NCBI GenBank assembly: GCA_016932555.1
Contig: JAFGCQ010000016.1
Coordinates: forward strand, 1 to 57,943
Origin: Candidatus Zambryskiibacteriota bacterium
GTDB lineage: Bacteria > Patescibacteriota > Minisyncoccia > Phycocordibacterales > WO2-35-19
Length of the DNA: 57,943 nt
Direction: 5' to 3'
This document shows positions 1 to 57,943 of this stretch, one piece after another; positions within the stretch are counted from its first letter, which is position 1, and the number at the start of each line of letters is the position of its first letter. The position numbers were made by a program, and so were the translations under genes. The notes beneath the pieces were generated by a model. It did not search any database and was not told where the DNA came from. It was given only the letters and a program-made list of their open reading frames with translations.

Positions 1-32
1 AGCTAAAAATTCAGTTAAAATCTATTCTTTGT

Positions 33-38
33 TAAAAT
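33..38 (+). promoter_or_regulatory. -10-like hexamer TAAAAT, 7 nt upstream of the ATG at 46
   Basis: 'gtTAAAATaaaaactATG' read directly. The geometry implies a leaderless or near-leaderless mRNA. Confidence 0.3.
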
Positions 39-45
39 AAAAACT

Positions 46-690
46 ATGAGATACGAAAATTTTGCGCCAGATGAACACTACCATGTGTTCGGTAGAGGTA
101 TAAATCAAGAAAAAATATTTATCGATAATCAAGACAAGGCTCGATTCACTTTTCTAATAACTCATTTTCAATCCCCCGCTCGCATTTATAATATCTCTTG
201 GTACACCGATGCTTTCATTAAAAAGGGTTCTTTTAACTTAAAAGAAGACCGAGTAAAAGAAATTTTAAAAAAGAGAAGTATAGAACTTATATCTTTTGTT
301 TTAATGTCTAATCATTTCCATATTTTAGTACAAAATCTACAAGATAAAATTCTATCAGTCTATATGCATCGAATCTTAACTGCTTATAGCAAATATTTTA
401 ATGCTAAATATAATAAAAAAGGTCACGTTTTTGAGGGACCTTTTAAAGCCGTGCACATAAAAAATAATAATCAACTTTTACATTTATCAGCTTACATACA
501 TAAAAACCCCAAAGAAATCAAAGAATGGGAAAACACTTACGATCAATATCCTTACTCAAGCTACCAAGATTATCTGGGTTCAAATAGGTGGGGTAAATTC
601 CTTTCTACAGATATTATATTGAAACAATTTAAAGACCAATCTAAATACAAAGAATTTGTAACTTTCAGCACCGCTAAAGAATTTTTTTAA
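46..690 (+). CDS. IS200/RAYT-like Y1 (HUH) tyrosine transposase family protein
   Basis: 214-aa ORF with ATG start. HUH motif in 'LMSNHFHILV' and catalytic-Tyr context 'LSAYIHKNP', as in IS200/REP-associated tyrosine transposases. No terminal hairpins visible in the 45 nt upstream. Confidence 0.7.
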   Translation: MRYENFAPDEHYHVFGRGINQEKIFIDNQDKARFTFLITHFQSPARIYNISWYTDAFIKKGSFNLKEDRVKEILKKRSIELISFVLMSNHFHILVQNLQDKILSVYMHRILTAYSKYFNAKYNKKGHVFEGPFKAVHIKNNNQLLHLSAYIHKNPKEIKEWENTYDQYPYSSYQDYLGSNRWGKFLSTDIILKQFKDQSKYKEFVTFSTAKEFF

Positions 691-2141
691 TTGAGCAATT
701 TCTCTAAAATATCTTTTAAAACCTGAGGATTCGCAGCACCCTTACTAGCTTTCATGCCCTGCCCCACCAAAAATTGCAGAGAAGAAGTTTTACCTTTTTT
801 ATACTCTGATACAACACTTTCATTTTCAGATATCACTTGTTTAGCTATCTTTTCGAGTTCTGTTTTATCACTTTTTTGGAACAAACCTGTCTTTTGAGCG
901 ATGATTTTAGGATCTTCATCGCTCTCTATCATCTTAATTAATATGTCTTTCGCACCCCTTGATGATATTTCTCCGGAAGCAGCCATTCTTATAAGGAATG
1001 CTAGTTTTTTATCATCTATTTCTAAACCCTTTTCGCCTAAACTGGCTATATCACTGACTATATAATTAGAGAGCAACTGAAAACTATTTTTATCTTCCAA
1101 ATTTTTGACAGTTTTTTCAAATAAGTTTCCTAGAAGAATATTGGATACATAAAAATCAATATCACTAGTTTTTATAGCATAGTATTTTTTAAATCTTTCT
1201 CTTTTTTCAGCTGGAGTTTCTTTTAATGAATTCGATAAAATTTCCTTACTAAATTCGCTCAATTCGCTTAATTTGAGTTTAGGTAAATCAGGTTCAGGAA
1301 AATATCTATAGTCGTGAGAATCTTCTTTTGATCTCTGAGAAAAAGTAGATTGTTTATTCTCGTCCCAACCTCTAGTTTCCTGCTCCACTTTTCCTCCATT
1401 CTCCAATAAATCAATCTGCCTTTTAATTTCATATTCTATCGCTTTTTCAGCCGCCTTAAAAGAATTAAGATTTTTTATTTCAACTTTAGTGCCAAGATTG
1501 TCATCTTTGCTGACAGAAATATTAGCCTCTAATCTCATCTCCCCTTTCTCCATATTAGCCTTTGATACGCCCAAATATTGTAGAAGTAATTGAAGTTCTT
1601 GGCCAAATTTCAATACTTGTTCTGAAGAATTTATAACCGGTTCGGTTACTAATTCCATAAGCGGCACTCCGGCTCTGTTAAAATCAACAAAAGACGAATC
1701 ACGAGTCATAAGATTTGAGCCACGATCTTTTTCTTCGTCACTCGTGCTTCGTGCTTCGTGACTCGATTTGGCTGTGTCTTCTTCTAGATGTATTCTGGTC
1801 AATTTAACGCCTAAAAGTTCACCCCCCGAAACCAAGGGGTGTTTGTATTGACTGATTTGATACCCCTTAGGAATATCGGGATAAAAATAATTTTTCCTAT
1901 CAAACTCTGTAAAATCGGCCAATTGTCCGTTTACTGCCAAGCCCACCCTCAAAACCTGCTTTACTGCTTCTTTGTTTATGACTGGTAGTGTTCCCGGATG
2001 ACCCATACAAATCGGACATATATTTATATTCGGCCTTTTCTCATCAGGATCATTTTTACAAGCACAAAACATCTTGGTTTTAGTCCTAAGTTCCGCATGT
2101 ATTTCTAATCCAATGGTAGGTTTGTATTTAACATTTTTCAT
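687..2141 (-). CDS. gatB: Asp/Glu-tRNA(Asn/Gln) amidotransferase subunit B
   Basis: 484-aa ORF. 'KPTIGLEIHAEL', 'CPICMGHPGTLPV', 'RIHLEEDTAK' and 'DFNRAGVPLMELVTEP' are hallmark GatB motifs, and there is a C-terminal YqeY-like tail. 4-nt convergent overlap with 46..690. Confidence 0.95.
   Translation of the reverse strand: MKNVKYKPTIGLEIHAELRTKTKMFCACKNDPDEKRPNINICPICMGHPGTLPVINKEAVKQVLRVGLAVNGQLADFTEFDRKNYFYPDIPKGYQISQYKHPLVSGGELLGVKLTRIHLEEDTAKSSHEARSTSDEEKDRGSNLMTRDSSFVDFNRAGVPLMELVTEPVINSSEQVLKFGQELQLLLQYLGVSKANMEKGEMRLEANISVSKDDNLGTKVEIKNLNSFKAAEKAIEYEIKRQIDLLENGGKVEQETRGWDENKQSTFSQRSKEDSHDYRYFPEPDLPKLKLSELSEFSKEILSNSLKETPAEKRERFKKYYAIKTSDIDFYVSNILLGNLFEKTVKNLEDKNSFQLLSNYIVSDIASLGEKGLEIDDKKLAFLIRMAASGEISSRGAKDILIKMIESDEDPKIIAQKTGLFQKSDKTELEKIAKQVISENESVVSEYKKGKTSSLQFLVGQGMKASKGAANPQVLKDILEKLLN
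1695..1765 (-). repeat. In-frame insert in gatB bounded by a 10-bp imperfect inverted repeat; its core is shared with secA
   Basis: Plus-strand 'cgaatcacga' (1695-1704) and 'tcgtgactcg' (1756-1765) are inverted repeats (9/10). The enclosed coding sequence gives 'SHEARSTSDEEKDRGSNLMTRD', which is extra relative to the short EEDxGK...DxNRxG spacing I recall for GatB. The core aligns with secA 11441-11497. Confidence 0.5.
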
Positions 2142-2154
2142 AACTTATATGTAA

Positions 2155-2183
2155 AATATAAGCCAATTTTAGTTTATTTGCAA
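2155..2183 (-). promoter_or_regulatory. Candidate sigma70-type promoter for gatB (TTGCAA-17-TATATT)
   Basis: Minus strand reads 'TTGCAAataaactaaaattggctTATATTttacatataagttATG'. Confidence 0.3.
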
Positions 2184-2271
2184 AGTTACTCAAACACAAA
2201 TTTTATAAAACACCAGTGTCAAAGGTAGCCCTTGACAGATTTGACTAATTTAAAATAATCAAGATGGGAAA

Positions 2272-3123
2272 TCATGGGCGGAAGACAACGCGAAAATCGG
2301 CCGTATTAGTGACAGGAGTGGTATGGAAGTATGAACAAGCGTAAATGCCAGCCCGCCTCGCATTAGTGCTGTAGAACTGCTCGGAAAGCCATTCATAAGT
2401 TCCAACATTACAAGTTATCACACTGTCCGCCCGACCGATTTGAACTCCATATTTACCAGCCGTTTTGGAATCGGTGCCATCGCCGCCCACATCAAAAAAG
2501 TCATTATGAGTCGGCAGACGAGTGCCTTTCCATTCAAGAAGAATTTTGGGCGTTAAAGGACCATTATGACAATCATCATAATCCGGAGCAGTACAGGTAG
2601 CATCGGGCGCGGTATAGCCATAAGACTCCACTTCGGCTTTGCTTATAAGATTGCGGATGCCATCTTTACAGTCCACAAGAGCCAAAGCCGTATTAGCGTC
2701 ATCACCATAACCGGCGTTTTCCACGACCAAACCATTCAACTGAGCATCAAAAGTTTCCAGATTGCTTTCAGAATCACTGCAAGAGTAGTTGCCTATGAAT
2801 GTGTTATCGTTGACGCTCGCGCTGTTATTCCACACTTTTGTACCCGCGGCATCTCGAGAGGGCTGTACACAAATAGGGTCATCAGTTACTCCGTTATAAT
2901 CACTGTCAGCTATCCAAGTCCAATCCGCGGCGGCGCAAGCGGTAGCATTAAGACCATCAATACCCGAGGGAGTATTGGGGTAAGGAGCTGAATAAGCGGG
3001 AGTAGCTGACCCGAGTTTTACTTTACCCTTAAAATTGAACCAAGCCCCTTGAGCAATATTAAAACCAAACATCAATACCAAAACGATTATTATCATAATG
3101 GCTATATTTTTGTTTTTTATCAT
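2272..3123 (-). CDS. Secreted/membrane-anchored Cys-rich protein of unknown function, possibly with a lectin-like C-terminal domain
   Basis: 283-aa ORF with an N-terminal hydrophobic anchor 'IAIMIIIVLVLMFGFNIAQG'. Many Cys residues. C-terminus 'W.GTRLPT...EW...FRVVFRP' is reminiscent of FGE-sulfatase/C-type-lectin-fold or DUF1566-like domains. G+C is much higher than in neighbouring genes. Confidence 0.6.
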   Translation of the reverse strand: MIKNKNIAIMIIIVLVLMFGFNIAQGAWFNFKGKVKLGSATPAYSAPYPNTPSGIDGLNATACAAADWTWIADSDYNGVTDDPICVQPSRDAAGTKVWNNSASVNDNTFIGNYSCSDSESNLETFDAQLNGLVVENAGYGDDANTALALVDCKDGIRNLISKAEVESYGYTAPDATCTAPDYDDCHNGPLTPKILLEWKGTRLPTHNDFFDVGGDGTDSKTAGKYGVQIGRADSVITCNVGTYEWLSEQFYSTNARRAGIYACSYFHTTPVTNTADFRVVFRP

Positions 3124-3187
3124 ATAATTTTTTTATTTTTAAGGTTAAGTAGCTTATAATAATTGAATTATGGCATAATGTAGTTTG

Positions 3188-5140
3188 TTATGCCCTATTC
3201 AGAGATTTATTTTTTTTACTATATTCTATTACCGTTCTGATAAATTCAGCGTGGCTCCAGGTTAATGGGTTAGCGGAAATAGCTTCGCCATTTTGGGGGT
3301 TAAGCTGTTCTGGCAACATACTGGCTTGGGCAAAATTAGCAACCCATTCTATATCTTTAATCACTTCTTCAAGTTCTGCTTGTGAATTAGCAACAGCAAT
3401 TTTATATTGAGCAAACCACAAAGTAGTAATGAGCCACGGGTTACCGACTGATTCTTGCCCAATATGATAATATCTATCACCTTCATAGCGAGCAATGCCG
3501 CCTATATTTATACCTCTCGATAATCTATCCTTTAGAATATTGAAAGATTCTTTCATTCTCGGATCATCACTAGATAAAACTCCAAATCTGAAAGGACCAT
3601 AAAAGTTACTTGCATCTAATCTTCTGTTTTTTTCTAATTTTTCGCCATCTACTAATTTCAAAAAGCATTTTTCTTGGTCATCCCACAGAAGACTTATTAT
3701 AGCTTTACGCAGTAATTGAGCTTCCGAATAAAAATTCTCTGCATCATCTTCTTTGCCCAAAGTTTTGGCAAAATTATACGCTGACATCAAGGCTCCATAA
3801 ACTAAAGAAGCCGTAAAGGGCGAAACTGAATATTCTTCTTCCCATAAATCATAACTTGGCAGTGGCAAGTTGGTGCTAATATTTTTATAACGGATCAAAA
3901 ATTCCGCCGCTCTTTTTATAAAACTGTTATAAATACTTTCAATAAATTCCAAATCTTTAGCTCTAATATAATGTTCCCAAAGACCTACTAAAAGCACTGC
4001 TGTCTCATCTTCTTGTATAGCTAATTGTCTTTTGCCATCTTTAACCCAAGGGTGCCAAGAGCTCCCCAAAGAATGATCAGGTTGATATTTATGCAAAACA
4101 TAACCCCCTTCCGTTAAAATATCATTAGCAAAAACATAAAATCTTTTAGAAATATCATAAAAACCGGCTAAATCAAAACTCCAAGCAGTAAAACAAGCGT
4201 CTCTTGGCCAGATATATCCATAAGTATCTCCCCCATATTGAATATTACCAGAATCAGCTGAAGCCAAAATCCCCCCCCGATTATCACAGTGGGCCCGTAT
4301 TACCAATAATGAATCATAAAATAATTTTTTTGCCTTTTCGGAAAGACCCTCAAAAGAAATCTCTACTTGACCAGTCCAAGCCCGCCAAAAATCTCCAGTG
4401 GATTCAACTAAATGTTCAGGAGTTTTTCTTAAAATATACTCCAGCAATTCTCCAGCTTCATTATAGGTTTCTGCTACTGCTATCCAATAATATAAAACTA
4501 TTGAACTGTTGCTCGAAATATCTCTATTCCAGCTAATGACAGAATCAACCATTCCATGTTCAATAGCATTTTTAGATAAAACCCCGTCTTCGGCGTCTCT
4601 CCAAGTGCCTTCTTTACCTTCTATACCACAAAAACCAATACTATAATCATCAAAAGATTTATCATCACAAACCCCGCCCACCAAAAAAACTCTTCTGCCT
4701 TTGTAATGAATAATGGACTGTAAACTACTTAAAAAATAAGCCGTATCCGCGTGATTAGTATCACTTATTTTAAATTGTTGATTTAAAAATACTTTTATAT
4801 TGCGAGGTCTTGAATCTTTATTAGTTAATGTTATCTTACGCAAAAAAATATTCTTCTCATTATAAACAATATCTTCAGATTCAATATAAATTTTATTTCT
4901 ATTATTAATCGCTGTCATCTTAGAAACCATAGATTGTTTTTCAAACTTAATATTTATCTCCCAATCTCCATCATCAGACCAAGATATATAATTATCGACA
5001 AAAACTCCAAGTTTATGAGCTTGGCCCCGACCGATATGATTTTCTTGTCCTACAAAAGGAAAATAAAAATCTCGAATCTGTCCGAATTCATCAAAACAGA
5101 CCGCTGTATTGCCATTACCTAAAACCATTGAGCGAGCCAT
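3188..5140 (-). CDS. Glycoside hydrolase family 15 (glucoamylase/glucodextranase-like)
   Basis: 650-aa ORF. 'YGYIWPRDA', 'LPEQLNP..G......PLTWSHAEFI' and the N-terminal 'GNGN....D..G.I.DFYFP' are typical of the prokaryotic GH15 family. Confidence 0.85.
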   Translation of the reverse strand: MARSMVLGNGNTAVCFDEFGQIRDFYFPFVGQENHIGRGQAHKLGVFVDNYISWSDDGDWEINIKFEKQSMVSKMTAINNRNKIYIESEDIVYNEKNIFLRKITLTNKDSRPRNIKVFLNQQFKISDTNHADTAYFLSSLQSIIHYKGRRVFLVGGVCDDKSFDDYSIGFCGIEGKEGTWRDAEDGVLSKNAIEHGMVDSVISWNRDISSNSSIVLYYWIAVAETYNEAGELLEYILRKTPEHLVESTGDFWRAWTGQVEISFEGLSEKAKKLFYDSLLVIRAHCDNRGGILASADSGNIQYGGDTYGYIWPRDACFTAWSFDLAGFYDISKRFYVFANDILTEGGYVLHKYQPDHSLGSSWHPWVKDGKRQLAIQEDETAVLLVGLWEHYIRAKDLEFIESIYNSFIKRAAEFLIRYKNISTNLPLPSYDLWEEEYSVSPFTASLVYGALMSAYNFAKTLGKEDDAENFYSEAQLLRKAIISLLWDDQEKCFLKLVDGEKLEKNRRLDASNFYGPFRFGVLSSDDPRMKESFNILKDRLSRGINIGGIARYEGDRYYHIGQESVGNPWLITTLWFAQYKIAVANSQAELEEVIKDIEWVANFAQASMLPEQLNPQNGEAISANPLTWSHAEFIRTVIEYSKKNKSLNRA

Positions 5141-5146
5141 ATGGAT

Positions 5147-5155
5147 ATTTTATCA
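5147..5155 (-). promoter_or_regulatory. Extended -10-like TGATAAAAT, 6 nt upstream of the GH15 ATG
   Basis: Minus strand reads 'tgTGATAAAATatccatATG'. Confidence 0.35.
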
Positions 5156-5159
5156 CAAA

Positions 5160-6419
5160 TTAGATTTCACTAAACCTCAGTGGTCGTACTTTATTCAAAG
5201 CAATTTGATATTCTTGTTTTTTCTTAGCTGCTTCTAGACGCAAACGTATATCTTGCAACACATTCATATAAGCAATAAAAGCTTCATACGGAGATTCGTA
5301 AGGTGAAAAATACTTATGGACATCGCCATCGTTCCACCATTTAGTGCACATATAATAAAAATGGTCACTAGTCTGTAAACGACGCCAATCTTCAATAAGT
5401 TCTGGATCATCAACATAAATAATCTCTTCTCCCAAAGAGTATAAGGTTTTTAAGGCCTCTTTTTGTAAATCATTAGACATCCAAGCTGATAAATCTCTCT
5501 CGGTATCGGCCCAAGAAACATAAAAAGGTACATCTAATTCACCCCTAACTTCATATTTCTCTATAGCTTCAGAGGGAGTTACAAAATCAATATCACCCCT
5601 TTCAAGGATAGCTCTCGGTAGATGACGCAAAAATTCAAAAATGCCTGTATCTTCCCATTGATGCTCGCCAAAAGTCTCATAATCCATAAAAAGATTTATA
5701 GTTTCGCCATTACCATTATGAGAAGCCACCCATTCAGTAAATTTAGGAGCAGTTAAGGGCCAGCCTTCCCAACTTTGCTGACTAAACCTGAAAGCAATAT
5801 CATCCGAAAGCCGATAATGCTTAAGTAATAATTTTATATTTTCACTACCTAAAGGTTTATAAATAAAAGCTGGAGAACGCCAATCTAAAACATGATCGGC
5901 TCCTTCAGCTAAAATGGCCTTATAGCCCATTTCTTCAGCCATCTTGGCAATTTCATTAGAATAAATAAGTTCAGTATTACGGAATATAGAAGGTGTTACT
6001 CCAAAAAGATCTCGAATTTTTTTACGATGAAGTTTAATTTGATTTTTAAACTCTTCTGGAGAATAGATAGAAGCTAAAGAATGATGATAAGTTTCTGAAA
6101 GTAGTTCGACATTACCTGTTTCTACTAAAGCTTTAAAAGAATTTATAACTTCTGGTGCAAACTTTTCAAATTGCTCCAAAGCTACCCCCGAAATACTGAA
6201 ACTCGCTTTAAAATCGGGATGATTTTTTATATTTTGGAGCAAAACAGCATTAGCTGGTAGATAGCATTTATGAGCCACTTTTTCAATAATGGCTTTATTA
6301 TCTAAACTGGTACCACTATTATCGTTAAAATAATCACTATTTTGACCAACATCAAAAACTCGGTACTTTCGCACTCTCAAAGGCTGGTGGACTTGGAAGT
6401 AAAAACATACTGAAAGCAT
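5160..6419 (-). CDS. Glycoside hydrolase family 57 (alpha-amylase/alpha-glucan-acting enzyme)
   Basis: 419-aa ORF. N-terminal 'CFYFQVHQP', 'FMDYETFGEHQWE' and 'SWADTERDLSAWM' are GH57 signatures. Confidence 0.85.
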   Translation of the reverse strand: MLSVCFYFQVHQPLRVRKYRVFDVGQNSDYFNDNSGTSLDNKAIIEKVAHKCYLPANAVLLQNIKNHPDFKASFSISGVALEQFEKFAPEVINSFKALVETGNVELLSETYHHSLASIYSPEEFKNQIKLHRKKIRDLFGVTPSIFRNTELIYSNEIAKMAEEMGYKAILAEGADHVLDWRSPAFIYKPLGSENIKLLLKHYRLSDDIAFRFSQQSWEGWPLTAPKFTEWVASHNGNGETINLFMDYETFGEHQWEDTGIFEFLRHLPRAILERGDIDFVTPSEAIEKYEVRGELDVPFYVSWADTERDLSAWMSNDLQKEALKTLYSLGEEIIYVDDPELIEDWRRLQTSDHFYYMCTKWWNDGDVHKYFSPYESPYEAFIAYMNVLQDIRLRLEAAKKKQEYQIALNKVRPLRFSEI

Positions 6420-7635
6420 CGTCTAAAGAATTATACACTGAAATCAGGGATTCTGCCGCCTTTTTCCAGTGGATATTCTTTACTTCTTTATTGCCATTTT
6501 CCGAAAGATAATTACAAAGTTTATCGTGACGTAAAACTGAAATTACTTTATCACTCATATCATCAACATCCCAAAAATGGGATTTTAATATGTTGCTGGT
6601 TATTTCGCTTACTCCTGATTCTTTAGAGATCAAGGCGGGAGTACCGGATACCATGGTTTCAAGAGGTAATAAACCAAAAGGTTCTGATACTGAAGGCATA
6701 ACATAAATATCAGAATCTCTATATATAGTTGCCAATTCTTTACCTCTTAAAAATCCGCAAAAAATAAATTTGGAAGATAATCCTCTTTCTGCAATCATTC
6801 TAATCATTTGCCCTTCCATATCTCCGCTACCAGAAACTATAAAATAAGTATTGGGTTCATGTTGTAAAACTTTCTCAGCCATTTTTACGAAATAATCTGG
6901 ACCCTTTTGAACAGTAATTCGGCCAGCAAATAATACGATCTTTCCTCCGTTATCTTTTATTTTTTTAATAAATTCGGGAACATCAGCATCACTTTTTTGG
7001 AATTCTACTCCATTATGGACTACTTTTATCTTCTCACTAGGTATGCCATATTTATTAATTACTGTATTCTTAACCCGATTAGAAACAGTAACAATAGCAT
7101 CTGCCTTACGGTATCCTTCTAGTTCAACATTATAGACCTCTTTATTTATATTATCTCCAGCGCATTGGTCAAACTGAGTAGCGTGAACATGAACAACCAG
7201 AGGTTTACCAGAAGCTTCATGTGCAGCAATACCGGCTGGGTAAGTTAGCCAATCATGAGCATGAATTACGGAATGTTTATTTTTTCTAGCAATAATAGGT
7301 ACCCGAGAAGCATAAGCTTTTACTCTTTGCATTAAACTACCGGATATAGACTTTGGTAATCCGTATTGGTCAATTTCAGTATTCCGGCTGTGGCTTTGGT
7401 AACCTGAAAATAAATCTTTTATTTGCTCTTCGTCAATATCGGATTCGTTAGCAAAAACAAACTTGCACCAAGGAATAGAGATCGGCAGCTTAACAGGCAA
7501 GACAAAAGTCAGATCTACCCCGCTTGAAACCAAAGCCTTTGAAAGGCCCTCACAAGCAACACCTAATCCCCCACTGTTGAATGGCGGAAATTCCCATCCG
7601 AACATTAAGACACTTGGTGATTTTTGACTTGACAC
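6352..7635 (-). CDS. Glycogen-synthase-like glycosyltransferase (GT4/GT5, archaeal-type)
   Basis: 427-aa ORF (GTG start in the track; ATG alternative at 7605). 'FGWEFPPFNSGGLGVACEGLSKAL' resembles the FE(F/Y).P...GGL motif of glycogen synthases. C-terminal GT-B 'PS..EPFGL..LE'. 68-nt overlap with the GH57 gene. Confidence 0.7.
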   Translation of the reverse strand: MSSQKSPSVLMFGWEFPPFNSGGLGVACEGLSKALVSSGVDLTFVLPVKLPISIPWCKFVFANESDIDEEQIKDLFSGYQSHSRNTEIDQYGLPKSISGSLMQRVKAYASRVPIIARKNKHSVIHAHDWLTYPAGIAAHEASGKPLVVHVHATQFDQCAGDNINKEVYNVELEGYRKADAIVTVSNRVKNTVINKYGIPSEKIKVVHNGVEFQKSDADVPEFIKKIKDNGGKIVLFAGRITVQKGPDYFVKMAEKVLQHEPNTYFIVSGSGDMEGQMIRMIAERGLSSKFIFCGFLRGKELATIYRDSDIYVMPSVSEPFGLLPLETMVSGTPALISKESGVSEITSNILKSHFWDVDDMSDKVISVLRHDKLCNYLSENGNKEVKNIHWKKAAESLISVYNSLDDAFSMFLLPSPPAFESAKVPSF

Positions 7636-7641
7636 TTTATT

Positions 7642-8727
7642 TTAAATTGATCCGCCTGAATTTATTTCAATATTTTCATCGTTCGCGGACTGCTTTTTAT
7701 AAAACATAATAAATGGATAAATTTTCATCAGTGCGATAAAAGCACTCACTACTACCGGTCCAATAAGGAAACCGATGATCCCAAAAACTTCTATGCCGCC
7801 AAGTATAGAAAACAGAACAATAAGAGGATGAACTTGAATTTTGTTTCTGAAAAATATCATAGAAACAAAATTATCGATTAAACCCACAGCGATAGCAGCC
7901 CAAATCAAAAGCCCAATGGCTGCTCCGATATGATTCGTCAAAAGCAGATAGGCTATTGCCGGCACGGTGATAATTGAAGTTCCTAAAATAGGAACAAAAG
8001 AAGCTAATGCTCCCACGAAACCCCAAAGGATGGGCGAACCAATGCCAAATATAGCAAAACCGACGCCAATAAAAGCTCCCTGAACCAAAGCAACTAAAAG
8101 GCGTCCTCGAAGCACCGCATCTATTGAGGTTTTTAAAGTTTTTATAAATTCTTCATCGTATTCATCAGGTAAAGGACTCCAAGTTATTAAACCTTTTTTT
8201 ATTTTTCCACCAAAAATAAAGAGGTAGTAAAGAGAAACCAACATTAATATAAGATTTAAGATGCCCCCAAACACTGCCGCGAATATTGAATCAAAATTGC
8301 TTATTATCCAATTTAAAACATTCCTAGCGTAAAGAGCCAAATTAATTTCAGAGCCAACAATGTCTGGCGAAATTAAAGAACTAAATTTATTCAATAAAAC
8401 ATTAACTTGAGAAATAATATTTTGGGAACTACCATTAAAAGCAATAGAATTGTATAAATTTACAGATTCTTTAAAAAGAAGGGTTGATAATGCAACCACC
8501 GGCAAGATAATAAATATTAAAATTAAAATAGTGGTTATAAGAGAAGCGAAATTTTTTTTACCTTTTAATTTAGCGACAAATTTCTCATAAATCGGATAAA
8601 AGACTACGGCAAAAATTCCAGAAATAAAGATCACCCCCAAATAAGGTTTCAAAACAAAAAATAACATTACAGAAACAATAACTGTAAATACTATAAAGAA
8701 CGATAATTGTATGGTTTTGTGAGACAT
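7642..8727 (-). CDS. AI-2E family transporter (PerM/UPF0118-like)
   Basis: 361-aa polytopic membrane ORF whose architecture and sequence pattern are typical of the AI-2E family. Confidence 0.75.
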   Translation of the reverse strand: MSHKTIQLSFFIVFTVIVSVMLFFVLKPYLGVIFISGIFAVVFYPIYEKFVAKLKGKKNFASLITTILILIFIILPVVALSTLLFKESVNLYNSIAFNGSSQNIISQVNVLLNKFSSLISPDIVGSEINLALYARNVLNWIISNFDSIFAAVFGGILNLILMLVSLYYLFIFGGKIKKGLITWSPLPDEYDEEFIKTLKTSIDAVLRGRLLVALVQGAFIGVGFAIFGIGSPILWGFVGALASFVPILGTSIITVPAIAYLLLTNHIGAAIGLLIWAAIAVGLIDNFVSMIFFRNKIQVHPLIVLFSILGGIEVFGIIGFLIGPVVVSAFIALMKIYPFIMFYKKQSANDENIEINSGGSI

Positions 8728-8746
8728 AGGAACAAGCAGAACGATT

Positions 8747-9409
8747 TCATCTCGATCTGTTCTTATATTTTATCATAATAAAGATTAGCGCGGCTAAAAT
8801 AGTGGATATCAAAATAAAGTTTTCTATAGAAGAGATGGTTTCAGCATATTTTTCGTAAATATTGCCAACTTGCCAGCCTAAAACCCCCAAAATAATGCCC
8901 CTAATAAAAACTCCAACAAAAGAAATTACAAAATATTTTAATAAATTCATCTCCATGATGCCACAAAAAGCTGATATGGCTGTACTTGGAATAAATGGGA
9001 TAATTCTAGCCGCGCCAATCAAAATTTCATCTTTTCTGGTACCACTAAGTTTATCTTGCATTTTTTCTATATCACTCCAATAAAGTCCTATATATTTACC
9101 CCATTTTTCCAAAACAAAACGCCCACCGAAACGGGCTACAAAATAAACAGTATAAGAACCTAGAGTTACCCCCAAAGCGGCCGGTATAGCTACTTTGAAA
9201 ATCAAAACTGAAATAGCATTCCAAGAAATCGGGCCTGTTATAAAAAGAAATCCTGAAGCTGTCATAATCAGAGCTGAAGGTATTGGAGCAATAACCTCTT
9301 CCAAAACTGAAGCTACAAAAACCCCGAGTACTCCCCAGGGCAAAATATTAATCTGTAAAAAATGTACCAAAGATTCAATCACTTTTTGATTATAGCAAAA
9401 TATAAGCAA
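8747..9409 (-). CDS. DedA/VTT-domain (SNARE-associated) membrane protein
   Basis: 220-aa ORF. 'FVASVLEEVIAPIPSALIMTASGFL' is DedA-like. The track start is TTG, so the true start is uncertain (GTG at 9382 is possible). Confidence 0.7.
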   Translation of the reverse strand: MLIFCYNQKVIESLVHFLQINILPWGVLGVFVASVLEEVIAPIPSALIMTASGFLFITGPISWNAISVLIFKVAIPAALGVTLGSYTVYFVARFGGRFVLEKWGKYIGLYWSDIEKMQDKLSGTRKDEILIGAARIIPFIPSTAISAFCGIMEMNLLKYFVISFVGVFIRGIILGVLGWQVGNIYEKYAETISSIENFILISTILAALIFIMIKYKNRSR

Positions 9410-9452
9410 TTTGCCGAAAATCTACCTAGAATTTCAGCAAATTCAAGGGTTT

Positions 9453-9469
9453 ACAAGGGCGCCCCTTGT
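9453..9469 (-). terminator. GC hairpin between secA and the DedA gene (weak terminator or attenuator candidate)
   Basis: 'acaagggcgccccttgt' gives a 7-bp stem with a 3-nt loop. No clear U-run on either strand. Confidence 0.25.
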
Positions 9470-9493
9470 GTATTTAGTTACTTTCTGGTCTCT

Positions 9494-12004
9494 CTACGCT
9501 CCATGACATTTTTTGAATTTTTTACCGGAGCCGCACGGACAAGGATCATTGCGGCCAACATTTTTGTATTTTAAAGAAGGGTTATTAGTAGGTTGAGTGT
9601 TTGACTCGCCTGTAATTTTTAGAGCTTGTTTTTCAACTTCTCTCTGTTCTGCCACTATTTGAGTAGCAGATTCATTTACTCTAGTTACCGTACCTAAAAT
9701 AGCATTCTCTATAGAATCTTCCATTTCTTTAAAAAGCTTTAGACCTTCTTTCTTGTATTCTACTAAAGGATCACGTTGACCATAGGCTCGCAGATTGACG
9801 CTCGAACGCAGATAATCCATAACTTCCAAATGCTCCACCCAATACATATCAAAAGTTTGGAGACAAAGTTCTTTAAAAGCTCTGATAAAATTTTCTTCTC
9901 CTAAATCTTTTCTTTTTTGTTCTATTATTCTTTTTATTTCTGGTAAAGCATTTTCAGAAATTTTGTTCATATATTCCAAGATTGTTTTTTCATTGCCTTT
10001 TAAAATATTCCTCCTGCGTTCATAAAAAGTTTTTCTCTGAAAATTTAAAACATCATCATATTCTAAAACATGCTTACGAGCATCAAAGTTAAGACCTTCT
10101 ATTTTACTCTGAGCGCTTTCTAGTGATCTAGTAATAAGCTTATTTTCAATCGGCTCGTCTTCAGGGATGCCGAGCCGGCCCATCATTCTTTTAACAGTAT
10201 CAGCCGCAAAAACTCTCATAATGTGGTCTTCCATAGAAACAAAAAATTGAGTCTCGCCTGGATCCCCTTGTCTACCTGATCGGCCTCGGAGTTGGTTGTC
10301 TATCCGGCGCGCGTCATGACGTTCAGTACCCAAGACAAACAGCCCATCCACACTTTTTACTTTTTCGTAAGCTTGGCTTTCAAAAGGCACTCCACCGAGC
10401 TTGATGTCCACACCGCGGCCAGCCATATTTGTCGCTACCGTTACCGCCCCGAATCGGCCAGCTTGAGCGATTATTTCTCCTTCTCTTTCATGATTTTTAG
10501 CATTGAGCATTTCAAAATAGACACCTTCTTTCTTAAGATATTCGCCCAAAAGTTCATTTTTCTCGATAGAGATAGTACCAATTAAAACCGGCTGGCCCTT
10601 TTTTTGTAGTTCTTTAACTTTACGAGCAATTGCTTGAAGTTTACCGTTCTCAGTCTGAAAAATCAGATCATTTTTATCAATTCTAGCAATCGGTTTATTA
10701 GTCGGAATAGCTACCGTGTCGAGTTTATAAACTTTATAAAACTCCTCACTCGAAGTTAGAGCTGTGCCAGTCATGCCTGAAAGCTTTTCATACATTCTAA
10801 AATAATTCTGATAAGTGATCGAGGCAAAAGTTCGGCTTTCTTTTTGAATACTCACTCCTTCTTTTGCTTCTATAGCTTGATGCAAACCCTCCGACCAACG
10901 TCTTCCGGGCTGGAGTCTACCAGTATAAGTATCGACAATAATAACTTCTCTGCCATTTTCGCTATCTTTCACGACATAATCTTTATCTCGATGATACAGA
11001 GCTTTCGCTTTGATAGCAGTCTCCAAATGATGGACCAATTTTATGCCACCTTCAACATAAAGATTTTCCATGCCCAAAATTTTTTCTGCTTTGTTAATCC
11101 CCTCATCAGTTAAAAGCACGGCGTGTAATTTTTCATCAACTGTATAGTGTTCATCTTTTTTAAGTTGGTTAGCGACAATAGCAAATTTTTTATAAAAATC
11201 ATCTGAATCAGCTGCCGGGGCAGAAATGATAAGTGGGGTTCTAGCTTCATCAATCAAAATAGAATCAATTTCGTCGACGATAGCAAAATTATGTCTTTTT
11301 TGTCTGACATTTTTATAATTATATTCAAGATTGTCGCGCAAATAATCAAAACCAAATTCATTGTTGGCGCCGTAAGTAATATCAGCTTCATAAGCTTCCA
11401 CTCTGTTTATCGGTCGAAGAAATTCGTGCACTATGTGATAACTTCCTCGCTCATCTCTTTCTTCATCTCGTGCTTCGTAACTCGTATCTCGCGACTCATT
11501 TTTTAATTCCGGATCATATAAAAAACTTGACTCATGAGCAATGACGGCAACACTTAAGTCCAAAGCTGCATATATTTGCCCCATCCAAACTGTATCTCTA
11601 CGAGAAAGGTAATCATTAACAGTGACTATATGAACCCCTTGACCGGTAAGAGCATTGAGATAGGCGGGCAAAGTCGCTACTAAAGTTTTACCTTCACCAG
11701 TACGCATTTCAGCAATACCGCCGCGATACATCACAATACCACCCAGAAGTTGAACATCAAAATGTCTTTCCCCTAAAGTTCTTCTAGCCGCCTCTCTTAC
11801 ACAAGCAAAAGCTTCCGGTAAAATATCATCCAAAGTTTCTCCTTTTTTTAATCTTTCCTTAAATTCCTTAGTTTTATTTTTTAAATCTTCATTCGATAAT
11901 TTAGAAACCGATTCTTCAAAACCGTTTATTTGAATCACTATAGGATATATTTCTTTAATATAACGCTTACTTTGATCACCAAATATTTTGTTCAAAAATG
12001 ACAT
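9494..12004 (-). CDS. secA: Preprotein translocase ATPase SecA
   Basis: 836-aa ORF. Contains 'MRTGEGKTLVATLPAYLNAL', 'ADITYGANNEFGFDYLRDN', 'TNMAGRGVDIKLGG', 'LRGRSGRQGDPG' and a C-terminal zinc motif 'CPCGSGKKFKKCHG'. Confidence 0.97.
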   Translation of the reverse strand: MSFLNKIFGDQSKRYIKEIYPIVIQINGFEESVSKLSNEDLKNKTKEFKERLKKGETLDDILPEAFACVREAARRTLGERHFDVQLLGGIVMYRGGIAEMRTGEGKTLVATLPAYLNALTGQGVHIVTVNDYLSRRDTVWMGQIYAALDLSVAVIAHESSFLYDPELKNESRDTSYEARDEERDERGSYHIVHEFLRPINRVEAYEADITYGANNEFGFDYLRDNLEYNYKNVRQKRHNFAIVDEIDSILIDEARTPLIISAPAADSDDFYKKFAIVANQLKKDEHYTVDEKLHAVLLTDEGINKAEKILGMENLYVEGGIKLVHHLETAIKAKALYHRDKDYVVKDSENGREVIIVDTYTGRLQPGRRWSEGLHQAIEAKEGVSIQKESRTFASITYQNYFRMYEKLSGMTGTALTSSEEFYKVYKLDTVAIPTNKPIARIDKNDLIFQTENGKLQAIARKVKELQKKGQPVLIGTISIEKNELLGEYLKKEGVYFEMLNAKNHEREGEIIAQAGRFGAVTVATNMAGRGVDIKLGGVPFESQAYEKVKSVDGLFVLGTERHDARRIDNQLRGRSGRQGDPGETQFFVSMEDHIMRVFAADTVKRMMGRLGIPEDEPIENKLITRSLESAQSKIEGLNFDARKHVLEYDDVLNFQRKTFYERRRNILKGNEKTILEYMNKISENALPEIKRIIEQKRKDLGEENFIRAFKELCLQTFDMYWVEHLEVMDYLRSSVNLRAYGQRDPLVEYKKEGLKLFKEMEDSIENAILGTVTRVNESATQIVAEQREVEKQALKITGESNTQPTNNPSLKYKNVGRNDPCPCGSGKKFKKCHGA
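11441..11497 (-). repeat. In-frame segment of secA sharing ~33/37 nt with the gatB insert
   Basis: The coding strand 'gagtcgcgagatacgagttacgaagcacgagatgaagaaagagatgagcgaggaagt' encodes 'ESRDTSYEARDEERDERGS'. It lies in a ~36-aa extra segment between 'AVIA' and 'EAYEADITYG'. Confidence 0.5.
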
Positions 12005-12013
12005 GGCAAGCTA

Positions 12014-12022
12014 ATAATAGCA
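12014..12022 (-). promoter_or_regulatory. Extended -10-like TGCTATTAT, 9 nt upstream of the secA ATG
   Basis: Minus strand reads 'tgTGCTATTATtagcttgccATG'. Confidence 0.3.
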
Positions 12023-12044
12023 CATTTTTCTTTTTTGATTATTC

Positions 12045-12085
12045 CAAATAAAAAAGTAAAACCCCTCAATAAATTGGGGGCTTTT
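12045..12085 (-). terminator. Rho-independent terminator candidate downstream of the Lys-rich sORF / sRNA region
   Basis: Minus strand reads 'aaaagcccccaatttattgaggggttttacttttttatt'. A CCCC/GGGG stem with A-U extension is followed by a T6 run. Confidence 0.45.
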
Positions 12086-12104
12086 ACTTAAGTGAAAAAG
12101 AAGA

Positions 12105-12182
12105 TTAAGCTCTTTTCTTTTTAGTTGCTTTTCTTTTCTTAGTTGTTTTCTTCTTTTTTGCTGCTTTCTTTTTCTTTGCCAT
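12105..12182 (-). CDS. Hypothetical 25-aa lysine-rich peptide (MAKKKKAAKKKKTTKKRKATKKKRA)
   Basis: ATG at 12182, TAA at 12105, followed by a terminator-like hairpin. No convincing RBS. It may simply be an A-rich non-coding tract. Confidence 0.2.
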   Translation of the reverse strand: MAKKKKAAKKKKTTKKRKATKKKRA

Positions 12183-12361
12183 TTTATCGTGACCCGCCAA
12201 ATGACGGATAAAAATTATTTTTAAGCGCGCTGCACAAAATTTTTTTTGTACGATCGACCTTGTTAATATAATTATCGCTCGAAAAAATTTTTTCGTAAAT
12301 GTTTTTTTGCGAAAAAATGTGGATAACGTGAAAAAAAAATTAAAAAAAATTAATTTAATTT

Positions 12362-12484
12362 TTAAAATAAAAAATTCTTTCAAAAAATTTTTGAAAGAAT
12401 TTTTTGCGCCACAGCGTGGATGGCGGAAGCTATCTCCAAAATGAAAATCTATGTGAGTGCGAACCGCCACCCGCGCTGAAGCAC
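12362..12484 (-). ncRNA. Candidate small RNA or structured leader (unknown family)
   Basis: A TTGTAA-17-TATTAT promoter (plus-strand coordinates 12491-12519) is followed by a GC-rich long stem, 12464-12476 pairing with 12406-12426. Of 13 positions, 1 is a mismatch and 1 is a G-U that is only valid on the minus strand. Then comes a perfect 18-bp-arm AT palindrome (12369-12405) and a T-rich tract. Confidence 0.3.
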
Positions 12485-12518
12485 TTTAACATAATAACCT
12501 AACTTATCTTTACTTACA

Positions 12519-12551
12519 ATAAAAAACGAAAAGCCACCTTGTTTAGGCGGC
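12519..12551 (-). terminator. Rho-independent terminator of the O-antigen-ligase/TPR gene
   Basis: Minus strand reads 'GCCGCCtaaacaaGGTGGCttttcgttttttatt'. A 6-bp stem (one G-U) is followed by a U-rich tail. Confidence 0.55.
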
Positions 12552-12652
12552 GTTTCGCAGATATTCATTTGTTAGAAAATAGTTCTAACACTCACATTAA
12601 AAGTATAGCATACAATAAGATATTATGCAATCCTCCAAATAGCAGATGTGGA

Positions 12653-14851
12653 TTACGGGTTTCTTCCAGCCCTGATTTCATTTATATAATATTCTCCTTG
12701 TTCTTTAAAATTTGGATCCAAAGCTATAATATGTTCCAAGGTTTGGATAGCTTCTTCTCTTCTACCAGCTTCCAAATAAGTGGCTGTCAGAGTTATATAA
12801 TGTTGTAAATTAGAAGGTTCAAGTTCAATTCTTTTTTTAGCTATCTCTATTATTTCTGAATACTGACCAAGATTTAAGAGAAGACTAATGTATCTATCGT
12901 CAAAAATCAATTTTCTTTCTGGCATTTCACCTAAAATTTGATTAGCAAGATCAAAACTGCCAGATGCCGCTAAAGCTAATCCGTAAATAAATTTAGCTTC
13001 TTCATAAGAAGTATCTGATTCATAAGCCTCTTTGGCTATTTCAACCGCTTTAGAAATTTGGTTGTCCAAAATTAAATTATTTACTAATTCAAAATATATC
13101 TGTTGTTTCTTTGGAGAAAGTTCCCGCGCTATTTCTAATTGCTCCACTGCTCGTCCGTACCAACCATAGCGAGATAAAAAGATAGCGTAAAAAAGTCTGT
13201 AACGAGCATCATTTGGCACTCTAGCAAGATGTTTTTCAAAAGCCTGCTCCACTACAGCAAATAATTCCTGTTTTAATTCCGGATTAACACTAGGACTAGC
13301 AGACAAACCTATAACTATCTGCGAAACATGTTCTAAACTTTCCGAAAAACCCATACCACTAGAAAGCGGCTTCTGATATTCTTCAATCGTACCCACCTTA
13401 CCCTCACTGTTCAATTTGAGAACATACAGCAAATCTTTGTTTTGCCCGTAAGGCTTATATATAACGAAATAAGAGACAGCTACCAATAAAATCAAAACTA
13501 CAGCTTCAATAATGGGCTTAGCTTTTTCATTATCAAATAATTTACCGGCTCCTTCAGATATCTTGTTCCAAAAATGGTTCCCGACACTTGAAGCAGACGA
13601 ATGAATCAGAGCCAAAATGGTAAAGAATAATATATAGCTCGAAATTTGATCAAAAACAAAAAGATTATTGAATACATAAGCAGTCGCTAGCCCCAAAATA
13701 ACCGCTTTGCCTTTTTTGTCTATAATATTTTCATCCGCTTTAAACAAGTAATAAAAAAGAAAAAACAATAAACCCAGATAAGATAGGAGTCCCAAGGTGC
13801 CACCGGCCACCAACCAATCTAGAGGTGTACTGTGAGCTCGATCAAACCAAGGTTCCTGCTTATAAGCCTCTGGATCATAGTATTTATTGAAAACAAAATT
13901 AAAACTTTCCTGTCCCCATCCCAAAATCGGTTTTTCAATAAAGCCCTTTATAGCCATTGGCCAGACATAGTAACGCCCCTGAGTTTTAATTTCTGAAAGC
14001 GAAAGAGAGGCGAAGCGGCTCAAGACTGAATTCTCTTTTACAAAAGTAGTATTTCTAATAGAAGCAAATAAGCCTATAAAAATTAAAACGGTTATCGTGC
14101 CGGCAATAGCGATTTTTCTGATCCTGTCGCCCTTTTGAGACTTGAACAAAAGATAGATGAAAGTTACTAATATTCCGCCAATTAGACCTAGGATAGCACC
14201 TCTAGTAGCAGTAAAATAAAGAACAATTAAATCCATTAGAGCAACTATCCCAAGCAAAATTTTTTGCCAATTAGATTTTGATCTAGTGAACAAAAAGGTC
14301 GCAAAGAAAATATGAAAAACCATATAAATAGCCAGATAGCCAGCATTGCCTAAGGTACCATCAACTCTAGTACTACCTTGATTGATAGTAATTTTACCAG
14401 TTAGTTGCAGGAAGCCATAAAAAGCCATGATTGCTGAAGCTCCAACACTGGTAGCCAAAAGTCGATTCCAAAGATTATGAATTTTAAAAACCGAACTCAA
14501 CACTACAAAATACGCCACTAAATGCAAAAGTGTGATATAACCTTCCATTCTTTCAAAATTGCTCCAAAAACTTTTGAATGGATTTTCACTGAAAATATCC
14601 GCTAGGCCAATCACGGCCAAAAACAAAATTAAAGAACCAATTATCCAAGAAAAATGTGGCCGATATGATTTGTCTCGCAAAACCAAAATCAGATAACAGG
14701 CAAAAATAATTTCTATTATAAGTCTAAAAACAAAAGCTTTACCGGTAATAAAGGGGAAAAATGATGACGAGGCCACCACAAAAGGAATAAATGGTATGGT
14801 AAAAATGCCGAAGAGTATCGTATACTTTAAATAATTATTTGACATTGACAT
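12653..14851 (-). CDS. O-antigen ligase/polymerase-like (Wzy_C) membrane protein fused to C-terminal TPR repeats
   Basis: The ORF track gives 12653..14881 from a TTG; the first ATG is at 14851 ('MSMSNNYLKY'). About 10-12 TM helices with 'TATRGAILGLIGG' (Wzy_C-like). The C-terminal ~230 aa are TPR-like ('RAVEQLEIARELSPKK', 'EEAIQTLEHIIALDPNF'). Confidence 0.7.
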   Translation of the reverse strand: MSMSNNYLKYTILFGIFTIPFIPFVVASSSFFPFITGKAFVFRLIIEIIFACYLILVLRDKSYRPHFSWIIGSLILFLAVIGLADIFSENPFKSFWSNFERMEGYITLLHLVAYFVVLSSVFKIHNLWNRLLATSVGASAIMAFYGFLQLTGKITINQGSTRVDGTLGNAGYLAIYMVFHIFFATFLFTRSKSNWQKILLGIVALMDLIVLYFTATRGAILGLIGGILVTFIYLLFKSQKGDRIRKIAIAGTITVLIFIGLFASIRNTTFVKENSVLSRFASLSLSEIKTQGRYYVWPMAIKGFIEKPILGWGQESFNFVFNKYYDPEAYKQEPWFDRAHSTPLDWLVAGGTLGLLSYLGLLFFLFYYLFKADENIIDKKGKAVILGLATAYVFNNLFVFDQISSYILFFTILALIHSSASSVGNHFWNKISEGAGKLFDNEKAKPIIEAVVLILLVAVSYFVIYKPYGQNKDLLYVLKLNSEGKVGTIEEYQKPLSSGMGFSESLEHVSQIVIGLSASPSVNPELKQELFAVVEQAFEKHLARVPNDARYRLFYAIFLSRYGWYGRAVEQLEIARELSPKKQQIYFELVNNLILDNQISKAVEIAKEAYESDTSYEEAKFIYGLALAASGSFDLANQILGEMPERKLIFDDRYISLLLNLGQYSEIIEIAKKRIELEPSNLQHYITLTATYLEAGRREEAIQTLEHIIALDPNFKEQGEYYINEIRAGRNP

Positions 14852-14928
14852 TAATATATCAAAAATAAGGATAAAAAACAAAGATAGAAAAAAGTCTTTA
14901 TTTCTGGTATTATTTTAAAGTTTATTAT

Positions 14929-16176
14929 ATGGAAAAATTAAAAAATAAGATTATTTTACTGTTACACTGGAGTGAAAAATACACCAAAACCGATATGGTC
15001 TATCTGGTAAAAGGTGGTTCTTGGCTGGGATTGGGACAAATTGTTTCTACTGCAGCCGCTTTTTTTACTTCCGTAGCCTTTGCTAACCTTCTACCCCCAG
15101 AAACATATGGAGTTTATAAATATGTGCTTTCTATAACTGGAATTCTTCTGGTAACAACTCTTTTGGGTATGGATTTGGCTGTGATCCAGTCCACCGCTAG
15201 AGGATTTGGGGGCACTTTGATTACTGGGGTTAAAAAAAGAATGAAATGGGGGACTTTGGGAACTATTATCTCCCTTTTAATCGCAGGTTATTATTATTTT
15301 CAAGGTAATACGGAACTAGCTCTAGCTTTCTGTATTGTTTCCGTTTTCATGCCTTTCAGCGAGAGTTTTGATATGTACAACGCTTTTCTTACTGGTAAAA
15401 AACTGTTCGGGTCTCAAACTAGATACAACATTGTTCGCAAAGTGGTTTCTTTAATTGCTATTGTTGGAACTTTATTCGTCACTCAAAATATCCTCGTGGT
15501 ATTGCTAGTATATTTCATTGCCTTAACTATACCTGCAGGCTTTTTTCTGTGGCAAACAGTAAAAAAGCATCTGTTCAACAGAAAAAACGATCCCAAAGCA
15601 GTAAATTATGGAAAGCATTTGAGTGTGGTTTACGTGATTGGTTTGTTACTTGGAGAATTAGATAAGATTTTAGTTTTCCATTATTTAGGTGCGATTAATT
15701 TGGCTGTCTATGCTCTAGCGGTCGCTCCCACCGACCAGATTAAGGGTATCTTGAAAAACGTAAATGCTTTAGCCATGCCCCGTTTCTCAAATCGAACACC
15801 AGAAGAAATCAGAAGAACATTGTGGCACAAAGTCTTAATACTTGCTCTAGTTATAACAATTATGGTTTTGGGTTATATTTTTCTAGCCCCAATATTCTTT
15901 AAGATATTCTTTCCTAAATATCTAACATCAATACCATATTCTCAGATATTATCTATATCGTTAATACCAGCAGTCCTATCTAGTTTTATTTATACTATTT
16001 TGGAGGCCCAAAAAGACAAGGCGGGTATATATAAATACAACATCTATTTCAACACTTTTGGTATTGTTATTTTAATTCCTCTTATCTATTTCTTCGGCAT
16101 CTGGGGCGCTGTAATTTCTCGTATTATTGGAAGATTTTTCTCTTTAGGTTTATCTATTATTTTACTAAAGAGATAA
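14929..16176 (+). CDS. Wzx-like oligosaccharide flippase (MOP/polysaccharide biosynthesis protein family)
   Basis: 415-aa polytopic ORF. The N-terminal pattern 'GGSWLGLGQIVSTAAAFFTSVAFANLLPPETYGVYKY' is typical of Wzx/RfbX-type flippases. Confidence 0.7.
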   Translation: MEKLKNKIILLLHWSEKYTKTDMVYLVKGGSWLGLGQIVSTAAAFFTSVAFANLLPPETYGVYKYVLSITGILLVTTLLGMDLAVIQSTARGFGGTLITGVKKRMKWGTLGTIISLLIAGYYYFQGNTELALAFCIVSVFMPFSESFDMYNAFLTGKKLFGSQTRYNIVRKVVSLIAIVGTLFVTQNILVVLLVYFIALTIPAGFFLWQTVKKHLFNRKNDPKAVNYGKHLSVVYVIGLLLGELDKILVFHYLGAINLAVYALAVAPTDQIKGILKNVNALAMPRFSNRTPEEIRRTLWHKVLILALVITIMVLGYIFLAPIFFKIFFPKYLTSIPYSQILSISLIPAVLSSFIYTILEAQKDKAGIYKYNIYFNTFGIVILIPLIYFFGIWGAVISRIIGRFFSLGLSIILLKR

Positions 16177-16184
16177 AATTTTGC

Positions 16185-16925
16185 TTAATTTGAGTTCTTA
16201 TATAAAGCCAAGATATGTTTATATGATTTTTTGTTACCATTAGCGCAGAACTTAAAATAAAACTTAAATAACGCTTTACGTAAAAAAGATATTGATGCAA
16301 ATCTACGAATTAATTTATTTAAAACAACCCCAAGAAAATTATTTTTGATCAAATAAAAGATTTTAATTAATTTTAAACCATTTAGTTGCTTATTTAGTAA
16401 TTCCTCATCATAATGTCTATAATGCTTATCAATTATTGGTATTTGTTTAGAAGGTACAGAAATAATAAGAATACCTCCTTTTTTAATTTTGCTTTTTATA
16501 TCTAAAACAAACTCATTTATATTTTCATTTGGTATATGCTCCAAGACTTCAATTAAAAGAACTGCATCAAATTGCCCTTTTAAATCAGAAATTGGCTTAC
16601 AGAAAAATTCAACATTATTTCCGTAATTCAACCCCTTAGCCAACAGAATAGCTCTCTCTGATAAATCGACTCCTACATTTTTAATTTGATTACCATATAA
16701 TTTTGCTAATTCAAAATTTACCTTACCGTCTCCACAACCAACATCAAGAACGGATTCTGGACTATATTTCTTTAATAGATCGAGTGCTTTTTGAATATAA
16801 ACATAATATTCCTCTCCCCAAGGCATAATCCATACATTTGAAAAATTTTGAAAATTAACAAGATGATGATATGGAATAGAATATTGATAATTCTGAATAT
16901 CGAATTTTTCTTGTTTTTCGTTCAT
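16185..16925 (-). CDS. Class I SAM-dependent methyltransferase
   Basis: Motif I 'VLDVGCGDGK', and post-I/II 'AVLLIEVLEHIP'. Confidence 0.8.
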   Translation of the reverse strand: MNEKQEKFDIQNYQYSIPYHHLVNFQNFSNVWIMPWGEEYYVYIQKALDLLKKYSPESVLDVGCGDGKVNFELAKLYGNQIKNVGVDLSERAILLAKGLNYGNNVEFFCKPISDLKGQFDAVLLIEVLEHIPNENINEFVLDIKSKIKKGGILIISVPSKQIPIIDKHYRHYDEELLNKQLNGLKLIKIFYLIKNNFLGVVLNKLIRRFASISFLRKALFKFYFKFCANGNKKSYKHILALYKNSN

Positions 16926-16930
16926 AGACT

Positions 16931-17617
16931 TTATTTCTTCTTAGCAAAAAGATAGTAACCTGTATTGATTATAGAACCATCTATTTTGATAGTTTTTTTA
17001 ATATTTCCATATTCTTCAATAATAAGAAAATTTGCATGATTAAAGATCCAAGCTAAAAAAAGTAAAAGTAATTTAGAAATTTTATTTAAATGTAAAGACG
17101 TTTGAAAAACTATACGCTGTATTAAAACACCTATAGCGGAAAAAGTTTCCGTTTCAGGTTTCAATTCAATTATTTCCCAATCTTCAAATAGTTTTTTCAT
17201 CCCAAACAAAGTAAAACGAAAATAATCATGCGGAATATCATGCATTGGATATATAAATCTTGTGGTTAAAATCAGTTTACCACCTTTTTTTAAAACTCTT
17301 TTCATTTCATTTATCGCCACTTTTGGTTCATCAATATGTTCAAGAACTTCTGTACATAAAATCATTTCAAACTCCTCATCTCTAAATGGTAGTTTTTTTG
17401 CATCTGCCACAATATCCGGTTTTCTATTTGGATCAATATCGACAGCAATACGATTTGGGAAAAATTTATCATATCCAGAACCTCCTGAGCCAATATCTAA
17501 AACTCTTTTATCAGATGCATGATTTTTTAAAAATTTTTCTAGATTTCTTCTAGTTATTTTTTGAAACATAGATTTTGTTTTATAATAGAAAGGATATTTT
17601 CTGATCTTTTTTGCCAA
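16931..17617 (-). CDS. Class I SAM-dependent methyltransferase (Methyltransf_11-like)
   Basis: 'VLDIGSGGSG', 'ILCTEVLEHIDEP' and 'LKKGGKLILTT'. The track start is TTG; an ATG alternative lies at 17569. Confidence 0.8.
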   Translation of the reverse strand: MAKKIRKYPFYYKTKSMFQKITRRNLEKFLKNHASDKRVLDIGSGGSGYDKFFPNRIAVDIDPNRKPDIVADAKKLPFRDEEFEMILCTEVLEHIDEPKVAINEMKRVLKKGGKLILTTRFIYPMHDIPHDYFRFTLFGMKKLFEDWEIIELKPETETFSAIGVLIQRIVFQTSLHLNKISKLLLLFLAWIFNHANFLIIEEYGNIKKTIKIDGSIINTGYYLFAKKK

Positions 17618-18705
17618 GAATATTTTTGAACCTTTTGATAAGCGTTTTCAGCCATTTTAACTGCTAAAGCTTCATTTGACAATATTTTGTTTATAGCAGT
17701 AGCAAAAGAGATCGAGTCGTCAGATTTCGCAAATACACATTCTTCCTCGCTAACTACCTCTCTCATGGAAGGCAAATCGGAGACTATAATTGGTCGTTTA
17801 ACAGCCATATATTCCAAAAGTTTCAGAGGCGAGGTAAAATAAGCAGAAGTTTGACTTTTAGCCGAATTCGGAGAAACTAGCACATCTGCCGCTTTAAGAT
17901 ATATAGGTATCATTTTTCTTTCAACGAAAGGAATGACTTTTATGTTTTTAACATCGTTATATTTAGTATTAAAAATACCAAGCTCTGGCTCTGTGCCACC
18001 TATAAAAACAAAAAGATGTTCTGGCAATAATTTTGCTGTTTCCGCTAAGGTGTCTATTCCTTTCCAACCGTAAAATTGACCGCTATATAAAATTATTTTT
18101 TTATCCAAAGGTAAATTTACTTTCTCTCTAGATTTATTTTGACTTACATCAATATCAAAATCATCAATATCAACACCACTTGGAGATATGTAAATTTTTC
18201 TTTTATCAACACCAAATTTTATTAACTCACTTTTCAAATTTTCGTTTAAGACAAAAAATAATTTTGGCTTTTTTATCGCTTTTTTAAACAAAAAAGAGAA
18301 TTTTGGTATTTCATGCAATTCCAGACAAATAAATTTATTTTTGGAAAACAACAACAATATTTTATAATCACGAGTATATATAACATTATCTGATCCAATC
18401 AATTTTTTCTGCTTAAAGAAAAAAGAAATGAAAAAAGAGATAAAATCAATAGGATAAAAAAGTTTGCTAAATTTTGTTGTTTTACCAATTAAATCTAAGG
18501 AATTTATTTTGGTAATAGTGAAATTTTTATCCAACCCGTAATATGAAAACGGCTCATATTCTGTTTCTTCATTCTTCTTGTTCGGCACTATTAATTCAAC
18601 GTCCGTTCCAGTCCTACTAAACTCTTCGCACATTTTCATAATAGCGTAACCGTGCGCTCGAGAAGTTGGTATTCTTACATTCGTAATGTATTTTAGTTTC
18701 AACAC
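17554..18705 (-). CDS. Glycosyltransferase family 4 (GT-B)
   Basis: 383-aa ORF (GTG start). N-terminal 'YITNVRIPTSRAHG', and C-terminal 'SPLKLLEYMAVKRPIIVSD' (EX7E-like region). Confidence 0.8.
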   Translation of the reverse strand: MLKLKYITNVRIPTSRAHGYAIMKMCEEFSRTGTDVELIVPNKKNEETEYEPFSYYGLDKNFTITKINSLDLIGKTTKFSKLFYPIDFISFFISFFFKQKKLIGSDNVIYTRDYKILLLFSKNKFICLELHEIPKFSFLFKKAIKKPKLFFVLNENLKSELIKFGVDKRKIYISPSGVDIDDFDIDVSQNKSREKVNLPLDKKIILYSGQFYGWKGIDTLAETAKLLPEHLFVFIGGTEPELGIFNTKYNDVKNIKVIPFVERKMIPIYLKAADVLVSPNSAKSQTSAYFTSPLKLLEYMAVKRPIIVSDLPSMREVVSEEECVFAKSDDSISFATAINKILSNEALAVKMAENAYQKVQKYSWQKRSENILSIIKQNLCFKK

Positions 18706-18714
18706 AATATAAAA

Positions 18715-19704
18715 TCAAAGATTTTCGTACCAATCAAAAGTTTTTCTCAATCCATTTTTTAGACTTGTCTTAGTTTTCCACCCTACTATCTTTTCTATTT
18801 TCGATACATCTGGCAATCTTCTATCAACACTGCCTGGTAGGGGTGGTTTTTCAATAATCTTTTTGGGTTTCCATTTACCTATCTCAAATAAATTTTCAGC
18901 AAGCTCTTTTATTGAAGTTTCTTTAGAGCTACCAATATGGAACAAATCCACATTTTTATTATCAAAAATACTTTCTCTCCTCATCAACAAAACCATTGCT
19001 TCAACAGCATCAGAGATATAACAAAAAGATCGAGTCTGTTTAGGGCTATAAAGTTCAAATGGGTCCATTTTTTTAATTATTTTAAGAGAAAGAGCTGGAA
19101 TAACATGATCTTCTCCCGCCCTGGGACCATAAAAATTATGGGGTCTTACAATAATAGAGGGTATGTGGTATTGATTAGCGTAATGAACAACAAATATTTC
19201 ACCAATTAATTTACTACCACCATAAGACCACCTAGGATTAAAAGGATCATTTACAATTAATGGAACATCTTCTGGGGTAGGGATGGGTAACTGTTTGAAA
19301 GTCTCAAGCGCCCCAGCATAAGCTTCATTTGACGAAGTGAACAAAAATTTTGGCTTTACTGGAAAATTTTTTATCCATTCTAAAATATTTATAAGAGTTA
19401 ATGTGTTTACTCTTAAAACTTCATGTGGAATCTCATAAAAATATCTTGTGCCATTTATTGCCGCCAAATGGTAAATATGATCAAAATTATTTGATAGACT
19501 TTTATAAAAATCCAAATCAGTCAAATCGCCTTGTATAAATTTGATTCTTTTATTTGAGACTATAGACGAAAAATTTTCATCCAGTTTCCCGCGTTGGAGA
19601 TTATCGATAACAAAAATTTCTGAATTTTTATCATCTTCAAGTAGTTTTTTGATAAGATGGTATCCTATAAACCCCGCTCCTCCGGTAACAAGTATTTTTT
19701 TCAT
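18715..19704 (-). CDS. NAD-dependent NDP-sugar epimerase/dehydratase (UDP-glucuronate decarboxylase-like SDR)
   Basis: 'MKKILVTGGAGFIGYHL', catalytic 'YGGSKLIGE' (YxxxK), 329 aa. Confidence 0.8.
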   Translation of the reverse strand: MKKILVTGGAGFIGYHLIKKLLEDDKNSEIFVIDNLQRGKLDENFSSIVSNKRIKFIQGDLTDLDFYKSLSNNFDHIYHLAAINGTRYFYEIPHEVLRVNTLTLINILEWIKNFPVKPKFLFTSSNEAYAGALETFKQLPIPTPEDVPLIVNDPFNPRWSYGGSKLIGEIFVVHYANQYHIPSIIVRPHNFYGPRAGEDHVIPALSLKIIKKMDPFELYSPKQTRSFCYISDAVEAMVLLMRRESIFDNKNVDLFHIGSSKETSIKELAENLFEIGKWKPKKIIEKPPLPGSVDRRLPDVSKIEKIVGWKTKTSLKNGLRKTFDWYENL

Positions 19705-19706
19705 AT

Positions 19707-20651
19707 TTATATTTCTTTTTTACCGGTGACAATGTATTTCAAATTACGACCAATAGCCTTCACCAAAGCTCTAAGAGCTATCTTGCCGGAAACATCTGAT
19801 TTTTCCCACTCAGAAAACCATTCTTTCACCACATCATTATTTTTATGCATTTCTATGTGAATATCATTAGAATCTATGATGGCTTTGAATAATTTATCAC
19901 CACTGTTATTTTTTGAAGCCACCCCCCAAAATGCTAGAGTATCTTTAGGTAAACAGTGACCACCAAAACCTCTACCGTAACGTAAATAAGATTTACCACC
20001 AAAAATAAAGTCTATGATTTTTTCAATAGATTTTACATCTCTATGATTTCTCGGTATTTTTATGGCATTACCAAATTCGTTAACGAATGCAATACGAAGA
20101 GAATTCCAAATATTGGAAAGATATTTAATATAAGAAGCTTCTTCAGGAGTACCTTCAAAAATTTTATAAGAAGCCTTACTCCATTTTTGCAAAAAAACCG
20201 GCACCGGTTTAGTCTTTCTATCACCAATTACAAAATAATGGGGTTTGGAACATTCTTCAACTGCTTTTATTTCATGCAAAAATTCTGGTACATAAAAATC
20301 AAATTTTAAATCTTTAAGAGAAGACGGTAATATTGTTGACCTTAAAATAACAGTGCCATTTGCTTTAGCCAAAGAGTCCAAAGCTTTTTTTATATTAGTT
20401 AGATCTTGATCTCCTGAAGGTAAAACCTTATCACCCACACAAACTAAATATACGGTGTCATCAGAATCTACTTCAAGCGGATTTTTTAGAGCCTTTAAAT
20501 TATTATAATACTTAGCGTAAGATTCTTTGTAATGAAAATCTGGATTTTGAGGATCAAAATAATAAACATCCTCCCCCATCATAGAAAGAGCCAGAGCATT
20601 AGCTTGTCCCACCCATCCGAAACCTATTACCACAACTTTCATTTTACGCAT
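19707..20651 (-). CDS. UDP-glucose/GDP-mannose dehydrogenase family protein, short form
   Basis: 'MKVVVIGFGWVGQ' Rossmann motif and catalytic-Cys motif 'GGHCLPKD'. At only 314 aa it appears to lack the C-terminal UDP-sugar-binding domain. Confidence 0.65.
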   Translation of the reverse strand: MRKMKVVVIGFGWVGQANALALSMMGEDVYYFDPQNPDFHYKESYAKYYNNLKALKNPLEVDSDDTVYLVCVGDKVLPSGDQDLTNIKKALDSLAKANGTVILRSTILPSSLKDLKFDFYVPEFLHEIKAVEECSKPHYFVIGDRKTKPVPVFLQKWSKASYKIFEGTPEEASYIKYLSNIWNSLRIAFVNEFGNAIKIPRNHRDVKSIEKIIDFIFGGKSYLRYGRGFGGHCLPKDTLAFWGVASKNNSGDKLFKAIIDSNDIHIEMHKNNDVVKEWFSEWEKSDVSGKIALRALVKAIGRNLKYIVTGKKEI

Positions 20652-20691
20652 TATATTAAATTTTTAACAAATTACAATGTTGTTTATAAAT

Positions 20692-21273
20692 CTAAATTGA
20701 TAAATCAGATTTTCTTCCATAAGCAAAAATATAACTTCGACCAGGAAAACGTTCTGATCTTATCATTTCAACTGTAAATCCCCATTCTTTAAAATCCTTA
20801 GTGTTAAATTCCCATATATGCTCTGGGTCGTTATATTCCATTATTGCTGTAGATAAAATTAATTTTCCATTAGGTTTGCAAATTCTCAGCATTTCCTTAA
20901 GTAAAATTATTGGATTCTCCATATGTTCTATGATTTCTCCAGCTACAACTACATCAAAACAATCATCACGAAATAAAGTATTTTGTGCATCACCTTCAAT
21001 ATAATTGATTGCAGGGAATTTTTGACGATTATATTTGAGAGTTTCTGGTGAATAATCTAGGCCCCAACTTTCTTTAAATCTGCGACGCACTATATCTAAA
21101 AAAGGTGCTTTACCACAACCCAGATCTATTATTCTTTCGCCATTACCTGCTATCTCAAAATATTTTTCATGCCTTAAACCAAATTCTTCTGTTGTAGGAT
21201 GAACATTCCAGTAATCGGGTGTGTTAATATTTTTTTTGTTAATTCTTTTCATTTTTTGCAACATCCAGAACAT
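20692..21273 (-). CDS. Class I SAM-dependent methyltransferase
   Basis: 'IIDLGCGKAPF', 'VVVAGEIIEHMENP' and 'CKPNGKLILST'. Confidence 0.8.
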   Translation of the reverse strand: MFWMLQKMKRINKKNINTPDYWNVHPTTEEFGLRHEKYFEIAGNGERIIDLGCGKAPFLDIVRRRFKESWGLDYSPETLKYNRQKFPAINYIEGDAQNTLFRDDCFDVVVAGEIIEHMENPIILLKEMLRICKPNGKLILSTAIMEYNDPEHIWEFNTKDFKEWGFTVEMIRSERFPGRSYIFAYGRKSDLSI

Positions 21274-22336
21274 TTTTAATTATGTAATCTTGTTCTTTTG
21301 GTGATAAATCATATGTTGGTAAGGTTATAGTCTCTCTTCCAAGTTTTTCGGCTATAGGAAGCTTTACTTTCATAAGTTTTTTATAATAAGGTTCTAAATG
21401 AATCGGATCATAATGTATTGAAGTTTCAATACCTCTCTTAGCCAATTCTGAGCGTATATGATCTCTGTTTTTAACCCAAATAATAAACATATGGCCAGCA
21501 TGGATAGAATTAATAATGGGTTTTTGAAATTTTATTTTACCAGCGAAAGCTTTCTGATATCTCTCCATAACTTTTTGTCTTTTAGCATGAGATTTATCTA
21601 TTCTTTGTAATTGATCTATTAATAAAGCAGCTTGAAAATCAGTAGAATCATATTTATAACCAAAATCAACCATAACCCTTTTATCATTACCAATATTTTT
21701 ATTTTTCTTTCCTATTCCATCTTTCATTAGGAGCAAACTTTTATTTCTATCCTTACAATATATCGCCCCCCCTTGACCACAGGTTATATTTTTAGCCGCA
21801 TGAAAACTAAAGCAAGTTGAGAAACTTAATTGACCTGGTCTTATTTCGTCGCGAGATGATTCTAGAGCATGAGCTGCATCTTCGATAATTTTTAATTTGT
21901 ATTTATCAGCTATTTTTTTTAATTTTCTCATATCAACCATTTGTCCATATAGATGAACAACTATTATAGCCTTCGTTTTTTTTGTTATTCTTTCTTCTAT
22001 TTTGTCCAAATCTAAAAGTCCAGTATCAAGTTCAACATCAACAAAAATTGGTTTGGCTCCACAATATAAAATAACATTACTTGTTGAAACCCAAGATAAA
22101 GGAGTAGTGATAACTTCATCACCTTCTTTAATTCCCGCTAGAATAAGAGAGAGATGCAAAGCAGCGGTAGCACTATATAAAAAACATGGAGCCGGGCTTA
22201 CTCCAAGATATTTACCAAGATTTTCCTCAAACTTCTCAGTATATTTACCACGAGAAAGCCATCCAGATTTGACAGAACGAATCATATTATTAATATCTCG
22301 CTGGTTTATATTTGGTTTTAAAAATGGAATTTTCAT
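21239..22336 (-). CDS. DegT/DnrJ/EryC1/StrS-family PLP-dependent sugar aminotransferase
   Basis: 365 aa. 'FLKPNI...V..SGWLS.G.....FE' at the N-terminus, 'IIEDAAHALES', and the Lys motif 'SFHAAKNITCGQGGA'. Confidence 0.85.
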   Translation of the reverse strand: MKIPFLKPNINQRDINNMIRSVKSGWLSRGKYTEKFEENLGKYLGVSPAPCFLYSATAALHLSLILAGIKEGDEVITTPLSWVSTSNVILYCGAKPIFVDVELDTGLLDLDKIEERITKKTKAIIVVHLYGQMVDMRKLKKIADKYKLKIIEDAAHALESSRDEIRPGQLSFSTCFSFHAAKNITCGQGGAIYCKDRNKSLLLMKDGIGKKNKNIGNDKRVMVDFGYKYDSTDFQAALLIDQLQRIDKSHAKRQKVMERYQKAFAGKIKFQKPIINSIHAGHMFIIWVKNRDHIRSELAKRGIETSIHYDPIHLEPYYKKLMKVKLPIAEKLGRETITLPTYDLSPKEQDYIIKNVLDVAKNEKN

Positions 22337-22340
22337 AATT

Positions 22341-22397
22341 TTAAAAATAAAATAATACGTCTGTCGTCTTAGACTGAAATTGTTTAAGACGACAGAC
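22341..22397 (-). terminator. Strong rho-independent terminator after rSAM-1
   Basis: A perfect 13-bp stem, 'gtctgtcgtctta' (22359-22371) pairing with 'taagacgacagac' (22385-22397). On the minus strand it is followed by 'gtattattttattttt'. Confidence 0.7.
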
Positions 22398-22401
22398 TAT
22401 A

Positions 22402-23652
22402 TTAATCAGGTTTTGGTCCCCAATAGCTGGTCACTCCACCTATACCTCTTCTCAAACTCTTTTGGATTTTTCCTTTTAATTTAAGAATCTCATTAGAATC
22501 GAGATGCGAGGTGCTGACAGCACAATCTCCATATTGCGCTTCCCCAGAAAACCAGATTTCTCTAAGTTTTTTTTCATCCCAATTTATATCATACTCTTCT
22601 TTGTGATTATAAATTGGAGAACCGGGGTAAGGAGCAAAAATAGAAAAATCAAAATTGTCAGGCTGATTTTTTTCCAACCACTTACGGCTTTTTTCTACCG
22701 ACTCGCAACTTTCTCCAGGTAAACCAATGATAAAATAGGTTTTGACTCTAAGCCCTATTTTTTTACAAAGGTTTACAAATTCAGTATCCTGTTCAACGGT
22801 TGTGTTTTTTTTGATGATTTTTTTTATAAGAGGGTCCGCTGTCTCCACACCTATAGCTACTTCAGCACAACCAGTATGCTTTAACATTTCCAGATCTTTT
22901 TCGTTAGCGAGATTAGTTCTAGTCATGCATCGATATGGCATACCCAATTTTTTAAAACCCTTAAAAATTTCCTCGTCTCTTTTTTTATTAAGAAGAACAT
23001 CATCATCATATATTGCTATTGATTTGATATTGTAATTCTCTTTTAAAAAAAGAGCTTCCGAAAGAACATTCTCGACAGTCCTAAATCGCAATGGGCTTTT
23101 GCCAAATTCTTGCTTAGCGCAAAAACCACATTTGTAAGGACAATTGCCGCGTTTTGTCATGATATTGATACATCTTTTTCCCTCCAGATAATAACCATAT
23201 CGGTTGATATCAATGGCCTTCCAATCAGGAAAAAAGTTTGGATCAATTTTATCAAAACCATTAGGTTGATAACATTTTTTTACATTGGGGAAAGATTTGA
23301 CTATTTCAAGTATTGAAGTCTCGCCTTCTCCACGAACAACAACATCAAAATCACTACAAAGTTGCGGGCTATGAGTAGGAAACGGCCCCCCTATAACAAA
23401 CAAAGAGTGGGGGTTTGTTTTTTTGAGGTCCTTTTTTATCTTTGCAACTTCCTTAAATTGAGTAATTTGGCAGCTAAAAGCAAAAATATCTGCTTTAATA
23501 TCAGGCATTTTTATTCCACCGGTCAAATCATAAAAATCCGATTTGTAACCATTTTTCTTTAAAAAGGCTGATATATACAACAAGCCAAGACTCGGAAAAG
23601 CCAAAGGATAAGACAAATAAGGACTATCCGGTTGAATTAGAGCTATTTTCAT
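22402..23652 (-). CDS. B12-binding-domain radical SAM protein (class B rSAM), paralog 1
   Basis: The track ORF extends to 23685 via a TTG. The ATG at 23652 has the SD 'aaGGAGaaaaattgATG'. N-terminal 'IALIQPDSPY...PSLGLLYISAFLKKNG' (B12-type domain), and the cluster motif 'CPYKCGFC'. Confidence 0.8.
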   Translation of the reverse strand: MKIALIQPDSPYLSYPLAFPSLGLLYISAFLKKNGYKSDFYDLTGGIKMPDIKADIFAFSCQITQFKEVAKIKKDLKKTNPHSLFVIGGPFPTHSPQLCSDFDVVVRGEGETSILEIVKSFPNVKKCYQPNGFDKIDPNFFPDWKAIDINRYGYYLEGKRCINIMTKRGNCPYKCGFCAKQEFGKSPLRFRTVENVLSEALFLKENYNIKSIAIYDDDVLLNKKRDEEIFKGFKKLGMPYRCMTRTNLANEKDLEMLKHTGCAEVAIGVETADPLIKKIIKKNTTVEQDTEFVNLCKKIGLRVKTYFIIGLPGESCESVEKSRKWLEKNQPDNFDFSIFAPYPGSPIYNHKEEYDINWDEKKLREIWFSGEAQYGDCAVSTSHLDSNEILKLKGKIQKSLRRGIGGVTSYWGPKPD

Positions 23653-23748
23653 CAATTTTTCTCCTTTTTTATCTATAATTTCCAAAGATCACTCCACTGA
23701 CAGAATAAACCTAAAATCATAATAAATCAATACCTATGAAATGCCCCA

Positions 23749-25026
23749 TTAATGTTTAACATTATTTATTATTTCCAAAAATTCGTTAGATATTTGATTT
23801 ATATCAAAAACTTCTTTAGCTCTTTTTAGACTGTTTTTACCAAATTGCTCTCTTTTTTCTTCTGAAATATTTGACATTTTTTCTATAGCCTTACTTAAAG
23901 AATTTATATCATTTAAAGGAACTCTGTAACCGTTAAAATCTTCTATAACTGATTCAGGTAATCCACCAAAATCAAAAATAATAGCGGGCAAGCTAGAAGC
24001 TAATCCTTCCGTAAGAGCCATACCTAAGCAAGCCCTGACAGTGTTTGAGGCATCAACATAAACATCTGACGCTTTATAAAGTTTTATCAAATCGCTTTCA
24101 GAAAGTTTTTGAAATATAAAAAGTTTATCTTCAATTCCTTCTTTTTTAGCCAATTCAATCCACTCATCTGGTTGCCCAGCTCCACATAAGGCTATCCCGA
24201 ATTTTTGCTTATTTTGCTTTATAAGTCTAGCAACAGCTTTAATGACATAGTCATGACCTTTTCTAGAATTAAAAGCACCTACTGAAACCACTAAAAATAT
24301 ATCTGTCGGTATTTTCAGTTGATTTCTAACTTCTTCTTTACTAATTTCTTTTAGACCCTCAATATACTTAGAAACTTCTAAAGCGGTGCCATAGATTATT
24401 TTAACTTTTCTGCCTAAATATTCTTTCGGACCAAGGGCACAATATTTACTGGCTGCCACAATTTCATCTGCCATGCCCAAAAAATTTCTCCAATAACTTT
24501 CTATTTTCTTGGCATTATTACTAAAAAATCTATTAGGAGCCATGGTTAAATCATGAACTTCAGCGTAAGTTTTTATTATAATAGGTACTTTTCGCCATTT
24601 AGCTAAAAGAGTTGCCATAAAGCTTTTTACTAAAGCAGTTTCTGCTACTATTACGTCTGGTTTAAAATCGTTTATCACTCTATCTAAGAAAACCCCATAA
24701 GCCGCATAAATAATGCCTTCCTTTTTTATAAAACTATGAAATTGCTTGTATTTAATAGCCAGCCGAAAATATAAAATCGGGTTGAAGAAAAAGTATTTGA
24801 TAAGAAAAAATAATCGATCAATCTTCTTGGGCTTAGAATTAAATTCCCAATAATATTTAGCTACAGCACCAAGATCATCTTGATTTTTGTGTTTGTATGT
24901 AAAAGTCAGCGCTACCTTATGTCCTTTTTCTTTCCATTTTCCAGCCCACATGAGAGCGATTTTAGGTATACCGCCATAAGGAGGAGGGATACTTTCCCCA
25001 ACGGCACCAGTGACTAATATTTTCAT
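23749..25026 (-). CDS. Glycosyltransferase family 4 (GT-B)
   Basis: 425 aa. 'MKILVTGAVGESIPPPYGGIPK', and C-terminal 'ALTEGLASSLPAIIFDFGGLPE'. Confidence 0.75.
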   Translation of the reverse strand: MKILVTGAVGESIPPPYGGIPKIALMWAGKWKEKGHKVALTFTYKHKNQDDLGAVAKYYWEFNSKPKKIDRLFFLIKYFFFNPILYFRLAIKYKQFHSFIKKEGIIYAAYGVFLDRVINDFKPDVIVAETALVKSFMATLLAKWRKVPIIIKTYAEVHDLTMAPNRFFSNNAKKIESYWRNFLGMADEIVAASKYCALGPKEYLGRKVKIIYGTALEVSKYIEGLKEISKEEVRNQLKIPTDIFLVVSVGAFNSRKGHDYVIKAVARLIKQNKQKFGIALCGAGQPDEWIELAKKEGIEDKLFIFQKLSESDLIKLYKASDVYVDASNTVRACLGMALTEGLASSLPAIIFDFGGLPESVIEDFNGYRVPLNDINSLSKAIEKMSNISEEKREQFGKNSLKRAKEVFDINQISNEFLEIINNVKH

Positions 25027-25100
25027 ATCATTCTAGAATAACTAAAAATTTTCGTTTTATCAAACAAGCCAGATTGCCAATAATCAAAAAGGAGGTGAGT

Positions 25101-25160
25101 ATGCGTAGATATTTTCATCATGTATTGATAAGTTTCCAATCGGACGCCTCTGAAGAATGA
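25101..25160 (+). CDS. 19-codon sORF (MRRYFHHVLISFQSDASEE) with a near-consensus Shine-Dalgarno
   Basis: 'aaAAGGAGGTGAgtATG' read directly. The TGA stop is followed 8 nt later by a terminator hairpin. No homology is claimed. Confidence 0.3.
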   Translation: MRRYFHHVLISFQSDASEE

Positions 25161-25168
25161 ATGAATAA

Positions 25169-25204
25169 AAAAGGCGAGTGAATATATCCACCCGCCTTTT
25201 ATCA
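25169..25204. terminator. Bidirectional intrinsic-terminator-like hairpin between the sORF and the HD gene
   Basis: 'aaaaGGCGaGTGaatatatcCACcCGCCtttt'. The arms are 12 bp with one mismatch. T-runs occur on both strands (TTTTAT on plus, TTTTTT on minus). Confidence 0.5.
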
Positions 25205-25224
25205 TATATATCAAGTGTGATATT

Positions 25225-25911
25225 ATGCATATCATGTTAGATCATTATGAATTAAAAGAAAAAAACATTAAATTCATTGAAGAAATAAATAGAATTCACA
25301 ATGAAGGTCACACCAAAGATTTGGGATTTGGGCATGATATTATGCATAGCGAAATGACCGCTTGTTACGCACTTGTAATCGGTGAATCAGAAATAGATAA
25401 GCTCAAGGGCTGGTATGCCTCTATGCTACACAGCCTGGATAGAGTATTGGAAGATGAGTCAAAATTATCGGAGATTTTAAAAGAATTACTAAGTTATACA
25501 GAATTTAATTTAAAAGATAAACCGAGAGAAAATGAAGAAATTTGCAAAGCGGTGCTTGACCACGAATTGCCAAACAATAATAAGGATTCTGTAACCAAAA
25601 TTATACTTCAGGATGCAGACCGACTAGCAAATATAAGTCCGGCTATAATAATAAGAGCCGGTCAATTTAGGTATAATATTCCGACTTTTGAACTTGACTA
25701 TCTTGATTTTGATAAAAATCCGGAAAGCACATATCATAAGCCTAAATCATCGTTGGATGATCTCAGAAGCTTATTAGAATGGGAAAAAGATCCTAAATAT
25801 TGCTTACGGCTGCCGAGGGCAAAAGAATTGGGCACAAAATATTTTGAATATATAAAAGAATTTATAAATAGATTAAGAACCAGTTTAGAAGAAATTGGCT
25901 TAAAAAAATAA
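25225..25911 (+). CDS. HD-domain metal-dependent phosphohydrolase-like protein
   Basis: 228 aa. 'H....GFGHDIMH' (H...HD) and 'LQDADRLANI' (DADRL) follow the HD-superfamily pattern. Confidence 0.5.
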   Translation: MHIMLDHYELKEKNIKFIEEINRIHNEGHTKDLGFGHDIMHSEMTACYALVIGESEIDKLKGWYASMLHSLDRVLEDESKLSEILKELLSYTEFNLKDKPRENEEICKAVLDHELPNNNKDSVTKIILQDADRLANISPAIIIRAGQFRYNIPTFELDYLDFDKNPESTYHKPKSSLDDLRSLLEWEKDPKYCLRLPRAKELGTKYFEYIKEFINRLRTSLEEIGLKK

Positions 25912-25914
25912 AAT

Positions 25915-27573
25915 ATGTTACAGGAGAAAATCAACAAAAAAAACAAGGTCTTTGTAGGTATTTTATTAATTATTATTTTTTTATTTAGTTTTGGTGTTCA
26001 CTATTCTCTTTATGAAATTAAAGGTTTTTCTCAAATTGAATATTTCAATCTTTTAATTGCCAAGAACTGGGCAGAAACAGGAGAACTTTCTTATGAAAAC
26101 GCGGAAAACGTTGTCCTCTCTACAGAAAATATAAAGATAAATGGAGTGCCAACTAATCTAGGTAATAAATTAACTTTCTATCTTTATGGCTCTATGTTCC
26201 GCGTTTTTGGTTTTCATCCTGATTTACCAATTTATACATCTTTCGTTCTATATTCGTTAGCTGTGGTTTTTATATTTTTGATTGTAAATAGAGCTTTCAA
26301 TTTAAAAACTGGCTTAACCGCTGTTTTGTTGATGAATTCGGTTCCTTTCGTTTTACCCTATTCTCAACTTGTTGGCCGACACGAATGGGCTTGGTTTTTT
26401 ATGATCCTAGCCGCTTTTTTCTATTTCTGGCCCAAAAAAAGAAAATACCAATATTTGGTTCTAAGTGGCTTATTTTTAGGTCTTTCAGCGGCTACTCGTA
26501 ATAGTTTTCTTGTAGTTTTTCCAGCGTTTTTCATTATGGAACTTTGGCAATATAGAAAATCAACTAAATTAATAATCCAAAGAGAATTAATCTTACTGTT
26601 TTCATTTTTAATCATTATTTTACCGTTAATTGGTAATAATGCTTATATAAAAGCCACACTCGGTATTTCTACGGGAGAACATTATGAATCCTTCACTAAT
26701 TTTGTTCATCTTTTTCCAGATCCATACACCTTTCATTATGAAAAAAATATTTATATAGATGAACTTATAACAAACAAAAATTCATTTTCAGGAGGTGAAT
26801 TTCGGCTTTGGGGTGATTTAGGTTCTTTTTTAGACGAATATGGTTATGATATCGGATTTTTTAAGGGAGAAATAATAACTCGCGCCTATTCTCTATTTAT
26901 TTACTTAAAAGGTCTATTTTTATCACTTATTGTATTTGGCGGTATTTTAACTTGGTTTTTAATTTTTATCGGTTTTAGAGAATTAGTGAAAAAAAAGGAA
27001 TACATCTTTCCTTTATTTGGAATAATATTCTTCATCTGTTGGCTAATTCTTTTAGTTTTTCTAAAAACTTCTAATTATACTCATTTGCTCGCTTTATCTT
27101 TGCCGATTACTATCTTAATGAGTTATGGATTAGTAAGATTATCTGAGATTATTTCCGACTCCATAACTTTCAAGAAAATAAAACCGAGTTTTATCTCTTG
27201 GGTTATTGTTTTGATATTTGTAATTATGTTTGCTCAAATAAGTTGGTGGACTATCCGCGAGCTCTCGGCAAATAGTGGATTAAAAAATTCATTGATCAAT
27301 TTTTCCAAAACAGAGCTTAAAAAATCTACCATAGACTGGAGCGAAGTTACTATGGTTGGATATAGCAAAGAAGAGACTGATCTGCTCACCTATTACCTAA
27401 ATCAAAATTTTATTTTCTTTGATGAAGAAACTGTAAAAAAATTGGCTGAGGAGAGAAAATTAAATTCAGTACTAAAAGAATATAATATTTCTGGATATAT
27501 AGGATTCGACGATAAAACTTCTGAAATTATTAAGAAAAATAGTGGTGATCTAAAAGAATACAAAATCTATTGA
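25915..27573 (+). CDS. Polytopic GT-C-fold membrane glycosyltransferase candidate (ArnT/PMT, GT39-like)
   Basis: 552 aa, about 11+ TM helices, with a C-terminal soluble ~120 aa. The call rests on architecture and context only. Confidence 0.45.
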   Translation: MLQEKINKKNKVFVGILLIIIFLFSFGVHYSLYEIKGFSQIEYFNLLIAKNWAETGELSYENAENVVLSTENIKINGVPTNLGNKLTFYLYGSMFRVFGFHPDLPIYTSFVLYSLAVVFIFLIVNRAFNLKTGLTAVLLMNSVPFVLPYSQLVGRHEWAWFFMILAAFFYFWPKKRKYQYLVLSGLFLGLSAATRNSFLVVFPAFFIMELWQYRKSTKLIIQRELILLFSFLIIILPLIGNNAYIKATLGISTGEHYESFTNFVHLFPDPYTFHYEKNIYIDELITNKNSFSGGEFRLWGDLGSFLDEYGYDIGFFKGEIITRAYSLFIYLKGLFLSLIVFGGILTWFLIFIGFRELVKKKEYIFPLFGIIFFICWLILLVFLKTSNYTHLLALSLPITILMSYGLVRLSEIISDSITFKKIKPSFISWVIVLIFVIMFAQISWWTIRELSANSGLKNSLINFSKTELKKSTIDWSEVTMVGYSKEETDLLTYYLNQNFIFFDEETVKKLAEERKLNSVLKEYNISGYIGFDDKTSEIIKKNSGDLKEYKIY

Positions 27574-28508
27574 TTAAACAGCGGTTTTTTTAAAAAACAA
27601 AATAGACCAATTAAAGCAACGAAGACAGACATAAGAAAAACCAATAATGATAACGCTACAGCTAATTCCTTGGAAACCGCAAAAACAGAAAGTAGAGATA
27701 TAAAAACTAATTCCCGCGTTCCAAGCCCAGCAACAGAAATAGGTAAAAGTGTTAAGAAAGAAGACAGAGTCACTATTGAAGCTATGTAAATAAAAGGTAC
27801 TATATTTAAGCCTACAGAAAGTGCTAGCAAATAAACAATTAAATAATAAGTAAGCCATCCTAAAAGAGTAAGGGCGAAAATCCAGGCATATTCTTTAGTA
27901 CGATAAACTTGAAGTTCATTTAAAAATTCCTGAGAATTCAACTGCCAATAATCCTTGTATTTAGGGGGAATAAAAAAATAAAAGACTTTTTTCAGAAACG
28001 CTCTTATGATTTGATTTTTGAAAACCAAAAAAATCAAAAGGACTATAAGAGCTAAAATTAGACCAATGTAAAAAATTTCACTTTTAAGGATTTGCAAAAA
28101 CAAAAACATTGAAAAATAACCGAAAATTAGGAGAAAAAAGATATCAGCTAATCTATCTAAGACAACACTCACAAAAGATTTACCAATAGAATATCCTGCC
28201 TTGGTAAGATACAATACTCTACTTGCCTCACCTAATCTGCCCGGAGTAAACATACCTATATAAACACTAGAAAGATACATAAGATATGACTCATAAACAG
28301 AATAATTTATTCCCTGTTTTCTCATTAAAAATCTCCAACGTAAAGCACGAACAAATCCAAAAAACAAAACCAATAAAACTGCTAATATAAATTTAAAAAA
28401 ATCTATTTGAGGTCGGAGTTCTTTATAATAAGAAAAATCTAATTTGCTCAAAATAAACACAAAAAGCAATATACCAATTAAAAAAGAATATTTTTTAAGA
28501 AATTTCAT
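27567..28508 (-). CDS. Lysylphosphatidylglycerol-synthase-TM-region/UPF0104 'flippase-like' membrane protein
   Basis: 313 aa. 'AVLLVLFFGFVRALRWRFLM' and 'TPGRLGEASRVLYL' are typical of the LPG_synthase_TM (TIGR00374-like) family. Confidence 0.65.
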   Translation of the reverse strand: MKFLKKYSFLIGILLFVFILSKLDFSYYKELRPQIDFFKFILAVLLVLFFGFVRALRWRFLMRKQGINYSVYESYLMYLSSVYIGMFTPGRLGEASRVLYLTKAGYSIGKSFVSVVLDRLADIFFLLIFGYFSMFLFLQILKSEIFYIGLILALIVLLIFLVFKNQIIRAFLKKVFYFFIPPKYKDYWQLNSQEFLNELQVYRTKEYAWIFALTLLGWLTYYLIVYLLALSVGLNIVPFIYIASIVTLSSFLTLLPISVAGLGTRELVFISLLSVFAVSKELAVALSLLVFLMSVFVALIGLFCFLKKPLFNQ

Positions 28509-29188
28509 TTTTTACCGACTATTATCTGATTAAGTAAAAGAAAACTTAATCCTAAAGATTTTATTATTCTTTCTATTCTTAATTCACCCGGTACACCCAT
28601 GGGTGAAAACATAAATTTATCAGCTTGGATAATTTCAAAATTTGCTTCCTTAAAAGATTTTTTAAGTTTTTCGAGATTAAACATTATATTATGTTTTTCG
28701 CCTTTTAAAAACCTGTCCCGCATAACCCAACCGATTACTCTGCCAACTTTATCAAAAAACGGATTAGGACTTGTTACTATAAAAATTCCTCCCCTTTTCA
28801 AAACCCTGTGTGCTTCCTCAAGCATTTTTTCTGGTCTCGTTACATGTTCTATTATCGCAGCTGCAATTATTACATCAAAAGTATCGGATTGAAAAGGTAA
28901 AGAATGTGCATCTCCTTGAATGATTCTTATGTTTTTATTTTTATTAGCTTTTATAAATTCACGTGATTGTTCTAATCCAATGCATTCAATAACCGGGTAT
29001 TTTTCCTTTATATCATCGAGCATTGAACCATCTGCTGCTCCTATATCTAATATTTTTTGCGGATTGTTATAATATTTATTCATTAATCTCAAAATCTCTG
29101 ACGTTCTTCGCTTTAAACGAAAATAAAAAGAATGCCCTTTATCTTTTCGTCTTTGGATATACACCTGATCTAAATTATTGTCTTCCAT
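28505..29188 (-). CDS. Class I SAM-dependent methyltransferase
   Basis: 'ILDIGAADGSM', 'DVIIAAAIIEHVTRP' and 'LKRGGIFIVTSPN'. Confidence 0.8.
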   Translation of the reverse strand: MEDNNLDQVYIQRRKDKGHSFYFRLKRRTSEILRLMNKYYNNPQKILDIGAADGSMLDDIKEKYPVIECIGLEQSREFIKANKNKNIRIIQGDAHSLPFQSDTFDVIIAAAIIEHVTRPEKMLEEAHRVLKRGGIFIVTSPNPFFDKVGRVIGWVMRDRFLKGEKHNIMFNLEKLKKSFKEANFEIIQADKFMFSPMGVPGELRIERIIKSLGLSFLLLNQIIVGKK

Positions 29189-29191
29189 GTT

Positions 29192-29554
29192 TTATCTTTT
29201 TACTATAACAACATCCCCAAAAAATTTTCTATTTTTTATTTTCACTATTTCAAAACCATTTTTTATATAAAAATTAATTGCAACTTTATTATCTTTCCTT
29301 ACTTTAGCCCAATTAGATTTTGATCGTTTTAAAAGTTCAGTTCCCACATTTTTATTACGATAATTTCTATCCGTAGCTATTAAAACTATTTCATCACCAT
29401 TTTCAATTAGAAAACCTATAATTAAATTATCAATTTCAGTAACAATTCCCGGAAAAAACAAAAAAGGTATTCGTTTAAAAAACATCGGAAAAGAATGCTT
29501 GGTAATTTTAGCAATAGTTAATATATCTTTAAAGTTTTTTTTTCTTATCCTCAT
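29192..29554 (-). CDS. GNAT-family N-acetyltransferase
   Basis: 120 aa. Motif A-like 'TDRNYRNKNVGTELLKR' and 'AINFYIKNGFE'. Confidence 0.7.
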   Translation of the reverse strand: MRIRKKNFKDILTIAKITKHSFPMFFKRIPFLFFPGIVTEIDNLIIGFLIENGDEIVLIATDRNYRNKNVGTELLKRSKSNWAKVRKDNKVAINFYIKNGFEIVKIKNRKFFGDVVIVKR

Positions 29555-30981
29555 GAAAACTTATTAAGAATTAGAGCCTTGCCCATATTTAGCTGTCGCC
29601 AAAGCTGAGTAAAACTACGTATACTAAAAAGGCGTCGGATCATATAACTTGATCTTATATAAAACTTTTTATTAGCCATTTTCACAAACTCGGTAACTTC
29701 TTTTTCTGGTAATTCTTTAGTATCTAGAGACGGTGCTCCGTCTTTTTCTTTACCTTTCATAAATCTATCCCAATATTTGCTATCAATTTGATTATTTGCA
29801 ATAGCCCATAAAAAAAGCTCCGTACCTGGAATGATAATAGTTTTGCTAAATACCGCAAAAGCCGGATCAATTTCTAAAGCTAAATCTAGAGTCTTTTGTA
29901 TAGTTTCTTTGGTTTCCTCAGGAGAGCCCATCATAAAATATCCAACCATCTCCATACCAATTTTTTTACATATTTTGGCACATTTAATTGATTGTTCTTT
30001 AGTAATTCCTTTATTGAGAACTTTGAGTATTCGGTTATCCCCCGCTTCAAATCCAAAACGTATCCGGTAACAGCCAGCTTTTTTCATCTTTGATAAAACT
30101 TCTTCATTAATCGTATCTACTCTGGAACGACATTCCCAAACGATTTTTAGTCTTCTCTTCAAAATTTCATCACATACCTCACTAACCCATTGTTTTCTTA
30201 CAATAAAATTATCGTCAAAAAACATAAACTCCCTTATATCTTCTTCCTTATAAATTTTTTCAACTTCATCTATAAGATTCTGGGGGCTCCTCACTCTCCA
30301 ATTTTTACCCATACGGTTTTTCCTATCACAAAAACTGCAATTAAATGGGCAACCTCGAGTCGCGATAACCGTAGCAAAATGTTTTTCTATGGTAAAAACA
30401 TCAAAATACCTATCTTTAGATGGCAGTAAGTGTCTGGCCGGAAATGGTATTGAATCTAAATTTTCGATCAAAGGTCTGGGATTATTTATTTTCACTTCCC
30501 CTTTCTCTTTGTAAGCCAAACCCAAAATATCTGAAAAATTGCCCTTTCCTTTTTCTAGAGCTTTTACAAGTTCGACAACTGTCACTTCGCCTTCGCTTAT
30601 TACCGCCAAATCAAAGACTCCGTACTCTAAGCTCTCTCTCGGCATGCAAGTTACGCCGGGACCGCCAACAATGAGTTTAATATTGGATTTTATTTCTTTA
30701 ATTTTTTTAGCCAAATCATTAGCTGCTACAAAAGTCCAAGTCATGATGTAAAAACCAACAACATCAGGTTGAAATTCTTTTGTTGTAGATTCAATTATAT
30801 TCCAATAGTCCTTTTCCGCATCACAATCAACTATCTTTACCCCATGCCCATTTTTTTCCAGAACTGAAGCGATATAACAAAGACCGAGCGGAGGGTATAC
30901 ACCTCGGTTTTTTTCTGTTTCTTTGGAATAATGGCCTATCTCGGCTTGAACCAAGCTGGGATTGATAAGAAGAATACGCAT
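29551..30981 (-). CDS. B12-binding-domain radical SAM protein (class B rSAM), paralog 2
   Basis: 476 aa. 'MRILLINPS...PPLGLCYIASVLEKNGHGVKIVD' and 'TRGCPFNCSFCD'. Its ATG shares 1 nt with the upstream TAA (TAATG). Confidence 0.85.
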   Translation of the reverse strand: MRILLINPSLVQAEIGHYSKETEKNRGVYPPLGLCYIASVLEKNGHGVKIVDCDAEKDYWNIIESTTKEFQPDVVGFYIMTWTFVAANDLAKKIKEIKSNIKLIVGGPGVTCMPRESLEYGVFDLAVISEGEVTVVELVKALEKGKGNFSDILGLAYKEKGEVKINNPRPLIENLDSIPFPARHLLPSKDRYFDVFTIEKHFATVIATRGCPFNCSFCDRKNRMGKNWRVRSPQNLIDEVEKIYKEEDIREFMFFDDNFIVRKQWVSEVCDEILKRRLKIVWECRSRVDTINEEVLSKMKKAGCYRIRFGFEAGDNRILKVLNKGITKEQSIKCAKICKKIGMEMVGYFMMGSPEETKETIQKTLDLALEIDPAFAVFSKTIIIPGTELFLWAIANNQIDSKYWDRFMKGKEKDGAPSLDTKELPEKEVTEFVKMANKKFYIRSSYMIRRLFSIRSFTQLWRQLNMGKALILNKFS

Positions 30982-31895
30982 TATTTTCTATAACTAATTT
31001 GATCGGCTAAAAACCCAAATATTATAATCTGGACACCAACTATTATTAAAATGGTAATAGCCGAATCTCCTAACACAGTATTCATGCCGAGCAGAATCAA
31101 AACGCCAATCCATATGCCTAAAACAATTGAAAATAAACCAACAAAGAAAAAGCTTCTTAGGGGTTTAAAATGAATGTACATTCGAAATATTATTGGTAAA
31201 ACATTCATTGGATATTTCAAACCAGCTTTTATAAAAGAATCACCAGCTTTTCTTTTTTTGAAAACAGTAGATACCTCCATAACCCTCATATGTTTACCCC
31301 AAGAATCAATAATAAGTTGTTGAGTTTCGTTATAGTCTTTTATAATATTGAAAATTTGCAAGTATCTTTTATGAAAAGCCATAAGACCGGTAGTAGCATC
31401 AGTGATTCTAAGCCCGGTAATATTAGAGACCAGCCAGGCAAAGAACTTGTTTCCGCATTTTCGATAAAAAGGCATCTTATACTCTAATCCTCCCATAAGT
31501 CGTGAGCCAAAAACACAATCCGCCCGATCTTCTAAAATTGGTCTGACTACTTTATCAATTTCTTCTGGCGGATTCTGCATATCTGCATCAATTTTTACAG
31601 CAATATCAGCCCCCATTTCATAGGCAGTTTGCATACCTGTTCTAGTAGAAGCTCCTAGCCCTCGATTGTAAGGATGAACAACAATCTTTTTAACTCCAGC
31701 CTCTTTGGCTAACTGCGCAGTCTTATCTTTAGAACCATCATCAACGACAATAGTTTCTAATACATAATCTTGATTTTCGCCAGCTACATAGAGTTCGCTT
31801 ATTTTTTTAATCACATCAACAATTGAGTCCTCTTCGTTGTAAGCTGGTATAAAAACTACCACATAAGGTAGATGATATTTTTCAAATTTAGCCAT
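30981..31895 (-). CDS. GT2 polyprenyl-phosphate sugar synthase-like glycosyltransferase (ArnC/GtrB/DPM1-like) with C-terminal TM helices
   Basis: 'VVFIPAYNEEDSI', 'VVDDGSKDKT', 'KIDADMQNPPEE', and two C-terminal hydrophobic helices. Confidence 0.8.
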   Translation of the reverse strand: MAKFEKYHLPYVVVFIPAYNEEDSIVDVIKKISELYVAGENQDYVLETIVVDDGSKDKTAQLAKEAGVKKIVVHPYNRGLGASTRTGMQTAYEMGADIAVKIDADMQNPPEEIDKVVRPILEDRADCVFGSRLMGGLEYKMPFYRKCGNKFFAWLVSNITGLRITDATTGLMAFHKRYLQIFNIIKDYNETQQLIIDSWGKHMRVMEVSTVFKKRKAGDSFIKAGLKYPMNVLPIIFRMYIHFKPLRSFFFVGLFSIVLGIWIGVLILLGMNTVLGDSAITILIIVGVQIIIFGFLADQISYRK

Positions 31896-33015
31896 GTTGA
31901 ATAATATTTTTTATTAATTTTATCATATAATCCAATTGTTTCTTTGTCATTCCTGGATACATTGGTAAAGTAACGATTGATTTTGAAAGTTTTTCGGTTA
32001 TTGGTAAATCACCTTTTTTGTAGCCATAATTTTTCATATAAAATGTTTGAAGATGCACGGGAGGGTCAAAATGAACAGAAGCTTCAATACCATTTTGCTT
32101 TAGTTTTCTCACAAATTCATCCCTGTTACCCCTTTTCAGCTTTATTGTATACATTTGGTAAACATTTTTACAATCCTTAGCTTCTGTAGGAGTTTCAATT
32201 TCTGAGATATCTTTTAAATGCTTAGTCAAATAAGCCGCCTGCTTTCTTCTCATATTATTCATTTTGTCTATCTTTGACATCTGTTCAACCCCAATAGCAG
32301 CCAAAAGATTGCTCATCCTAAAATTATAACCCGCCATCGTGGCAGATCTAAACCAAGGCTTAGCTGCCTTAATTCTTTGACTAGTAGATTTAGATATACC
32401 ATGACCAACCAAAGTTTGGATTTGCGTCAATAGATTTTTATCATTGGTTGTAACCATACCACCTTCACCAGTAGTAATATTTTTGGTTGGAAAGAAAGAA
32501 AAACAGCCGATAGTAAATGATCCAGTCTTTTTATTTTTAAAAGTAGCCCCTATCGCCTCAGCAGAATCCTCTATAACATAAAGTTTGTGCTTCTTGGCGA
32601 TTTCTATAATCTTATCCATCTTACAGGCTTGTCCGGCAAAATGTACTGGCATTATAGCTTCTGTATTTTTAGTAATCTTTTTTTCGATGTCATTCGGATC
32701 AATATTTCCAGTAGCAAAATCTATCTCGGCAAATACCGGCTTGGCACCAGCGGCAACAACGGCATTAGACGAAGCTACAAAAGTAAAACTTGGCAATATA
32801 ACTTCACCCTTTATGCCTAATGTCTTTATAACAACAAAAAGTGCTGAAGCGCAAGAATTCATACTTAAGGCATACTTGGAACCTATATATCGAGCAAATT
32901 TTTCTTCGAACTCTTTATTTTTTGGTCCATGAGTTAACCAGCCTGAATTAAGAACAGCATCAACGGCTTTATGTTCTTTATCGTCAATAAAAGTTTTTGA
33001 CAGAGGAATTTTCAT
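31888..33015 (-). CDS. DegT/DnrJ/EryC1/StrS-family sugar aminotransferase (ArnB-like)
   Basis: 375 aa. 'SGWLTHGPKNKEFEEKFA', 'VIEDSAEAIGA' and 'SFFPTKNITTGEGGMV'. Confidence 0.85.
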   Translation of the reverse strand: MKIPLSKTFIDDKEHKAVDAVLNSGWLTHGPKNKEFEEKFARYIGSKYALSMNSCASALFVVIKTLGIKGEVILPSFTFVASSNAVVAAGAKPVFAEIDFATGNIDPNDIEKKITKNTEAIMPVHFAGQACKMDKIIEIAKKHKLYVIEDSAEAIGATFKNKKTGSFTIGCFSFFPTKNITTGEGGMVTTNDKNLLTQIQTLVGHGISKSTSQRIKAAKPWFRSATMAGYNFRMSNLLAAIGVEQMSKIDKMNNMRRKQAAYLTKHLKDISEIETPTEAKDCKNVYQMYTIKLKRGNRDEFVRKLKQNGIEASVHFDPPVHLQTFYMKNYGYKKGDLPITEKLSKSIVTLPMYPGMTKKQLDYMIKLIKNIIQHG

Positions 33016-34010
33016 TATTTTTTAAAAGCTTTTTTAAACAAACCAGTGGTTTTTATATAATTCACATATTCTTTCAATCCTTCTTCTAGTTGATACTTAG
33101 GCTCATAACCAAGAAGTTTCCTGGCTTTGGAAATATCTAGAGAACCTCTTATTGGCCGGTTTAAATCAGTCGGTTTGATTTCAGTCTTTACTTTTATAGG
33201 AAGAATTTTATCTAAAATTTCAGCAAATTCCTTGGCACTTTTACCTTCTCCGGCCGTAATATTAAAAGTTTGATTTGCTGCATTTGGTGATAATGTGGCC
33301 AAAACAAATCCATGAGCAATGTCTGTGATATAAGTAAAATCTACTTTATCTTCTCCTCCATTATACAATCCTAAGGTCTCACCAAGCAAAGCTTTCTCCA
33401 AAAAAATTTGACTAACTCGACGATTAACATCAGTAGGACCATAAACCGCTGAAGGCCTTATTATAACATGCTCAATGCCGAATTTTTTACTAAAACTCCT
33501 GCTTAAAATCTCGCACGAGAGCTTAGTGCCTCCATATATATCAATAGGCAAAGTTGGATGATCTTCGTCTGCTGGATCGTACTTAAAATGACCGTAAACA
33601 AAACTTGATGAAGAATATAAAAATCTCTCTACCGAATTAGAATACCTTATTGCTTCTAAAACATTGATATGACCATTGAGATTTATTTGGATAGCATCTT
33701 CAAAAAATTCATCTGAAGCGGTAGCTAAGGGGATAGCGACCATATTTATAACTATTTCTGGTTTGAAATCCCTCATAGTATCTATCAATTTGGGTTTATC
33801 ATAAACATCACCACGAACAATTTTTGCTTTATCTTTAATTCTCTTTAATCTTTTAGGCAAATAAAAATTATAGAAACTTTGTTCTCTGGGGATGTAGCAG
33901 GAAAAATTATCATAAACTAAAACTTTATGATTAAGAGTTAGTAATTCTTTGGCAATATTTGAACCAATAAAACCGGCTCCGCCAATTATCATAACCTTTT
34001 TGGCTTTCAT
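33015..34010 (-). CDS. NAD-dependent NDP-sugar epimerase/dehydratase (SDR)
   Basis: 'VMIIGGAGFIGSNI' and catalytic 'YGGTKLSCE'. Confidence 0.8.
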   Translation of the reverse strand: MKAKKVMIIGGAGFIGSNIAKELLTLNHKVLVYDNFSCYIPREQSFYNFYLPKRLKRIKDKAKIVRGDVYDKPKLIDTMRDFKPEIVINMVAIPLATASDEFFEDAIQINLNGHINVLEAIRYSNSVERFLYSSSSFVYGHFKYDPADEDHPTLPIDIYGGTKLSCEILSRSFSKKFGIEHVIIRPSAVYGPTDVNRRVSQIFLEKALLGETLGLYNGGEDKVDFTYITDIAHGFVLATLSPNAANQTFNITAGEGKSAKEFAEILDKILPIKVKTEIKPTDLNRPIRGSLDISKARKLLGYEPKYQLEEGLKEYVNYIKTTGLFKKAFKK

Positions 34011-34052
34011 TACACCTTAAATCTATCATTTGATTGATTTTTTGCAACTTCT

Positions 34053-35402
34053 TTACAAAAGCCATTTGTTTAATAATTTTTCTTTAAAATGCTCGAAATT
34101 TGTGAGACCATCAACAACGCCATTAACTAAAATAATGGCAAGAGATAGACCTAAAATTTTAAACCATTCTTTATTTTTTTCCTTTAAGCTCAAAATAAAG
34201 TAGGAAGTAAAAACAGCCAACAGTGGGTAAATCTGGAAGCGATAGCGAGTTTCTACTACCGTAATAAACAAAATTAAAGGTGTTAAGATGGTAAAAGCTA
34301 ATAAATAATATAGAAATTTTTCTTTTAATTTAAAAGCTCGAATAATACCAGCCAAACTAAAAATTAAAACCAAAAATGAAAAAATAGCAGAACTTAAAAC
34401 AAAGAGAGCCTGCTTCCAGCCCGAACTGTAAAACCAAAACCCCATCGGCCTCAAAACGCTGAAATATTTATTTGCTCTAGATAAACTTAAAGTAACAAAG
34501 TTTGCCGGATGATTAAAAACATAATTTTTAAACTCAGTAATTGATTTTTCATTTATTTCTTTCATATCGTGGGTATTTATAAAAGTATCTATTTCTTCAT
34601 TTGTTTCTTGTTCTCCGTTAGCTCCAACATGATTGCCTATCCAAAAATTAGCCGAACCCGCTACACCAAAAGGTATAATATTTTTATGAATTGAATAATT
34701 TCTTACAGTCCAAGGAGTAAAAACAACTATCAATATAAACCCATAAATAAATAAACTTTTCCAGTCTTTTTTTCTTAAGAAATAAAAGATTACAACTGGT
34801 AATATAAATAACAAAGGAGGTCTAGCTAAAACCGCCAAACTACTAATAAAACCCAGTCCCCAAAGCCATTTTTTATCTTGGACATTTAGATATTTAAAAA
34901 ATGCGTAGAAAAATAAACATACAAAAAAAAGATACAAAGTTTCTGACATTAACATAGCTGATATTTCTATAAGATCGGGGTAAAAAGCAAAAACAGCAGC
35001 AGATAAAAGGGCTATTTTTTTCTTTTTTTCTTGATCCTTAAAGATCAGTATAACCGTTAGATATAGAAATAATGTACTGACAACTCTCAATAAAGCTTGA
35101 ATTATCCAAACTGCTTTATAAGAATGCCCAAAAATTTTATAGATACCCGCTAGAAAGTATTCATAAATCGGACCGACTCTTAGGAGTGCATTGTCACTGT
35201 TTATCGATACTTCAGGATTTTCGCGATATCCTATCCCATTAACAATATTTTGAGCTATAGTATCATAAGCATCAGCATCAACTAATGGTGTAATTTGAAA
35301 ATAAAAAGCGTAACTAATACTCAAAATAAAACAAGCTAAAAGTATACCAATCAGCCATTTATTTTGAGAAATAAAATCTTTTACATTATTTTTATTGATC
35401 AT
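34053..35402 (-). CDS. GT-C membrane glycosyltransferase, family 39 / ArnT-like
   Basis: 449 aa. The first-loop acidic motif 'PLVDADAYDTIAQNIVNGIGY' and the ~11 TM architecture are typical of ArnT/PMT_2 proteins. Confidence 0.7.
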   Translation of the reverse strand: MINKNNVKDFISQNKWLIGILLACFILSISYAFYFQITPLVDADAYDTIAQNIVNGIGYRENPEVSINSDNALLRVGPIYEYFLAGIYKIFGHSYKAVWIIQALLRVVSTLFLYLTVILIFKDQEKKKKIALLSAAVFAFYPDLIEISAMLMSETLYLFFVCLFFYAFFKYLNVQDKKWLWGLGFISSLAVLARPPLLFILPVVIFYFLRKKDWKSLFIYGFILIVVFTPWTVRNYSIHKNIIPFGVAGSANFWIGNHVGANGEQETNEEIDTFINTHDMKEINEKSITEFKNYVFNHPANFVTLSLSRANKYFSVLRPMGFWFYSSGWKQALFVLSSAIFSFLVLIFSLAGIIRAFKLKEKFLYYLLAFTILTPLILFITVVETRYRFQIYPLLAVFTSYFILSLKEKNKEWFKILGLSLAIILVNGVVDGLTNFEHFKEKLLNKWLL

Positions 35403-35408
35403 TTTTAT

Positions 35409-36821
35409 TTACTTTGCCGCGAAGAGCCAACTGTAAATCCTTTTTAAAATAACCTTGAAGTGTTTTGGACTTTTTATTTCGCTTACAAATTTAAACATAA
35501 TTTTTGGTCGAAGATAAAACCTCAACAAAGCCCGGCGGCGCAGAACTTTCATTTCTGTCTTAGTAAAACCTGGTGGCGCATAAACCGCATCAGCCAAAAC
35601 AAAATGGGCCCAGTCTTCATCTGACATCTCTTTAAGTTCGCCTTTTTCCATGAGTTTTTGAGTGGCTTCGGTGCCGGGAAAAGGTTTGAAAAGAGAAAAG
35701 CCGGCTCTTTTTAAATCTAGACTCATGGCAAATTTTATAGTTTCCATAATATCCAATTTAGTTTCGGTCGGATAACCGATAATAAAGAAACCGGAAACTT
35801 CGAGACCGCAGTCCTTTATAAGTTTTATTTTTTCTCTTATTTTTGCTGTAGTCAAGTTTTTTCTCATATCTTTAAGAATTTTATCAGAACCAGATTCTAT
35901 ACCTACTGAAATGCTGTAAAGGCCAGCTTTCTTCATAGCCTTAAGAAGTTTTTCGTCTAAAGAATCCAACCTAACACCATTGGGGCAGGTCCAGGTTATA
36001 TCCAGATTATTTTCTTTGAGTTTTTGGCAAAATTCGTAAACCAATTCATGATAAAAAGTAAAATTATCATCTTCAATGTGAATCTCTCTGATACCATAGT
36101 CATGATAAAGAATTTTAATTTCTTCAATTACTTTATCTACACTTCGATGCCTTATCTTCTTGCCAGAAATTAAATAGCCAGCACAGTAAGTGCAAGAAAA
36201 AGGACAACCTCGAGTAATGATAAGAGGGGCAATCGGATAATTTTTAAAAAACCCGCCGTGCGGCGCTAGAGGATATTTGTCTGGACGAATTAAATCCCAA
36301 CTCGGCATACCAAGTTCATCTAGATCTTCTACAAAAATTGGGGCATTAATTTTTGTTTGTTCTCCTGATCGCCAGATTAAACCTGGAATTCCAGACAAAT
36401 TCTCGCCTTGCGTTTGATTTTCTGCTATCAAAGCCAAGAGTTTTGTTAAACCAATCTCTGCCTCTCCTCTGAAAGCAAAATCTGCTTTTGGTAAAAATTC
36501 GAAAATATTTTGAGGACTGCAGGAAGGATGCGGGCCGCCTAAAATTATTTTCGCTCGAGGTAAAACTTTTTTAATGGAATTTATGTAGTCTTTGACGCGA
36601 ATTACATGAAAAGTGAAAATCTGCAGACCAACAACATCAGGTCTCTCCTTCTGTAAGATATTTTCAAATTTCTCCAGAGTTAAATTTTCTTTGATACCAT
36701 CAAGAATTTTTACATCATGTTTTCCTCTTATAGCAGTAGCTAAATAACCTAAACCAAAAGGCGGAATAAGCTCATCCGATTCGGAATTCGGCTTCATAAG
36801 AAGAACCTTAAGCCGTTTCAT
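35409..36821 (-). CDS. B12-binding-domain radical SAM protein (class B rSAM), paralog 3
   Basis: 470 aa. 'KVLLMKPNS...PPFGLGYLATAI' and 'TRGCPFSCTYCA'. TAATG 1-nt overlap with the upstream GT2. Confidence 0.85.
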   Translation of the reverse strand: MKRLKVLLMKPNSESDELIPPFGLGYLATAIRGKHDVKILDGIKENLTLEKFENILQKERPDVVGLQIFTFHVIRVKDYINSIKKVLPRAKIILGGPHPSCSPQNIFEFLPKADFAFRGEAEIGLTKLLALIAENQTQGENLSGIPGLIWRSGEQTKINAPIFVEDLDELGMPSWDLIRPDKYPLAPHGGFFKNYPIAPLIITRGCPFSCTYCAGYLISGKKIRHRSVDKVIEEIKILYHDYGIREIHIEDDNFTFYHELVYEFCQKLKENNLDITWTCPNGVRLDSLDEKLLKAMKKAGLYSISVGIESGSDKILKDMRKNLTTAKIREKIKLIKDCGLEVSGFFIIGYPTETKLDIMETIKFAMSLDLKRAGFSLFKPFPGTEATQKLMEKGELKEMSDEDWAHFVLADAVYAPPGFTKTEMKVLRRRALLRFYLRPKIMFKFVSEIKSPKHFKVILKRIYSWLFAAK

Positions 36822-37537
36822 TACTCAAAAAGATTAAATCTAATAATGTGCCAAATAGCAGCAAAACCATCTTTCCAGTTTATCTTTTTACCTTGCTCGT
36901 AAGTCCTCCCATAAAAAGAAATTCCCACTTCGTAAAGTCGCCATCTACCTTTGGCAATACGAGCGGTAATTTCCGGTTCAATACCAAATCTCTTAGATTT
37001 TAATTCGTGCTTAAAAGAGTCAGCCACCTTTTTGGTAAAAGCTTTGTAACAGGTTTCCATATCGGTAAAACTCAAACCAGTAAGCAAGTCAGAAAGTAGG
37101 GTCAAAAAAATATTACCCAAAAAGTGATAAACGTAAAATACTCTCTTGGCATCACCAGAAAGTATTCTAGAACCATAAACAACATCTGCCTGATTATCTA
37201 AAATCGGTTTTAAAATTTTTTTAAAATCTTCCGGATTATACTCTAAATCAGCATCTTGAATGATAAGAATATCTCCGCTAGCTGCTAATAACCCAGCTTT
37301 TAAAGCGGAACCTTTACCTTCATTTTTTTCTTTAAAGACGATTTTAAGATTTCCACCGGTAGAATTTTTTTCTAATTCTCTCAAAATATCTCGCGTACCA
37401 TCAGTAGAACAATCATCAACAATAACTATCTCTTTTTGCAAGGGTAAATTTACTGCTTGTACTCTTTTGAGGATTTCTTGAATTGTATTTTTTTCGTTGT
37501 AGGCCGGGATAACAACGGATAAAATATTATTTTTCAT
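36821..37537 (-). CDS. GT2 glycosyltransferase (dolichyl/polyprenyl-phosphate sugar synthase-like, no TM tail)
   Basis: 'LSVVIPAYNEKNTI', 'IVDDCSTDGT' and 'QDADLEYNPED'. Confidence 0.8.
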   Translation of the reverse strand: MKNNILSVVIPAYNEKNTIQEILKRVQAVNLPLQKEIVIVDDCSTDGTRDILRELEKNSTGGNLKIVFKEKNEGKGSALKAGLLAASGDILIIQDADLEYNPEDFKKILKPILDNQADVVYGSRILSGDAKRVFYVYHFLGNIFLTLLSDLLTGLSFTDMETCYKAFTKKVADSFKHELKSKRFGIEPEITARIAKGRWRLYEVGISFYGRTYEQGKKINWKDGFAAIWHIIRFNLFE

Positions 37538-37552
37538 TATTTTATGATTGTA

Positions 37553-38653
37553 TCATTCTAAAAAACCTAAAGGTAGGTTGACAAAATCCAATATGAATGA
37601 GTCCATAAAATAACTTGAGATCATATATAATGCCAAAATAGGAAGTGTAATACATAAGCGAAGATTTCTACTCAATTTTTTTATAAATAAACTGGACACC
37701 AAGATTGCAGCGGGCATAGTAATAAAAAGGACTCTAGTTACTACCGGCCACAGAAGAACCGAGATACAAGAAAAAATAACTAGCCATATGAATATCAAAT
37801 CTCTATTTATAATTTTGCTTTTAATCATATTTTTTGTGCGATTAAGTAAAAGATAAAAACCTGGGAAAAACAAGAGCCAGCCAAAGTTAAATATCGAACC
37901 AAAAGATTTTATAAATTCTAATGTTTTATTTTGGAAACTATATTTTTTTTGTTCTAGAAACCAGTCGAGATAAGTGTAATCAAATTTCAAAAAACCATAA
38001 ATATTTAGCAAAAGAAACGGACCAAAAGATATGCACCCAGTAATAATTACCTTCTTTAGTATTTTTAGCCAATCTGTCCAATCCCTAAATATAATTATTC
38101 CGAATATGACAACATAGGCCACGAAGGCATACTCCTTATATAAACCCCCTAGACCCACTAGAACAGAAGACAAATAAAGCCACTTATCACTCTCATTATC
38201 ATTTTTAAAATACTTATAAGAAAAATATAAAGAGACCATATAAAAAAACCAGCCCCCCATATCCATCATATAAGCAAGACCAAAAACAACTACAGCATAA
38301 TTAACTACTAAAAAAAGAGCGCCTAAAAAAGCCGTTAGTTTATCTCCAAACATTTCTTTAATAAGCAGGTAGGCCGATAAACCCATGAATACATAAAAAA
38401 TACCATTAAGTAATAACCAAGAGACCTTAAAGCTGTTAGTAAACAAATCAAAAAACATAATTGATTGCAATCCAAGATAAGTGCTGACAATCATCATTGG
38501 CATAAATTCTTCAGGAACTATACCCGTTTTTAATACTTCAATACTATCAGTATAATGGAAACTATCTCCCGCTATTTGTGGCTGAAGAAGACAAATAGAA
38601 AAAACGGCTAATAATATAAGTAGTCCAGAAATTATAATCTTATCTTTCGTCAT
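37553..38653 (-). CDS. Polytopic membrane protein, possibly a GT-C glycosyltransferase or polymerase
   Basis: 366 aa, about 10 TM helices. No motif that I can name, so the call rests on context only. Confidence 0.35.
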   Translation of the reverse strand: MTKDKIIISGLLILLAVFSICLLQPQIAGDSFHYTDSIEVLKTGIVPEEFMPMMIVSTYLGLQSIMFFDLFTNSFKVSWLLLNGIFYVFMGLSAYLLIKEMFGDKLTAFLGALFLVVNYAVVVFGLAYMMDMGGWFFYMVSLYFSYKYFKNDNESDKWLYLSSVLVGLGGLYKEYAFVAYVVIFGIIIFRDWTDWLKILKKVIITGCISFGPFLLLNIYGFLKFDYTYLDWFLEQKKYSFQNKTLEFIKSFGSIFNFGWLLFFPGFYLLLNRTKNMIKSKIINRDLIFIWLVIFSCISVLLWPVVTRVLFITMPAAILVSSLFIKKLSRNLRLCITLPILALYMISSYFMDSFILDFVNLPLGFLE

Positions 38654-38654
38654 T

Positions 38655-39515
38655 TTATTTTTTTCTGCCTAAAATATAAAGTTGAGTGGCTACCGCTTCC
38701 GCTCCAGGCATTTTCATAAAAAAATAATCTAAATATTTGAAAGGACCTAAAACTAACATAAAAACATGCGCTAAGAAGGGAGCCATCTTTTGAGAACCAA
38801 AAGAAAAAATTACTCCAAACCAGTAAGCCAAAAACATCAGAAGGGCGCTCCAAGGTCCAGAACGAACTCCTGATTTTACTATTTCCAAATCTGGAAACAA
38901 GCACTTTAGCCCAGAAATGGTCCATCGATTATAGTCATACGGCGAAGCATGATAAGGTTGAATAAAAGGCACACTTACATAAGCGTAGCCTCCTGGTTTT
39001 AAAATTCGCATAATTTCTTGTGATATTTTTTGTGGATTTGGAACATGTTCAAGAACCGCCTCAGAAACTATAATATCTGCGGAATTACTACAAAATGGTA
39101 GTTCTTTTCCATCAGCCACAATGTCAACTCCAGAAAAAGGAAAAATGTCAACATTTATAAATTCTTCACTAACTCTCCCTGGCCCAGAGCCAATATCAAC
39201 CAAAACACCATGTTTATCCCTATATTTAAAAATCATACGGGGTCCATTAACAGTCATCATCACCGGGCAAAAAATATGCCAAAGTAAATAATACAGTTTG
39301 GGAGATTTTTTAAAAAAAGATTTTAACCAATTAATACCCGAATTATGACTGCTAACATTTTTATCTAAAGTTTCTTCTTCTACAAAAATAATCCTCCCAG
39401 CAGCATCCTTTTTAAAAAGGCCGTGAGTTTTGCAAATATAACCAGACTCTACTTCTTTAAGCCCAGATCTACAAAACGGACAACAGAGAATATCAGCATA
39501 TTTTCTCATATCCAT
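38655..39515 (-). CDS. SAM-dependent methyltransferase with an N-terminal Trm112-like zinc ribbon and a C-terminal hydrophobic segment
   Basis: 'LCCPFCRSGL...YICKTHG' (CxxC ribbon), 'LVDIGSGPG', 'IIVSEAVLEHVPNP' and 'LKPGGYAYVSVP'. Confidence 0.75.
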   Translation of the reverse strand: MDMRKYADILCCPFCRSGLKEVESGYICKTHGLFKKDAAGRIIFVEEETLDKNVSSHNSGINWLKSFFKKSPKLYYLLWHIFCPVMMTVNGPRMIFKYRDKHGVLVDIGSGPGRVSEEFINVDIFPFSGVDIVADGKELPFCSNSADIIVSEAVLEHVPNPQKISQEIMRILKPGGYAYVSVPFIQPYHASPYDYNRWTISGLKCLFPDLEIVKSGVRSGPWSALLMFLAYWFGVIFSFGSQKMAPFLAHVFMLVLGPFKYLDYFFMKMPGAEAVATQLYILGRKK

Positions 39516-39569
39516 TTAAATTAACATAAAAAATCTTTATCGAAAAGAGTCGTTATTTTTAGCCTTATT

Positions 39570-40628
39570 TTAGGAATCTTGCTTTTGTTTATTTATTTCT
39601 AAATATAATTTATCAACCAAAATATTTAAGCTGTGTTTTTCTAAGATGTATTCTTGAATTCTATCTTTGATTATATTTTTTCGATTATCATCTTCTTCAA
39701 TCCAGAAATTTATTTTTGTCGCTACATCTTCAGCTGTATTTTCCGCAATTAGAATTTCTTCAATTTCTCCACCAAGAGATTTATTAATAATAACCGGCAG
39801 GCAGCCGCAAGCCGCCGCCTCTAAGATAGTCTTGTCAAAGCTGCCAGATGGAGTAAGATTTACAAAAATTTCGTGACTGCTATAAATCTTTGGAGTTTCA
39901 TAATTTGGCACTGCTTTGTAAAATTTTATTTTATCCTTTAAGTTAAGATTTTTAACTTTTGTTTTTATCGAATTAAAATAAGCCTTGTCTTTCGGTAAAG
40001 CATCCCCATAAAAATCACAAATAAAATTAACTCCTTTTTTATTCAAAAGATCCAATGCTTCAATCAACAAGTCAGGGTTTTTGATGGGTGATATCCTTCC
40101 CAAAAAAAGTATTCTATCTTTACATGACTCATAATTCATAATTCTTAATTCAGTATTGAAAACACCGTTATCTATTCCTACTGGCATTAGTTTGGTTTTT
40201 TTATATTTAGCTACATAAGCAAATTTTGAGGTACAAAAGACCTTATGCGACATCCAAACGGCAATATCGGTAAACAAATTTCCTATTTTGTGGTTCCTCC
40301 AAAGATAAACTTTTTTACCTATAAGTTTCCAAAAAAATCCGCCCAATAAAACATATTCTTGATTCATATGAACTAAAACTGAATCATATTCCCGATTAAG
40401 ACCAAGTATCAGATTAAAAAAGTTTTTTAAATATTTTATTCTATTTTGACCACTTTCTTTACCTAAAGAATAAATTTTAACGTTTTCTGGTAGATTATAA
40501 TTACCTTTTTCCAAACAAATCACTGATATTTTTTGGAATTTTTCCGATAATTTCAATATCCAATTATGAAAAAAACCCAAAATTGGATCGTCTATATCGA
40601 TTTTTTGGGTGAAAATCAAAATTCTCAT
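39570..40628 (-). CDS. Glycosyltransferase family 4 (GT-B)
   Basis: 352 aa. 'MRILIFTQKID' and C-terminal 'GSFDKTILEAAACGCLPV'. Confidence 0.75.
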   Translation of the reverse strand: MRILIFTQKIDIDDPILGFFHNWILKLSEKFQKISVICLEKGNYNLPENVKIYSLGKESGQNRIKYLKNFFNLILGLNREYDSVLVHMNQEYVLLGGFFWKLIGKKVYLWRNHKIGNLFTDIAVWMSHKVFCTSKFAYVAKYKKTKLMPVGIDNGVFNTELRIMNYESCKDRILFLGRISPIKNPDLLIEALDLLNKKGVNFICDFYGDALPKDKAYFNSIKTKVKNLNLKDKIKFYKAVPNYETPKIYSSHEIFVNLTPSGSFDKTILEAAACGCLPVIINKSLGGEIEEILIAENTAEDVATKINFWIEEDDNRKNIIKDRIQEYILEKHSLNILVDKLYLEINKQKQDS

Positions 40629-40816
40629 TCTATTTTTATAGCTTTAACTGGGCAATTGTCAATAATCTTCTTTACTTCTTCTATATCTTCTAAAGACAAA
40701 TCGCCTACAATTTCAGCTTTGAAGCTATCTTGATTGATTTTAAATAAATTTGGATTACAATTTTCACAAAAACCGCATCCTATACATTTTTCTTGATCTA
40801 TTGATATTTTTTTCAT
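40625..40816 (-). CDS. Small single-cluster [4Fe-4S]/[3Fe-4S] ferredoxin
   Basis: 63 aa. 'CIGCGFCENC' plus the distal 'CPVKAI'. Confidence 0.8.
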   Translation of the reverse strand: MKKISIDQEKCIGCGFCENCNPNLFKINQDSFKAEIVGDLSLEDIEEVKKIIDNCPVKAIKIE

Positions 40817-40825
40817 AAAGAAATT

Positions 40826-41947
40826 CTAACTTATTCTATTAATAATGTCAGCTAAAGATTTTTTATAAAATTCTAGATACTTTTCGTGATTTGGTAGAGT
40901 ATTAACTGATTGTTTAGCTTTTTCTCCCAATTTTTTAGCTAAATCTTTATTATTCAAAAATTTTTTAATAGCTTCCACCAAAGATTTTCTATCATCAACT
41001 TTAATTATTAAACCATTTTCTTTATTTTTTATAAACTCTCCAGCACAGCCTACATCGGTCATTATTATCGGGCAACCACAAGCAGCGGCTTCAATCACCG
41101 TCATTCCCCAACCTTCATAATTTGAAGTTAAAAGAAATATATCCGAAGTTTTATAATAAGAGGCCAAATCTGAAGACCAAGGTTCAAAAATAATATTAGA
41201 GTATAAATTAAAATTTCTTACCAAATCTTTCAAATTATTTTTTTCTTTCCCTTCACCAACAATAATTAGTCCGGTTTTAGGATTGTTTTTTATAATATAA
41301 GTCATTGATTTTATAGCTAAATCAATATTTTTTTCCTGACTAATCCGCGAAGCCATCAAAATTATCGATCCAAATTGAGGATATTTTTGCTTGAGATTAA
41401 TTTTCAATTCTGCAGATTTAAATTTCTCAACATCGATAAATATTGGCAAAATTACTGGATTACAATTCAATTTAATTTTGGATAAAGATTTTTTTATCCT
41501 CTCAGACACTACCCTAATACCATCTGCTTGGGGTAAAAGAAATTTAGAAACTAAAACTCTAATTTTATTAGAAAAAGATTCTTTCCAATAATAAGAACTG
41601 AATAAATCTCCATGAATTTGACATTGCCAAGGCAGTTTATATTTTCTTTTTATGAGCCAGCCTATGTGTCCAGTATCGGCTGGATCTTGAGTTATAACTA
41701 AATCATGTTTCTCTTTTTTTATGATTTCTCTAACTAATTTTAAAGCGTCTCGAGTATAGGTTAATCGACTGTTTGAAGCTGTAGCGAAAATGCCTAATTT
41801 TCCAAAAATTATCGGCTTAAAATGTTTCCTAGTCAAAACTATTACTGATAATTTGTCACAAAATCCTGTATACTCTTTCAACCTCTCTAAACTTGCCGAA
41901 TTCGGCTCAAAAATACCCTTATCCAGATTTACTATTAAAATTTTCAT
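40826..41947 (-). CDS. Glycosyltransferase family 4 (GT-B)
   Basis: 373 aa. 'TSNYEGWGMTVIEAAACGCPIIMTDVG' (EX7E region). Confidence 0.8.
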   Translation of the reverse strand: MKILIVNLDKGIFEPNSASLERLKEYTGFCDKLSVIVLTRKHFKPIIFGKLGIFATASNSRLTYTRDALKLVREIIKKEKHDLVITQDPADTGHIGWLIKRKYKLPWQCQIHGDLFSSYYWKESFSNKIRVLVSKFLLPQADGIRVVSERIKKSLSKIKLNCNPVILPIFIDVEKFKSAELKINLKQKYPQFGSIILMASRISQEKNIDLAIKSMTYIIKNNPKTGLIIVGEGKEKNNLKDLVRNFNLYSNIIFEPWSSDLASYYKTSDIFLLTSNYEGWGMTVIEAAACGCPIIMTDVGCAGEFIKNKENGLIIKVDDRKSLVEAIKKFLNNKDLAKKLGEKAKQSVNTLPNHEKYLEFYKKSLADIINRIS

Positions 41948-43380
41948 TTACTTTTCACTAAATTATAAATTCTTCTTAAAATTCTGCCAGTCCAATTTTT
42001 TTCTTCGATAGCTATCCCCGAAAGCCATTCAATGAGATAAATATCAAAAGGTAGAGCAAAAAATCTATGTTGAATACGCCATTCAAACCATTTATTAATT
42101 GGTCCCAATTTAAATTTTAATAATTTAAAATATTCGCGAATCCGCCAAACTTTTTCTCCATTAACCCAAGGAGAAGAAAAATCTCTTCGAAAACGATCAA
42201 TTTTGCCCCAATCTTCAGTTCTCTCGGGTGGCACAAAACCATGCTGGCAAGCAAATTCATACATCGTCGAACCCGGATAAGGCATATAAGCACCAAAAGT
42301 AATGGCTGATTCTGGATGAAGTTTATAAATTTTGTAAAAAAGATCAATAGTAGATTCGAATTCTATTTTAGTTTCTGTCGGCAAACCAACAATAGCTGAG
42401 TAACTAGCAGGTATATTATATTTTGCCAAAATTCTAACGGTTTTAATAATTTGCTCTACAGTAATCTTCTTATTGATTAGTTTTAAAATTCTGTCGCTAC
42501 CAGATTCCACGCCAATCAAAATATCAAAAACTTTATTGGTTTTAAATTCTTTAGCTAGTTTATCATCGATCATATCTATTCTAGCCTCTAAATGAGCTGG
42601 TAATTTAATACGCCTTAAAATTTCTAATGCTCTATCACGACTAACCATGAAATTATCGTCATAAAATTTAATGGCATCAATTTTATATTTGCTTTTTAAA
42701 AATTCTATATCTTTAACTACTTGTTCTATTGACCAAGCTCGCCAACGATTCTTGTTAAAAATCCGATTGTAACAAAAAGCGCAATTAAAGGGACACCCTC
42801 GACTAGTTTTGTAAGCAATTACTCTTTTGTATTTATCTAACTTATAAATAAATTTCTCTAAATCCAGAAGTGAAAAATCTAGAGTCCACTCATCAAGATT
42901 CTTAATAAATGGTCGGGCCGGATTTATTTTGGAATTGTTCATTTCTTTGTAACCTAAACCTAAAACTTCATTTAAAGGTTCTTTATTCTTTAATTTTCTA
43001 GAAAATTCAATTACCGTTTCTTCCCCTTCCCCAATAATTACAAAATCAATATAATTCTCAGACAAGCACTGTTCTGGCAGAAGCGAAGGATGAATACCGC
43101 CCCAGACAATTTTAATATTTGAATAAGATTTAATTTTTTTAGACAACTCTGCGCTGTACAAAGTTTGGCGACCAGTCATAACTGAAAGTCCCACGTAGAG
43201 CGGTTTTTTATTTGCAACCACTTTAGCTGTTTTCTCTATCTCTTTTTCAGTGATATTTATAAGTTCTACCTCAAAATTATTCTTTTTCAAGGCGCTACCA
43301 ATTGATAAGATACCTAGCGGTAAAATCTTTTCAGAATGATCCTCAGAATCATTTATTTGCACTAATATGATTTCACTCAT
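41944..43380 (-). CDS. B12-binding-domain radical SAM protein (class B rSAM), paralog 4
   Basis: 478 aa. 'ILPLGILSIGSALKKNNFEVELIN' and 'SRGCPFNCAFCY'. ATGA overlaps on both sides. Confidence 0.85.
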   Translation of the reverse strand: MSEIILVQINDSEDHSEKILPLGILSIGSALKKNNFEVELINITEKEIEKTAKVVANKKPLYVGLSVMTGRQTLYSAELSKKIKSYSNIKIVWGGIHPSLLPEQCLSENYIDFVIIGEGEETVIEFSRKLKNKEPLNEVLGLGYKEMNNSKINPARPFIKNLDEWTLDFSLLDLEKFIYKLDKYKRVIAYKTSRGCPFNCAFCYNRIFNKNRWRAWSIEQVVKDIEFLKSKYKIDAIKFYDDNFMVSRDRALEILRRIKLPAHLEARIDMIDDKLAKEFKTNKVFDILIGVESGSDRILKLINKKITVEQIIKTVRILAKYNIPASYSAIVGLPTETKIEFESTIDLFYKIYKLHPESAITFGAYMPYPGSTMYEFACQHGFVPPERTEDWGKIDRFRRDFSSPWVNGEKVWRIREYFKLLKFKLGPINKWFEWRIQHRFFALPFDIYLIEWLSGIAIEEKNWTGRILRRIYNLVKSK

Positions 43381-44795
43381 TTATTAAAAATAAAGAATTT
43401 ATAAAGTAAAAAATTTTGAATCATTACAAAAAAACCAGCTAGAATTTGCGAAAAAATATACCAAATACCAACAAGATCCGTGAAAACATATATAAGAATA
43501 GTGTTAGTAATCGTACCCAAAATCAAAGCTACTGTAAATTTTGAAAATTGATAATGCAATTTAGCAGTAATCATATCTTTAAAAACTACAAACTTCTGTA
43601 AAGTAAAACTTACGATAAGAGAAATAATAAAAGCCATGATTGAGGAATAAAGATACCAAATACCAACTATATCTGTCAGCAAATAAAGAACTAGGATATT
43701 TAATCCAGCTGAAGTGATACCGCATAGAAAATAGCGCAAAAATATAAAAGAATGCCAAAGATTCTTTATTATATTCGAATTTGCAATATCCGGTAAAGCT
43801 TTAAAAACTCTCACAAATTCTTCGGCTATATTATTCCAAGTGTGTTCAAAATTAAATTTGTTGATTTTTTCTTTAGCATTTTGATAACCTTCAGCTGACA
43901 TCATTTCTTCCATAGCGCTAACAATTTCATTTTCATCTAGCGGATTGACAAAAATACCAGCATCTTTTATGCGATCATAAATACCGACTTCTTTGGTGCA
44001 GATAAAAGACTTATTAAACCTAATAGCATCCAAAATCATATTGGGACTGATATCTCCTAAAGAGACTAGAATTACTGCATAACAAGATTTAATTCTTTCC
44101 ATAAACTTTTGAAAGGGTTCATTTTCTAAAAACAAATTAATATCTGGATATTTTGATTTTATTTTTTCAAAAACTTTTTGCAGAGTATCCAAATTTTTCC
44201 AAACTAAATTTCTCGTAGAACCCACAAATTCTTTTGAAGTCAAATTATTTATGTTTTCTTTGGGACCGTAATAATTTTCAATTATTAAAGTATTATCCAA
44301 GTTCAAATTATAAGGCTTCGCGAAAATATCTCTCTGCCATTCAGTAGAAAATACTAGTCTTAAAGAATTATTCAATGTCCATTTAGTTAATTTAAAAATT
44401 ATTTTTTCCTTTAGTGAAAAATTAGGGATTTCAGTTTGATAAAAATTTCTTAGTAATACTTTTTTCTTAGTTCTTTCCACATACCCTTCATACAAAAAAT
44501 CTCCCCCAGTTCTTAAAACACATTTTTTGTTTAAAAGTTTACAAGCAAAAACCGTCGGCAAGCCAACACTAAAATTATCTAATGTTAATACGAAATCAAC
44601 AGCTAGCACAGAAAAAATAATTTTCAAAAAGAAAAATCCATGCCTTATGCCAGTTGGTAGCTTATTTTCTATGTCATAAGTCTTTACGCAAACTTCATGA
44701 CCTAAATTCTCAAATTCTTTCTTTAAATTTTTAGCATACTGGGCTGGGCCGCCGATTTGAGGTGGATATATACCTGTAGTAATTAAAATTCTCAT
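43377..44795 (-). CDS. GT4 glycosyltransferase fused to a C-terminal GtrA-like 4-TM domain
   Basis: N-terminal 'MRILITTGIYPPQIGGPAQYAKNL'. The last ~130 aa ('FLRYFLCGITSAGLNILVLYLLTDIVGIWY...LQKFVVFKD...LYKFFIFN') match the GtrA-family pattern. Confidence 0.7.
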   Translation of the reverse strand: MRILITTGIYPPQIGGPAQYAKNLKKEFENLGHEVCVKTYDIENKLPTGIRHGFFFLKIIFSVLAVDFVLTLDNFSVGLPTVFACKLLNKKCVLRTGGDFLYEGYVERTKKKVLLRNFYQTEIPNFSLKEKIIFKLTKWTLNNSLRLVFSTEWQRDIFAKPYNLNLDNTLIIENYYGPKENINNLTSKEFVGSTRNLVWKNLDTLQKVFEKIKSKYPDINLFLENEPFQKFMERIKSCYAVILVSLGDISPNMILDAIRFNKSFICTKEVGIYDRIKDAGIFVNPLDENEIVSAMEEMMSAEGYQNAKEKINKFNFEHTWNNIAEEFVRVFKALPDIANSNIIKNLWHSFIFLRYFLCGITSAGLNILVLYLLTDIVGIWYLYSSIMAFIISLIVSFTLQKFVVFKDMITAKLHYQFSKFTVALILGTITNTILIYVFTDLVGIWYIFSQILAGFFVMIQNFLLYKFFIFNK

Positions 44796-45964
44796 TTAGT
44801 GTGTGCTAGCATAATTACGTTCTCCATTTGTTTAGCGATTAAATCCCAATTATATTTTTCAGTAACCATTTTTTTGGCATTTTCTACAATTTTATCTTTA
44901 TTTGGATCATTTATGATTTTTTTTACTACTTTCACAATGCTTTCTGGATTTTTTGGCTCACAAAAATAACCTGTTGCCACTTGTTCTAAGTTATCCGGAG
45001 AATCTTTCAAAAAATCAATTATTCCGCCAACAGGTGTACCTATCACTGGAATACCAGCTGCCATAGCTTCTATAAAAGAATTACCCATACCCTCTGAAAG
45101 AGAAGGCCTTATAAAAATATCACAAGCTTTTAAATATTTTGGTATATCATCAAAAGAAACCAGTCCCAAAAATGTAACTCTCTTTGAAACTTTTAAATTT
45201 CGAGCTAATTTTTTAAGTTTTTTTTCTAATTCTCCTGTCCCCAAAATTATAAATTTTATATTTTCTGACAATTTAGGTAGAGCTTTTATCACATCCTCTA
45301 CTCCATTTTTCATGTTTAGACGTGAGGTAGTAATAAGAGCAATATCTTTCTCTTCTAATTCTAACTCCTTTCTTATTTTTTCCCTTAATTCATAACTCAT
45401 GCTTCTTAATTCAAACTTTTCTATATTTACTCCATTTGGGATTATTTTTACCTCTTTCTTATATCCTAATCTTTTCGTTCTTTCTGCCAAATAAGAACTT
45501 ATTGCAGTTACAACGATTGATCTTTTAAGAGCTAATCGCCAAGATAAGTCAATAAGTCCCAGCCATTTAGTTTTCAAATATTTTTCAGAATCACCTTCTT
45601 GTAAAGTTAGAATTATTGGAGTTTTTCTACCTAAAATATTTGCAATATAAGCAGCGCCGCTAGCCCAACTCACCATCATGCACCAGTAATTCATATAATC
45701 ATTTTTAGCATTCAAGCGTAGAGCATAAAAAGCTCCCCAAAAAGGCAAAAGTAATTTATCGATTATTGGAATACCAAACCCCATTCTATAGACGCTCACA
45801 TTTCCTATGTTTTCAAATTTTGGTAAATCAGGTCTCAATCTGGCAGTTATCATGTCAAATCCAACATCAGAGATTTTATTTGTAATCTCTTTTATAGCCA
45901 CCTCTGCTCCGCCCACAAACGGCAAATAAGCGGTGGAAAATATGAGCATTTTTTTATTATCCAC
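44792..45964 (-). CDS. Glycosyltransferase family 4 (GT-B)
   Basis: 390 aa (GTG at 45964; ATG alternative at 45949). 'LIFSTAYLPFVGGAEVA' and 'PSLSEGMGNSFIEAMAAGIPVIGTPVGG'. Confidence 0.8.
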   Translation of the reverse strand: MDNKKMLIFSTAYLPFVGGAEVAIKEITNKISDVGFDMITARLRPDLPKFENIGNVSVYRMGFGIPIIDKLLLPFWGAFYALRLNAKNDYMNYWCMMVSWASGAAYIANILGRKTPIILTLQEGDSEKYLKTKWLGLIDLSWRLALKRSIVVTAISSYLAERTKRLGYKKEVKIIPNGVNIEKFELRSMSYELREKIRKELELEEKDIALITTSRLNMKNGVEDVIKALPKLSENIKFIILGTGELEKKLKKLARNLKVSKRVTFLGLVSFDDIPKYLKACDIFIRPSLSEGMGNSFIEAMAAGIPVIGTPVGGIIDFLKDSPDNLEQVATGYFCEPKNPESIVKVVKKIINDPNKDKIVENAKKMVTEKYNWDLIAKQMENVIMLAHTK

Positions 45965-45970
45965 CTACAA

Positions 45971-45979
45971 AATATAGCA
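45971..45979 (-). promoter_or_regulatory. Extended -10-like TGCTATATT, 6 nt upstream of the GTG at 45964 (likely promoter of the long glycan operon)
   Basis: Minus strand reads 'tTGCTATATTttgtagGTG'. Confidence 0.35.
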
Positions 45980-46000
45980 AAAATATGGTATTTAATCTAC

Positions 46001-47650
46001 TTATTCCCCTTTGAGAATTTTTTTGAGAGTTTCTTCAGGAACTTCATTTGGTTTGGGTTTTTCTTTTATCTTTTCTTCTTTTTCTTCTATATTTTGACTT
46101 TTGGTTTTTGAATTTTGAATTTTATTTAAAGCTTCTTTTAAAGCATTTAGATTTCCTGGCGAAGGTTTTTTGCTTTTATCCTTGGGTTTTAATTCTTTAA
46201 GAGATATTTTTTCTCTTCTTGATTCTTGGTTATTAATTACTGATCCATTTTTTTCTTTGACTGCTTCTTTGATTGCGTTTCCTAAAGCATTATTTTTTTT
46301 AGGTTTTTCTTCAATTTTTTCTTCTTTTTTTATACTTTTTTTTGAAATTTCAGAGCTTTGATCTGTGCTATGCCATTCTTTTATAGTTTTTTCTATCTCT
46401 GCTTTTGGTTTGGTATAAGTTTTGCGGGACATTTCTACTACTTTATCTCTGAAAGAAATCCCAACTTTTGGTATTGGCGGCAAAGTTGTGGCTGAAAATG
46501 GCTGTGAAGCCACTCCGTCTATCATGAGTTTTAAATATATTTGGACAAACCCGAGATTAACCAGATCTTCCATAGTAAAGATTGGGGCAAATTCTTTCTC
46601 CAAAATTTCAGCATCGTATGAGCCAACTCTGAAAGCGATCATGGTGCCCACATTACCAAATACTGCCGCTCTTACTTCTTCAGCCATCTGTTCTACATAT
46701 TGGTGAGTAATATTTAAACTAAGCTTATATTTCCTCGCTTCAGAGAGAATATTAGCAAAACTTTTATTGGCAAATGATTGAAATTCATCTACATAAAGAT
46801 AAAAGCTAGGTAATTTCTTGAGTTCTTTGGGGTCAGCATCAGCTCGAGACATAGCTGCCAGATAAATCTTGGTAACTAGCATAGAACCCAACAGGTTAGC
46901 GTTATTTTCACCTACTAAACCTTTGGACAAATTGACTATCAAAATCTTCTTGTCATCCATTATCTTTCTGATATCAAAAGAAGATTTAGGTTGACCTATA
47001 ATATTCCTAATCAAAGGATTTGAAGTAAATTGACCAATTTTATTTTGAATAGCCGGAATAGCTTCAGCTGCAAATCTTTCGGTATAACCTGCATATTCTT
47101 TTATCCAATAATCTTTCACCGAAGGGTCAGTGATATTAGCTATTACACTATTTCGATAAGTTTTATCTGACAGCATTTTATTTATACCAAGCATGGTGGC
47201 ACCAGGATATTCCAAGAGAGCCAAAATTGTATTTTGCAAAATATATTGCATACGGTCAGAAAAACTTTCTTCTCCAAAAAGCTTCTCAAAAGCACTCATG
47301 AGGCCAGATAGTACCAAATGCCTACGATTTTCACCTACATCTTCCATCACATTAAAAGAAATTGGGTGTTCGGTATCAAACGGTGCAAAATAAATAACAT
47401 CTTTGATTCTTTCTTCTGGAATATAATCAAGGAGTAAGTCTGCCGTTTTACCATGCGGATCTAGAAAAGCCATACCGTTGCCGTTTTGGATATCCTGAAT
47501 AGCCATATTTTCTAACATAGTAGATTTACCCATGCCAGTTTTACCTATTGAATATATATGACGCAACCGATCTTCATCTTTTATACCAAACCTCACTCGC
47601 TTATTACGCGCATCGGTTTCAGCAAAATAGGTAATGTTATTCTCTTGCAT
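46001..47650 (-). CDS. VirD4/TrwB/TraD-like (type IV coupling-protein-like) P-loop ATPase with a Lys/Glu-rich disordered tail
   Basis: The track ORF starts at a TTG at 47665; the ATG at 47650 fits the promoter geometry. Walker A 'SIGKTGMGKST', Walker B-like 'FYLYVDEFQSF', and 'HQYVEQM'. The C-terminal ~130 aa are low-complexity K/E-rich. Confidence 0.65.
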   Translation of the reverse strand: MQENNITYFAETDARNKRVRFGIKDEDRLRHIYSIGKTGMGKSTMLENMAIQDIQNGNGMAFLDPHGKTADLLLDYIPEERIKDVIYFAPFDTEHPISFNVMEDVGENRRHLVLSGLMSAFEKLFGEESFSDRMQYILQNTILALLEYPGATMLGINKMLSDKTYRNSVIANITDPSVKDYWIKEYAGYTERFAAEAIPAIQNKIGQFTSNPLIRNIIGQPKSSFDIRKIMDDKKILIVNLSKGLVGENNANLLGSMLVTKIYLAAMSRADADPKELKKLPSFYLYVDEFQSFANKSFANILSEARKYKLSLNITHQYVEQMAEEVRAAVFGNVGTMIAFRVGSYDAEILEKEFAPIFTMEDLVNLGFVQIYLKLMIDGVASQPFSATTLPPIPKVGISFRDKVVEMSRKTYTKPKAEIEKTIKEWHSTDQSSEISKKSIKKEEKIEEKPKKNNALGNAIKEAVKEKNGSVINNQESRREKISLKELKPKDKSKKPSPGNLNALKEALNKIQNSKTKSQNIEEKEEKIKEKPKPNEVPEETLKKILKGE

Positions 47651-47656
47651 AATTAC

Positions 47657-47662
47657 ATTATA
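47657..47662 (-). promoter_or_regulatory. TATAAT hexamer, 6 nt upstream of the ATG at 47650
   Basis: Minus strand reads 'attgTATAATgtaattATG'. Upstream lie two TTACAA copies inside a 2 x 15-nt tandem repeat. Confidence 0.4.
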
Positions 47663-47666
47663 CAAT

Positions 47667-47696
47667 AATTTTTAATTTTGTAATTTTTAATTTTGT
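47667..47696. repeat. Perfect 2 x 15-nt tandem repeat (aatttttaattttgt) in a promoter region
   Basis: Read directly from the sequence. Confidence 0.8.
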
Positions 47697-47750
47697 AAAT
47701 AATGCTCAAATGCTTTAATTTTTAAACATTTAGAAATTAAAAATTGGAAA

Positions 47751-48974
47751 TTACTCAGACAGCAGTGCTGACTGAGTGTACGTATTTGCCGGATCCCATA
47801 GCATCCATGAGGTTAAACCAGCATCATAAGTGGCTTGAATTTGAGCACGAACCATTTCTGGAGTATAGTGAATAGGATAATCGTTATCTTGAAGCCAAGG
47901 GCGCAGCTGTAGAGGGTTTACTCTCTCCATAGCATAAAAATTAGGACTAGTAGTAGCTGTGGTACCACCTGAAAGAATTACGACCGTACTAGTTGAAATT
48001 TCCTTATATAAAAATTTGCTGCGAGCTACTGCGCCGTCCATACTAAATTTTACTATTTCGTAAGGTACTTGGTTGGGATCTGCCCAGCCATTAAAAGTTG
48101 GCGGATAGTGAGATGGATAAACCATAGGACAAACATAATCAAAGTTTAGAAGTGCGTATTCTAAGATTTGACCGATATTTAAATCATCAGTATTGGTGGT
48201 AGTCATGCCAAACAAATCAGCCGAAGTGATAATATCCGTATTCGTAAGCTTCTGGTTCAAATAGCTAAAAAACTGACGGAGCATTTCTTTTTTAGTGGTA
48301 GTACTAGTATAAGGAAAAGCGATATCTTTCATATCGCCATCAGAAGGAAAACGAATATAATCAAAATTTATTTCATCAAAACCAACAGCATAAGAAGAAG
48401 TGGCGATGGAAATTATATAATCCCAAAAAGGTTGAGCCCCAACATCTATGAAAGAAAGTCCTTTTTTATCTTTCCATACGTTGCCATCGCTTGCTCTTTT
48501 AACTGCCAATTCTGGATGAATTTGAGTATAGAGAGGATCTTGGAAAACGGTTACTCTGCCTATCACATAAATCTGTTTTTCGTGCAAACTTTCTACAAAT
48601 TCTCTCATATCATCAACTTGACAGCCTTTGCCGCTGCTGCTAATGTTATCGATTTCGAGATTACCAGTTTTAAAAGAGACTGTACCGGTATAATCTTTGA
48701 TATCAATAATCACTGAATTAAGTTCTGTTTTTTCAATAAGATCAACTATATTTTCCCTAAAGTTTTTGGTTGCAGCTACACACTGAGTCATGTAAATGCC
48801 TTTTAAAGGCTCGGGAGTCTCTACGTGTTTTATTTTTTTTTCGGTGATTATTTCAAGTTGAGAATTTAAAACATTAACACTGGAAAATTCGTCAGGCAAG
48901 GTGAAAGAGTAAACAAAAAAACCTAAGGCAAAACTAAATCCAATTATGCCTGATACCTTACCTATTTTTTTCAT
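47751..48974 (-). CDS. Putative glycoside hydrolase, DUF4015/GHL TIM-barrel-like, membrane-anchored
   Basis: 407 aa with an N-terminal TM helix. 'GIYMT......F..IVDLIEKTELNSVIIDIKDYTGTVSF' and 'EINFDYIRFP' resemble the PF13200-type putative glycosyl hydrolase domain. Confidence 0.6.
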   Translation of the reverse strand: MKKIGKVSGIIGFSFALGFFVYSFTLPDEFSSVNVLNSQLEIITEKKIKHVETPEPLKGIYMTQCVAATKNFRENIVDLIEKTELNSVIIDIKDYTGTVSFKTGNLEIDNISSSGKGCQVDDMREFVESLHEKQIYVIGRVTVFQDPLYTQIHPELAVKRASDGNVWKDKKGLSFIDVGAQPFWDYIISIATSSYAVGFDEINFDYIRFPSDGDMKDIAFPYTSTTTKKEMLRQFFSYLNQKLTNTDIITSADLFGMTTTNTDDLNIGQILEYALLNFDYVCPMVYPSHYPPTFNGWADPNQVPYEIVKFSMDGAVARSKFLYKEISTSTVVILSGGTTATTSPNFYAMERVNPLQLRPWLQDNDYPIHYTPEMVRAQIQATYDAGLTSWMLWDPANTYTQSALLSE

Positions 48975-49053
48975 CCTGTTAGAAATTTATTTACTAAAAA
49001 TTTCTCGCTCAAATTTAAGTATTGAGAATATATCATTTTATTTCTAACAGGAT
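48973..49053 (-). promoter_or_regulatory. Inverted-repeat leader element (14-bp perfect arms, 53-nt loop) abutting the start codon
   Basis: 'atcctgttagaaat' (48973-48986) and 'atttctaacaggat' (49040-49053). The proximal arm includes the 'AT' of the ATG at 48974. The distal arm abuts the stop codon of 49054..49308. Confidence 0.55.
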
Positions 49054-49308
49054 TCATAGCTTTTGATCGATTTCTGTTTTTTTAATTTCGTCTTCCGAGG
49101 AAAATTTTAGATTGCCCTCTTTATAATTATTGCCTTTACCTTCAGGTGAATCCTCTAGTTTTTTTGTCATAATTGGAGCTAAAAGTACCAACAAAAAAAG
49201 AATTCCTGACAAAAACATCAAAATATTTTTCCAATCCCCCGGAATACCTAAGAGCGGCAATATGATAAGCCAAATTGCAAATGAAATAAAAAAATTACTC
49301 TTATGCAT
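49054..49308 (-). CDS. Small membrane protein (2 TM) with a charged tail, unknown function
   Basis: 84-aa ORF with an ATG start. TATAAT lies 6 nt upstream. Confidence 0.45.
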   Translation of the reverse strand: MHKSNFFISFAIWLIILPLLGIPGDWKNILMFLSGILFLLVLLAPIMTKKLEDSPEGKGNNYKEGNLKFSSEDEIKKTEIDQKL

Positions 49309-49314
49309 ATAAAT

Positions 49315-49320
49315 ATTATA
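49315..49320 (-). promoter_or_regulatory. TATAAT hexamer, 6 nt upstream of the ATG at 49308
   Basis: Minus strand reads 'taatTATAATatttatATG'. Confidence 0.35.
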
Positions 49321-49321
49321 A

Positions 49322-50227
49322 TTATTTATCCTTATTTTTCCAATTATTAATAGTTACTAAAAGTGGACTGGCAAAAAATATCGAGGAATAGGTACCAGCA
49401 GCAATACCGATAATCATAGCTAAAGTAAAGCTTTTGATAGTTTCGGGACCAAGTAAATAAAGTATGAAGATAGCAAGTAGGGTAGTCACGGAAGTGTTTA
49501 TAGATCGAATAAAAGTTTGATTAATGCTCTCACCTACTATTGTTTCAAAATCCTTCTTTTCTTTGAAATCTTCATTTCTGTGTAAATTTTCTCTCACTCT
49601 ATCAAAAACCACAATAGTGTCATGAACAGAAAAGCCTAAAATCACCAAAAGTGCTGTTACAAAAAGCGTGTCAACTTCAACACCAGCTAAATAACCCAGT
49701 ATAGCAAAGACGCCAGTTGGGATGAGAACATCATGAAGCAAAGCTAAAATAGTTATTAAGCCGTAAACCCAAGAAGAAACCGTTTTGGAAACTTTGCGAA
49801 AAGCAAAAGTGATAAACAAGATTATCGCCAAAAGCACCAAAATTATAGATATCCAGGATTTTTGAATAGCTTCTTTGCCCAAAATTGGACCGATCGTGCT
49901 AAAAGTCTTTTCAATCGGAAAATATTTACCATCAAAAGAAAGTTTTTCAATAATGGAATTTTTCTCATTTTGTGTAATTTCCGGAAGTCTTATTATAAAA
50001 CCTTCACTTGATGGACGTGTTGATGAATTCTCGATTCCTATCTCCACTAAAACATTGTTAACTTCTATCACGGTGGGACTTGCTCCGTCAAAAGAGATAC
50101 TGAGTAAACTACCGCCAGTAAAGTCAATGCTAGGCTTCAACCCCCAAAAGCTGATGGCCAAAATCGAACTAATCATAAAAATGATTGAGATTGCATAAAA
50201 TATTTTTTTGTATTTAATTATTATCAT
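49322..50227 (-). CDS. secF: Protein translocase subunit SecF
   Basis: 301 aa. 'GLKPSIDFTGGS' and 'LHDVLIPTGVFAILG...VHDTIVVFDRVRE'. ATGA overlap with secD. Confidence 0.9.
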   Translation of the reverse strand: MIIIKYKKIFYAISIIFMISSILAISFWGLKPSIDFTGGSLLSISFDGASPTVIEVNNVLVEIGIENSSTRPSSEGFIIRLPEITQNEKNSIIEKLSFDGKYFPIEKTFSTIGPILGKEAIQKSWISIILVLLAIILFITFAFRKVSKTVSSWVYGLITILALLHDVLIPTGVFAILGYLAGVEVDTLFVTALLVILGFSVHDTIVVFDRVRENLHRNEDFKEKKDFETIVGESINQTFIRSINTSVTTLLAIFILYLLGPETIKSFTLAMIIGIAAGTYSSIFFASPLLVTINNWKNKDK

Positions 50228-51534
50228 TTTTTATTTTCGTTTTCACTACTAACTTCCTCTTCCTTGCTCAAAGCAAACAAAATCGTCCTTGAGGCAGTAA
50301 TAGCAGAAAACATAGAAACTAAAACGCCGATTAAAAACACCAATGCAAAACCTTTGATGATTGGTGTAGAAGCAAAATAATATAAGATCACTGCTGTAAT
50401 AATACTGGAAAGATTTGAGTCCCGAATAGAACTCCAAGCTCGATGGAAACCTTCTTTTAGGGCTTCATATTTACTTTTGCCTTTTTTCAGCTCTTCTTTA
50501 GTTCTCTCAAATATCAAAATATTGGCATCAACTGCCATGCCAATAGACAAAATGAAGCCAGCAATACCAGCCGCTGTTAAAGTTACTGGAATAAGTTTAA
50601 ATAGAGCCAAGTTTAAAACTGTATAAATCGCCAAAGCCAGCACAGCCACCAAACCTCGGAATCGATACCAAATAATAAGAAAAGCAGCTACTAGAATAAA
50701 AGCGTAAAATCCAGCTTTAATGCTGGCATTAACAGCTCTTTCACCTAATGTAGCGCCAATGGTTTCGGTACTGATTAAACTTATCGGCATTGGTAGAGCG
50801 CCGTAATTTAAATCACGCACTACTTGTTTAGCTTCTTCAGGCGTAAAATCTCCAGTTATAACCGCTTGTCCGCCAGTTATTTCTTCTCTAATATAAGGAG
50901 CTTCTATAAGCTCTCCATCCAAAAAAATACCCAATATATCACCGGTGTTTTCTCTAGTGATTTCAGCGAAAAGTTTTGCTCCTTCTTCATTAAATTTTAA
51001 ACCGATTATAGGTTTATTGCCAAAATTTTGGTCAAACTGTATACTAGCCCTTTGCAGCATCCTACCGGTAAGCCCAGTATCTTTAAACATTTCCTCAGCA
51101 TTAACTTTTTCATCTACTGACATTTTTTCTTGATTTACTCGAGATAAGAGTTTGAATTCCAAAATCGGAGTCTCGCCGATTCTCTTAACAGCTTCTTCAA
51201 CATCAGTCACCCCAGGCAACTCTACTATAAGTCTCTGCTCTCTTATGTTGGAACCAAAAACCCCACCTTCTTCCACTTGAACAATCGGTTCAGAAACACC
51301 AAAAAGATTAATGCGCCTCTCAATAACTTCTTTCAAGGATCTCATAGCGTCTCCAACATCAGAAGTAGCTATTTCAAAAGTATCGGCTTCATAAACCAAA
51401 TGAGTGCCACCAGACAGATCAAGACCCAGTTTAAATTGTCTTTCTGAATCAGGTTTTTGACTACTCCATACAAAAAAACCAACCCCTATCGCAATCGCCA
51501 CTATAATAACTGCCCAAAATCGATATCGCGTCAT
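50224..51534 (-). CDS. secD: Protein translocase subunit SecD
   Basis: 436 aa. 'KLGLDLSGGTHLVYE', 'TIGATLGE', 'AGIAGFILSIGMAVDANILIFER'. Confidence 0.9.
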   Translation of the reverse strand: MTRYRFWAVIIVAIAIGVGFFVWSSQKPDSERQFKLGLDLSGGTHLVYEADTFEIATSDVGDAMRSLKEVIERRINLFGVSEPIVQVEEGGVFGSNIREQRLIVELPGVTDVEEAVKRIGETPILEFKLLSRVNQEKMSVDEKVNAEEMFKDTGLTGRMLQRASIQFDQNFGNKPIIGLKFNEEGAKLFAEITRENTGDILGIFLDGELIEAPYIREEITGGQAVITGDFTPEEAKQVVRDLNYGALPMPISLISTETIGATLGERAVNASIKAGFYAFILVAAFLIIWYRFRGLVAVLALAIYTVLNLALFKLIPVTLTAAGIAGFILSIGMAVDANILIFERTKEELKKGKSKYEALKEGFHRAWSSIRDSNLSSIITAVILYYFASTPIIKGFALVFLIGVLVSMFSAITASRTILFALSKEEEVSSENENKK

Positions 51535-51540
51535 GAGTAG

Positions 51541-51546
51541 ATAATA
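51541..51546 (-). promoter_or_regulatory. TATTAT hexamer, 6 nt upstream of the secD ATG
   Basis: Minus strand reads 'tagcTATTATctactcATG'. Confidence 0.35.
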
Positions 51547-51571
51547 GCTAAATTAGACCAATTTCGCAATT

Positions 51572-51695
51572 CTAACCTACTCCCTTCCCCCTCTTACCTT
51601 AAGGAGAGAACCGCGCGACTAGTATAACGCGATAATTTAAACTAAATTAGATAGCAGTCACCTCCCCCTTAAGGGGGAGGTCGGGAGGGGGTTAG
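51572..51695. repeat. GC-rich nested palindromic element (REP/MITE-like or structured RNA)
   Basis: The left unit 'ctaacctactcccttccccctcttaccttaaggagag' and the right unit 'cacctcccccttaagggggaggtcgggagggggttag' are imperfect inverted copies. The right unit contains the perfect 20-nt palindrome 'cctcccccttaagggggagg'. This stands out strongly in an AT-rich intergenic region. Confidence 0.6.
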
Positions 51696-51713
51696 AAAAT
51701 TTGGATCGGTAAA

Positions 51714-53051
51714 TTAAGTTCCACTTCTACTCAACAAAGTCTTAATGGTCTTTAAAGCAATTTTGAAATCAAGCATAAAAGAACGATTTTTGATGTAATA
51801 AAGATCATATGAGAGTTTGCGGCGAGTTTTTTCAGCATCAGCTACCACTTTTGGCGGATCAGTATGATAAAGTTGCGCCCAACCAGAAAGCCCCGGCTTT
51901 ATAAGATGTCGAATATCATAATACGGAATAACTTCTTCATAGTGTTTAACCAATGCTGGGATCTCGGGTCTAGGACCGATCATGGAAATATCGCCCCGAA
52001 AAACATTCCAAATCTGGGGCAGCTCATCAATGCGCAGAGCCCGAAGCCATTTGCCGACTTTGGTGATTTCATATTTACCATCAGAATCTGATCGCATACT
52101 TCTGAATTTTTTGATTTTTATAATCTTATTATTTTTGCCTATTCTTTCCTGCTGGAAAAATATATCGCCGCCGTCATTCATTTTTATGGCCAAAGCTACA
52201 AAAGGATAAAGAATTAGAGATATTAGACCAACTACCCCAGCGATGATAATGTCCATTATACGTTTTAATACATCATAAGTAATCCTTGATTCGGTAGAAA
52301 TATTTTCCAAAAACCAGTTATAACGAACCAAAGATAGCGGCACTCTGTTAAACAAATCCTCATAAACTTTATACATATCTATAAATTTTACTTTAGAAAA
52401 AATTAAATTATAAAGATGCGGCAAAATCGGCTCCACTTTTTCGTTTTTAAGGTCTACCGCGATTATTTGTACTTCTTCAGAATAGACTCGTTTAACTATT
52501 TCATCTTGAAAATCTAAATCTGCAATTTTGTCAAGATCAATTGAAGAAATGAATTCCAATCCATACCTAGGATTGTTGTTTACTTCTTCCAAAAGCTCTT
52601 TCATTTCTTCCCCACTACCTATGATAATACCTTTTTGCTTAACTGATGGATGAAGAAATCTATCACCATAAATTCTCCATGACAAAATCAGAGCAAAAGA
52701 AATAAAAAGATAAATAAATAAATTAGTCTTTGGAGCAATACCGAAATAAGGGATGAAATAGAAGAAAATAATGGCGATAAAACTATTTATTACCTGAGCA
52801 TTAAAAACAGTACTGGGCAAACGGCTTTTTAAAATCAAGGTATGCTTTTCATAAAGCCCAGAAATAAAAAATACTAATATCCAAACAGCCACAATAATAG
52901 TAAAGGGTAGAAAGTGAAGATTCCAAGCCGCTTCAAAACTTAGATCGAGAGTTGAATAACGAAAAAATAAAGTAACCCAAAGAGAAAAATATAGGAGAAT
53001 AATATCTCCCAAAAACAAGACTGTCGTCTCTTTTTTACCCGAAATAGCCAT
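51714..53051 (-). CDS. Polyprenyl-phosphate glycosyl-1-phosphate transferase (bacterial sugar transferase, WbaP/PglC-type initiating enzyme)
   Basis: 445 aa. N-terminal TM helices, with a C-terminal 'KRIMDIIIAGVVGLI....P..ALAIKM.DGG.IFF.QERIG.....I.I.KFRSM' and 'DELPQ..NV..GDMS.IGPRP'. Confidence 0.85.
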   Translation of the reverse strand: MAISGKKETTVLFLGDIILLYFSLWVTLFFRYSTLDLSFEAAWNLHFLPFTIIVAVWILVFFISGLYEKHTLILKSRLPSTVFNAQVINSFIAIIFFYFIPYFGIAPKTNLFIYLFISFALILSWRIYGDRFLHPSVKQKGIIIGSGEEMKELLEEVNNNPRYGLEFISSIDLDKIADLDFQDEIVKRVYSEEVQIIAVDLKNEKVEPILPHLYNLIFSKVKFIDMYKVYEDLFNRVPLSLVRYNWFLENISTESRITYDVLKRIMDIIIAGVVGLISLILYPFVALAIKMNDGGDIFFQQERIGKNNKIIKIKKFRSMRSDSDGKYEITKVGKWLRALRIDELPQIWNVFRGDISMIGPRPEIPALVKHYEEVIPYYDIRHLIKPGLSGWAQLYHTDPPKVVADAEKTRRKLSYDLYYIKNRSFMLDFKIALKTIKTLLSRSGT

Positions 53052-53111
53052 TGTTTATTAGTATGCATCATATTGAAAATAGGGTCAATATATGAGAGAA
53101 TAGTTTTTCAC

Positions 53112-54245
53112 ATGCTAGAAAAGAAAAAAATATTATACATCATAACTAAAGGCAATTTCGGTGGTGCTCAACGATATGTTTATGACTTGACAACTAATTT
53201 GCCCAGAGACCAATTTGAGGCAATAGTAGTTTGCGGCCAAGGAGGATTGTTAATTGAAAAATTGAGAGATTCAAATATAAGAACAATAGAAATAGAATCA
53301 CTACAGAGAGATATAGATCTGAAAAGCGAATTTAAAGTCTTCAAAAAATTGCTAAAAATAATAAAAGTGGAGAAGCCCGACATCATACATTTAAACTCTT
53401 CAAAAATTGGCGGGCTTGGAGCTTTGGCTGGTAGATTGAAAAAAGTGCCAAAAATAATTTTTACCAGCCACGGCTGGGCCTTCAACGAAGAGAGGAGTGC
53501 GCTTCAAAAAATCGCAATATATTTTTTGCACTGGTTGACTATAATTTTGTGTCACAAAGTCATTGCTGTATCAGAAAAATCAAAGAAAGATGTAGCTTTT
53601 CTGCCTTTTATAAGCCATAAGATAGAGGTTGTTTATAATGGCATCAAGGCCTTGCCGCCAAAAGAGAAAATGAAAAGTGAAGAAGCCCGAGCTTTCTTGG
53701 CCGATACCGAAAGTCAAAAAACCGTCATCTACTCGATATCCGAACTGCACAGAAATAAGGGTCTGGATGTAGCTCTAAGAGCTTTGAATATATTACCCAA
53801 GGAAATCCAGGAACAGATAATTTATTGCATTGCTGGTAGCGGCAAAGAAAAAGAAAAATTGGAAAAATTGGCAGAAGAATTGGATCTTAAAAATATGTTG
53901 ATTTTTAAGGGTTTTGTGCCAGAAGCCAGAAAATTTTTACCGGGCGCTGACATTTTTCTCTTGTCCAGCCGCACCGAAAATTTTCCTTATGTTATTTTAG
54001 AGTCTGGTTTAGCCGGGCTACCTATAATCTCTACCTCTGTCGGCGGCGTACCTGAAATCATAAAGGATATGCAAAATGGTATTTTAGTTCATCCTCGAAA
54101 CCCCAAAGAAATTGCTGAGGCCATCAAATATCTTCTGGAGCACAAAAAACTTATGAGAGAACTCGGTAGAGAAATCAAAAGTACCGTTATTAACTTTTTC
54201 TCCCTAAAAAAAATGATGGATGAGACTATTCGGTTATACCAATAA
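53112..54245 (+). CDS. Glycosyltransferase family 4 (GT-B)
   Basis: The track starts at a TTG at 53073; the first ATG at 53112 gives 'MLEKKKILYIITKGNFGGAQRYV'. C-terminal 'SSRTENFPYVILESGLAGLPIISTSVGG'. Confidence 0.8.
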   Translation: MLEKKKILYIITKGNFGGAQRYVYDLTTNLPRDQFEAIVVCGQGGLLIEKLRDSNIRTIEIESLQRDIDLKSEFKVFKKLLKIIKVEKPDIIHLNSSKIGGLGALAGRLKKVPKIIFTSHGWAFNEERSALQKIAIYFLHWLTIILCHKVIAVSEKSKKDVAFLPFISHKIEVVYNGIKALPPKEKMKSEEARAFLADTESQKTVIYSISELHRNKGLDVALRALNILPKEIQEQIIYCIAGSGKEKEKLEKLAEELDLKNMLIFKGFVPEARKFLPGADIFLLSSRTENFPYVILESGLAGLPIISTSVGGVPEIIKDMQNGILVHPRNPKEIAEAIKYLLEHKKLMRELGREIKSTVINFFSLKKMMDETIRLYQ

Positions 54246-55380
54246 TTTCATTTTTAGCTTCTTCTCGATATGCTACTCTCGCATAAGAGCGTTGGCCCAT
54301 TAAAATACCAATCCCCAAAAATTCAGCCAGCATATGAGAGCCACCATAGCTCATAAAAGGCATTGTGATCCCGGTAACCGGTAAAAGACCAATGTTCATG
54401 CCAACGTGAATAATAAAATGGGACAAAAAAATAGAAAAAAGTCCCAGGCCATATAAAGTCTCAAAATTAGTCGCCCCCTTTTTAGCAATATCTGTAATAC
54501 GCCAGAAGATCAAACCGTAAAGTCCAAAGATAACCACTACTCCGACAAAACCCCATTCTTCACTAAAAGCAGCGAAAATAAAGTCGGTTTCGTATTCCGG
54601 CAAAAATTTTAATTTTGATTGACTACCAAGCCCTACACCCTTACCCAAGATCTGGCCAGAACCAACGGCAATAGTAGATTGGTAGGCATTATAACCACTG
54701 CCAGTAAGGTCAGTTAAAGGATTTATAAAAGAGATTATTCTAATCTTCTGATAATCTTGAAATACAAAAAACCATAAACAACTTAAAGCTATCATTCCTG
54801 AAAGGAATACTACAAGTAAATGCTTTTTGGAAATACCAGAAATCAAAACTATAAAAAGCCAGACCGCGAATATGATGATAGCTGAACCAAAGTCGGGCTG
54901 TAAAAAAACCAGTAAAAAAATAATAAAAGCGTAAAAACCTGAAATTAAGATGTGTCTAACATTGGCAATTTCTATATGTCTTCTAGAAAAATACTTAGCC
55001 AAAAGTATAACCAGAACCAATTTGGCAAAATCAACCGGTTGAAAAGTAAAAGCTCCAAAATTAAACCAACTTTGGGCTCCGTGAAAAATTGAGCCCGCGA
55101 TAAATAAAAACAAGAGTGAAAAACATGAGACTACAAAAATAGTAATGGTAGTATTACTACGTCTCAAAAATCGCCAGTCTACAATGCTAGCCAATAATAA
55201 AATTACTACTGAGATAGAAAGCCAGATTATTTGCCGAATGAATAGTATATCTCCGGCCTCCTTCTCACTCGGCAGAAAGGAATTCATAGTAAGAATCCCA
55301 GCTATAGATATAAAAATCAAAGCACCAAAAAGCAACCAATCCACGGAATAATTTATTTTCCTAAAAAGCTCGCTTATCAT
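54226..55380 (-). CDS. FtsW/RodA/SpoVE (SEDS) family peptidoglycan glycosyltransferase
   Basis: 384 aa, 10 TM. 'QPDFGSA', 'LPE..TDFIFAAFSEEWGFVG' and 'GLLPVTGITMPFMSYGGS'. Confidence 0.9.
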   Translation of the reverse strand: MISELFRKINYSVDWLLFGALIFISIAGILTMNSFLPSEKEAGDILFIRQIIWLSISVVILLLASIVDWRFLRRSNTTITIFVVSCFSLLFLFIAGSIFHGAQSWFNFGAFTFQPVDFAKLVLVILLAKYFSRRHIEIANVRHILISGFYAFIIFLLVFLQPDFGSAIIIFAVWLFIVLISGISKKHLLVVFLSGMIALSCLWFFVFQDYQKIRIISFINPLTDLTGSGYNAYQSTIAVGSGQILGKGVGLGSQSKLKFLPEYETDFIFAAFSEEWGFVGVVVIFGLYGLIFWRITDIAKKGATNFETLYGLGLFSIFLSHFIIHVGMNIGLLPVTGITMPFMSYGGSHMLAEFLGIGILMGQRSYARVAYREEAKNEIIGITE

Positions 55381-55386
55381 TTTATC

Positions 55387-56811
55387 CTATATTGAGTCGC
55401 CAAAAATTTTGTAAGTTATTTCTATTCTGGCCGGTATTTCCTTACATATGTCATAGGATATATCTTTATATATAATTTTCAAATTGTCTGCCGTCGGTGC
55501 AAAAAAATAATTACTTTCTTCAGAAGCGATTTTTTTTAAAAAAGATTCGTTTATATTATTCCCCAAACCAATAGTATATATAATTAAACCCTCTGTTTTA
55601 GCTTTTATTGCTTCTTCTAAAGCTAAGTTTTCCGCATATTTAATGTCATCTTCTTCAGTTTTACCTTCTGGATTTTGGGGATTATTAGCTATTCCATCAG
55701 TTAATAAAATGATTATTTTTGAATAATCATTATCAGCTTTTGCTGCAATCGCTAACCTAGCTTTATGAAGAGCATCGAATATGTTGGTATATTGGGTTCC
55801 ATTTGATTCAATTTTTATAGACTCTATTGCATCTCTAACTGAAACAAAATCAGAAATAATACCATTAGAAATATTGATGGCTTCAGTGGCAAAAGAAACT
55901 ACCCCCACCCCATCTTCAGGGCCTAGATTTAGGGTGAAGAAAGAAGCAGCTGTTTTAGCATCGGTTAAGGGTTGTGGAGGATTTTGCCCCAAGGCCGCCA
56001 TAGAACCTGACTTATCTAGAGCTAAGACTATATCAGAAGGTTTTTCACAAATCCGAAAGCCAAGATTAAAAGGTCTGGGCCAAGTAAATAAAATTTTTTG
56101 GCTTTGATTTTTCTTTAAGCTTTCTATAAACGTACGTGAAGCAGCTACCGCATTATCATAACCATCAAATATAGCGATTACTAATTCAATATTTTTTATT
56201 TCCTCTACGCCATTATTTTTAATATTAGCTTCAACCCTTGGCTCATCATCTAAATTCTCTAAAGAACCGTGAGTCATATCTAAATCATAAGTTTCTCCAT
56301 TTTCATCCCAGGAAATATTTTTACCTATTTCGAAAATTGCTTTTTGGGGTGAATGATTATTTTTGGTTAATATTGAGCCTTCAAATATTCCAACGGTTTT
56401 GGCTTTGGGTAATATTGTTGCTCCTTCTCTTTCTTCTAGAATTTGATTGTTTTCATCATAGAAAACAAACTTATAAGGTACATAAGTCGCATCTATGTTA
56501 ACATTTGGATTTTCTACATAAACTAAAGCGTTCCAAACTCCAGGAGATATTTCAAACATTCTAGGATCCCATCTTATAATCGGCTTCAAAACATCAGTAC
56601 TACAAATCACTGGACACGAACCGCCACAATCAATACCGGTTTCATCTCCATTTTGGACGCCATCAGAACAAGAAGGGGGACTGTACCAAAAATACCAAAA
56701 GATGCTATAAGTAATAGCAAATAAAACTAAAACAATACTGCTCAAAAAAATTGTTTTTCTTCTTGAAGCCCAAGAGCTAACTTCTCCAATTTGTACTTGC
56801 TCGAAATCCAT
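55387..56811 (-). CDS. Membrane-anchored von Willebrand factor A (VWA) domain protein
   Basis: 474 aa with an N-terminal TM helix. Cys-rich 'CSDGVQNGDETGIDCGGSCPVIC'. MIDAS motif 'VLALDKSGSM' and 'IILLTDGIAN'. Confidence 0.8.
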   Translation of the reverse strand: MDFEQVQIGEVSSWASRRKTIFLSSIVLVLFAITYSIFWYFWYSPPSCSDGVQNGDETGIDCGGSCPVICSTDVLKPIIRWDPRMFEISPGVWNALVYVENPNVNIDATYVPYKFVFYDENNQILEEREGATILPKAKTVGIFEGSILTKNNHSPQKAIFEIGKNISWDENGETYDLDMTHGSLENLDDEPRVEANIKNNGVEEIKNIELVIAIFDGYDNAVAASRTFIESLKKNQSQKILFTWPRPFNLGFRICEKPSDIVLALDKSGSMAALGQNPPQPLTDAKTAASFFTLNLGPEDGVGVVSFATEAINISNGIISDFVSVRDAIESIKIESNGTQYTNIFDALHKARLAIAAKADNDYSKIIILLTDGIANNPQNPEGKTEEDDIKYAENLALEEAIKAKTEGLIIYTIGLGNNINESFLKKIASEESNYFFAPTADNLKIIYKDISYDICKEIPARIEITYKIFGDSI

Positions 56812-56889
56812 CCTGTTAGAAATAGGAAATATTATTCCCGTAGATTAATTAATAATTACCGAAACCCCGCTATAGATTTGTAACGGGAT
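56810..56889 (-). promoter_or_regulatory. Second copy of the inverted-repeat leader element abutting a start codon
   Basis: The proximal arm 'atcctgttagaaat' (56810-56823) is identical to 48973-48986. The distal arm 'atttgtaacgggat' (56876-56889) matches 12/14. The loop is 52 nt, against 53 nt in the first copy. Confidence 0.5.
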
Positions 56890-56910
56890 CCATCCTTTTA
56901 ATTATATTAA

Positions 56911-56935
56911 AAAAAAGCCTAGCGCGAAAGCTAGG
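56911..56935 (-). terminator. Rho-independent terminator (duplicate of the 5S terminator), overlapping the stop of 56931..57302
   Basis: Minus strand reads 'CCTAGCtttcgcGCTAGGctttttt'. Confidence 0.6.
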
Positions 56936-56954
56936 GTAAAAATAGAGTAATTTG
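56911..56954. repeat. Direct repeat copy A (44/44 identical to 57340-57383), including a terminator hairpin
   Basis: 'aaaaaagcctagcgcgaaagctagggtaaaaatagagtaatttg' read at both places. Confidence 0.9.
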
Positions 56955-57302
56955 CATTAATATACCCGCCCCAAATATAAAGCCCATAAGACAAATAACG
57001 GCAATAACAGCAATCCATCCAATCCTAGATAATATTCGATATTTTTTTTGATAAATTATTTTTGGTTGTTGTTCTGTTATGTCACTTTGACTTCGCCGAA
57101 ACACAATCTTTCTGTCGATTAGACTCGCAATAAAGAGGACAAATCCTAAGAGTAACAGCAAAACACATAAATAAAGCATATTATCTCCAAAATTTGAACC
57201 AAAACCCAAAATCGGGAACCACCCAAGAAATAATATAGCGAACCCCACAACTAGCATTACTATACTAGTTGGTAACAAAAATTTATATACAGGATAGTTC
57301 AT
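56931..57302 (-). CDS. Small 4-TM membrane protein, unknown function
   Basis: 123-aa ORF with an ATG start. TATAAT lies 14 nt upstream. The last 7 codons plus the stop lie inside repeat copy A. Confidence 0.45.
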   Translation of the reverse strand: MNYPVYKFLLPTSIVMLVVGFAILFLGWFPILGFGSNFGDNMLYLCVLLLLLGFVLFIASLIDRKIVFRRSQSDITEQQPKIIYQKKYRILSRIGWIAVIAVICLMGFIFGAGILMQITLFLP

Positions 57303-57339
57303 ATGAAAATTCTTAAATTATAATTAACAATTATAAAAC

Positions 57340-57364
57340 AAAAAAGCCTAGCGCGAAAGCTAGG
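57340..57364 (-). terminator. Rho-independent terminator of the rRNA operon
   Basis: Minus strand reads 'CCTAGCtttcgcGCTAGGcttttttgtttt', immediately 3' of 5S. Confidence 0.65.
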
Positions 57365-57383
57365 GTAAAAATAGAGTAATTTG
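57340..57383. repeat. Direct repeat copy B (5S rRNA 3' flank: processing-stem arm plus terminator)
   Basis: Identical to 56911-56954. Confidence 0.9.
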
Positions 57384-57491
57384 TTTTGGCGCCTAGCTAC
57401 TCTCCCCTTTACGAGTACCATCGCCTCAACTAGGCTTAACTTCCGTGTTCGGAATGAGAACGGGTGTGACCCTAGCGACAAAGCACCAAAA
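57384..57491 (-). rRNA. rrf: 5S ribosomal RNA
   Basis: The reverse complement reads '..ttttggtgctttgtcgctagggtcacacccgttctcattCCGAACACGGAAGTTAAGCctagttgaggcGATGGTACTcgtaaagGGGAGAGTAGctaggcgccaaaa', with helix I closing the two ends. It is flanked by a 15-bp perfect inverted repeat (57369-57383 / 57492-57506). The ends are good to about +/-3 nt. Confidence 0.9.
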
Positions 57492-57579
57492 CAAATTACT
57501 CTATTTGAAGCCTTATGTAGCAGGATGAAGTACTTGTACCGCATAGCTCACAAAATGAGCAACGTGGTAGGTTTTCAAA

Positions 57580-57943
<364 letters not shown>

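What the first reader, a model, noticed from the sequence alone, without database searches (positions are those of the whole stretch)
12653..45964. 33-kb envelope-glycan island with four paralogous B12-domain radical SAM enzymes embedded among lipid-carrier glycosyltransferases
Seen: from 12.6 to 46 kb nearly every ORF is glycan-related. The set is 6 GT4, 2 GT2 of polyprenyl-phosphate-sugar-synthase type, 3 candidate GT-C/ArnT-like membrane proteins, an O-antigen-ligase::TPR fusion, 2 DegT aminotransferases, 2 SDR epimerase/dehydratases, a UDP-Glc-dehydrogenase-like protein, 5 class I SAM methyltransferases, a GNAT, three flippase candidates (Wzx-, GtrA- and LPG-synthase-TM-like) and a 63-aa ferredoxin. 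Four ORFs (22402..23685, 29551..30981, 35409..36821, 41944..43380) share one architecture. Each has an N-terminal 'P(L/F)GL.Y(I/L)' cobalamin-type domain followed by a CxxxCxxC motif (CPYKCGFC, CPFNCSFC, CPFSCTYC, CPFNCAFC). Most genes are chained by 1-8 nt start/stop overlaps. Established: class B radical SAM enzymes such as Fom3, GenK, HpnP/HpnR, BchE and OxsB act on unactivated carbons, mostly by C-methylation. Inference: four of them in one surface-glycan locus lies outside the canonical O-antigen, capsule and teichoic-acid toolkits. It predicts a heavily methylated or otherwise radical-tailored lipid-linked glycan. It would also make envelope biogenesis depend on scavenged cobalamin and a low-potential reductant. 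I know of no characterised pathway with this gene set.
Basis: partly seen in the sequence, partly recalled or inferred. Interest (0 to 1): 0.8.

Follow-up and report, generated by a model that had tools for sequence, protein, structure and literature searches.

The report
Radical-SAM enzymes inside surface-sugar assembly genes
A tiny groundwater-type bacterium (Parcubacteria) carries a 33-kb block of cell-surface sugar genes in which four radical enzymes each follow a sugar-transferring gene, and because these pairings recur in other ultra-small bacteria and archaea, they point to an uncharacterised way of chemically editing surface sugars.

Summary
Pfam finds B12-binding (PF02310) and Radical_SAM (PF04055) domains above threshold in all four ORFs, and the rest of the gene inventory is essentially as listed.

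The four enzymes are only about 25% identical to each other. Three (rSAM1, rSAM3, rSAM4) have 60-80% identical orthologues in database searches, across Patescibacteria for rSAM3 and rSAM4. rSAM2 has 50-61% identical relatives in unnamed metagenome contigs. None reaches the cut-off of any characterised family.

Three gene arrangements recur elsewhere:
- GT2b→rSAM3→GT-C occurs in Parcubacteria, Omnitrophota and DPANN archaea, once beside AglB/STT3.
- SDR→DegT→GT2a→rSAM2→flippase-like protein, with a nearby GT-C, occurs in about 20 metagenome loci.
- GtrA-containing protein→rSAM4→GT4 occurs in several Patescibacteria.

Best reading: this is a chromosomal, variable surface-glycan locus. Its "three-component" modules (polyprenyl-phosphate-sugar synthase, flippase, GT-C) contain a cytoplasmic radical SAM enzyme that probably edits the carrier-linked or nucleotide-linked sugar.

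The chemistry is unresolved. It could be C-methylation, deoxygenation or ring contraction. Cobalamin use is also unproven, because the closest solved fold, AprD4, binds no cobalamin.

I found no paper describing this arrangement. I rate it a new variant of known kinds. It is widespread, not unique to this window.

The parts
12653..14881 (-). Wzy_C (O-antigen ligase/polymerase family) membrane protein fused to C-terminal TPR repeats
   Evidence: Pfam Wzy_C 74.5 bits and TPR_19/TPR_14. About 13 hydrophobic segments.
14929..16176 (+). Wzx-type (MOP) flippase
   Evidence: Pfam Polysacc_synt 61.4 bits. 9 hydrophobic segments.
16185..17617 (-). Two class I SAM methyltransferases (16185-16925 and 16931-17617)
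   Evidence: Pfam Methyltransf_23/11/25.
17554..18705 (-). GT4 glycosyltransferase (GT4a)
   Evidence: Pfam Glycos_transf_1 85.5 bits.
18715..19704 (-). SDR-type NDP-sugar dehydratase/epimerase (SDR1)
   Evidence: Pfam GDP_Man_Dehyd and Epimerase. Best NCBIfam match is dTDP-glucose 4,6-dehydratase, below cut-off.
19707..20651 (-). Nucleotide-sugar dehydrogenase-like protein lacking the C-terminal domain
   Evidence: Pfam UDPG_MGDP_dh central and N domains only. NCBIfam NDP-sugDHase 117 bits, below the 189.8 cut-off. The same truncated form sits next to an SDR in L084 and L119.
20692..21273 (-). Class I SAM methyltransferase (MT3)
   Evidence: Pfam Methyltransf_11 73.4 bits.
21239..22336 (-). 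DegT-family sugar aminotransferase (DegT1)
   Evidence: Pfam DegT_DnrJ_EryC1 320.6 bits.
22402..23685 (-). rSAM1: B12-binding-domain radical SAM enzyme, directly downstream of GT4b (likely true start near 23652)
   Evidence: PF02310 52.9 bits and PF04055 83.2 bits. Orthologues are 60-67% identical, including in Woesearchaeota. The order GT4-rSAM1-DegT is repeated in L118, and L117 has Wzx-rSAM1-SDR.
23749..25026 (-). GT4 glycosyltransferase (GT4b)
   Evidence: Pfam Glycos_transf_1 114 bits.
25225..25911 (+). HD-domain protein of unknown role, co-directional with GT-C1
   Evidence: Pfam HD 21.7 bits, just under the 22 cut-off.
25915..27573 (+). GT-C1: PMT_2-type polyprenyl-phosphate-sugar-dependent glycosyltransferase, convergent with the rSAM2 module
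   Evidence: Pfam PMT_2 36.8 bits. 8 hydrophobic segments. A convergent GT-C after the flippase-like gene recurs in L088, L090, L092, L094, L099, L103, L107 and L110.
27567..28508 (-). Flippase-like membrane protein (LPG_synthase_TM family)
   Evidence: Pfam 164.4 bits. NCBIfam TIGR00374 flippase-like domain 91.3 bits, above the 43.2 cut-off.
28505..29554 (-). Class I methyltransferase MT4 (28505-29188) and GNAT acetyltransferase (29192-29554)
   Evidence: Pfam. MT4 and GNAT homologues follow rSAM2 in L088 and L092.
29551..30981 (-). rSAM2: B12-binding-domain radical SAM enzyme, 1-nt overlap with upstream GT2a
   Evidence: PF02310 86.1 bits and PF04055 97.7 bits. Best NCBIfam match is HpnJ, 227 bits over the full length, below the 577.6 cut-off. 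Relatives 50-61% identical sit in the same SDR-DegT-GT2-rSAM-flippase module.
30981..31895 (-). GT2a: ArnC/GtrB/AglJ-like polyprenyl-phosphate sugar synthase with two C-terminal TM helices
   Evidence: Pfam Glycos_transf_2. Best NCBIfam matches are AglJ, PpgS, Dol-P-hexose transferase and ArnC, all below cut-off. Hydrophobic segments at 251-297.
31888..34010 (-). DegT2 aminotransferase (31888-33015) and SDR2 dehydratase/epimerase (33015-34010), which make the amino-sugar donor of the rSAM2 module
   Evidence: Pfam DegT 415 bits and Epimerase 145.8 bits. Co-linear with GT2a-rSAM2 in most L088-L110 loci long enough to show it.
34053..35402 (-). GT-C2: PMT_2-type glycosyltransferase directly downstream of rSAM3
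   Evidence: Pfam PMT_2 50.4 bits and PMT 29.9 bits. 11 hydrophobic segments. A PMT_2 gene follows the rSAM3 orthologue in L084 and L087 and lies close by in L001 and L003, but these GT-Cs are not mutual orthologues.
35409..36821 (-). rSAM3: B12-binding-domain radical SAM enzyme, 1-nt overlap with upstream GT2b
   Evidence: PF02310 68.9 bits and PF04055 104.9 bits. Orthologues are 60-80% identical across Parcubacteria and about 50% in DPANN archaea. AF2 model pLDDT 89.6. Top folds are AprD4, MgmA/QCMT, TsrM, OxsB, CysS and TokK.
36821..37537 (-). GT2b: short soluble GT2 of Dol-P/polyprenyl-P hexose synthase type, the conserved partner of rSAM3
   Evidence: Pfam Glycos_transf_2 129.4 bits. Best NCBIfam matches are AglJ and ArnC, with PpgS and Dol-P-hexose transferase also matched, all below cut-off. 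Orthologues 62-73% identical lie immediately upstream of rSAM3 orthologues in L001, L084 and L087, and 47-49% identical ones in Omnitrophota L005 and L007.
37553..38653 (-). GT-C3: short PMT_2-type membrane glycosyltransferase
   Evidence: Pfam PMT_2 39.9 bits. A 53% identical orthologue holds the same position in L084.
38655..39515 (-). Class I SAM methyltransferase (MT5)
   Evidence: Pfam Methyltransf_11 51.5 bits.
39570..40628 (-). GT4 glycosyltransferase (GT4c)
   Evidence: Pfam Glycos_transf_1 73.1 bits.
40625..40816 (-). 63-aa single-[4Fe-4S]/[3Fe-4S]-type ferredoxin, a candidate electron donor for the radical SAM clusters
   Evidence: Pfam Fer4_13 45 bits and Fer4_15 40.8 bits. Sequence CIGCGFCENC...CP. 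L001 has a ferredoxin with an FNR-like reductase and NifS-NifU beside the rSAM3 orthologue.
40826..41947 (-). GT4 glycosyltransferase (GT4d), conserved downstream partner of rSAM4
   Evidence: Pfam Glycos_transf_1 146.8 bits. A 51% identical orthologue follows the rSAM4 orthologue in L087, and GT4 genes follow it in L119 and L120.
41944..43380 (-). rSAM4: B12-binding-domain radical SAM enzyme, 4-nt overlaps on both sides
   Evidence: PF02310 70.5 bits and PF04055 95.4 bits. Orthologues are 62-77% identical across Patescibacteria. 5 of the top 120 are fusions to a class I methyltransferase.
43377..44795 (-). Diverged GT4-like domain fused to a C-terminal GtrA/DPMS transmembrane domain
   Evidence: Pfam GtrA_DPMS_TM 64.7 bits at residues 354-470. 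Weak GT4 hits in the N-terminal part. Homologues in L084 and L119 carry clear GT4 plus GtrA domains.
44792..45964 (-). GT4 glycosyltransferase (GT4e), first gene of the long minus-strand array
   Evidence: Pfam Glycos_transf_1 137.3 bits. 63% identical orthologue in L084.
51714..54245 (.). Outside the given coordinates: Bac_transf phosphoglycosyl transferase (51714-53051, -) and GT4f (53073-54245, +), a probable initiating enzyme of the same glycan system
   Evidence: Pfam Bac_transf 182 bits and Glycos_transf_1 139.3 bits. Bac_transf lies directly upstream of the SDR-DegT-GT2-rSAM2 module in L088, L093, L094 and L098.

Best explanation
**What it is.** This is a chromosomal, gene-content-variable surface-glycan locus of a Parcubacteria (CPR/Patescibacteria) bacterium.

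**Backbone (inferred from family content).** An oligosaccharide is built on a polyprenyl-diphosphate carrier. The initiating enzyme is the Bac_transf protein at 51.7 kb, and the GT4 enzymes extend the chain. Wzx flips the product, and the Wzy_C::TPR protein polymerises or ligates it.

**Decoration modules (shown by domain content and conserved gene order).** On top of the backbone sit several 'three-component' modules. In each, a carrier-charging glycosyltransferase puts one sugar on polyprenyl phosphate. Here that enzyme is GT2a, GT2b or the GT4-like::GtrA fusion. A flippase-like protein (LPG_synthase_TM or GtrA) moves the charged carrier outward. A PMT_2-type GT-C enzyme then transfers the sugar to the glycan or protein outside the membrane.

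**The new element (position shown, function inferred).** A soluble, cytoplasmic radical SAM enzyme with a B12-binding-type domain is encoded immediately after the charging glycosyltransferase. I infer that each rSAM edits the sugar while it is still cytoplasmic. For rSAM2, rSAM3 and rSAM4 the most likely substrate is the polyprenyl-phosphate-linked monosaccharide. This is the step that ArnD occupies in the Arn pathway and DprE1/E2 in arabinan synthesis. For rSAM1 the substrate may instead be the NDP-amino-sugar.

**How the enzyme would work (inferred).** The [4Fe-4S] cluster is reduced through the co-encoded ferredoxin. It cleaves SAM to a 5'-deoxyadenosyl radical, which abstracts a sugar hydrogen atom.

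**Possible outcomes, my estimates:**
- C-methylation through methylcobalamin (about 40%)
- AprD4-like dehydration/deoxygenation (about 25%)
- HpnJ/Cds-like ring contraction (about 15%)
- other chemistry (about 20%)

The five class I methyltransferases and the GNAT add O- or N-methyl and acetyl groups.
For: **Domains and localisation.**
- Both domains are above threshold in all four ORFs.
- No TM segments are predicted in any rSAM, so they are cytoplasmic.
- GT2a and GT2b have polyprenyl/dolichyl-phosphate sugar synthases (AglJ, PpgS, Dol-P-hexose transferase, ArnC) as best NCBIfam matches. GT2a has the two C-terminal TM helices of ArnC/GtrB.
- The flippase-like protein and the three GT-C genes pass their thresholds.

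**Position.** Each of the four rSAM genes directly follows a GT gene (p about 0.004).

**Conserved gene order.**
- GT2b→rSAM3 abut or overlap in Parcubacteria L001, L084-86 and L087, with a PMT_2 GT-C next.
- The same pair is present in Omnitrophota L005 and L007 and in Nanoarchaeia L015.
- It also occurs in a Diapherotrites archaeon (L003), in L122 and in an archaeal locus L123 beside Alg13/14, AglH and STT3/AglB.
- A GT2b-type gene lies within two genes in 7 of 8 distinct loci whose rSAM3 relative is at least 50% identical. The exception is L121.
- SDR2→DegT2→GT2a→rSAM2 holds in all 19 informative metagenome loci for the GT2a adjacency. Most also have the flippase-like gene and a convergent GT-C.
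- GtrA-containing protein→(rSAM)→rSAM4→GT4 is seen in L087, L119, L120 and L074.
- GT4→rSAM1→DegT is seen in a Woesearchaeote.

**Donor conserved, transferase variable.** The GT2b-rSAM3 pair is conserved at 62-79% identity, while the adjacent GT-C varies. This is what is expected if a conserved donor is passed to different acceptors.

**Electron supply.** A ferredoxin lies in the island. NifS-NifU, an FNR-like reductase and a ferredoxin lie beside the rSAM3 orthologue in L001.

**Cobalamin-type N-domain.** The N-terminal domains align in sequence to proven cobalamin binders (TokK, CysS, OxsB, MgmA). AprD4 aligns only from the radical SAM core onward.

**Precedents for radical SAM editing of lipid-linked or pseudo-oligosaccharide sugars.**
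- HpnJ with the GT2 enzyme HpnI, and calditol synthase Cds (PMC13459092)
- MoeK5, GenK and Fms7 (PMC9204698)
- AprD4

**Precedent for three-component systems with carrier-level sugar conversion:** PMC11127046.
Against: - There is no biochemical evidence. The substrate assignment rests on gene order alone.
- Gene order cannot separate action on NDP-sugars from action on polyprenyl-phosphate sugars, or on the polyprenyl chain itself.
- Synteny is not universal. A 67% identical rSAM3 orthologue in a Portnoybacterium lies among housekeeping genes (L121).
- Several relatives at 41-48% identity outside CPR/DPANN have no adjacent GT. They sit next to CrtI-like flavin oxidoreductases (in L006, a nanoarchaeon, and L009) or a Pyr_redox-ferredoxin protein.
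- Among 63 non-CPR relatives, only 22 have a GT2 gene within three genes.
- The closest solved fold (AprD4) does not bind cobalamin (PMC12931638).
- The window holds no cobalamin riboswitch and no B12 transport gene.
- The GT2 assignments to the polyprenyl-phosphate class are below the NCBIfam cut-offs.
Confidence: 0.55

Rival explanations
1. The radical SAM enzymes tailor soluble nucleotide sugars before any transfer to lipid. In this view they are extra members of the NDP-sugar toolkit, alongside the SDR and DegT enzymes. They would make C-methyl, deoxy or epimerised NDP-sugars that the GT2 and GT4 enzymes then use.
For: rSAM1 is flanked by DegT, and its orthologues sit with DegT or SDR genes. 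rSAM2 is co-linear with SDR2-DegT2. The closest solved relative, AprD4, acts on a free pseudo-disaccharide.
Against: The minimal conserved unit for rSAM3 is GT2b-rSAM3(-GT-C), with no NDP-sugar enzyme attached. In all modules the rSAM gene comes after the carrier-charging GT, not before it.
Confidence: 0.22
2. The enzymes modify the isoprenoid part of the substrate. The target could be the polyprenyl/dolichyl carrier or another membrane lipid, and the chemistry methylation, cyclisation or cross-linking. Known lipid-modifying examples are HpnP/HpnR, the ladderane-associated enzyme and the GDGT-modifying radical SAM enzymes.
For: The proteins match the ladderane-lipid radical SAM family (rSAM2, 175 bits) and HpnR, both below cut-off. 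rSAM3 relatives in a nanoarchaeon and an Aminicenantes bacterium sit next to CrtI-like flavin oxidoreductases, which typically act on isoprenoids. Many lipid-modifying radical SAM enzymes are now known (PMC13459092).
Against: The window and its close relatives contain no lipid-synthesis genes. They contain dense sugar-activation, GT, flippase and GT-C genes. One archaeal homologue sits in an AglB/Alg13/Alg14/AglH cluster. All scores to lipid-modifying families are far below their cut-offs.
Confidence: 0.1
3. The proteins are cobalamin-independent despite the Pfam B12-binding hit. They would act like AprD4, as sugar 1,2-diol dehydratases that form deoxy sugars together with one of the SDR reductases. 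Envelope synthesis would then carry no B12 requirement. This rival concerns the chemistry and the cofactor, not the pathway context.
For: AprD4 is the best PDB match for rSAM2 and rSAM3 by sequence (E = 6e-23 and 1.9e-28). For rSAM3 it is also the best by fold over the whole length (TM 0.75/0.78). AprD4 does not bind cobalamin (PMC12931638). CPR genomes are generally poor in cofactor synthesis (general knowledge). No B12-related gene or riboswitch is in the window.
Against: The sequence similarity to AprD4 is confined to the radical SAM core. The N-terminal domains align to the cobalamin domains of TokK, CysS, OxsB and MgmA. NCBIfam AprD4 scores are 62-112 bits against a cut-off of 500, and lower than the scores to BchE, HpnJ and the P-methylase families, which cover the N-terminal domain.
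Confidence: 0.25
4. The enzymes modify a protein or peptide, for example an S-layer or pilin protein. They would resemble the peptide-modifying class B enzymes such as MgmA/QCMT, PoyC or Mmp10, and their location in a glycan locus would be incidental.
For: MgmA/QCMT is the closest solved relative that aligns beyond the radical SAM core, and the second-best fold match.
Against: Pfam searches of the neighbouring ORFs of at least 100 aa found no RiPP-type partner; precursor peptides were not specifically searched for. The score to the MgmA family is 137.7 bits against a cut-off of 360. The GT adjacency is conserved across phyla and domains.
Confidence: 0.04

Closest known systems
Three-component extracytoplasmic glycosylation systems (GtrA/GtrB/GtrC type; ArnC-ArnE/F-ArnT; pentofuranose systems of PMC11127046; from my own knowledge, archaeal AglD/AglR/AglS)
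   Same: A GT2 polyprenyl-phosphate sugar synthase, a small flippase (here GtrA or a flippase-like LPG_synthase_TM protein) and a GT-C transferase are encoded together. In the Arn and arabinofuranose systems the sugar is also chemically converted while on the carrier.
   Different: The carrier-level converting enzyme here is a radical SAM protein with a B12-binding-type domain. In the known systems it is a deformylase (ArnD) or an oxidoreductase pair (DprE1/E2). None of the genes reaches the NCBIfam cut-offs for ArnB, ArnC or AglJ.
HpnI-HpnK-HpnJ (hopanoid cyclitol ether synthesis) and calditol synthase Cds
   Same: A GT2 enzyme puts a hexosamine or hexose on a lipid, and a radical SAM enzyme then rearranges that lipid-linked sugar (PMC13459092, PMC9204698). 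HpnJ is the best-scoring NCBIfam family for rSAM1 and rSAM2.
   Different: Scores are 131-227 bits against a cut-off of 577.6. The window has no hopanoid or tetraether genes. The lipid here is presumably a polyprenyl-phosphate carrier whose sugar is passed on by a GT-C enzyme, not a final membrane lipid.
Class B radical SAM sugar C-methyltransferases of natural-product pathways: MoeK5 (moenomycin phosphoglycolipid), GenK/GenD1 (gentamicin), Fms7 (fortimicin)
   Same: Same two-domain architecture. They C-methylate unactivated sugar carbons, and for MoeK5 the sugar is on a lipid-phosphate-linked saccharide. MoeK5 co-clusters with HpnJ and Fom3 in similarity networks (PMC9204698).
   Different: Those enzymes act in antibiotic biosynthesis in actinomycetes. 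The enzymes here sit in primary cell-surface glycan loci of CPR, DPANN and Omnitrophota. No orthology is shown.
AprD4 (with AprD3), radical SAM 1,2-diol dehydratase of apramycin biosynthesis
   Same: Best PDB match of rSAM2 and rSAM3 by sequence, and of rSAM3 by predicted fold. Its substrate is an amino-sugar. SDR reductases are available in the island as possible AprD3-like partners.
   Different: The NCBIfam AprD4 model scores 62-112 bits against a cut-off of 500 and covers only the radical SAM core. AprD4's N-terminal domain binds no cobalamin, whereas the N-terminal domains here resemble true cobalamin domains in sequence.
Wzx/Wzy-dependent O-antigen, capsule or S-layer-glycan loci
   Same: Wzx, a Wzy_C-family protein, a Bac_transf initiating transferase, GT4 enzymes, NDP-sugar enzymes and methyltransferases are present. 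Gene content varies between close relatives.
   Different: There are four radical SAM enzymes and three GT-C enzymes. No chain-length regulator was found in the window. The host is a CPR bacterium with no known outer membrane (general knowledge), so the acceptor is unknown.

Membership tests
Class B (cobalamin-dependent) radical SAM enzymes | Radical SAM core with a CxxxCxxC motif (PF04055) | tested here: met
   83-105 bits against a cut-off of 29.5 in all four ORFs. The motifs are visible in the alignment.
Class B (cobalamin-dependent) radical SAM enzymes | N-terminal Rossmann-type B12-binding domain (PF02310) | tested here: met
   52.9-86.1 bits against a cut-off of 32.1. The AF2 model of rSAM3 shows a five-stranded alpha/beta domain at residues 5-117. 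The N-terminal domains align to TokK, CysS, OxsB and MgmA.
Class B (cobalamin-dependent) radical SAM enzymes | Actual binding and use of cobalamin | not testable with these tools
   There is no sequence signature for base-off/His-off binding. AprD4 and ArsL carry related domains without cobalamin (PMC12931638). No B12 riboswitch or transporter is in the window.
Characterised class B subfamilies (HpnJ, BchE, HpnP/R, PhpK, MgmA, BzaD, TsrM-type, KedN5, ApyD, ladderane-associated) | Score at or above the curated NCBIfam cut-off | tested here: not met
   Best scores are HpnJ 227.5 against 577.6, BchE 196.7 against 481.35, ladderane-associated 175.3 against 360, and MgmA 137.7 against 360.
AprD4-type radical SAM diol dehydratase | Score at or above the NCBIfam rSAM_AprD4 cut-off over the full length | tested here: not met
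   61.9-112.4 bits against a cut-off of 500, matching only model positions from about 143 onward. The fold similarity is nevertheless the highest found.
Three-component polyprenyl-phosphate-sugar glycosylation system | GT2 polyprenyl-phosphate sugar synthase | tested here: inconclusive
   The best matches are AglJ, PpgS, Dol-P-hexose transferase and ArnC, but all are below cut-off. GT2a has ArnC/GtrB-like C-terminal TM helices.
Three-component polyprenyl-phosphate-sugar glycosylation system | Small flippase (GtrA or equivalent) | tested here: met
   GtrA_DPMS_TM 64.7 bits. LPG_synthase_TM 164.4 bits, and TIGR00374 flippase-like domain above its cut-off. Flipping activity itself was not tested.
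Three-component polyprenyl-phosphate-sugar glycosylation system | GT-C fold transferase | tested here: met
   PMT_2 at 36.8, 50.4 and 39.9 bits against a cut-off of 26.1, with 8-11 hydrophobic segments.
Arn (L-Ara4N) pathway | ArnA, ArnB, ArnC, ArnD and ArnT equivalogs | tested here: not met
   ArnB model 281.5 bits against 631. ArnC model 73 against 529. ArnA model about 30-74 against 777. No deformylase is present. The module works like Arn in gene logic only.
Wzx/Wzy-dependent polysaccharide pathway | Initiating phosphoglycosyl transferase, Wzx and a Wzy-family protein | tested here: met
   Bac_transf 182 bits. Polysacc_synt 61.4 bits and Wzy_C 74.5 bits.
Wzx/Wzy-dependent polysaccharide pathway | Chain-length regulator (Wzz/PCP) | tested here: not met
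   No Wzz-type hit among the ORFs of at least 100 aa that were searched, all but five short ones nested inside larger genes.

The most novel reading that the evidence does not exclude
A previously unrecognised and widespread enzyme layer exists in cell-surface glycosylation. In it, B12-type radical SAM enzymes edit polyprenyl- or dolichyl-phosphate-linked monosaccharides on the cytoplasmic face, before flipping and GT-C transfer. The products would be C-methyl, deoxy or carbocyclic sugars on the surfaces of ultra-small symbionts (CPR bacteria, DPANN archaea, Omnitrophota), including on archaeal N-glycans. In organisms that cannot make cobalamin, envelope decoration would then depend on B12 scavenged from hosts or neighbours.
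Probability: 0.35. Interest if true: 0.8.

Novelty: new variant of a known kind. Interest (0 to 1): 0.62.

Why it matters
**CPR and DPANN biology.** These organisms have tiny genomes and live attached to other cells, so their surfaces are central to how they live. Even so, this genome devotes four radical SAM genes to one glycan locus, and relatives carry at least 15 distinct families of them.

**If the enzymes edit carrier-linked sugars,** they would define a new step in the general logic of extracytoplasmic glycosylation. They would predict unusual sugars that could serve as biomarkers or as recognition determinants for hosts or phages. They would also add a large, conserved and experimentally tractable set of substrates to the class B radical SAM field, where most members have no known function.

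**If they really use cobalamin,** envelope decoration would be a concrete, testable metabolic dependency of these symbionts.

**The archaeal locus** that places the GT2-rSAM pair beside AglB suggests that the same chemistry may act in N-glycosylation.

Tried and rejected
- **Exact look-up.** The window's rSAM3 protein was not found in the assembly index. Context therefore had to come from homologues.
- **GTDB genome scan.** I used these loci as an outgroup sample only.
- **Mobile island.** I rejected this reading. There is no tRNA and no integrase. The only transposase-like ORF is 12 kb away, at 46-690. The flanks are SecA, SecDF, FtsW and rRNA genes. Relatives keep the same boundary gene, the TraD-like ATPase. 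GC is only slightly lower than in the flanks.
- **RiPP or peptide modification.** No RiPP-type partner gene turned up in the Pfam searches (precursor peptides were not specifically searched for), and the GT synteny is strong, so I gave this a low probability.
- **Cobalamin riboswitch or B12 genes in the window.** None was found. This is uninformative either way for a 58-kb fragment.
- **Fused methyltransferase.** I looked for a window orthologue of the methyltransferase domain fused to some rSAM4 orthologues. Only generic 25-35% matches appeared.
- **GT-C orthology.** I tested whether the GT-C next to rSAM3 is orthologous across loci. It is not, apart from L001 and L087.
- **Literature.** Searches found nothing that links B12-type radical SAM enzymes to CPR or DPANN glycan loci, O-antigen clusters or archaeal N-glycosylation. 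The library held is incomplete, so this is absence of evidence only.
- **Not used.** The search of protein representatives and a second structure prediction would not have separated the hypotheses.

Full report

The four ORFs at 22402-23685, 29551-30981, 35409-36821 and 41944-43380 are all on the minus strand. Each carries PF02310 B12-binding (52.9-86.1 bits, cut-off 32.1) followed by PF04055 Radical_SAM (83-105 bits, cut-off 29.5). The quoted CxxxCxxC motifs are correct.

The other genes are:
- five clear GT4 genes, plus a diverged GT4-like domain fused to GtrA (homologues with clear GT4 plus GtrA domains)
- two GT2 genes
- three PMT_2-type GT-C genes
- one Wzy_C::TPR fusion and one Wzx
- two DegT and two SDR genes
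- a nucleotide-sugar dehydrogenase-like protein lacking its C-terminal domain
- five class I methyltransferases and a GNAT
- a flippase-like LPG_synthase_TM protein
- a 63-aa single-cluster ferredoxin (Fer4_13, 45 bits)

Corrections are minor:
- The N-terminal motif is exact in only two of the four proteins.
- About 12 of 28 junctions overlap by 1-8 nt. The rest are short gaps.
- rSAM1 probably starts at Met12.
- The four proteins are only 25-26% identical to each other.

**2. Where does the window come from?**

The flanks encode GatB, SecA, SecDF, FtsW/RodA, a Bac_transf phosphoglycosyl transferase, 5S rRNA and the 3' end of 23S rRNA. The region is therefore chromosomal. It has no tRNA and no integrase.

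Homologues of rSAM3 and rSAM4 at 60-80% identity are, where named, from Parcubacteria, Patescibacteria, Pacebacteria, Tagabacteria, Portnoybacteria, Zambryskibacteria and Falkowbacteria. The organism is a CPR bacterium with about 33% GC.

**3. What are the four radical SAM proteins?**

They are not recent duplicates. Three of them have a well-conserved orthologous family in database searches, and the fourth has conserved relatives in metagenome contigs:
- rSAM3: 60-80% identity in CPR and about 50% in DPANN archaea
- rSAM1: 60-67%, including Woesearchaeota, Nanoarchaeota and Omnitrophica
- rSAM4: 62-77% across Patescibacteria
- rSAM2: 50-61% in 25 metagenome loci, which carry no organism names

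Clustering 55 such proteins from 32 CPR-type glycan loci at 45% identity gives 15 clusters. The window holds four of them.

None reaches any curated NCBIfam cut-off. The best scores are HpnJ 227 against 577.6, BchE 197 against 481, ladderane-associated 175 against 360, MgmA 138 against 360 and AprD4 112 against 500.

An AlphaFold model of rSAM3 built from 45 orthologues is confident (pLDDT 89.6, pTM 0.89). Its best PDB neighbours are:
- AprD4 (TM 0.75/0.78), a cobalamin-free sugar 1,2-diol dehydratase
- MgmA/QCMT
- TsrM
- OxsB
- CysS
- TokK

In sequence, AprD4 aligns only with the radical SAM core. The N-terminal domain aligns with the cobalamin domains of TokK, CysS, OxsB and MgmA. The architecture is therefore class B. 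Actual cobalamin use cannot be decided here, because the review PMC12931638 states that AprD4 and ArsL carry related domains without binding cobalamin.

**4. Context in the window.**

All four rSAM proteins lack predicted TM segments, so they are cytoplasmic.

Each rSAM gene is immediately downstream of a glycosyltransferase gene:
- GT4b→rSAM1
- GT2a→rSAM2
- GT2b→rSAM3
- GT4-like::GtrA→rSAM4

Shuffling the gene order reproduces this in 0.4% of trials.

GT2a and GT2b have polyprenyl/dolichyl-phosphate sugar synthases as their best matches (AglJ, PpgS, Dol-P-hexose transferase, ArnC), all below cut-off. GT2a has the two C-terminal TM helices typical of ArnC/GtrB.

The segment SDR2-DegT2-GT2a-rSAM2-GNAT-MT4-flippase-like, with the convergent GT-C1, has the logic of the Arn pathway. 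In that pathway an amino sugar is made as a nucleotide sugar, loaded on polyprenyl phosphate, modified on the carrier, flipped, and transferred by a GT-C enzyme. Here the rSAM gene sits where ArnD acts.

GT2b-rSAM3-GT-C2 is a minimal version of this module without any nucleotide-sugar enzymes.

**5. Is the context conserved?**

*rSAM3.*
- The GT2b orthologue (62-73% identical) abuts or overlaps the rSAM3 orthologue in Parcubacteria L001/L002, in Hainich groundwater contigs L084-86 and in a Pacebacterium L087. A PMT_2 GT-C comes next.
- The pair recurs in Omnitrophota (L005, L007), Nanoarchaeia (L015), a Diapherotrites archaeon (L003) and L122.
- In the archaeal locus L123 it is followed by Alg13/Alg14, AglH and STT3/AglB. 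That is an N-glycosylation cluster.
- The neighbouring GT-C genes are mostly not orthologous to each other. This fits a conserved donor passed to different acceptors.
- L001 also has NifS-NifU, an FNR-like reductase and a ferredoxin directly after the rSAM3 orthologue.

*rSAM2.*
- All 19 loci with upstream sequence have the GT2a orthologue just upstream, sometimes with one or two further rSAM genes in between. L092 and L094 were confirmed by tblastn.
- Most loci that extend far enough upstream have SDR2-DegT2 before it, and most that extend downstream have the flippase-like gene and a convergent GT-C after it.
- Several start with Bac_transf.

*rSAM4.* GtrA or GT4::GtrA→(rSAM)→rSAM4→GT4 is seen in L087, L119, L120 and L074. 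Five of the top 120 homologues are fusions to a class I methyltransferase.

*rSAM1.* GT4-GT4-rSAM1-DegT occurs in a Woesearchaeote (L118). Wzx-rSAM1-SDR, with methyltransferases, DegT, GT4 and another rSAM nearby, occurs in L117.

**6. Limits of the synteny.**

- A Portnoybacteria orthologue of rSAM3 (67% identical) lies among housekeeping genes (L121).
- Among non-CPR relatives from GTDB, GT2 is within three genes in 22 of 63 loci. Any glycan-family gene is within three genes in 32 of 63.
- Some relatives at 41-48% identity sit beside CrtI-like flavin oxidoreductases or a Pyr_redox-ferredoxin protein.
- Many distant relatives form tandem arrays of up to seven or more rSAM genes (L024, L057).

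The association is strong near the window's lineage, in DPANN and in Omnitrophota. It is not a property of the whole superfamily.

**7. Mechanism.**

*Shown:* domain architectures, cytoplasmic localisation, and a conserved order GT→rSAM→(flippase)→GT-C.

*Inferred:* the rSAM enzymes edit the sugar after it is loaded on the carrier. For rSAM1 the substrate may instead be the NDP-sugar. The ferredoxin would supply electrons. The edited sugar is then flipped and transferred outside the membrane to a Wzx/Wzy-built glycan or to protein.

*Chemistry:* open. C-methylation is favoured by the class B architecture and by precedents such as MoeK5, GenK and Fms7 (PMC9204698). Dehydration is favoured by the similarity to AprD4. 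Ring contraction is favoured by the similarity to HpnJ and by the HpnI(GT2)/HpnJ and Cds precedents (PMC13459092).

**8. Comparison with what is known, and novelty.**

Three-component glycosylation systems, the Arn pathway, Wzx/Wzy pathways and class B radical SAM sugar tailoring in antibiotic or hopanoid pathways are each known. The combination seen here is a B12-type radical SAM enzyme embedded between the carrier-charging GT and the GT-C in primary surface-glycan or N-glycosylation loci. I did not find it described in eight literature searches. It is also absent from two class B reviews (PMC9204698, PMC12931638), a lipid radical SAM review (PMC13459092) and a 2024 review of archaeal N-glycosylation.

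I classify it as a new variant of known kinds. It is widespread in CPR, DPANN and Omnitrophota metagenomes and is not a singular feature of this window.

**9. Verdict.**

- Observation: confirmed.
- Interpretation: partly supported. The glycan-tailoring context is well supported. Methylation and cobalamin dependence remain untested.
- Interest: 0.62.

Noticed in passing
window 46001-47665 (-): A TraD/TrwB-like coupling-protein ATPase (weak Pfam and NCBIfam hits) borders the glycan locus. A 66% identical homologue holds the same position next to the GT4e orthologue in Hainich groundwater contigs L084-86, so the neighbourhood is conserved. Its role is unknown.
   Followed up: partly
window 19707-20651 (-); L084 3875-4750; L119 445-1383: The nucleotide-sugar dehydrogenase-like protein lacks the C-terminal UDP-binding domain (about 290-314 aa). 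It is followed by an SDR in the window and in two relatives, which suggests a conserved two-gene cassette of unknown activity.
   Followed up: partly
proteins P0278, P0328, P0350, P0351, P0355; L119 8001-10196: Some rSAM4 orthologues are natural fusions to a C-terminal class I SAM methyltransferase (about 721-731 aa). This implies that the two enzymes act consecutively on one substrate. The window has no close orthologue of the fused methyltransferase.
   Followed up: partly
L123 6402-11392 (archaeal metagenome contig): In a DPANN-type archaeon, the GT2-rSAM3-like pair (with a second radical SAM gene) lies directly beside Alg13/Alg14-like genes, an AglH/Alg7-type GlcNAc-1-P transferase and STT3/AglB. 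This links the radical SAM family to N-glycosylation.
   Followed up: no
L001 11682-14281: NifS-like cysteine desulfurase, NifU, an FNR-like flavoprotein and a small ferredoxin are encoded immediately after the rSAM3 orthologue in a Parcubacterium. This looks like a dedicated Fe-S assembly and electron-supply set.
   Followed up: no
L024, L029, L037/L039, L053, L057 (GTDB loci): Distant relatives (about 30-35% identical) occur as tandem arrays of 5 to at least 7 B12-type radical SAM genes in Bathyarchaeota, Bacteroidales and unclassified bacteria. Some arrays are headed by a GT2 gene.
   Followed up: no
L006 11386-12633; L009 11539-12897; L013 6651-9890: rSAM3 relatives at 41-48% identity in a nanoarchaeon, an Aminicenantes bacterium and Scalindua sit beside CrtI-like flavin amine-oxidase-family proteins, or beside a Pyr_redox-ferredoxin fusion plus DUF547, and have no GT neighbour. 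These may reflect a different, possibly lipid-related, use of the family.
   Followed up: partly
window 46-690 (+): IS200/Y1-type transposase-like ORF at the left edge of the window, 12 kb from the glycan locus.
   Followed up: no
window 3188-7635 (-): A GH15 glucoamylase-like gene, a GH57 gene and a GT4/GT5 starch-synthase-like gene form a separate alpha-glucan (glycogen or trehalose-type) metabolism cluster that is not part of the surface-glycan locus.
   Followed up: no
window 57384-57943 (-): 5S rRNA and the 3' end of 23S rRNA lie at the right edge of the window. This confirms a chromosomal context.
   Followed up: yes
window 25023-25235 (-): A 70-aa ORF overlaps the start of the divergent HD-domain gene by 11 nt and has no family hit. 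It is probably spurious. That would leave about 200 nt (25027-25224) as a divergent promoter region between GT4b and the HD/GT-C1 pair.
   Followed up: no

Follow-up and report, generated by a model that had tools for sequence, protein, structure and literature searches.

A gene for a B12-binding radical SAM enzyme placed between those for a lipid-loading glycosyltransferase and a flippase candidate raises the question of what the enzyme modifies, and at which stage. We analyzed such a locus in a 57,943-nucleotide stretch from a Candidatus Zambryskiibacteriota bacterium (contig JAFGCQ010000016.1; hereafter the window), in which the initial annotation had seen an Arn-like aminosugar module with an inserted radical SAM step. 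An ORF check of the window, together with Pfam and NCBIfam profiles, confirmed seven minus-strand genes in the 27567-34010 module and the domains assigned to them; all seven lie at exactly the following coordinates. They encode an extended, 4-epimerase-like SDR (33015..34010; Pfam Epimerase, 146 bits), a PLP-dependent sugar aminotransferase of the DegT/ArnB family (31888..33015; DegT, 415 bits), a GT2 of the ArnC/GtrB/DPMS class (30981..31895; GT2, 78 bits), the radical SAM enzyme, called rSAM_B here (29551..30981; B12-binding, 86 bits; Radical_SAM, 98 bits), a small GNAT N-acetyltransferase that is a candidate for aminosugar N-acylation (29192..29554; Acetyltransf_7, 36 bits), a class I SAM-dependent methyltransferase (28505..29188; Methyltransf_11, 74 bits) and an LPG_synthase_TM/UPF0104 protein without a synthase domain, the flippase candidate (27567..28508; PF03706, 164 bits; TIGR00374, 91 bits, both exceeding their cut-offs). 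From the SDR end the junctions measure -1, -8, -1, -4, +3 and -4 nt; five gene pairs overlap, by 1-8 nt, and one, the GNAT and methyltransferase genes, is separated by 3 nt, as had been described. The observation was therefore confirmed, while its interpretation was partly supported by what follows. Two further points had gone unremarked: the seven genes are the tail of a co-directional string running down from at least position 40628, and the window encodes four B12-radical SAM paralogs, each directly 3' of a glycosyltransferase gene and three of them with overlaps of 1-4 nt.

We asked whether the GT2 could be a processive synthase, and the outcome was against it. Its best NCBIfam matches were AglJ, PpgS, the Dol-P-hexose transferase, ArnC and PgfS, and its sequence matches in the PDB were DPMS, ArnC and GtrB. 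With an AF2 model (pLDDT 86.8) as the Foldseek query, the top 25 hits were all ArnC, DPMS or GtrB over 300-320 columns; the nearest solved structure was ArnC, followed by DPMS and GtrB, and the match was full length, including the C-terminal TM hairpin (helices 251-269 and 279-297 by hydropathy). The metal motif D103-A-D-M-Q-N108 was invariant in 30 orthologs and matches those of known polyprenyl-phosphate glycosyltransferases, namely DADLQD in GtrB, DADLQN in ArnC and DADLQH in DPMS (bioRxiv 10.1101/2025.01.29.634835). The GT2 sequence lacks a QxxRW motif. On these data the GT2 belongs to the polyprenyl-phosphate glycosyltransferases and is no processive synthase, in agreement with the Arn-like logic proposed for the block.

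The SDR gave a different picture, as an ArnA-like identity was not borne out. The best PDB matches of the SDR were a UDP-Glc 4-epimerase (4zrm) and a UDP-GlcA 4-epimerase (6zl6), with MoeE5 (6kv9) also among the matches, and the ArnA profile reached only 30 bits. The motif SSSF(V/I)YG...YGxTK was kept in 27 syntenic orthologs, with the Ser-Tyr-Lys triad only; neither the SDR nor these orthologs had an acid/base Glu or Asp of the dehydratase/decarboxylase type. Judged by sequence, the SDR is epimerase-like and not ArnA-like, and since it lacks the acid/base Glu and matches 4-epimerases best, the sugar is probably not Ara4N made by the ArnA route. The DegT protein carries its PLP lysine, K178, in SFFPTK178NITTGEGG; it scored 341 bits with PseC and 281 bits with ArnB, each under cut-off, and its PDB matches were scyllo-inositol transaminase, perosamine synthase, QdtB and ArnB.

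To examine conservation of the arrangement we used a dereplicated set of 42 Patescibacteria and Omnitrophota loci, each with an rSAM_B ortholog (at least 45% identity); a locus was counted for a given feature only if it had sufficient flanking genes to judge it. The order SDR-DegT-GT2-B12-radical SAM was conserved. A GT2 gene lay at most three co-directional genes upstream of the radical SAM ortholog in 32/35 loci, and DegT and SDR genes were present in 21/22 and 20/22, respectively. An LPG_synthase_TM gene followed downstream in 13/20 loci, a GT-C gene likewise in 13/20, and a methyltransferase gene was near in 15/20. GNAT occurred in 9/20, its place being taken in others by a hexapeptide acyltransferase (L087 and L153, the latter also with GtrA) or a formyltransferase. 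Four loci (L105, L106, L111, L089) carried genes for an ArnA-N-type formyltransferase (Formyl_trans_N/C) and ArnD-type Polysacc_deac_1 proteins, the latter specifically in L105, L111 and L089; these genes and the recurrence of GT-C and flippase-like genes again fit the Arn-like logic. Omnitrophota-type loci had the order SDR-DegT-GT2-rSAM-rSAM-MT, with neither a flippase-like gene nor a GT-C nearby. The arrangement is far beyond chance, and the module is a real, widely conserved operon of CPR/Patescibacteria-type ultra-small bacteria.

A reverse test, with seven loci picked through GT2 orthologs and then examined for a B12-radical SAM gene, found SDR-DegT-GT2 with one in 3/7 and without one in 4/7. 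The latter loci (L151-L154) had none within 7 kb, although their SDR, DegT and GT2 proteins were 54-56%, 59-62% and 58-61% identical to those of the window and their SDRs shared the SSSFVYG/YGGTK motifs with loci that have the enzyme; in L152 a GT-C gene followed directly after GT2. Since SDR-DegT-GT2 exists without it, the radical SAM enzyme does not make the aminosugar. These loci bear on the idea that it supplies the keto group for DegT, through radical dehydrogenation or diol dehydration as in BtrN or AprD4. Such a role would account for an SDR that looks like a mere epimerase, and it would suit the closeness of rSAM_B to AprD4 (see below) and the existence of rSAM-SDR-DegT fusions; it is nevertheless largely refuted by the syntenic loci devoid of the enzyme, and we consider it extremely improbable. 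The absence of the gene from syntenic loci, which the initial annotation had held to speak against its proposal, was literally found in these more distant relatives, but it marks the enzyme as accessory, optional tailoring and does not make it unrelated. SDR-DegT-GT2 is thus a conserved cassette that also occurs alone. In the Patescibacteria/Omnitrophota clade that includes the window, a tailoring block was added directly after GT2. It comprises at least one B12-radical SAM enzyme and an N-acyl- or N-formyltransferase, in most cases together with a class I methyltransferase; downstream of it, genes for an LPG_synthase_TM protein and a convergent GT-C are common.

rSAM_B has the CxxxCxxC motif at residues 211-218 (C211xxxC215xxC218), and its orthologs formed more than 100 clusters at 47-69% identity. 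Its AF2 model (pLDDT 86.6) matched TsrM, OxsB, MgmA, AprD4, CysS and TokK in Foldseek, AprD4 being the best match both by PDB sequence and by TM-score. The best NCBIfam model was HpnJ at 227 bits, far under its cut-off of 577, ahead of BchE at 195; with the other paralogs BchE and HpnJ scored about equally. Foldseek and sequence comparison place rSAM_B in class B, and no finer than that. Most characterized B12-radical SAM enzymes are methylases (PMC9204698), and the reaction here could be C-methylation or a rearrangement. The latter would correspond to an HpnJ- or Cds-like enzyme that contracts or rearranges the lipid-linked aminosugar to a carbocyclic, cyclitol-like head, the product being a modified membrane lipid and not a donor. 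Besides the HpnJ score, the gene set parallels hpnI (GT2), hpnK (deacetylase), hpnJ (B12-radical SAM) and hpnL (PMC12324291, PMC13459092), with the hpnK slot filled by the Polysacc_deac_1 genes of the three loci named above, and the Omnitrophota loci lack a GT-C close by. Against this, the HpnJ score is far under the family cut-off, with BchE about equal to it in the other paralogs, the window has no hopanoid genes, methylases predominate among the characterized enzymes, and GT-C genes recur; on chemical grounds, a carbocycle could not serve as the glycosyl phosphate donor that a GT-C requires. We therefore regard this alternative as unlikely.

Many B12-radical SAM enzymes act on isoprenoid lipids or peptides (PMC13459092), and further NCBIfam matches of rSAM_B were to ladderane-lipid, HpnR, ApyD and MCR-methylase families. 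These matches, and tandem arrays of 2-4 paralogs (L102, L117, L009), would suit a substrate other than a monosaccharide, such as the polyprenyl chain, the finished polymer, a protein or a peptide. However, linkage to SDR, DegT, GT2 and sugar N-acyltransferases was tight and specific, fusions of radical SAM domains to SDR/DegT, GT4 or GT9 all indicate carbohydrate substrates, and there was no conserved peptide precursor or lipid-synthesis gene nearby, which leaves a non-sugar substrate very improbable.

A sugar substrate could be met before or after lipid loading. From gene order, the initial annotation had suggested that the substrate may be the polyprenyl-phospho-aminosugar itself. Among 210 radical SAM ORFs in the fetched loci, 27% had a co-directional GT2 immediately upstream, while GT2s made up 6.4% of all ORFs, and 29-30/37 of the GT2s directly upstream matched ArnC, AglJ, PgfS or PpgS models. 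GT2-rSAM units, in part with GT-C or LPG_synthase_TM genes, also occurred without SDR or DegT, in five other loci (L082, L003, L038, L008, L010) and in the window itself. The latter unit (34053..37537, minus strand) consists of a soluble DPM1-like GT2 (36821-37537), the paralog rSAM_C (35409-36821) and a GT-C (34053..35402), identified with Pfam and joined by junctions of -1 and +6 nt; identity is 31% between rSAM_C and rSAM_B and 34% between the two GT2s. The radical SAM enzymes thus couple to glycosyltransferases rather than to sugar-nucleotide enzymes.

The same pathway might still run in a different order, with the enzyme acting on the soluble NDP-sugar, for example by C-methylation of an NDP-keto- or NDP-amino-sugar, and the GT2 loading the finished sugar. 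No TM segment was found by hydropathy in the radical SAM proteins, rSAM_B included, and the rSAM+GT2 fusions P0157 and P0180 are soluble. A paralogous companion radical SAM domain, 35% identical to rSAM_B, is fused in one polypeptide to SDR and DegT orthologs (P0121, 1189 aa; P0122-P0124; P0159 with reversed domain order), which fits a nucleotide-sugar stage at least as well as a lipid-linked one. The Omnitrophota loci, lacking a nearby flippase-like gene or GT-C, point the same way. All of this counts against a lipid-linked substrate, as does the fact that the sole LPG_synthase_TM-rSAM fusion, P0125, is a singleton, an exhaustive search having found no second. On the other side, the SDR/DegT-fused enzyme belongs to a different subfamily absent from the window; rSAM_B orthologs stand after GT2, and not between DegT and GT2, in 29/35 loci; some GT2-rSAM units have no sugar-nucleotide enzyme at all; and HpnJ, the closest-scoring characterized family, acts on a lipid-bound sugar after the glycosyltransferase (PMC13459092). 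Action before loading is possible in our estimate, but somewhat doubtful. Fusions of radical SAM and methyltransferase domains were also found, in about 30 protein clusters.

On the export side, hydropathy gave about 8 TM helices for the LPG_synthase_TM protein and about 8 or more for the GT-C at 25915..27573 (plus strand; PMT_2, 37 bits), the 3' end of which overlaps the LPG_synthase_TM gene by 7 nt. To our knowledge, a flippase role toward polyprenyl-phosphate sugars has never been shown for LPG_synthase_TM proteins. Both flanking GT-C candidates passed the Pfam PMT_2 cut-off of 26 bits, the one at 34053..35402 with 50 bits. The convergent GT-Cs of ortholog loci (18 ORFs) were full-length homologs of the former, at 23-39% identity, and not homologs of the latter. 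By these sequence relationships it is the convergent GT-C that recurs with the module and is most likely the cognate transferase, while the upstream one, which had been associated with the module, belongs to the second unit.

On balance, we give about an even chance to an Arn-type pathway for carrier-lipid decoration of a surface glycan, with the radical SAM step on the lipid-linked sugar. The SDR and DegT would provide an NDP-aminosugar other than Ara4N from the ArnA route; its amine would be N-acylated by the GNAT (elsewhere by a formyltransferase or hexapeptide acyltransferase), and the GT2 would load the sugar onto undecaprenyl phosphate at the cytoplasmic face. rSAM_B would then carry out a radical C-H functionalization, most likely C-methylation; the lipid-linked stage seems the most plausible given the translational coupling of rSAM_B to a membrane-anchored GT2. 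The methyltransferase would add an N- or O-methyl group, the LPG_synthase_TM protein would flip the lipid-linked sugar, and the convergent GT-C would move it onto an extracytoplasmic acceptor, probably a Wzx/Wzy-type polymer encoded by the remainder of the 15-46 kb locus. One further point weighs against this scheme: since the SDR lacks dehydratase/decarboxylase acid/base residues, the keto-sugar source for DegT is unaccounted for.

Compared with the Arn system (PmrHFIJKLM; ArnB, ArnA, ArnC, ArnD, ArnE/F, ArnT), the module shares a DegT-family aminotransferase, a GT2 nearest to ArnC in structure with a DADxQN motif and two-TM hairpin, a PMT_2/ArnT-superfamily GT-C and, in ortholog loci, the formyltransferase and ArnD-type deacetylase. 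The logic of aminosugar synthesis, N-acyl masking, Und-P loading, flipping and transfer outside the membrane is also alike. It differs in that the SDR is epimerase-like and not a decarboxylase, equivalog cut-offs are unmet (ArnB 281/631, ArnC 73/529, ArnA 30/777), an LPG_synthase_TM protein stands in place of the small ArnE/F-type flippases, a GNAT is present without a deacylase, and a B12-radical SAM enzyme and a methyltransferase are added; lipid A is an unlikely acceptor in a CPR bacterium. Gtr-type systems (GtrA/B/C; CsbB/GtcA/YfhO; GacI-L; PgfS/E/M; PpgS/Rv3779; archaeal AglJ/AglD/AglS) likewise modify an already assembled surface polymer or protein by means of a polyprenyl-phosphate GT2, a candidate flippase and a GT-C. 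The best-scoring families for our GT2 included PgfS, PpgS and AglJ, and the Pgf system includes an SDR epimerase too. However, descriptions of the characterized systems place no radical SAM enzyme between GT2 and flippase, and the candidate here is of UPF0104 and not GtrA type.

The hpnI-hpnK-hpnJ-hpnL set is similar in having a GT2 that puts an aminosugar onto a lipid, a deacetylase, a B12-radical SAM enzyme acting on the lipid-bound aminosugar, for which HpnJ is the best-scoring curated family, and HpnL, which is of the same family as our LPG_synthase_TM protein (PMC12324291). Its acceptor lipid is bacteriohopanetetrol, whereas here it would be polyprenyl phosphate; rSAM_B scores well below the HpnJ cut-off, SHC and HpnH context is missing from the window, and HpnJ yields an end-product lipid, whereas the GT-C partner here implies onward transfer. 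Sugar tailoring by B12-radical SAM methylases is also described for moenomycin (MoeK5, alongside the SDR epimerase MoeE5) and gentamicin (GenD1/GenK, alongside GenD2/GenS2/GenN), where the B12-radical SAM enzyme shares one sugar substrate with a DegT-type aminotransferase, a class I methyltransferase and an SDR or oxidoreductase. These belong to actinomycete secondary metabolism, with a phosphoglycerate ether lipid or aminocyclitol aglycone instead of a recyclable carrier; the moeK5 product is among those needed for the first lipid-phospho-linked monosaccharide intermediate (PMC3814723). Calditol synthase (Cds) of Sulfolobus is described as remodeling a hexose on a membrane lipid, but it is archaeal, contracts the ring of a GDGT head group and has no GT-C or flippase context. 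With HpnJ, MoeK5 and Cds as B12-radical SAM enzymes genetically tied to lipid-linked sugars (PMC13459092, PMC9204698, PMC3814723), HpnI/K/J with HpnL as a further precedent (PMC13459092, PMC12324291) and GenD1 as one for sugar tailoring, the "new kind of donor tailoring" first proposed for this locus was an overstatement.

The seven minus-strand ORFs of the operon (27567-34010) lay exactly where the initial annotation had placed them, and each of its domain calls was confirmed by Pfam and NCBIfam. They encode an SDR of the Epimerase family (33015-34010), a DegT aminotransferase (31888-33015; Pfam DegT 415 bits, PLP lysine in SFFPTK178NITTGEGG), a GT2 with two C-terminal hydrophobic helices (30981-31895), the B12-binding radical SAM protein rSAM_B (29551-30981; B12-binding and Radical_SAM domains at 86 and 98 bits, Fe-S motif C211xxxC215xxC218), a GNAT (29192-29554), a Methyltransf_11 methyltransferase (28505-29188) and an LPG_synthase_TM protein (27567-28508; PF03706 164 bits, ~8 TM helices). 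The six junctions from the SDR to LPG_synthase_TM measured -1, -8, -1, -4, +3 and -4 nt. A promoter scan of 25-41.5 kb gave no excess over shuffled sequence (79 found vs 73 expected).

The operon forms the tail of a co-directional string within a ~30-kb glycan locus (roughly 12.6-46 kb) that also contains Wzy_C-TPR, a Wzx-like flippase, several GT4s, five class I methyltransferases, a second DegT, a second SDR and an NDP-sugar dehydrogenase, with a Bac_transf initiating transferase further on. The window is chromosomal (GatB, SecA, SecDF, FtsW and 5S/23S rRNA genes are present) and has a GC content of ~33%, and its nearest homologs are found in Patescibacteria (Portnoybacteria, Buchananbacteria, Parcubacteria group). 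The rRNA sequences at the window edge (57384-57943, minus; a 5S gene and the 3' part of a 23S gene) could serve for taxonomic placement, and an IS200-like Y1 transposase occupies the window start (46-690, plus). Immediately beyond the glycan locus, on its upstream side, lies a 554-aa protein (46001-47665, minus) with weak TraG/VirD4 coupling-protein signals. A DedA/VTT-domain membrane protein (8747-9409, minus) adjoins the locus as well; the UptA flippases that recycle undecaprenyl phosphate belong to this family, and the protein could be a carrier-lipid recycler for the glycan locus.

We analyzed the GT2 for features of the polyprenyl-phosphate glycosyltransferases (Pren-P GTs; ArnC/GtrB/DPMS class), whose metal-binding motifs read DADLQD in GtrB, DADLQN in ArnC and DADLQH in DPMS (bioRxiv 10.1101/2025.01.29.634835). 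The GT2 motif, D103-A-D-M-Q-N108, fits the DXD signature DADLQ(D/N/H), and D103, D105 and Q107 were invariant in 30 orthologs. Hydropathy placed TM helices at 251-269 and 279-297, while the AF2 model (30 orthologs, pLDDT 86.8) had helices at 227-243, 245-268 and 277-303. When this model was searched with Foldseek, ranks 1-25 were all ArnC (ranks 1-6), DPMS or GtrB, aligned over 300-320 columns including the TM hairpin, and the same three proteins were the sole noteworthy PDB matches by sequence. The best curated families, all polyprenyl-phosphate sugar synthases, were AglJ, PpgS, Dol-P-hexose transferase, ArnC and PgfS; each scored under its equivalog cut-off, and the ArnC equivalog NF007986 reached 73 bits vs a cut-off of 529. 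Sequence and model together thus identify the GT2 as a Pren-P GT, ArnC-like in its action without being an ArnC ortholog. The proposal that the GT2 is a polyprenyl-phosphate synthase and not a processive one was upheld, since the protein had no QxxRW motif and its neighbours were all Pren-P GTs.

The SDR is not of the ArnA type. Motif alignment, by which SDR calls in the related loci were also checked, gave SSSF(V/I)YG ... YGxTK without Glu in the SDR and in 27 syntenic orthologs. The corresponding motifs are TDE in 4,6-dehydratases and TSE in ArnA/UXS decarboxylases, so the SDR carries a Ser-Tyr-Lys triad without the Asp/Glu of either group. Its nearest solved relatives were UDP-Glc and UDP-GlcA 4-epimerases, and the ArnA model scored 30 bits vs a cut-off of 777. 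For the DegT protein, in which K178 is present, ArnB scored 281 (cut-off 631) and PseC higher, 341 (cut-off 423.5). A further sugar-nucleotide set, more ArnA-like in appearance, lies elsewhere in the window (18715-22336, minus): a DegT (21239-22336), a methyltransferase (20692-21273), a short NDP-sugar dehydrogenase of 314 aa without a C-terminal domain match (19707-20651), and an SDR with TSSNE, Glu present (18715-19704), which scored 74 bits with ArnA and 90 bits with UDP-4-keto-pentose/UDP-xylose synthase.

By sequence and fold, rSAM_B is assigned to class B of the radical SAM enzymes, with predicted cobalamin binding; AprD4 is a class B fold that does not use B12. The AF2 model (pLDDT 86.6) matched TsrM, OxsB, MgmA, AprD4, CysS and TokK (TM-scores 0.62-0.76), and comparison by Foldseek and with PDB entries did not separate methylase from rearrangement or dehydratase. 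Hydropathy gave no TM segment. The best curated family was HpnJ (TIGR03471), yet at 227.5 bits vs a cut-off of 577.6, and no hopanoid context (SHC, HpnH) was present in the window; we therefore ruled out that rSAM_B is HpnJ itself.

The window holds four B12-rSAM paralogs, all on the minus strand and 24-34% identical to one another. Each lies directly 3' of a glycosyltransferase gene, which three of the four overlap by 1-4 nt. rSAM_A (22402-23685) follows a GT4 (23749-25026), rSAM_B overlaps the GT2 by 1 nt, rSAM_C (35409-36821) overlaps a second GT2 (36821-37537) by 1 nt and is itself followed by a GT-C (34053-35402), and rSAM_D (41944-43380) overlaps a GT-B-like/GtrA fusion (43377-44795) by 4 nt. 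BchE and HpnJ scores were about equal for rSAM_A, rSAM_C and rSAM_D. The 472-aa fusion (minus) ends in a C-terminal GtrA-type 4-TM domain (65 bits), and its N-terminal ~340 aa gave sub-threshold GT4/GT-B signals only. The GT4 gene before rSAM_A (minus) is divergent from an HD-like gene (25225-25911, plus) that is not conserved across related loci, and a strong hairpin with a 14-bp stem, followed by a T tract, lies between the two (25169-25200). Tandem arrays of three to four B12-rSAMs were also seen in four other loci (L077 of Kuenenia, L009, L117 and L143); the Kuenenia array may represent the proposed ladderane-lipid genes.

The LPG_synthase_TM protein consists of the TM domain alone (313 aa) and has no MprF-type C-terminal aminoacyl-PG synthase domain. 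From its sequence it belongs to the stand-alone UPF0104/TIGR00374 'flippase-like' proteins, for which flipping of Und-P-sugars is putative. No ORF resembling the small ArnE/ArnF subunits (SMR/EamA-like) was found in 25-41 kb, and the LPG_synthase_TM protein fills their position. Three GT-C ORFs, with 8-11 hydrophobic segments each, passed the PMT_2 cut-off of 26.1: 25915-27573 (37 bits), 34053-35402 (50 bits) and 37553-38653 (40 bits). Both GT-C candidates flanking the operon are thus over threshold, although their likeness to ArnT appears to hold at the superfamily level only; a PDB sequence search returned nothing for the LPG_synthase_TM protein or GT-C. The ArnT-like partner had been sought in 34053-35402, directly upstream of the operon. 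In the ortholog loci, the recurrent GT-C is convergent and lies just past the LPG_synthase_TM gene, and all such ORFs (n=18) were full-length homologs of 25915-27573 and not of 34053-35402, the latter being most likely a member of the adjoining GT2-rSAM-GT-C unit.

A search for rSAM_B orthologs identified more than 100 clusters (47-69% identity) in Patescibacteria and Omnitrophota. The survey covered 55 ortholog loci (42 once dereplicated at 90%), whose ORFs were typed by profiles made from the proteins of the window; denominators are the loci with flanking genes sufficient to judge a feature. These statistics rest mainly on the metagenome scan, since the matches listed from genome contigs were mostly distant paralogs. 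A co-directional GT2 occurred within three genes upstream in 32/35 loci, immediately upstream in 23 and with one paralogous rSAM between in 6. DegT and SDR were near in 21 and 20 of 22 loci, respectively. Among 20 loci, LPG_synthase_TM lay downstream in 13, a GT-C was near in 13, a methyltransferase in 15 and a GNAT in 9, while 12 had a second B12-rSAM adjoining the ortholog. More widely, a co-directional GT2 stood immediately upstream of 27% of 210 rSAM ORFs, GT2s being 6.4% of all ORFs, and ArnC, AglJ, PgfS or PpgS models matched 29-30 of the 37 GT2s directly upstream of rSAMs. Accessories in the ortholog loci included hexapeptide acyltransferases (L087), a nucleotidyltransferase (L091) and SPASM-type rSAMs. 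Genes for an ArnA-N-type formyltransferase and an ArnD-type deformylase (Polysacc_deac_1) were present in L105, L106, L111 and L089 and absent from the window operon, which has only the GNAT. These accessories complete the Arn vocabulary and so support the Arn-like reading.

Loci chosen by their rSAM were balanced with a search for GT2 homologs, from which seven GT2-ortholog loci were taken solely for their long contigs. A B12-rSAM followed the GT2 directly in three (L149, L150 and L155), while four (L151-L154) had none within 7 kb. In the latter the SDR (54-56% identity, with the SSSFVYG/YGGTK motifs unchanged), DegT (59-62%) and GT2 (58-61%) are all still represented by true orthologs; in L152 a PMT_2 GT-C comes directly after the GT2, and in L153 a Polysacc_deac_1, a hexapeptide acyltransferase and GtrA precede the cassette. 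At least 28 of 49 GT2-ortholog clusters on contigs of at least 10 kb shared the contig with a B12-rSAM, an approximate count obtained by pairing, by hand, the lengths of the longest contigs in the GT2 and rSAM homolog lists. All verified absences fell at a GT2 identity of 61% or less, and in a rough NJ tree of the GT2 orthologs (drawn without support values) the rSAM-less loci were interspersed among those containing an rSAM. From these observations we conclude that SDR-DegT-GT2(-GT-C) forms an Arn-like cassette sufficient in itself, whereas the rSAM block is a tailoring module of accessory nature and patchy distribution. The initial annotation's 'inserted' radical step thus stands as optional tailoring, given the cassette with and without it, but absence of the rSAM from syntenic loci, which it had counted against its own reading, does literally occur in distant relatives. 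Given an epimerase-like SDR and AprD4 as the nearest structure, we had also considered that the rSAM makes the keto group used by DegT. This was rejected because L151-L154 retain the orthologous cassette without a B12-rSAM, which therefore does not supply that group.

Natural fusions place the rSAM, SDR, DegT and methyltransferase in one pathway, although they do not fix the stage at which rSAM_B acts. L100 contains a single 1189-aa ORF (5457-9026) joining B12-rSAM, SDR (54% identical to that of the window) and DegT (57%), followed by a GT2 and then an rSAM_B ortholog; L091 has an 867-aa B12-rSAM+SDR fusion (114-2717). With the L100 fusion as query, the database yielded four rSAM-SDR(-DegT) clusters, an independent SDR-rSAM in which the domain order is reversed, ~30 clusters of B12-rSAM with a class I methyltransferase (~698 aa), rSAM+GT2, rSAM+GT4 and rSAM+GT9 proteins, and one LPG_synthase_TM+rSAM (P0125). 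The closest window paralog of every fused rSAM was rSAM_B (29-37% identity); those fused to SDR/DegT form a companion subfamily, which the window lacks and which many ortholog loci encode as stand-alone proteins. Used as a query at E<1e-30, P0125 retrieved >15,000 clusters (50% identity). No other fusion of its kind turned up when 1.84 billion representatives were searched exhaustively with HMMER, and the nearest relatives of each half were stand-alone proteins; as a singleton that may be a frameshift artefact, P0125 shows adjacency only and was dropped as proof of membrane tethering. The GT2-rSAM fusions P0157 and P0180 were likewise dropped as evidence for a lipid stage, since both are soluble and neither is of Pren-P type. 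Four giant proteins of 2000-2600 aa (P0199, P0265, P0271 and P0277) were each matched by the rSAM query in 3-5 separate places, a pattern suggestive of several radical SAM domains per chain.

Beyond what is established, namely the set of parts, the GT2 as a Pren-P GT, the conserved gene order and the rSAM as an accessory, we propose a pathway in which the SDR and DegT would produce an NDP-aminosugar whose amine would be N-acylated, after which the GT2 would load the sugar onto undecaprenyl phosphate. The B12-rSAM would then carry out a radical tailoring step and the methyltransferase would methylate the product, which the LPG_synthase_TM protein would flip and the GT-C at 25915-27573 would transfer onto an extracytoplasmic acceptor. 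Its main rival is that the rSAM acts earlier, on the nucleotide sugar before GT2 loading. The rSAM-SDR-DegT fusions fit such a stage, as do Omnitrophota loci without a nearby flippase or GT-C, and for these reasons we give it a lower but appreciable probability. Action at the lipid-linked stage is favoured, with confidence approaching an even balance, because the constant partner of the rSAM in the wider family is the Pren-P GT2 and not the sugar-nucleotide enzymes, because both the window and loci of archaea and bacteria contain GT2-rSAM(-GT-C/LPG_synthase_TM) units that lack SDR and DegT, and because translational coupling links the rSAM gene to the GT2 gene. A further reason is that HpnI/K/J, the nearest characterised analogue, follows that very order in acting on an aminosugar already bound to lipid, and is accompanied by HpnL of the LPG_synthase_TM family (PMC13459092, PMC12324291).

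As to the reaction, we favour C-methylation by analogy, since most characterised B12-rSAMs are methylases; a carbocyclic product is less likely because of the GT-C partner. The gentamicin enzymes GenD1/GenK act beside an oxidoreductase/DegT/N-methyltransferase set. Both they and MoeK5, which acts beside the SDR epimerase MoeE5, are sugar C-methylases (PMC9204698, PMC3814723). The most far-reaching reading, that the B12-rSAM modifies the polyprenyl-phosphate-linked aminosugar itself, so that a sugar with a C-branch (or a rearrangement) would arise on the carrier lipid prior to flipping, is put forward tentatively, somewhat short of an even balance.

Remodelling of a lipid-anchored sugar by a B12-rSAM is already known, with HpnJ, Cds and MoeK5 as genetic precedents. 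What is new is a radical SAM step in a Pren-P GT/flippase/GT-C system, the standard bacterial route for decorating surface polymers, none of which has been so described. In the literature searched, no paper joined a cobalamin radical SAM enzyme with undecaprenyl- or dolichyl-phosphate glycosylation, nor did any combine a cobalamin radical enzyme, undecaprenyl and a glycosyltransferase, or a B12-binding rSAM, a glycosyltransferase and Patescibacteria; a search on PDB codes 8VR2/3/5 gave nothing relevant. Dozens of lineages within Patescibacteria and Omnitrophota keep the radical step, which occurs four times in this one locus. The B12-rSAM clade that includes rSAM_B is very large, uncharacterised and of wide phylogeny, and is concentrated in ultra-small uncultivated lineages; the reaction of rSAM_B, once known, would give function to many 'BchE-like' or 'YgiQ-like' annotations and might bring to light new aminosugars, C-branched or rearranged, from the envelopes of uncultivated episymbionts. 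If the carrier-stage reading is true, the B12-rSAM genes that lie in their thousands next to glycosyltransferase genes across CPR bacteria, Omnitrophota and DPANN archaea would make up a class of radical glycan tailoring at carrier level that has so far gone unrecognised, and the surface chemistry of these ultra-small organisms would depend on cobalamin, which CPR bacteria probably must scavenge.

The window shares with HpnI/K/J the order of a glycosyltransferase followed by a B12-rSAM as well as a protein of the HpnL (LPG_synthase_TM) family, but rSAM_B falls below the HpnJ cut-off. The Arn system differs in having the ArnA-N formyltransferase, the ArnD deformylase and ArnE/F, all of which the window operon lacks, with LPG_synthase_TM standing in the place of ArnE/F.

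Follow-up and report, generated by a model that had tools for sequence, protein, structure and literature searches.

A translationally coupled GT2 and radical SAM gene pair in a surface-glycan locus: a possible tailoring step on lipid-linked sugars

When a gene for a polyprenyl-phosphate glycosyl synthase is followed directly by one for a B12-type radical SAM enzyme, and this arrangement is found twice in one glycan locus, the question arises whether the two genes form a functional pair and, if so, on what the radical SAM enzyme would act. This question was addressed for the cassette at 34053-39515 of the window, the whole stretch of 57,943 nucleotides analysed here. The source organism is a sediment bacterium with a tiny genome.

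The open reading frames and Pfam domains agreed with the preliminary description of a GT2, a B12-domain radical SAM enzyme, a GT-C and a methyltransferase, and all ORF coordinates of the cassette were confirmed on the minus strand (Table 1). On that strand the order is methyltransferase, GT-C, GT2, B12-domain radical SAM enzyme and another GT-C. The 37553-38653 product, described earlier as a polytopic membrane protein, is indeed one (eight hydrophobic segments), but it is not merely that: it is GT-C-type by its PMT_2 and PMT matches, and the GT2-radical SAM pair therefore has a GT-C gene on either side. An orthologue of this product occupies the equivalent position in locus L020 (372 bits). 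The methyltransferase carries an N-terminal Cys-rich, zinc-ribbon-like CCPFC...C..H segment and a single hydrophobic segment at the C-terminus (residues 222-240), and a small methyltransferase gene also lies 5' of the GT2 gene in four other loci (L001, L003, L017 and L023).

Table 1. Features of the window discussed in the text
Feature	Position	Strand	Evidence or remark
Class I SAM methyltransferase, first gene of the cassette	38655..39515	-	Pfam Methyltransf_11 and Methyltransf_23
Second GT-C-type (PMT_2) polytopic membrane glycosyltransferase, 366 aa	37553..38653	-	PMT_2 E 6.5e-10; PMT E 2.5e-07
Putative GT2 polyprenyl-phosphate glycosyl synthase (DPM1/PpgS-like), 238 aa, without TM domain	36821..37537	-	Pfam Glycos_transf_2 (PF00535) E 1.6e-37
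B12-binding-domain radical SAM enzyme, class-B type, 470 aa	35409..36821	-	Pfam Radical_SAM and B12-binding
GT-C fold membrane glycosyltransferase, PMT_2 family, 449 aa	34053..35402	-	PMT_2 E 3.7e-13, above cut-off; PMT E 5.3e-07
Cassette-1 GT2 (GT2-B), two C-terminal TM helices	30981-31895	-	Sequence comparison
Cassette-1 B12-radical SAM gene, after GT2-B	29551-30981	-	Domain matches
LPG_synthase_TM 'flippase-like' membrane protein	27567..28508	-	Pfam PF03706 E 5.5e-48; TIGR00374
GtrA domain fused to glycosyltransferase-like protein (residues 354-470 of the product)	43377-44795		Operon member
Ferredoxin, 63 aa, same operon	40625..40816	-	ORF with CIGCGFCENC...CP

The genes of the operon are closely packed and overlapping. 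The radical SAM start codon lies over the GT2 stop codon (TAATG, overlap of 1 nt), and 6 nt separate the radical SAM gene from the GT-C gene behind it. That both GT2/radical SAM junctions have the TAATG form was correctly noted earlier, as the junction at 30981 in cassette 1 shows, but the likeness carries no evidential weight. Because the same form is found at 33015, between an SDR and an aminotransferase gene, and ATGA overlaps make up the majority of the remaining junctions in the operon, TAATG is a mark of general translational coupling and no signature of the pair.

The GT2 was assigned as a polyprenyl-phosphate glycosyl synthase by profile match. A profile of 24 orthologues matched best P. 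furiosus DPMS (5mlz; E 9e-33, positions 2-227 of 232), with ArnC and GtrB as the next-best solved structures, and the top NCBIfam matches of the protein itself were AglJ and ArnC. No hydrophobic segments were seen in this GT2. Both members of the pair are small proteins with no predicted TM segments.

For the 34053-35402 product, structural comparison, named earlier as a possible refutation of the GT-C assignment, did not refute it and gave a GT-C fold and an Asp in loop 1. All Foldseek matches of the AF2 model (pLDDT 82, pTM 0.85) at E <= 0.001 were GT-C proteins (AglB, PglB, STT3, ArnT, ALG9), and an invariant VDAxAYD directly follows TM1, with D42 in the first extracytoplasmic loop as the candidate catalytic Asp. 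The earlier term 'ArnT-like' thus held for the fold and the PMT_2 family but not for orthology to ArnT (GT83): no ArnT model was among the NCBIfam matches, which were only weak ones to uncharacterised GT-C families, and ArnT 5f15 ranked 13th by Foldseek (TMq 0.51), after oligosaccharyltransferases.

The radical SAM protein matched Radical_SAM (PF04055, E 6.4e-30) and B12-binding (PF02310, E 4.4e-19; 68.9 bits against a cut-off of 32.1), and its CxxxCxxC motif (C206-x3-C210-x2-C213) was invariant in 30 homologues. By profile, the N-terminal domain matched MgmA, TsrM, OxsB, CysS and TokK and not AprD4, and is classed on such matches as the cobalamin-binding Rossmann type. Foldseek with the AF2 model (pLDDT 90) placed AprD4 at the top (E 6.5e-28, TM 0.75-0.78), followed by MgmA, TsrM, OxsB, CysS and TokK. 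BchE and HpnJ gave the top NCBIfam scores, a 'lipid biosynthesis B12-binding/radical SAM' model matched too, and no curated NCBIfam family cut-off was reached. An identity as HpnJ was rejected (TIGR03471, 181.6 bits against a cut-off of 577.6), as was one as the AprD4 diol dehydratase (NF033070, 112.4 bits against a cut-off of 500, in the core only). With AprD4 as best fold match and its cut-off missed, the protein therefore appears to have an AprD4-like fold without membership in that family. Homologues with 44-48% identity in Desulfomonile-like bacteria lie in the context hisB-hisH-SGNH-radical SAM-amine oxidase with no GT2, so the family is not bound to glycan loci. Domains of the B/C type were also seen fused with GT2, methyltransferase and GT4 domains and, twice and in opposite orders, with an LPG_synthase_TM flippase-like domain, and these fusions therefore place B/C-type radical SAM enzymes at the membrane.

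All four B12-domain radical SAM genes, both DPM1-like GT2 genes and all three GT-C genes of the 93%-complete genome lie within the window, and each of the two DPM1-like GT2 genes is directly followed by a radical SAM gene, which argues for a pairing beyond chance. Comparative synteny showed that orthologues of this GT2 (GT2-C) and of its radical SAM partner (radical SAM-C) adjoin, with varying order and orientation, in most of the Parcubacteria (CPR) and DPANN loci that were inspected, as well as in several from Omnitrophota and one from Nitrospirota. Among 26 radical SAM-C orthologues of the CPR and DPANN clade, 16 have a GT2-C orthologue directly adjacent and 4 have one about two genes off. 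The order GT2, radical SAM, GT-C is repeated in L001, L003, L008 and L020; L022 and L023 also have it, though two genes separate GT2 from radical SAM there. Different gene orders and orientations are also present in archaea and Omnitrophota. In four variant loci (L002, L022, L023 and L024) a second radical SAM gene (435-445 aa) and an SDR gene (274-276 aa) lie beside the pair. Three genomes in which radical SAM-C is unlinked retain a GT2-C of 59% identity, next to GtrA-like and polytopic proteins.

The GT2 partners form a single clade (SH-aLRT 100), 24 of whose 28 members have a radical SAM neighbour. The two tree topologies are congruent, and the divergence of GT2 and radical SAM proteins is correlated (Mantel r = 0.857, a value reached in none of 5000 permutations), of which shared organismal history could partly be the cause. 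The claims that the GT2 and the class-B-type radical SAM gene are a functional pair and that such pairs co-diverged are thus both upheld. The radical SAM enzyme is at the same time an optional add-on, dispensable to the GT2-C family at large, because most related GT2s were found without such a partner: a GT2-C-like gene is present in 51 of 300 sampled genomes of the phylum, and any B12-radical SAM homologue in just 5 of those 51.

A further suggestion, that the two pairs of the window arose by duplication as a unit, was not supported. Cassette 1 and the cassette at 34053-39515 share 31% identity between their radical SAM proteins and 34% between their GT2s, the latter in the catalytic domain only; GT2-C has no counterpart of the C-terminal TM helices of GT2-B, and the tree gave no supported sister relation of GT2-B to the GT2-C clade. 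The cassette 1 order SDR, DegT, GT2, radical SAM is kept in L093, L094 and L095.

On the observed domain and fold identities, operon structure, synteny and co-divergence we place a pathway in which the substrate, reaction and cobalamin use of the radical SAM enzyme, and the sugar and acceptor of the cassette, are conjectural. We give even odds to the reading of the cassette as a Gtr/Arn-type module for extracytoplasmic glycosylation to which a co-evolving radical SAM tailoring enzyme has been added. On the cytoplasmic face, the TM-less GT2 would load polyprenyl phosphate with a monosaccharide taken from a nucleotide sugar. The translationally coupled radical SAM enzyme, which most likely tailors the lipid-linked sugar, would then alter it by radical C-H chemistry. 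C-methylation would be the default for class B; a ring contraction of the kind suggested for HpnJ and Cds, or an AprD4-like dehydration, would be the alternatives. One more methyl group may come from the membrane-associated methyltransferase. The product would be flipped, and one or both GT-C enzymes would pass the tailored sugar to a surface acceptor; that a GT-C uses the altered donor, as suggested earlier, would fit this scheme. A small dedicated flippase (GtrA, ArnE/F) was sought within the cassette and none was found; the only flippase candidates in the locus are the LPG_synthase_TM protein and the GtrA domain encoded elsewhere in the operon (Table 1). The ferredoxin may serve as electron donor for the radical SAM enzymes.

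Placed upstream of the GT2, the radical SAM enzyme would instead methylate, deoxygenate or epimerise a soluble nucleotide sugar, which the GT2 would then load. AprD4, its closest solved relative, has a soluble sugar substrate, the second radical SAM and SDR genes of the four variant loci resemble AprD4/AprD3, and the class B sugar methylases GenK and Fom3 use soluble substrates (PMC12931638). We consider this route unlikely, given that the conserved partner is specifically a polyprenyl-P-type GT2 and no nucleotide-sugar enzyme, that the radical SAM gene comes after the GT2 gene in co-linear operons, that the fusions with a flippase-like membrane domain point to the membrane as the site of action, and that the cassette has no nucleotide-sugar gene of its own.

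It is quite unlikely that the substrate is an isoprenoid lipid (the polyprenyl carrier or a membrane lipid) and not a sugar. Many class B radical SAM enzymes do use such lipids, for example HpnP and HpnR (PMC13459092), the NCBIfam matches named above point the same way, and the deltaproteobacterial clade, which lacks a GT2 neighbour, adjoins a phytoene-desaturase-like amine oxidase and an SGNH hydrolase. Modification of the carrier cassette by cassette nevertheless makes little sense, because this lipid is recycled and common to several pathways, and a common sugar-bearing substrate accounts better for the specific co-divergence with one GT2 clade.

We think it improbable that the enzyme tailors a later glycan intermediate or the acceptor, be it protein, peptide or polymer, its link with the GT2 being mere operon co-membership. 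The window forms a single long glycan locus in which GT4 and methyltransferase genes are numerous, two of the four radical SAM genes (A and D) have no adjoining GT2, and in three CPR genomes the radical SAM orthologue lies amid housekeeping genes; against this stand the co-divergence and the tight adjacency to one GT2 clade, kept in two domains of life despite repeated rearrangement. Chance adjacency from crowding in a glycan island, where both gene types are common and a TAATG overlap is generic, is scarcely credible and already contradicted by the orthologous pairs kept in dozens of loci (Parcubacteria, DPANN, Omnitrophota, Nitrospirota), the Mantel correlation and the fusion proteins.

Action of the radical SAM enzyme on polyprenyl-phosphate-linked sugars, if it does occur, would give radical SAM chemistry a new class of substrate and extracytoplasmic glycosylation a new tailoring step; no published case of this was found in the literature. 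It would also account for the retention of several B12-type radical enzymes in the surface-glycan locus of organisms whose genomes measure about 0.6 Mb and have no detectable cobalamin uptake system (no BtuC/FecCD-type permease was detectable in the 93%-complete genome). For the episymbiotic lifestyle of such organisms the cell surface is probably of central importance. A broader proposal, held tentatively and in our view somewhat more likely to fail than to hold, is that this widespread B12-domain radical SAM clade is a fourth Gtr/Arn component that would act on a polyprenyl-phosphate-bound monosaccharide by radical C-H chemistry, be it C-methylation, ring contraction or deoxygenation, and that the GT2-radical SAM unit was exchanged among CPR, DPANN and Omnitrophota as a portable means to diversify surface glycans from few common nucleotide sugars.

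Among known systems, the class B methyltransferases (MgmA, TsrM, TokK, CysS, GenK, Fom3) share with the radical SAM protein the B12-type Rossmann domain and the CxxxCxxC core, and their sequence and fold matches span both domains; identity is just 17-23%, and methyl transfer and cobalamin binding are only predicted here. AprD4, a sugar-ring radical SAM enzyme of apramycin C3' deoxygenation, is the closest solved structure to the predicted model, but it binds no cobalamin and its substrate is a soluble aminoglycoside (PMC12931638), and its sequence similarity is confined to the radical SAM core (residues 161-411). The second radical SAM and SDR of the variant loci mimic the dehydratase-reductase couple AprD4/AprD3, whereas the cassette has no SDR partner. 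HpnJ and the calditol synthase Cds are radical SAM enzymes proposed, from knock-outs only, to remodel sugars attached to membrane lipids, and in the hopanoid side chain pathway the sugar is first attached by HpnI (PMC13459092). Both radical SAM proteins compared in the window have HpnJ among their top NCBIfam models. Unlike HpnI-HpnK-HpnJ, the cassette has no deacetylase, and unlike in that pathway or with Cds, the proposed lipid, polyprenyl phosphate, serves as a carrier rather than as the end product, and GT-C transfer would follow.

The three-component systems GtrA/GtrB/GtrC, ArnC/ArnE-F/ArnT and PpgS/Rv3632/Rv3779 and the pentofuranose systems (PMC11127046) resemble the cassette, which likewise encodes a predicted GT2 polyprenyl-phosphate glycosyl synthase and a GT-C transferase together. 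It differs from them in having two GT-C genes and no small GtrA/ArnEF-type flippase gene. No described three-component glycosylation system with a radical SAM component was found in the literature. Lipid-linked sugars are tailored before transfer elsewhere, by ArnD and by the DPR-to-DPA epimerase; the present cassette further differs from the three-component systems in having a B12-domain radical SAM gene between synthase and transferase.

We found that functional linkage between the GT2 gene of cassette 2 (GT2-C) and the B12-domain radical SAM gene next to it (radical SAM-C) is well supported and quite likely. The preliminary description had placed all of the ORFs of this cassette correctly, and the TAATG overlap between GT2-C and radical SAM-C and the 6-nt gap between radical SAM-C and the following GT-C gene were both real. 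Its "further polytopic membrane protein" upstream of GT2-C is indeed a membrane protein and is itself a PMT_2-type GT-C, so the GT2/radical SAM pair is bracketed by two GT-C genes. The TAATG junction was rejected as a signature of the pair: an identical overlap is found between SDR and DegT at 33015, and neighbouring genes of the operon often overlap by ATGA, which shows general translational coupling with nothing pair-specific.

Features of cassettes 1 and 2 in the window and of related genome loci (L numbers)
Feature	Location	Strand	Evidence or context
GT2-C	36821-37537	minus	Pfam GT2, E 1.6e-37
Radical SAM-C	35409-36821	minus	Pfam Radical_SAM and B12-binding, E 6.4e-30 and 4.4e-19
GT-C, PMT_2/PMT	34053-35402	minus	Pfam, E 3.7e-13 and 5.3e-07
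Second GT-C, PMT_2-type	37553-38653	minus	Pfam, E 6.5e-10
GT2-B (cassette 1)	30981-31895
Radical SAM-B (cassette 1)	29551-30981
Ferredoxin, 63 aa	40625-40816		CIGCGFCENC...CP motif; overlaps start of downstream GT4; inside operon
Second radical SAM + SDR	L002:3658-5998, L022:4681-6998, L023 (CPR)		between GT2 and radical SAM-C
Second radical SAM + SDR	L024		upstream of radical SAM-C
Deltaproteobacterial radical SAM clade	L045:3160-9747; L049, L051, L053, L058, L060, L064, L067, L072-L074, L078, L079, L086		EPSP-synthase-family gene, hisB, hisH, SGNH-like gene, radical SAM gene, FAD amine oxidase

More than 100 protein clusters 50-81% identical to radical SAM-C were obtained from Parcubacteria and, at ~50% identity, from DPANN archaea, and gene contexts were taken from six of those clusters and 80 genome loci. 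In the CPR+DPANN radical SAM clade (26 sequences, SH-aLRT 98), the GT2 orthologue was the immediate neighbour in 16 and lay about two genes off in 4 more; in L002, L022 and L023 a 435-aa radical SAM protein and a 274-aa SDR separate the two. The order GT2 - radical SAM - GT-C was seen again in L001, L003, L008 and L020, and with the two-gene insertion in L022 and L023, while the GT-C gene lies upstream instead in L010, L011 and L015. Archaeal loci often have the GT2 gene downstream, with several of them encoding it on the other strand (L005, L032, L054). The pair was also kept in Omnitrophota (L034, L037 and L066, and L041 with one small ORF between) and in one Nitrospirota locus (L082). A pair that is retained through such rearrangement bears the mark of a functional link.

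In the GT2 tree, the partners formed a single clade of 28 (SH-aLRT 100), 24 of them beside a radical SAM gene, and the groupings inside this clade mirrored the radical SAM tree. GT2 and radical SAM pairwise distances over 27 loci were correlated (Mantel r = 0.857), with none of 5000 permutations as high. Synteny through rearrangement, one GT2 clade and this correlation together bear out the preliminary proposal of a functional pair rather than a chance adjacency. In three CPR genomes the radical SAM orthologue stands alone among housekeeping genes (e.g. Mur ligase, FtsA, AlaRS); a 59%-identical GT2 orthologue was present elsewhere in all three, adjoining polytopic or GtrA-like membrane proteins in two.

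For the search for fusion proteins, the query was concatenated and limited to the radical SAM region, with candidates of at least 636 aa. None was found at the orthologue level, all of the fusions recovered being only ~30% identical to radical SAM-C. Among these database proteins, a B/C-type radical SAM domain was fused to GT2 and methyltransferase domains (P0121, P0142, P0187), to GT4 (P0141) or, in further cases, to methyltransferases; the GT2 domains were generic and not DPM1-like. At this identity the fusions support the general theme and not the specific orthologue. Two other proteins, P0128 and P0133, join the B/C-type radical SAM domain to a flippase-like LPG_synthase_TM membrane domain, the domain order being opposite in the two, which implies that the fusions arose independently and that such enzymes are located at the membrane.

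In L011 the gene directly downstream of the radical SAM orthologue encodes a class-V aminotransferase of 391 aa (NifS/cysteine-desulfurase-like fold; Aminotran_5, E 8.8e-75), and a protein of the same size occupies the same position in L010, L015 and L017. Possible roles of the L011 enzyme are sulfur supply to Fe-S clusters or a reaction on the sugar.

The cassette-1 pair (GT2-B and radical SAM-B) was independently conserved as SDR - DegT - GT2 - radical SAM at 61, 57 and 49% identity, and both pair types lie side by side in L094. Radical SAM-B and radical SAM-C share 31% identity, GT2-B and GT2-C 34% over 176 residues, with C-terminal TM helices in GT2-B only. As judged from these sequences, the two pairs are ancient paralogues. 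The trees neither supported nor refuted duplication as a unit, since B/C sisterhood had no support in either: the grouping of radical SAM-B with the C superclade is weak (support 45), GT2-B and the GT2-C clade are not supported as sisters, and the GT2 partners of the two B-clade radical SAM genes did not cluster. Duplication of both pairs together is therefore a possible origin.

Of 300 genomes sampled evenly across the phylum, 51 had a GT2-C-like gene (40-58% identity), only 20 had any B12-radical SAM homologue, and a radical SAM-C orthologue of >40% identity was found in none, which shows that the radical SAM-C gene is rare and patchy in the phylum. The radical SAM enzyme is an optional add-on to the GT2, and its patchy distribution across domains of life points to an accessory module that has spread horizontally. 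Fourteen Desulfomonile-like and other deltaproteobacterial sequences, 44-48% identical to radical SAM-C, form a clade with a conserved context without GT2 (Table), indicating that the chemistry of this family is not restricted to glycan loci; here the same family is put to another, uncharacterised use. In a Proteobacteria MAG (L036:1-15485), at least nine B12-domain radical SAM genes stand in a row around a radical SAM-C homologue, and no GT2 was detected there.

The window corresponds to contig C26 in a genome of 608 kb and 33 contigs (93% complete) from a sediment metagenome; it has a GC content of ~33% and genes whose nearest database relatives carry Parcubacteria/Patescibacteria labels. 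The region of 16-46 kb is a single long minus-strand surface-glycan locus containing GT4 glycosyltransferases, class I methyltransferases, two SDR/DegT aminosugar blocks, three GT-C, two DPM1-like GT2, four B12-domain radical SAM, a small ferredoxin and flippase-like genes. All B12-domain proteins, DPM1-like GT2s and GT-C proteins of the whole genome are those in the window, and a radical SAM gene directly follows each DPM1-like GT2 gene. The 63-aa ferredoxin could plausibly serve all four radical SAM enzymes as their dedicated reductant. None of the 16 genomes sampled from the same order or class contained a homologue of radical SAM-C (E <= 1e-40) or GT2-C (E <= 1e-45); cassette 2, and perhaps the entire glycan locus, resembles an accessory island that may have been acquired horizontally. 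A promoter/terminator scan of 33000-41000 gave nothing beyond shuffled expectation, and none of the sampled sequence words was present in the one metatranscriptome from the same study.

The profile of 24 GT2-C orthologues best matched Pyrococcus dolichol-phosphate mannose synthase 5mlz (E 9e-33, nearly full length), followed by ArnC and GtrB, these three being the solved polyprenyl-phosphate glycosyl synthases; the best NCBIfam models were AglJ and ArnC. GT2-C has no TM segment, in which we take it to recall PpgS and human DPM1. For the GT-C downstream of radical SAM-C, an AlphaFold2 model was built from 10 orthologues (pLDDT 82, pTM 0.85), and its predicted fold matched GT-C enzymes exclusively at E <= 0.001 in Foldseek (AglB, PglB, STT3, ArnT, ALG9), with ALG12, DPY19, Emb and PMT at weaker E-values. 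An invariant VDAxAYD motif puts D42 just past TM1 in the first outer loop, where the catalytic acid of GT-C enzymes sits, and the Lys-rich N-terminus is consistent with an inside orientation. Of the earlier label "ArnT-like GT-C", the GT-C fold stood, with membership of the PMT_2 family, and by NCBIfam the protein is not an ArnT orthologue.

Radical SAM-C was modelled from 30 homologues (pLDDT 90), and the top match of the predicted fold was AprD4 (TM 0.75-0.78), a cobalamin-free 1,2-diol dehydratase acting on paromamine, followed by MgmA, TsrM, OxsB, CysS and TokK. By profile, only the core of the radical SAM domain (residues 161-411) aligned with AprD4, whereas the alignment with cobalamin-binding relatives spanned the N-terminal Rossmann domain too. 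Since this domain aligned, PF02310 scored twice the cut-off, and C206, C210 and C213 were invariant, radical SAM-C is probably a true member of class B, with putative cobalamin binding. It was rejected as an equivalog of BchE, HpnJ or AprD4, the NCBIfam scores (197 vs 481, 182 vs 578 and 112 vs 500, respectively) approaching no cut-off. The commonest class B reaction is C-methylation. According to a 2026 review, structural features do not tell apart the non-methylating members (PMC12931638). Deoxygenation is kept in play for the radical SAM-C step by the AprD4 resemblance and by the radical SAM/SDR insertions of variant loci. Next to radical SAM-C, some CPR and Woesearchaeota loci carry another radical SAM gene, whose product of 435-445 aa has a weak B12 domain, and an SDR gene of 274-276 aa (Table). 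This arrangement is reminiscent of the dehydratase-reductase couple AprD4/AprD3 and suggests a deoxygenation on top of the radical SAM-C step.

The GT2 / radical SAM / GT-C motif appears to be undescribed in print: the literature searched yielded no description of a polyprenyl-P glycosyl synthase and a GT-C together with a radical SAM enzyme, nor anything relevant on such an enzyme in CPR glycosylation, and polyprenyl-, undecaprenyl- or dolichyl-linked substrates are unmentioned in two 2026 reviews. The best-supported model is a three-component pathway of Gtr/Arn type (PMC11127046) with an added tailoring step. GT2 would make a polyprenyl-P-sugar, the coupled radical SAM enzyme would modify it at the cytoplasmic face, and the lipid-linked sugar would be flipped and moved by the GT-C onto a surface acceptor. 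Cassette 2 has no flippase of its own, a weak point of the model, which is further weakened because no FecCD/BtuC-type permease was detectable in the 93%-complete genome despite four B12-domain radical SAM proteins. Among radical SAM enzymes the precedents are Cds and HpnJ, which comes into play once HpnI has acted; for both a ring contraction is proposed, with knock-out support only (PMC13459092). A lipid-linked sugar is a plausible, still tentative, substrate of radical SAM-C. Modification of a sugar already on the lipid has precedents in ArnD and DprE1/E2.
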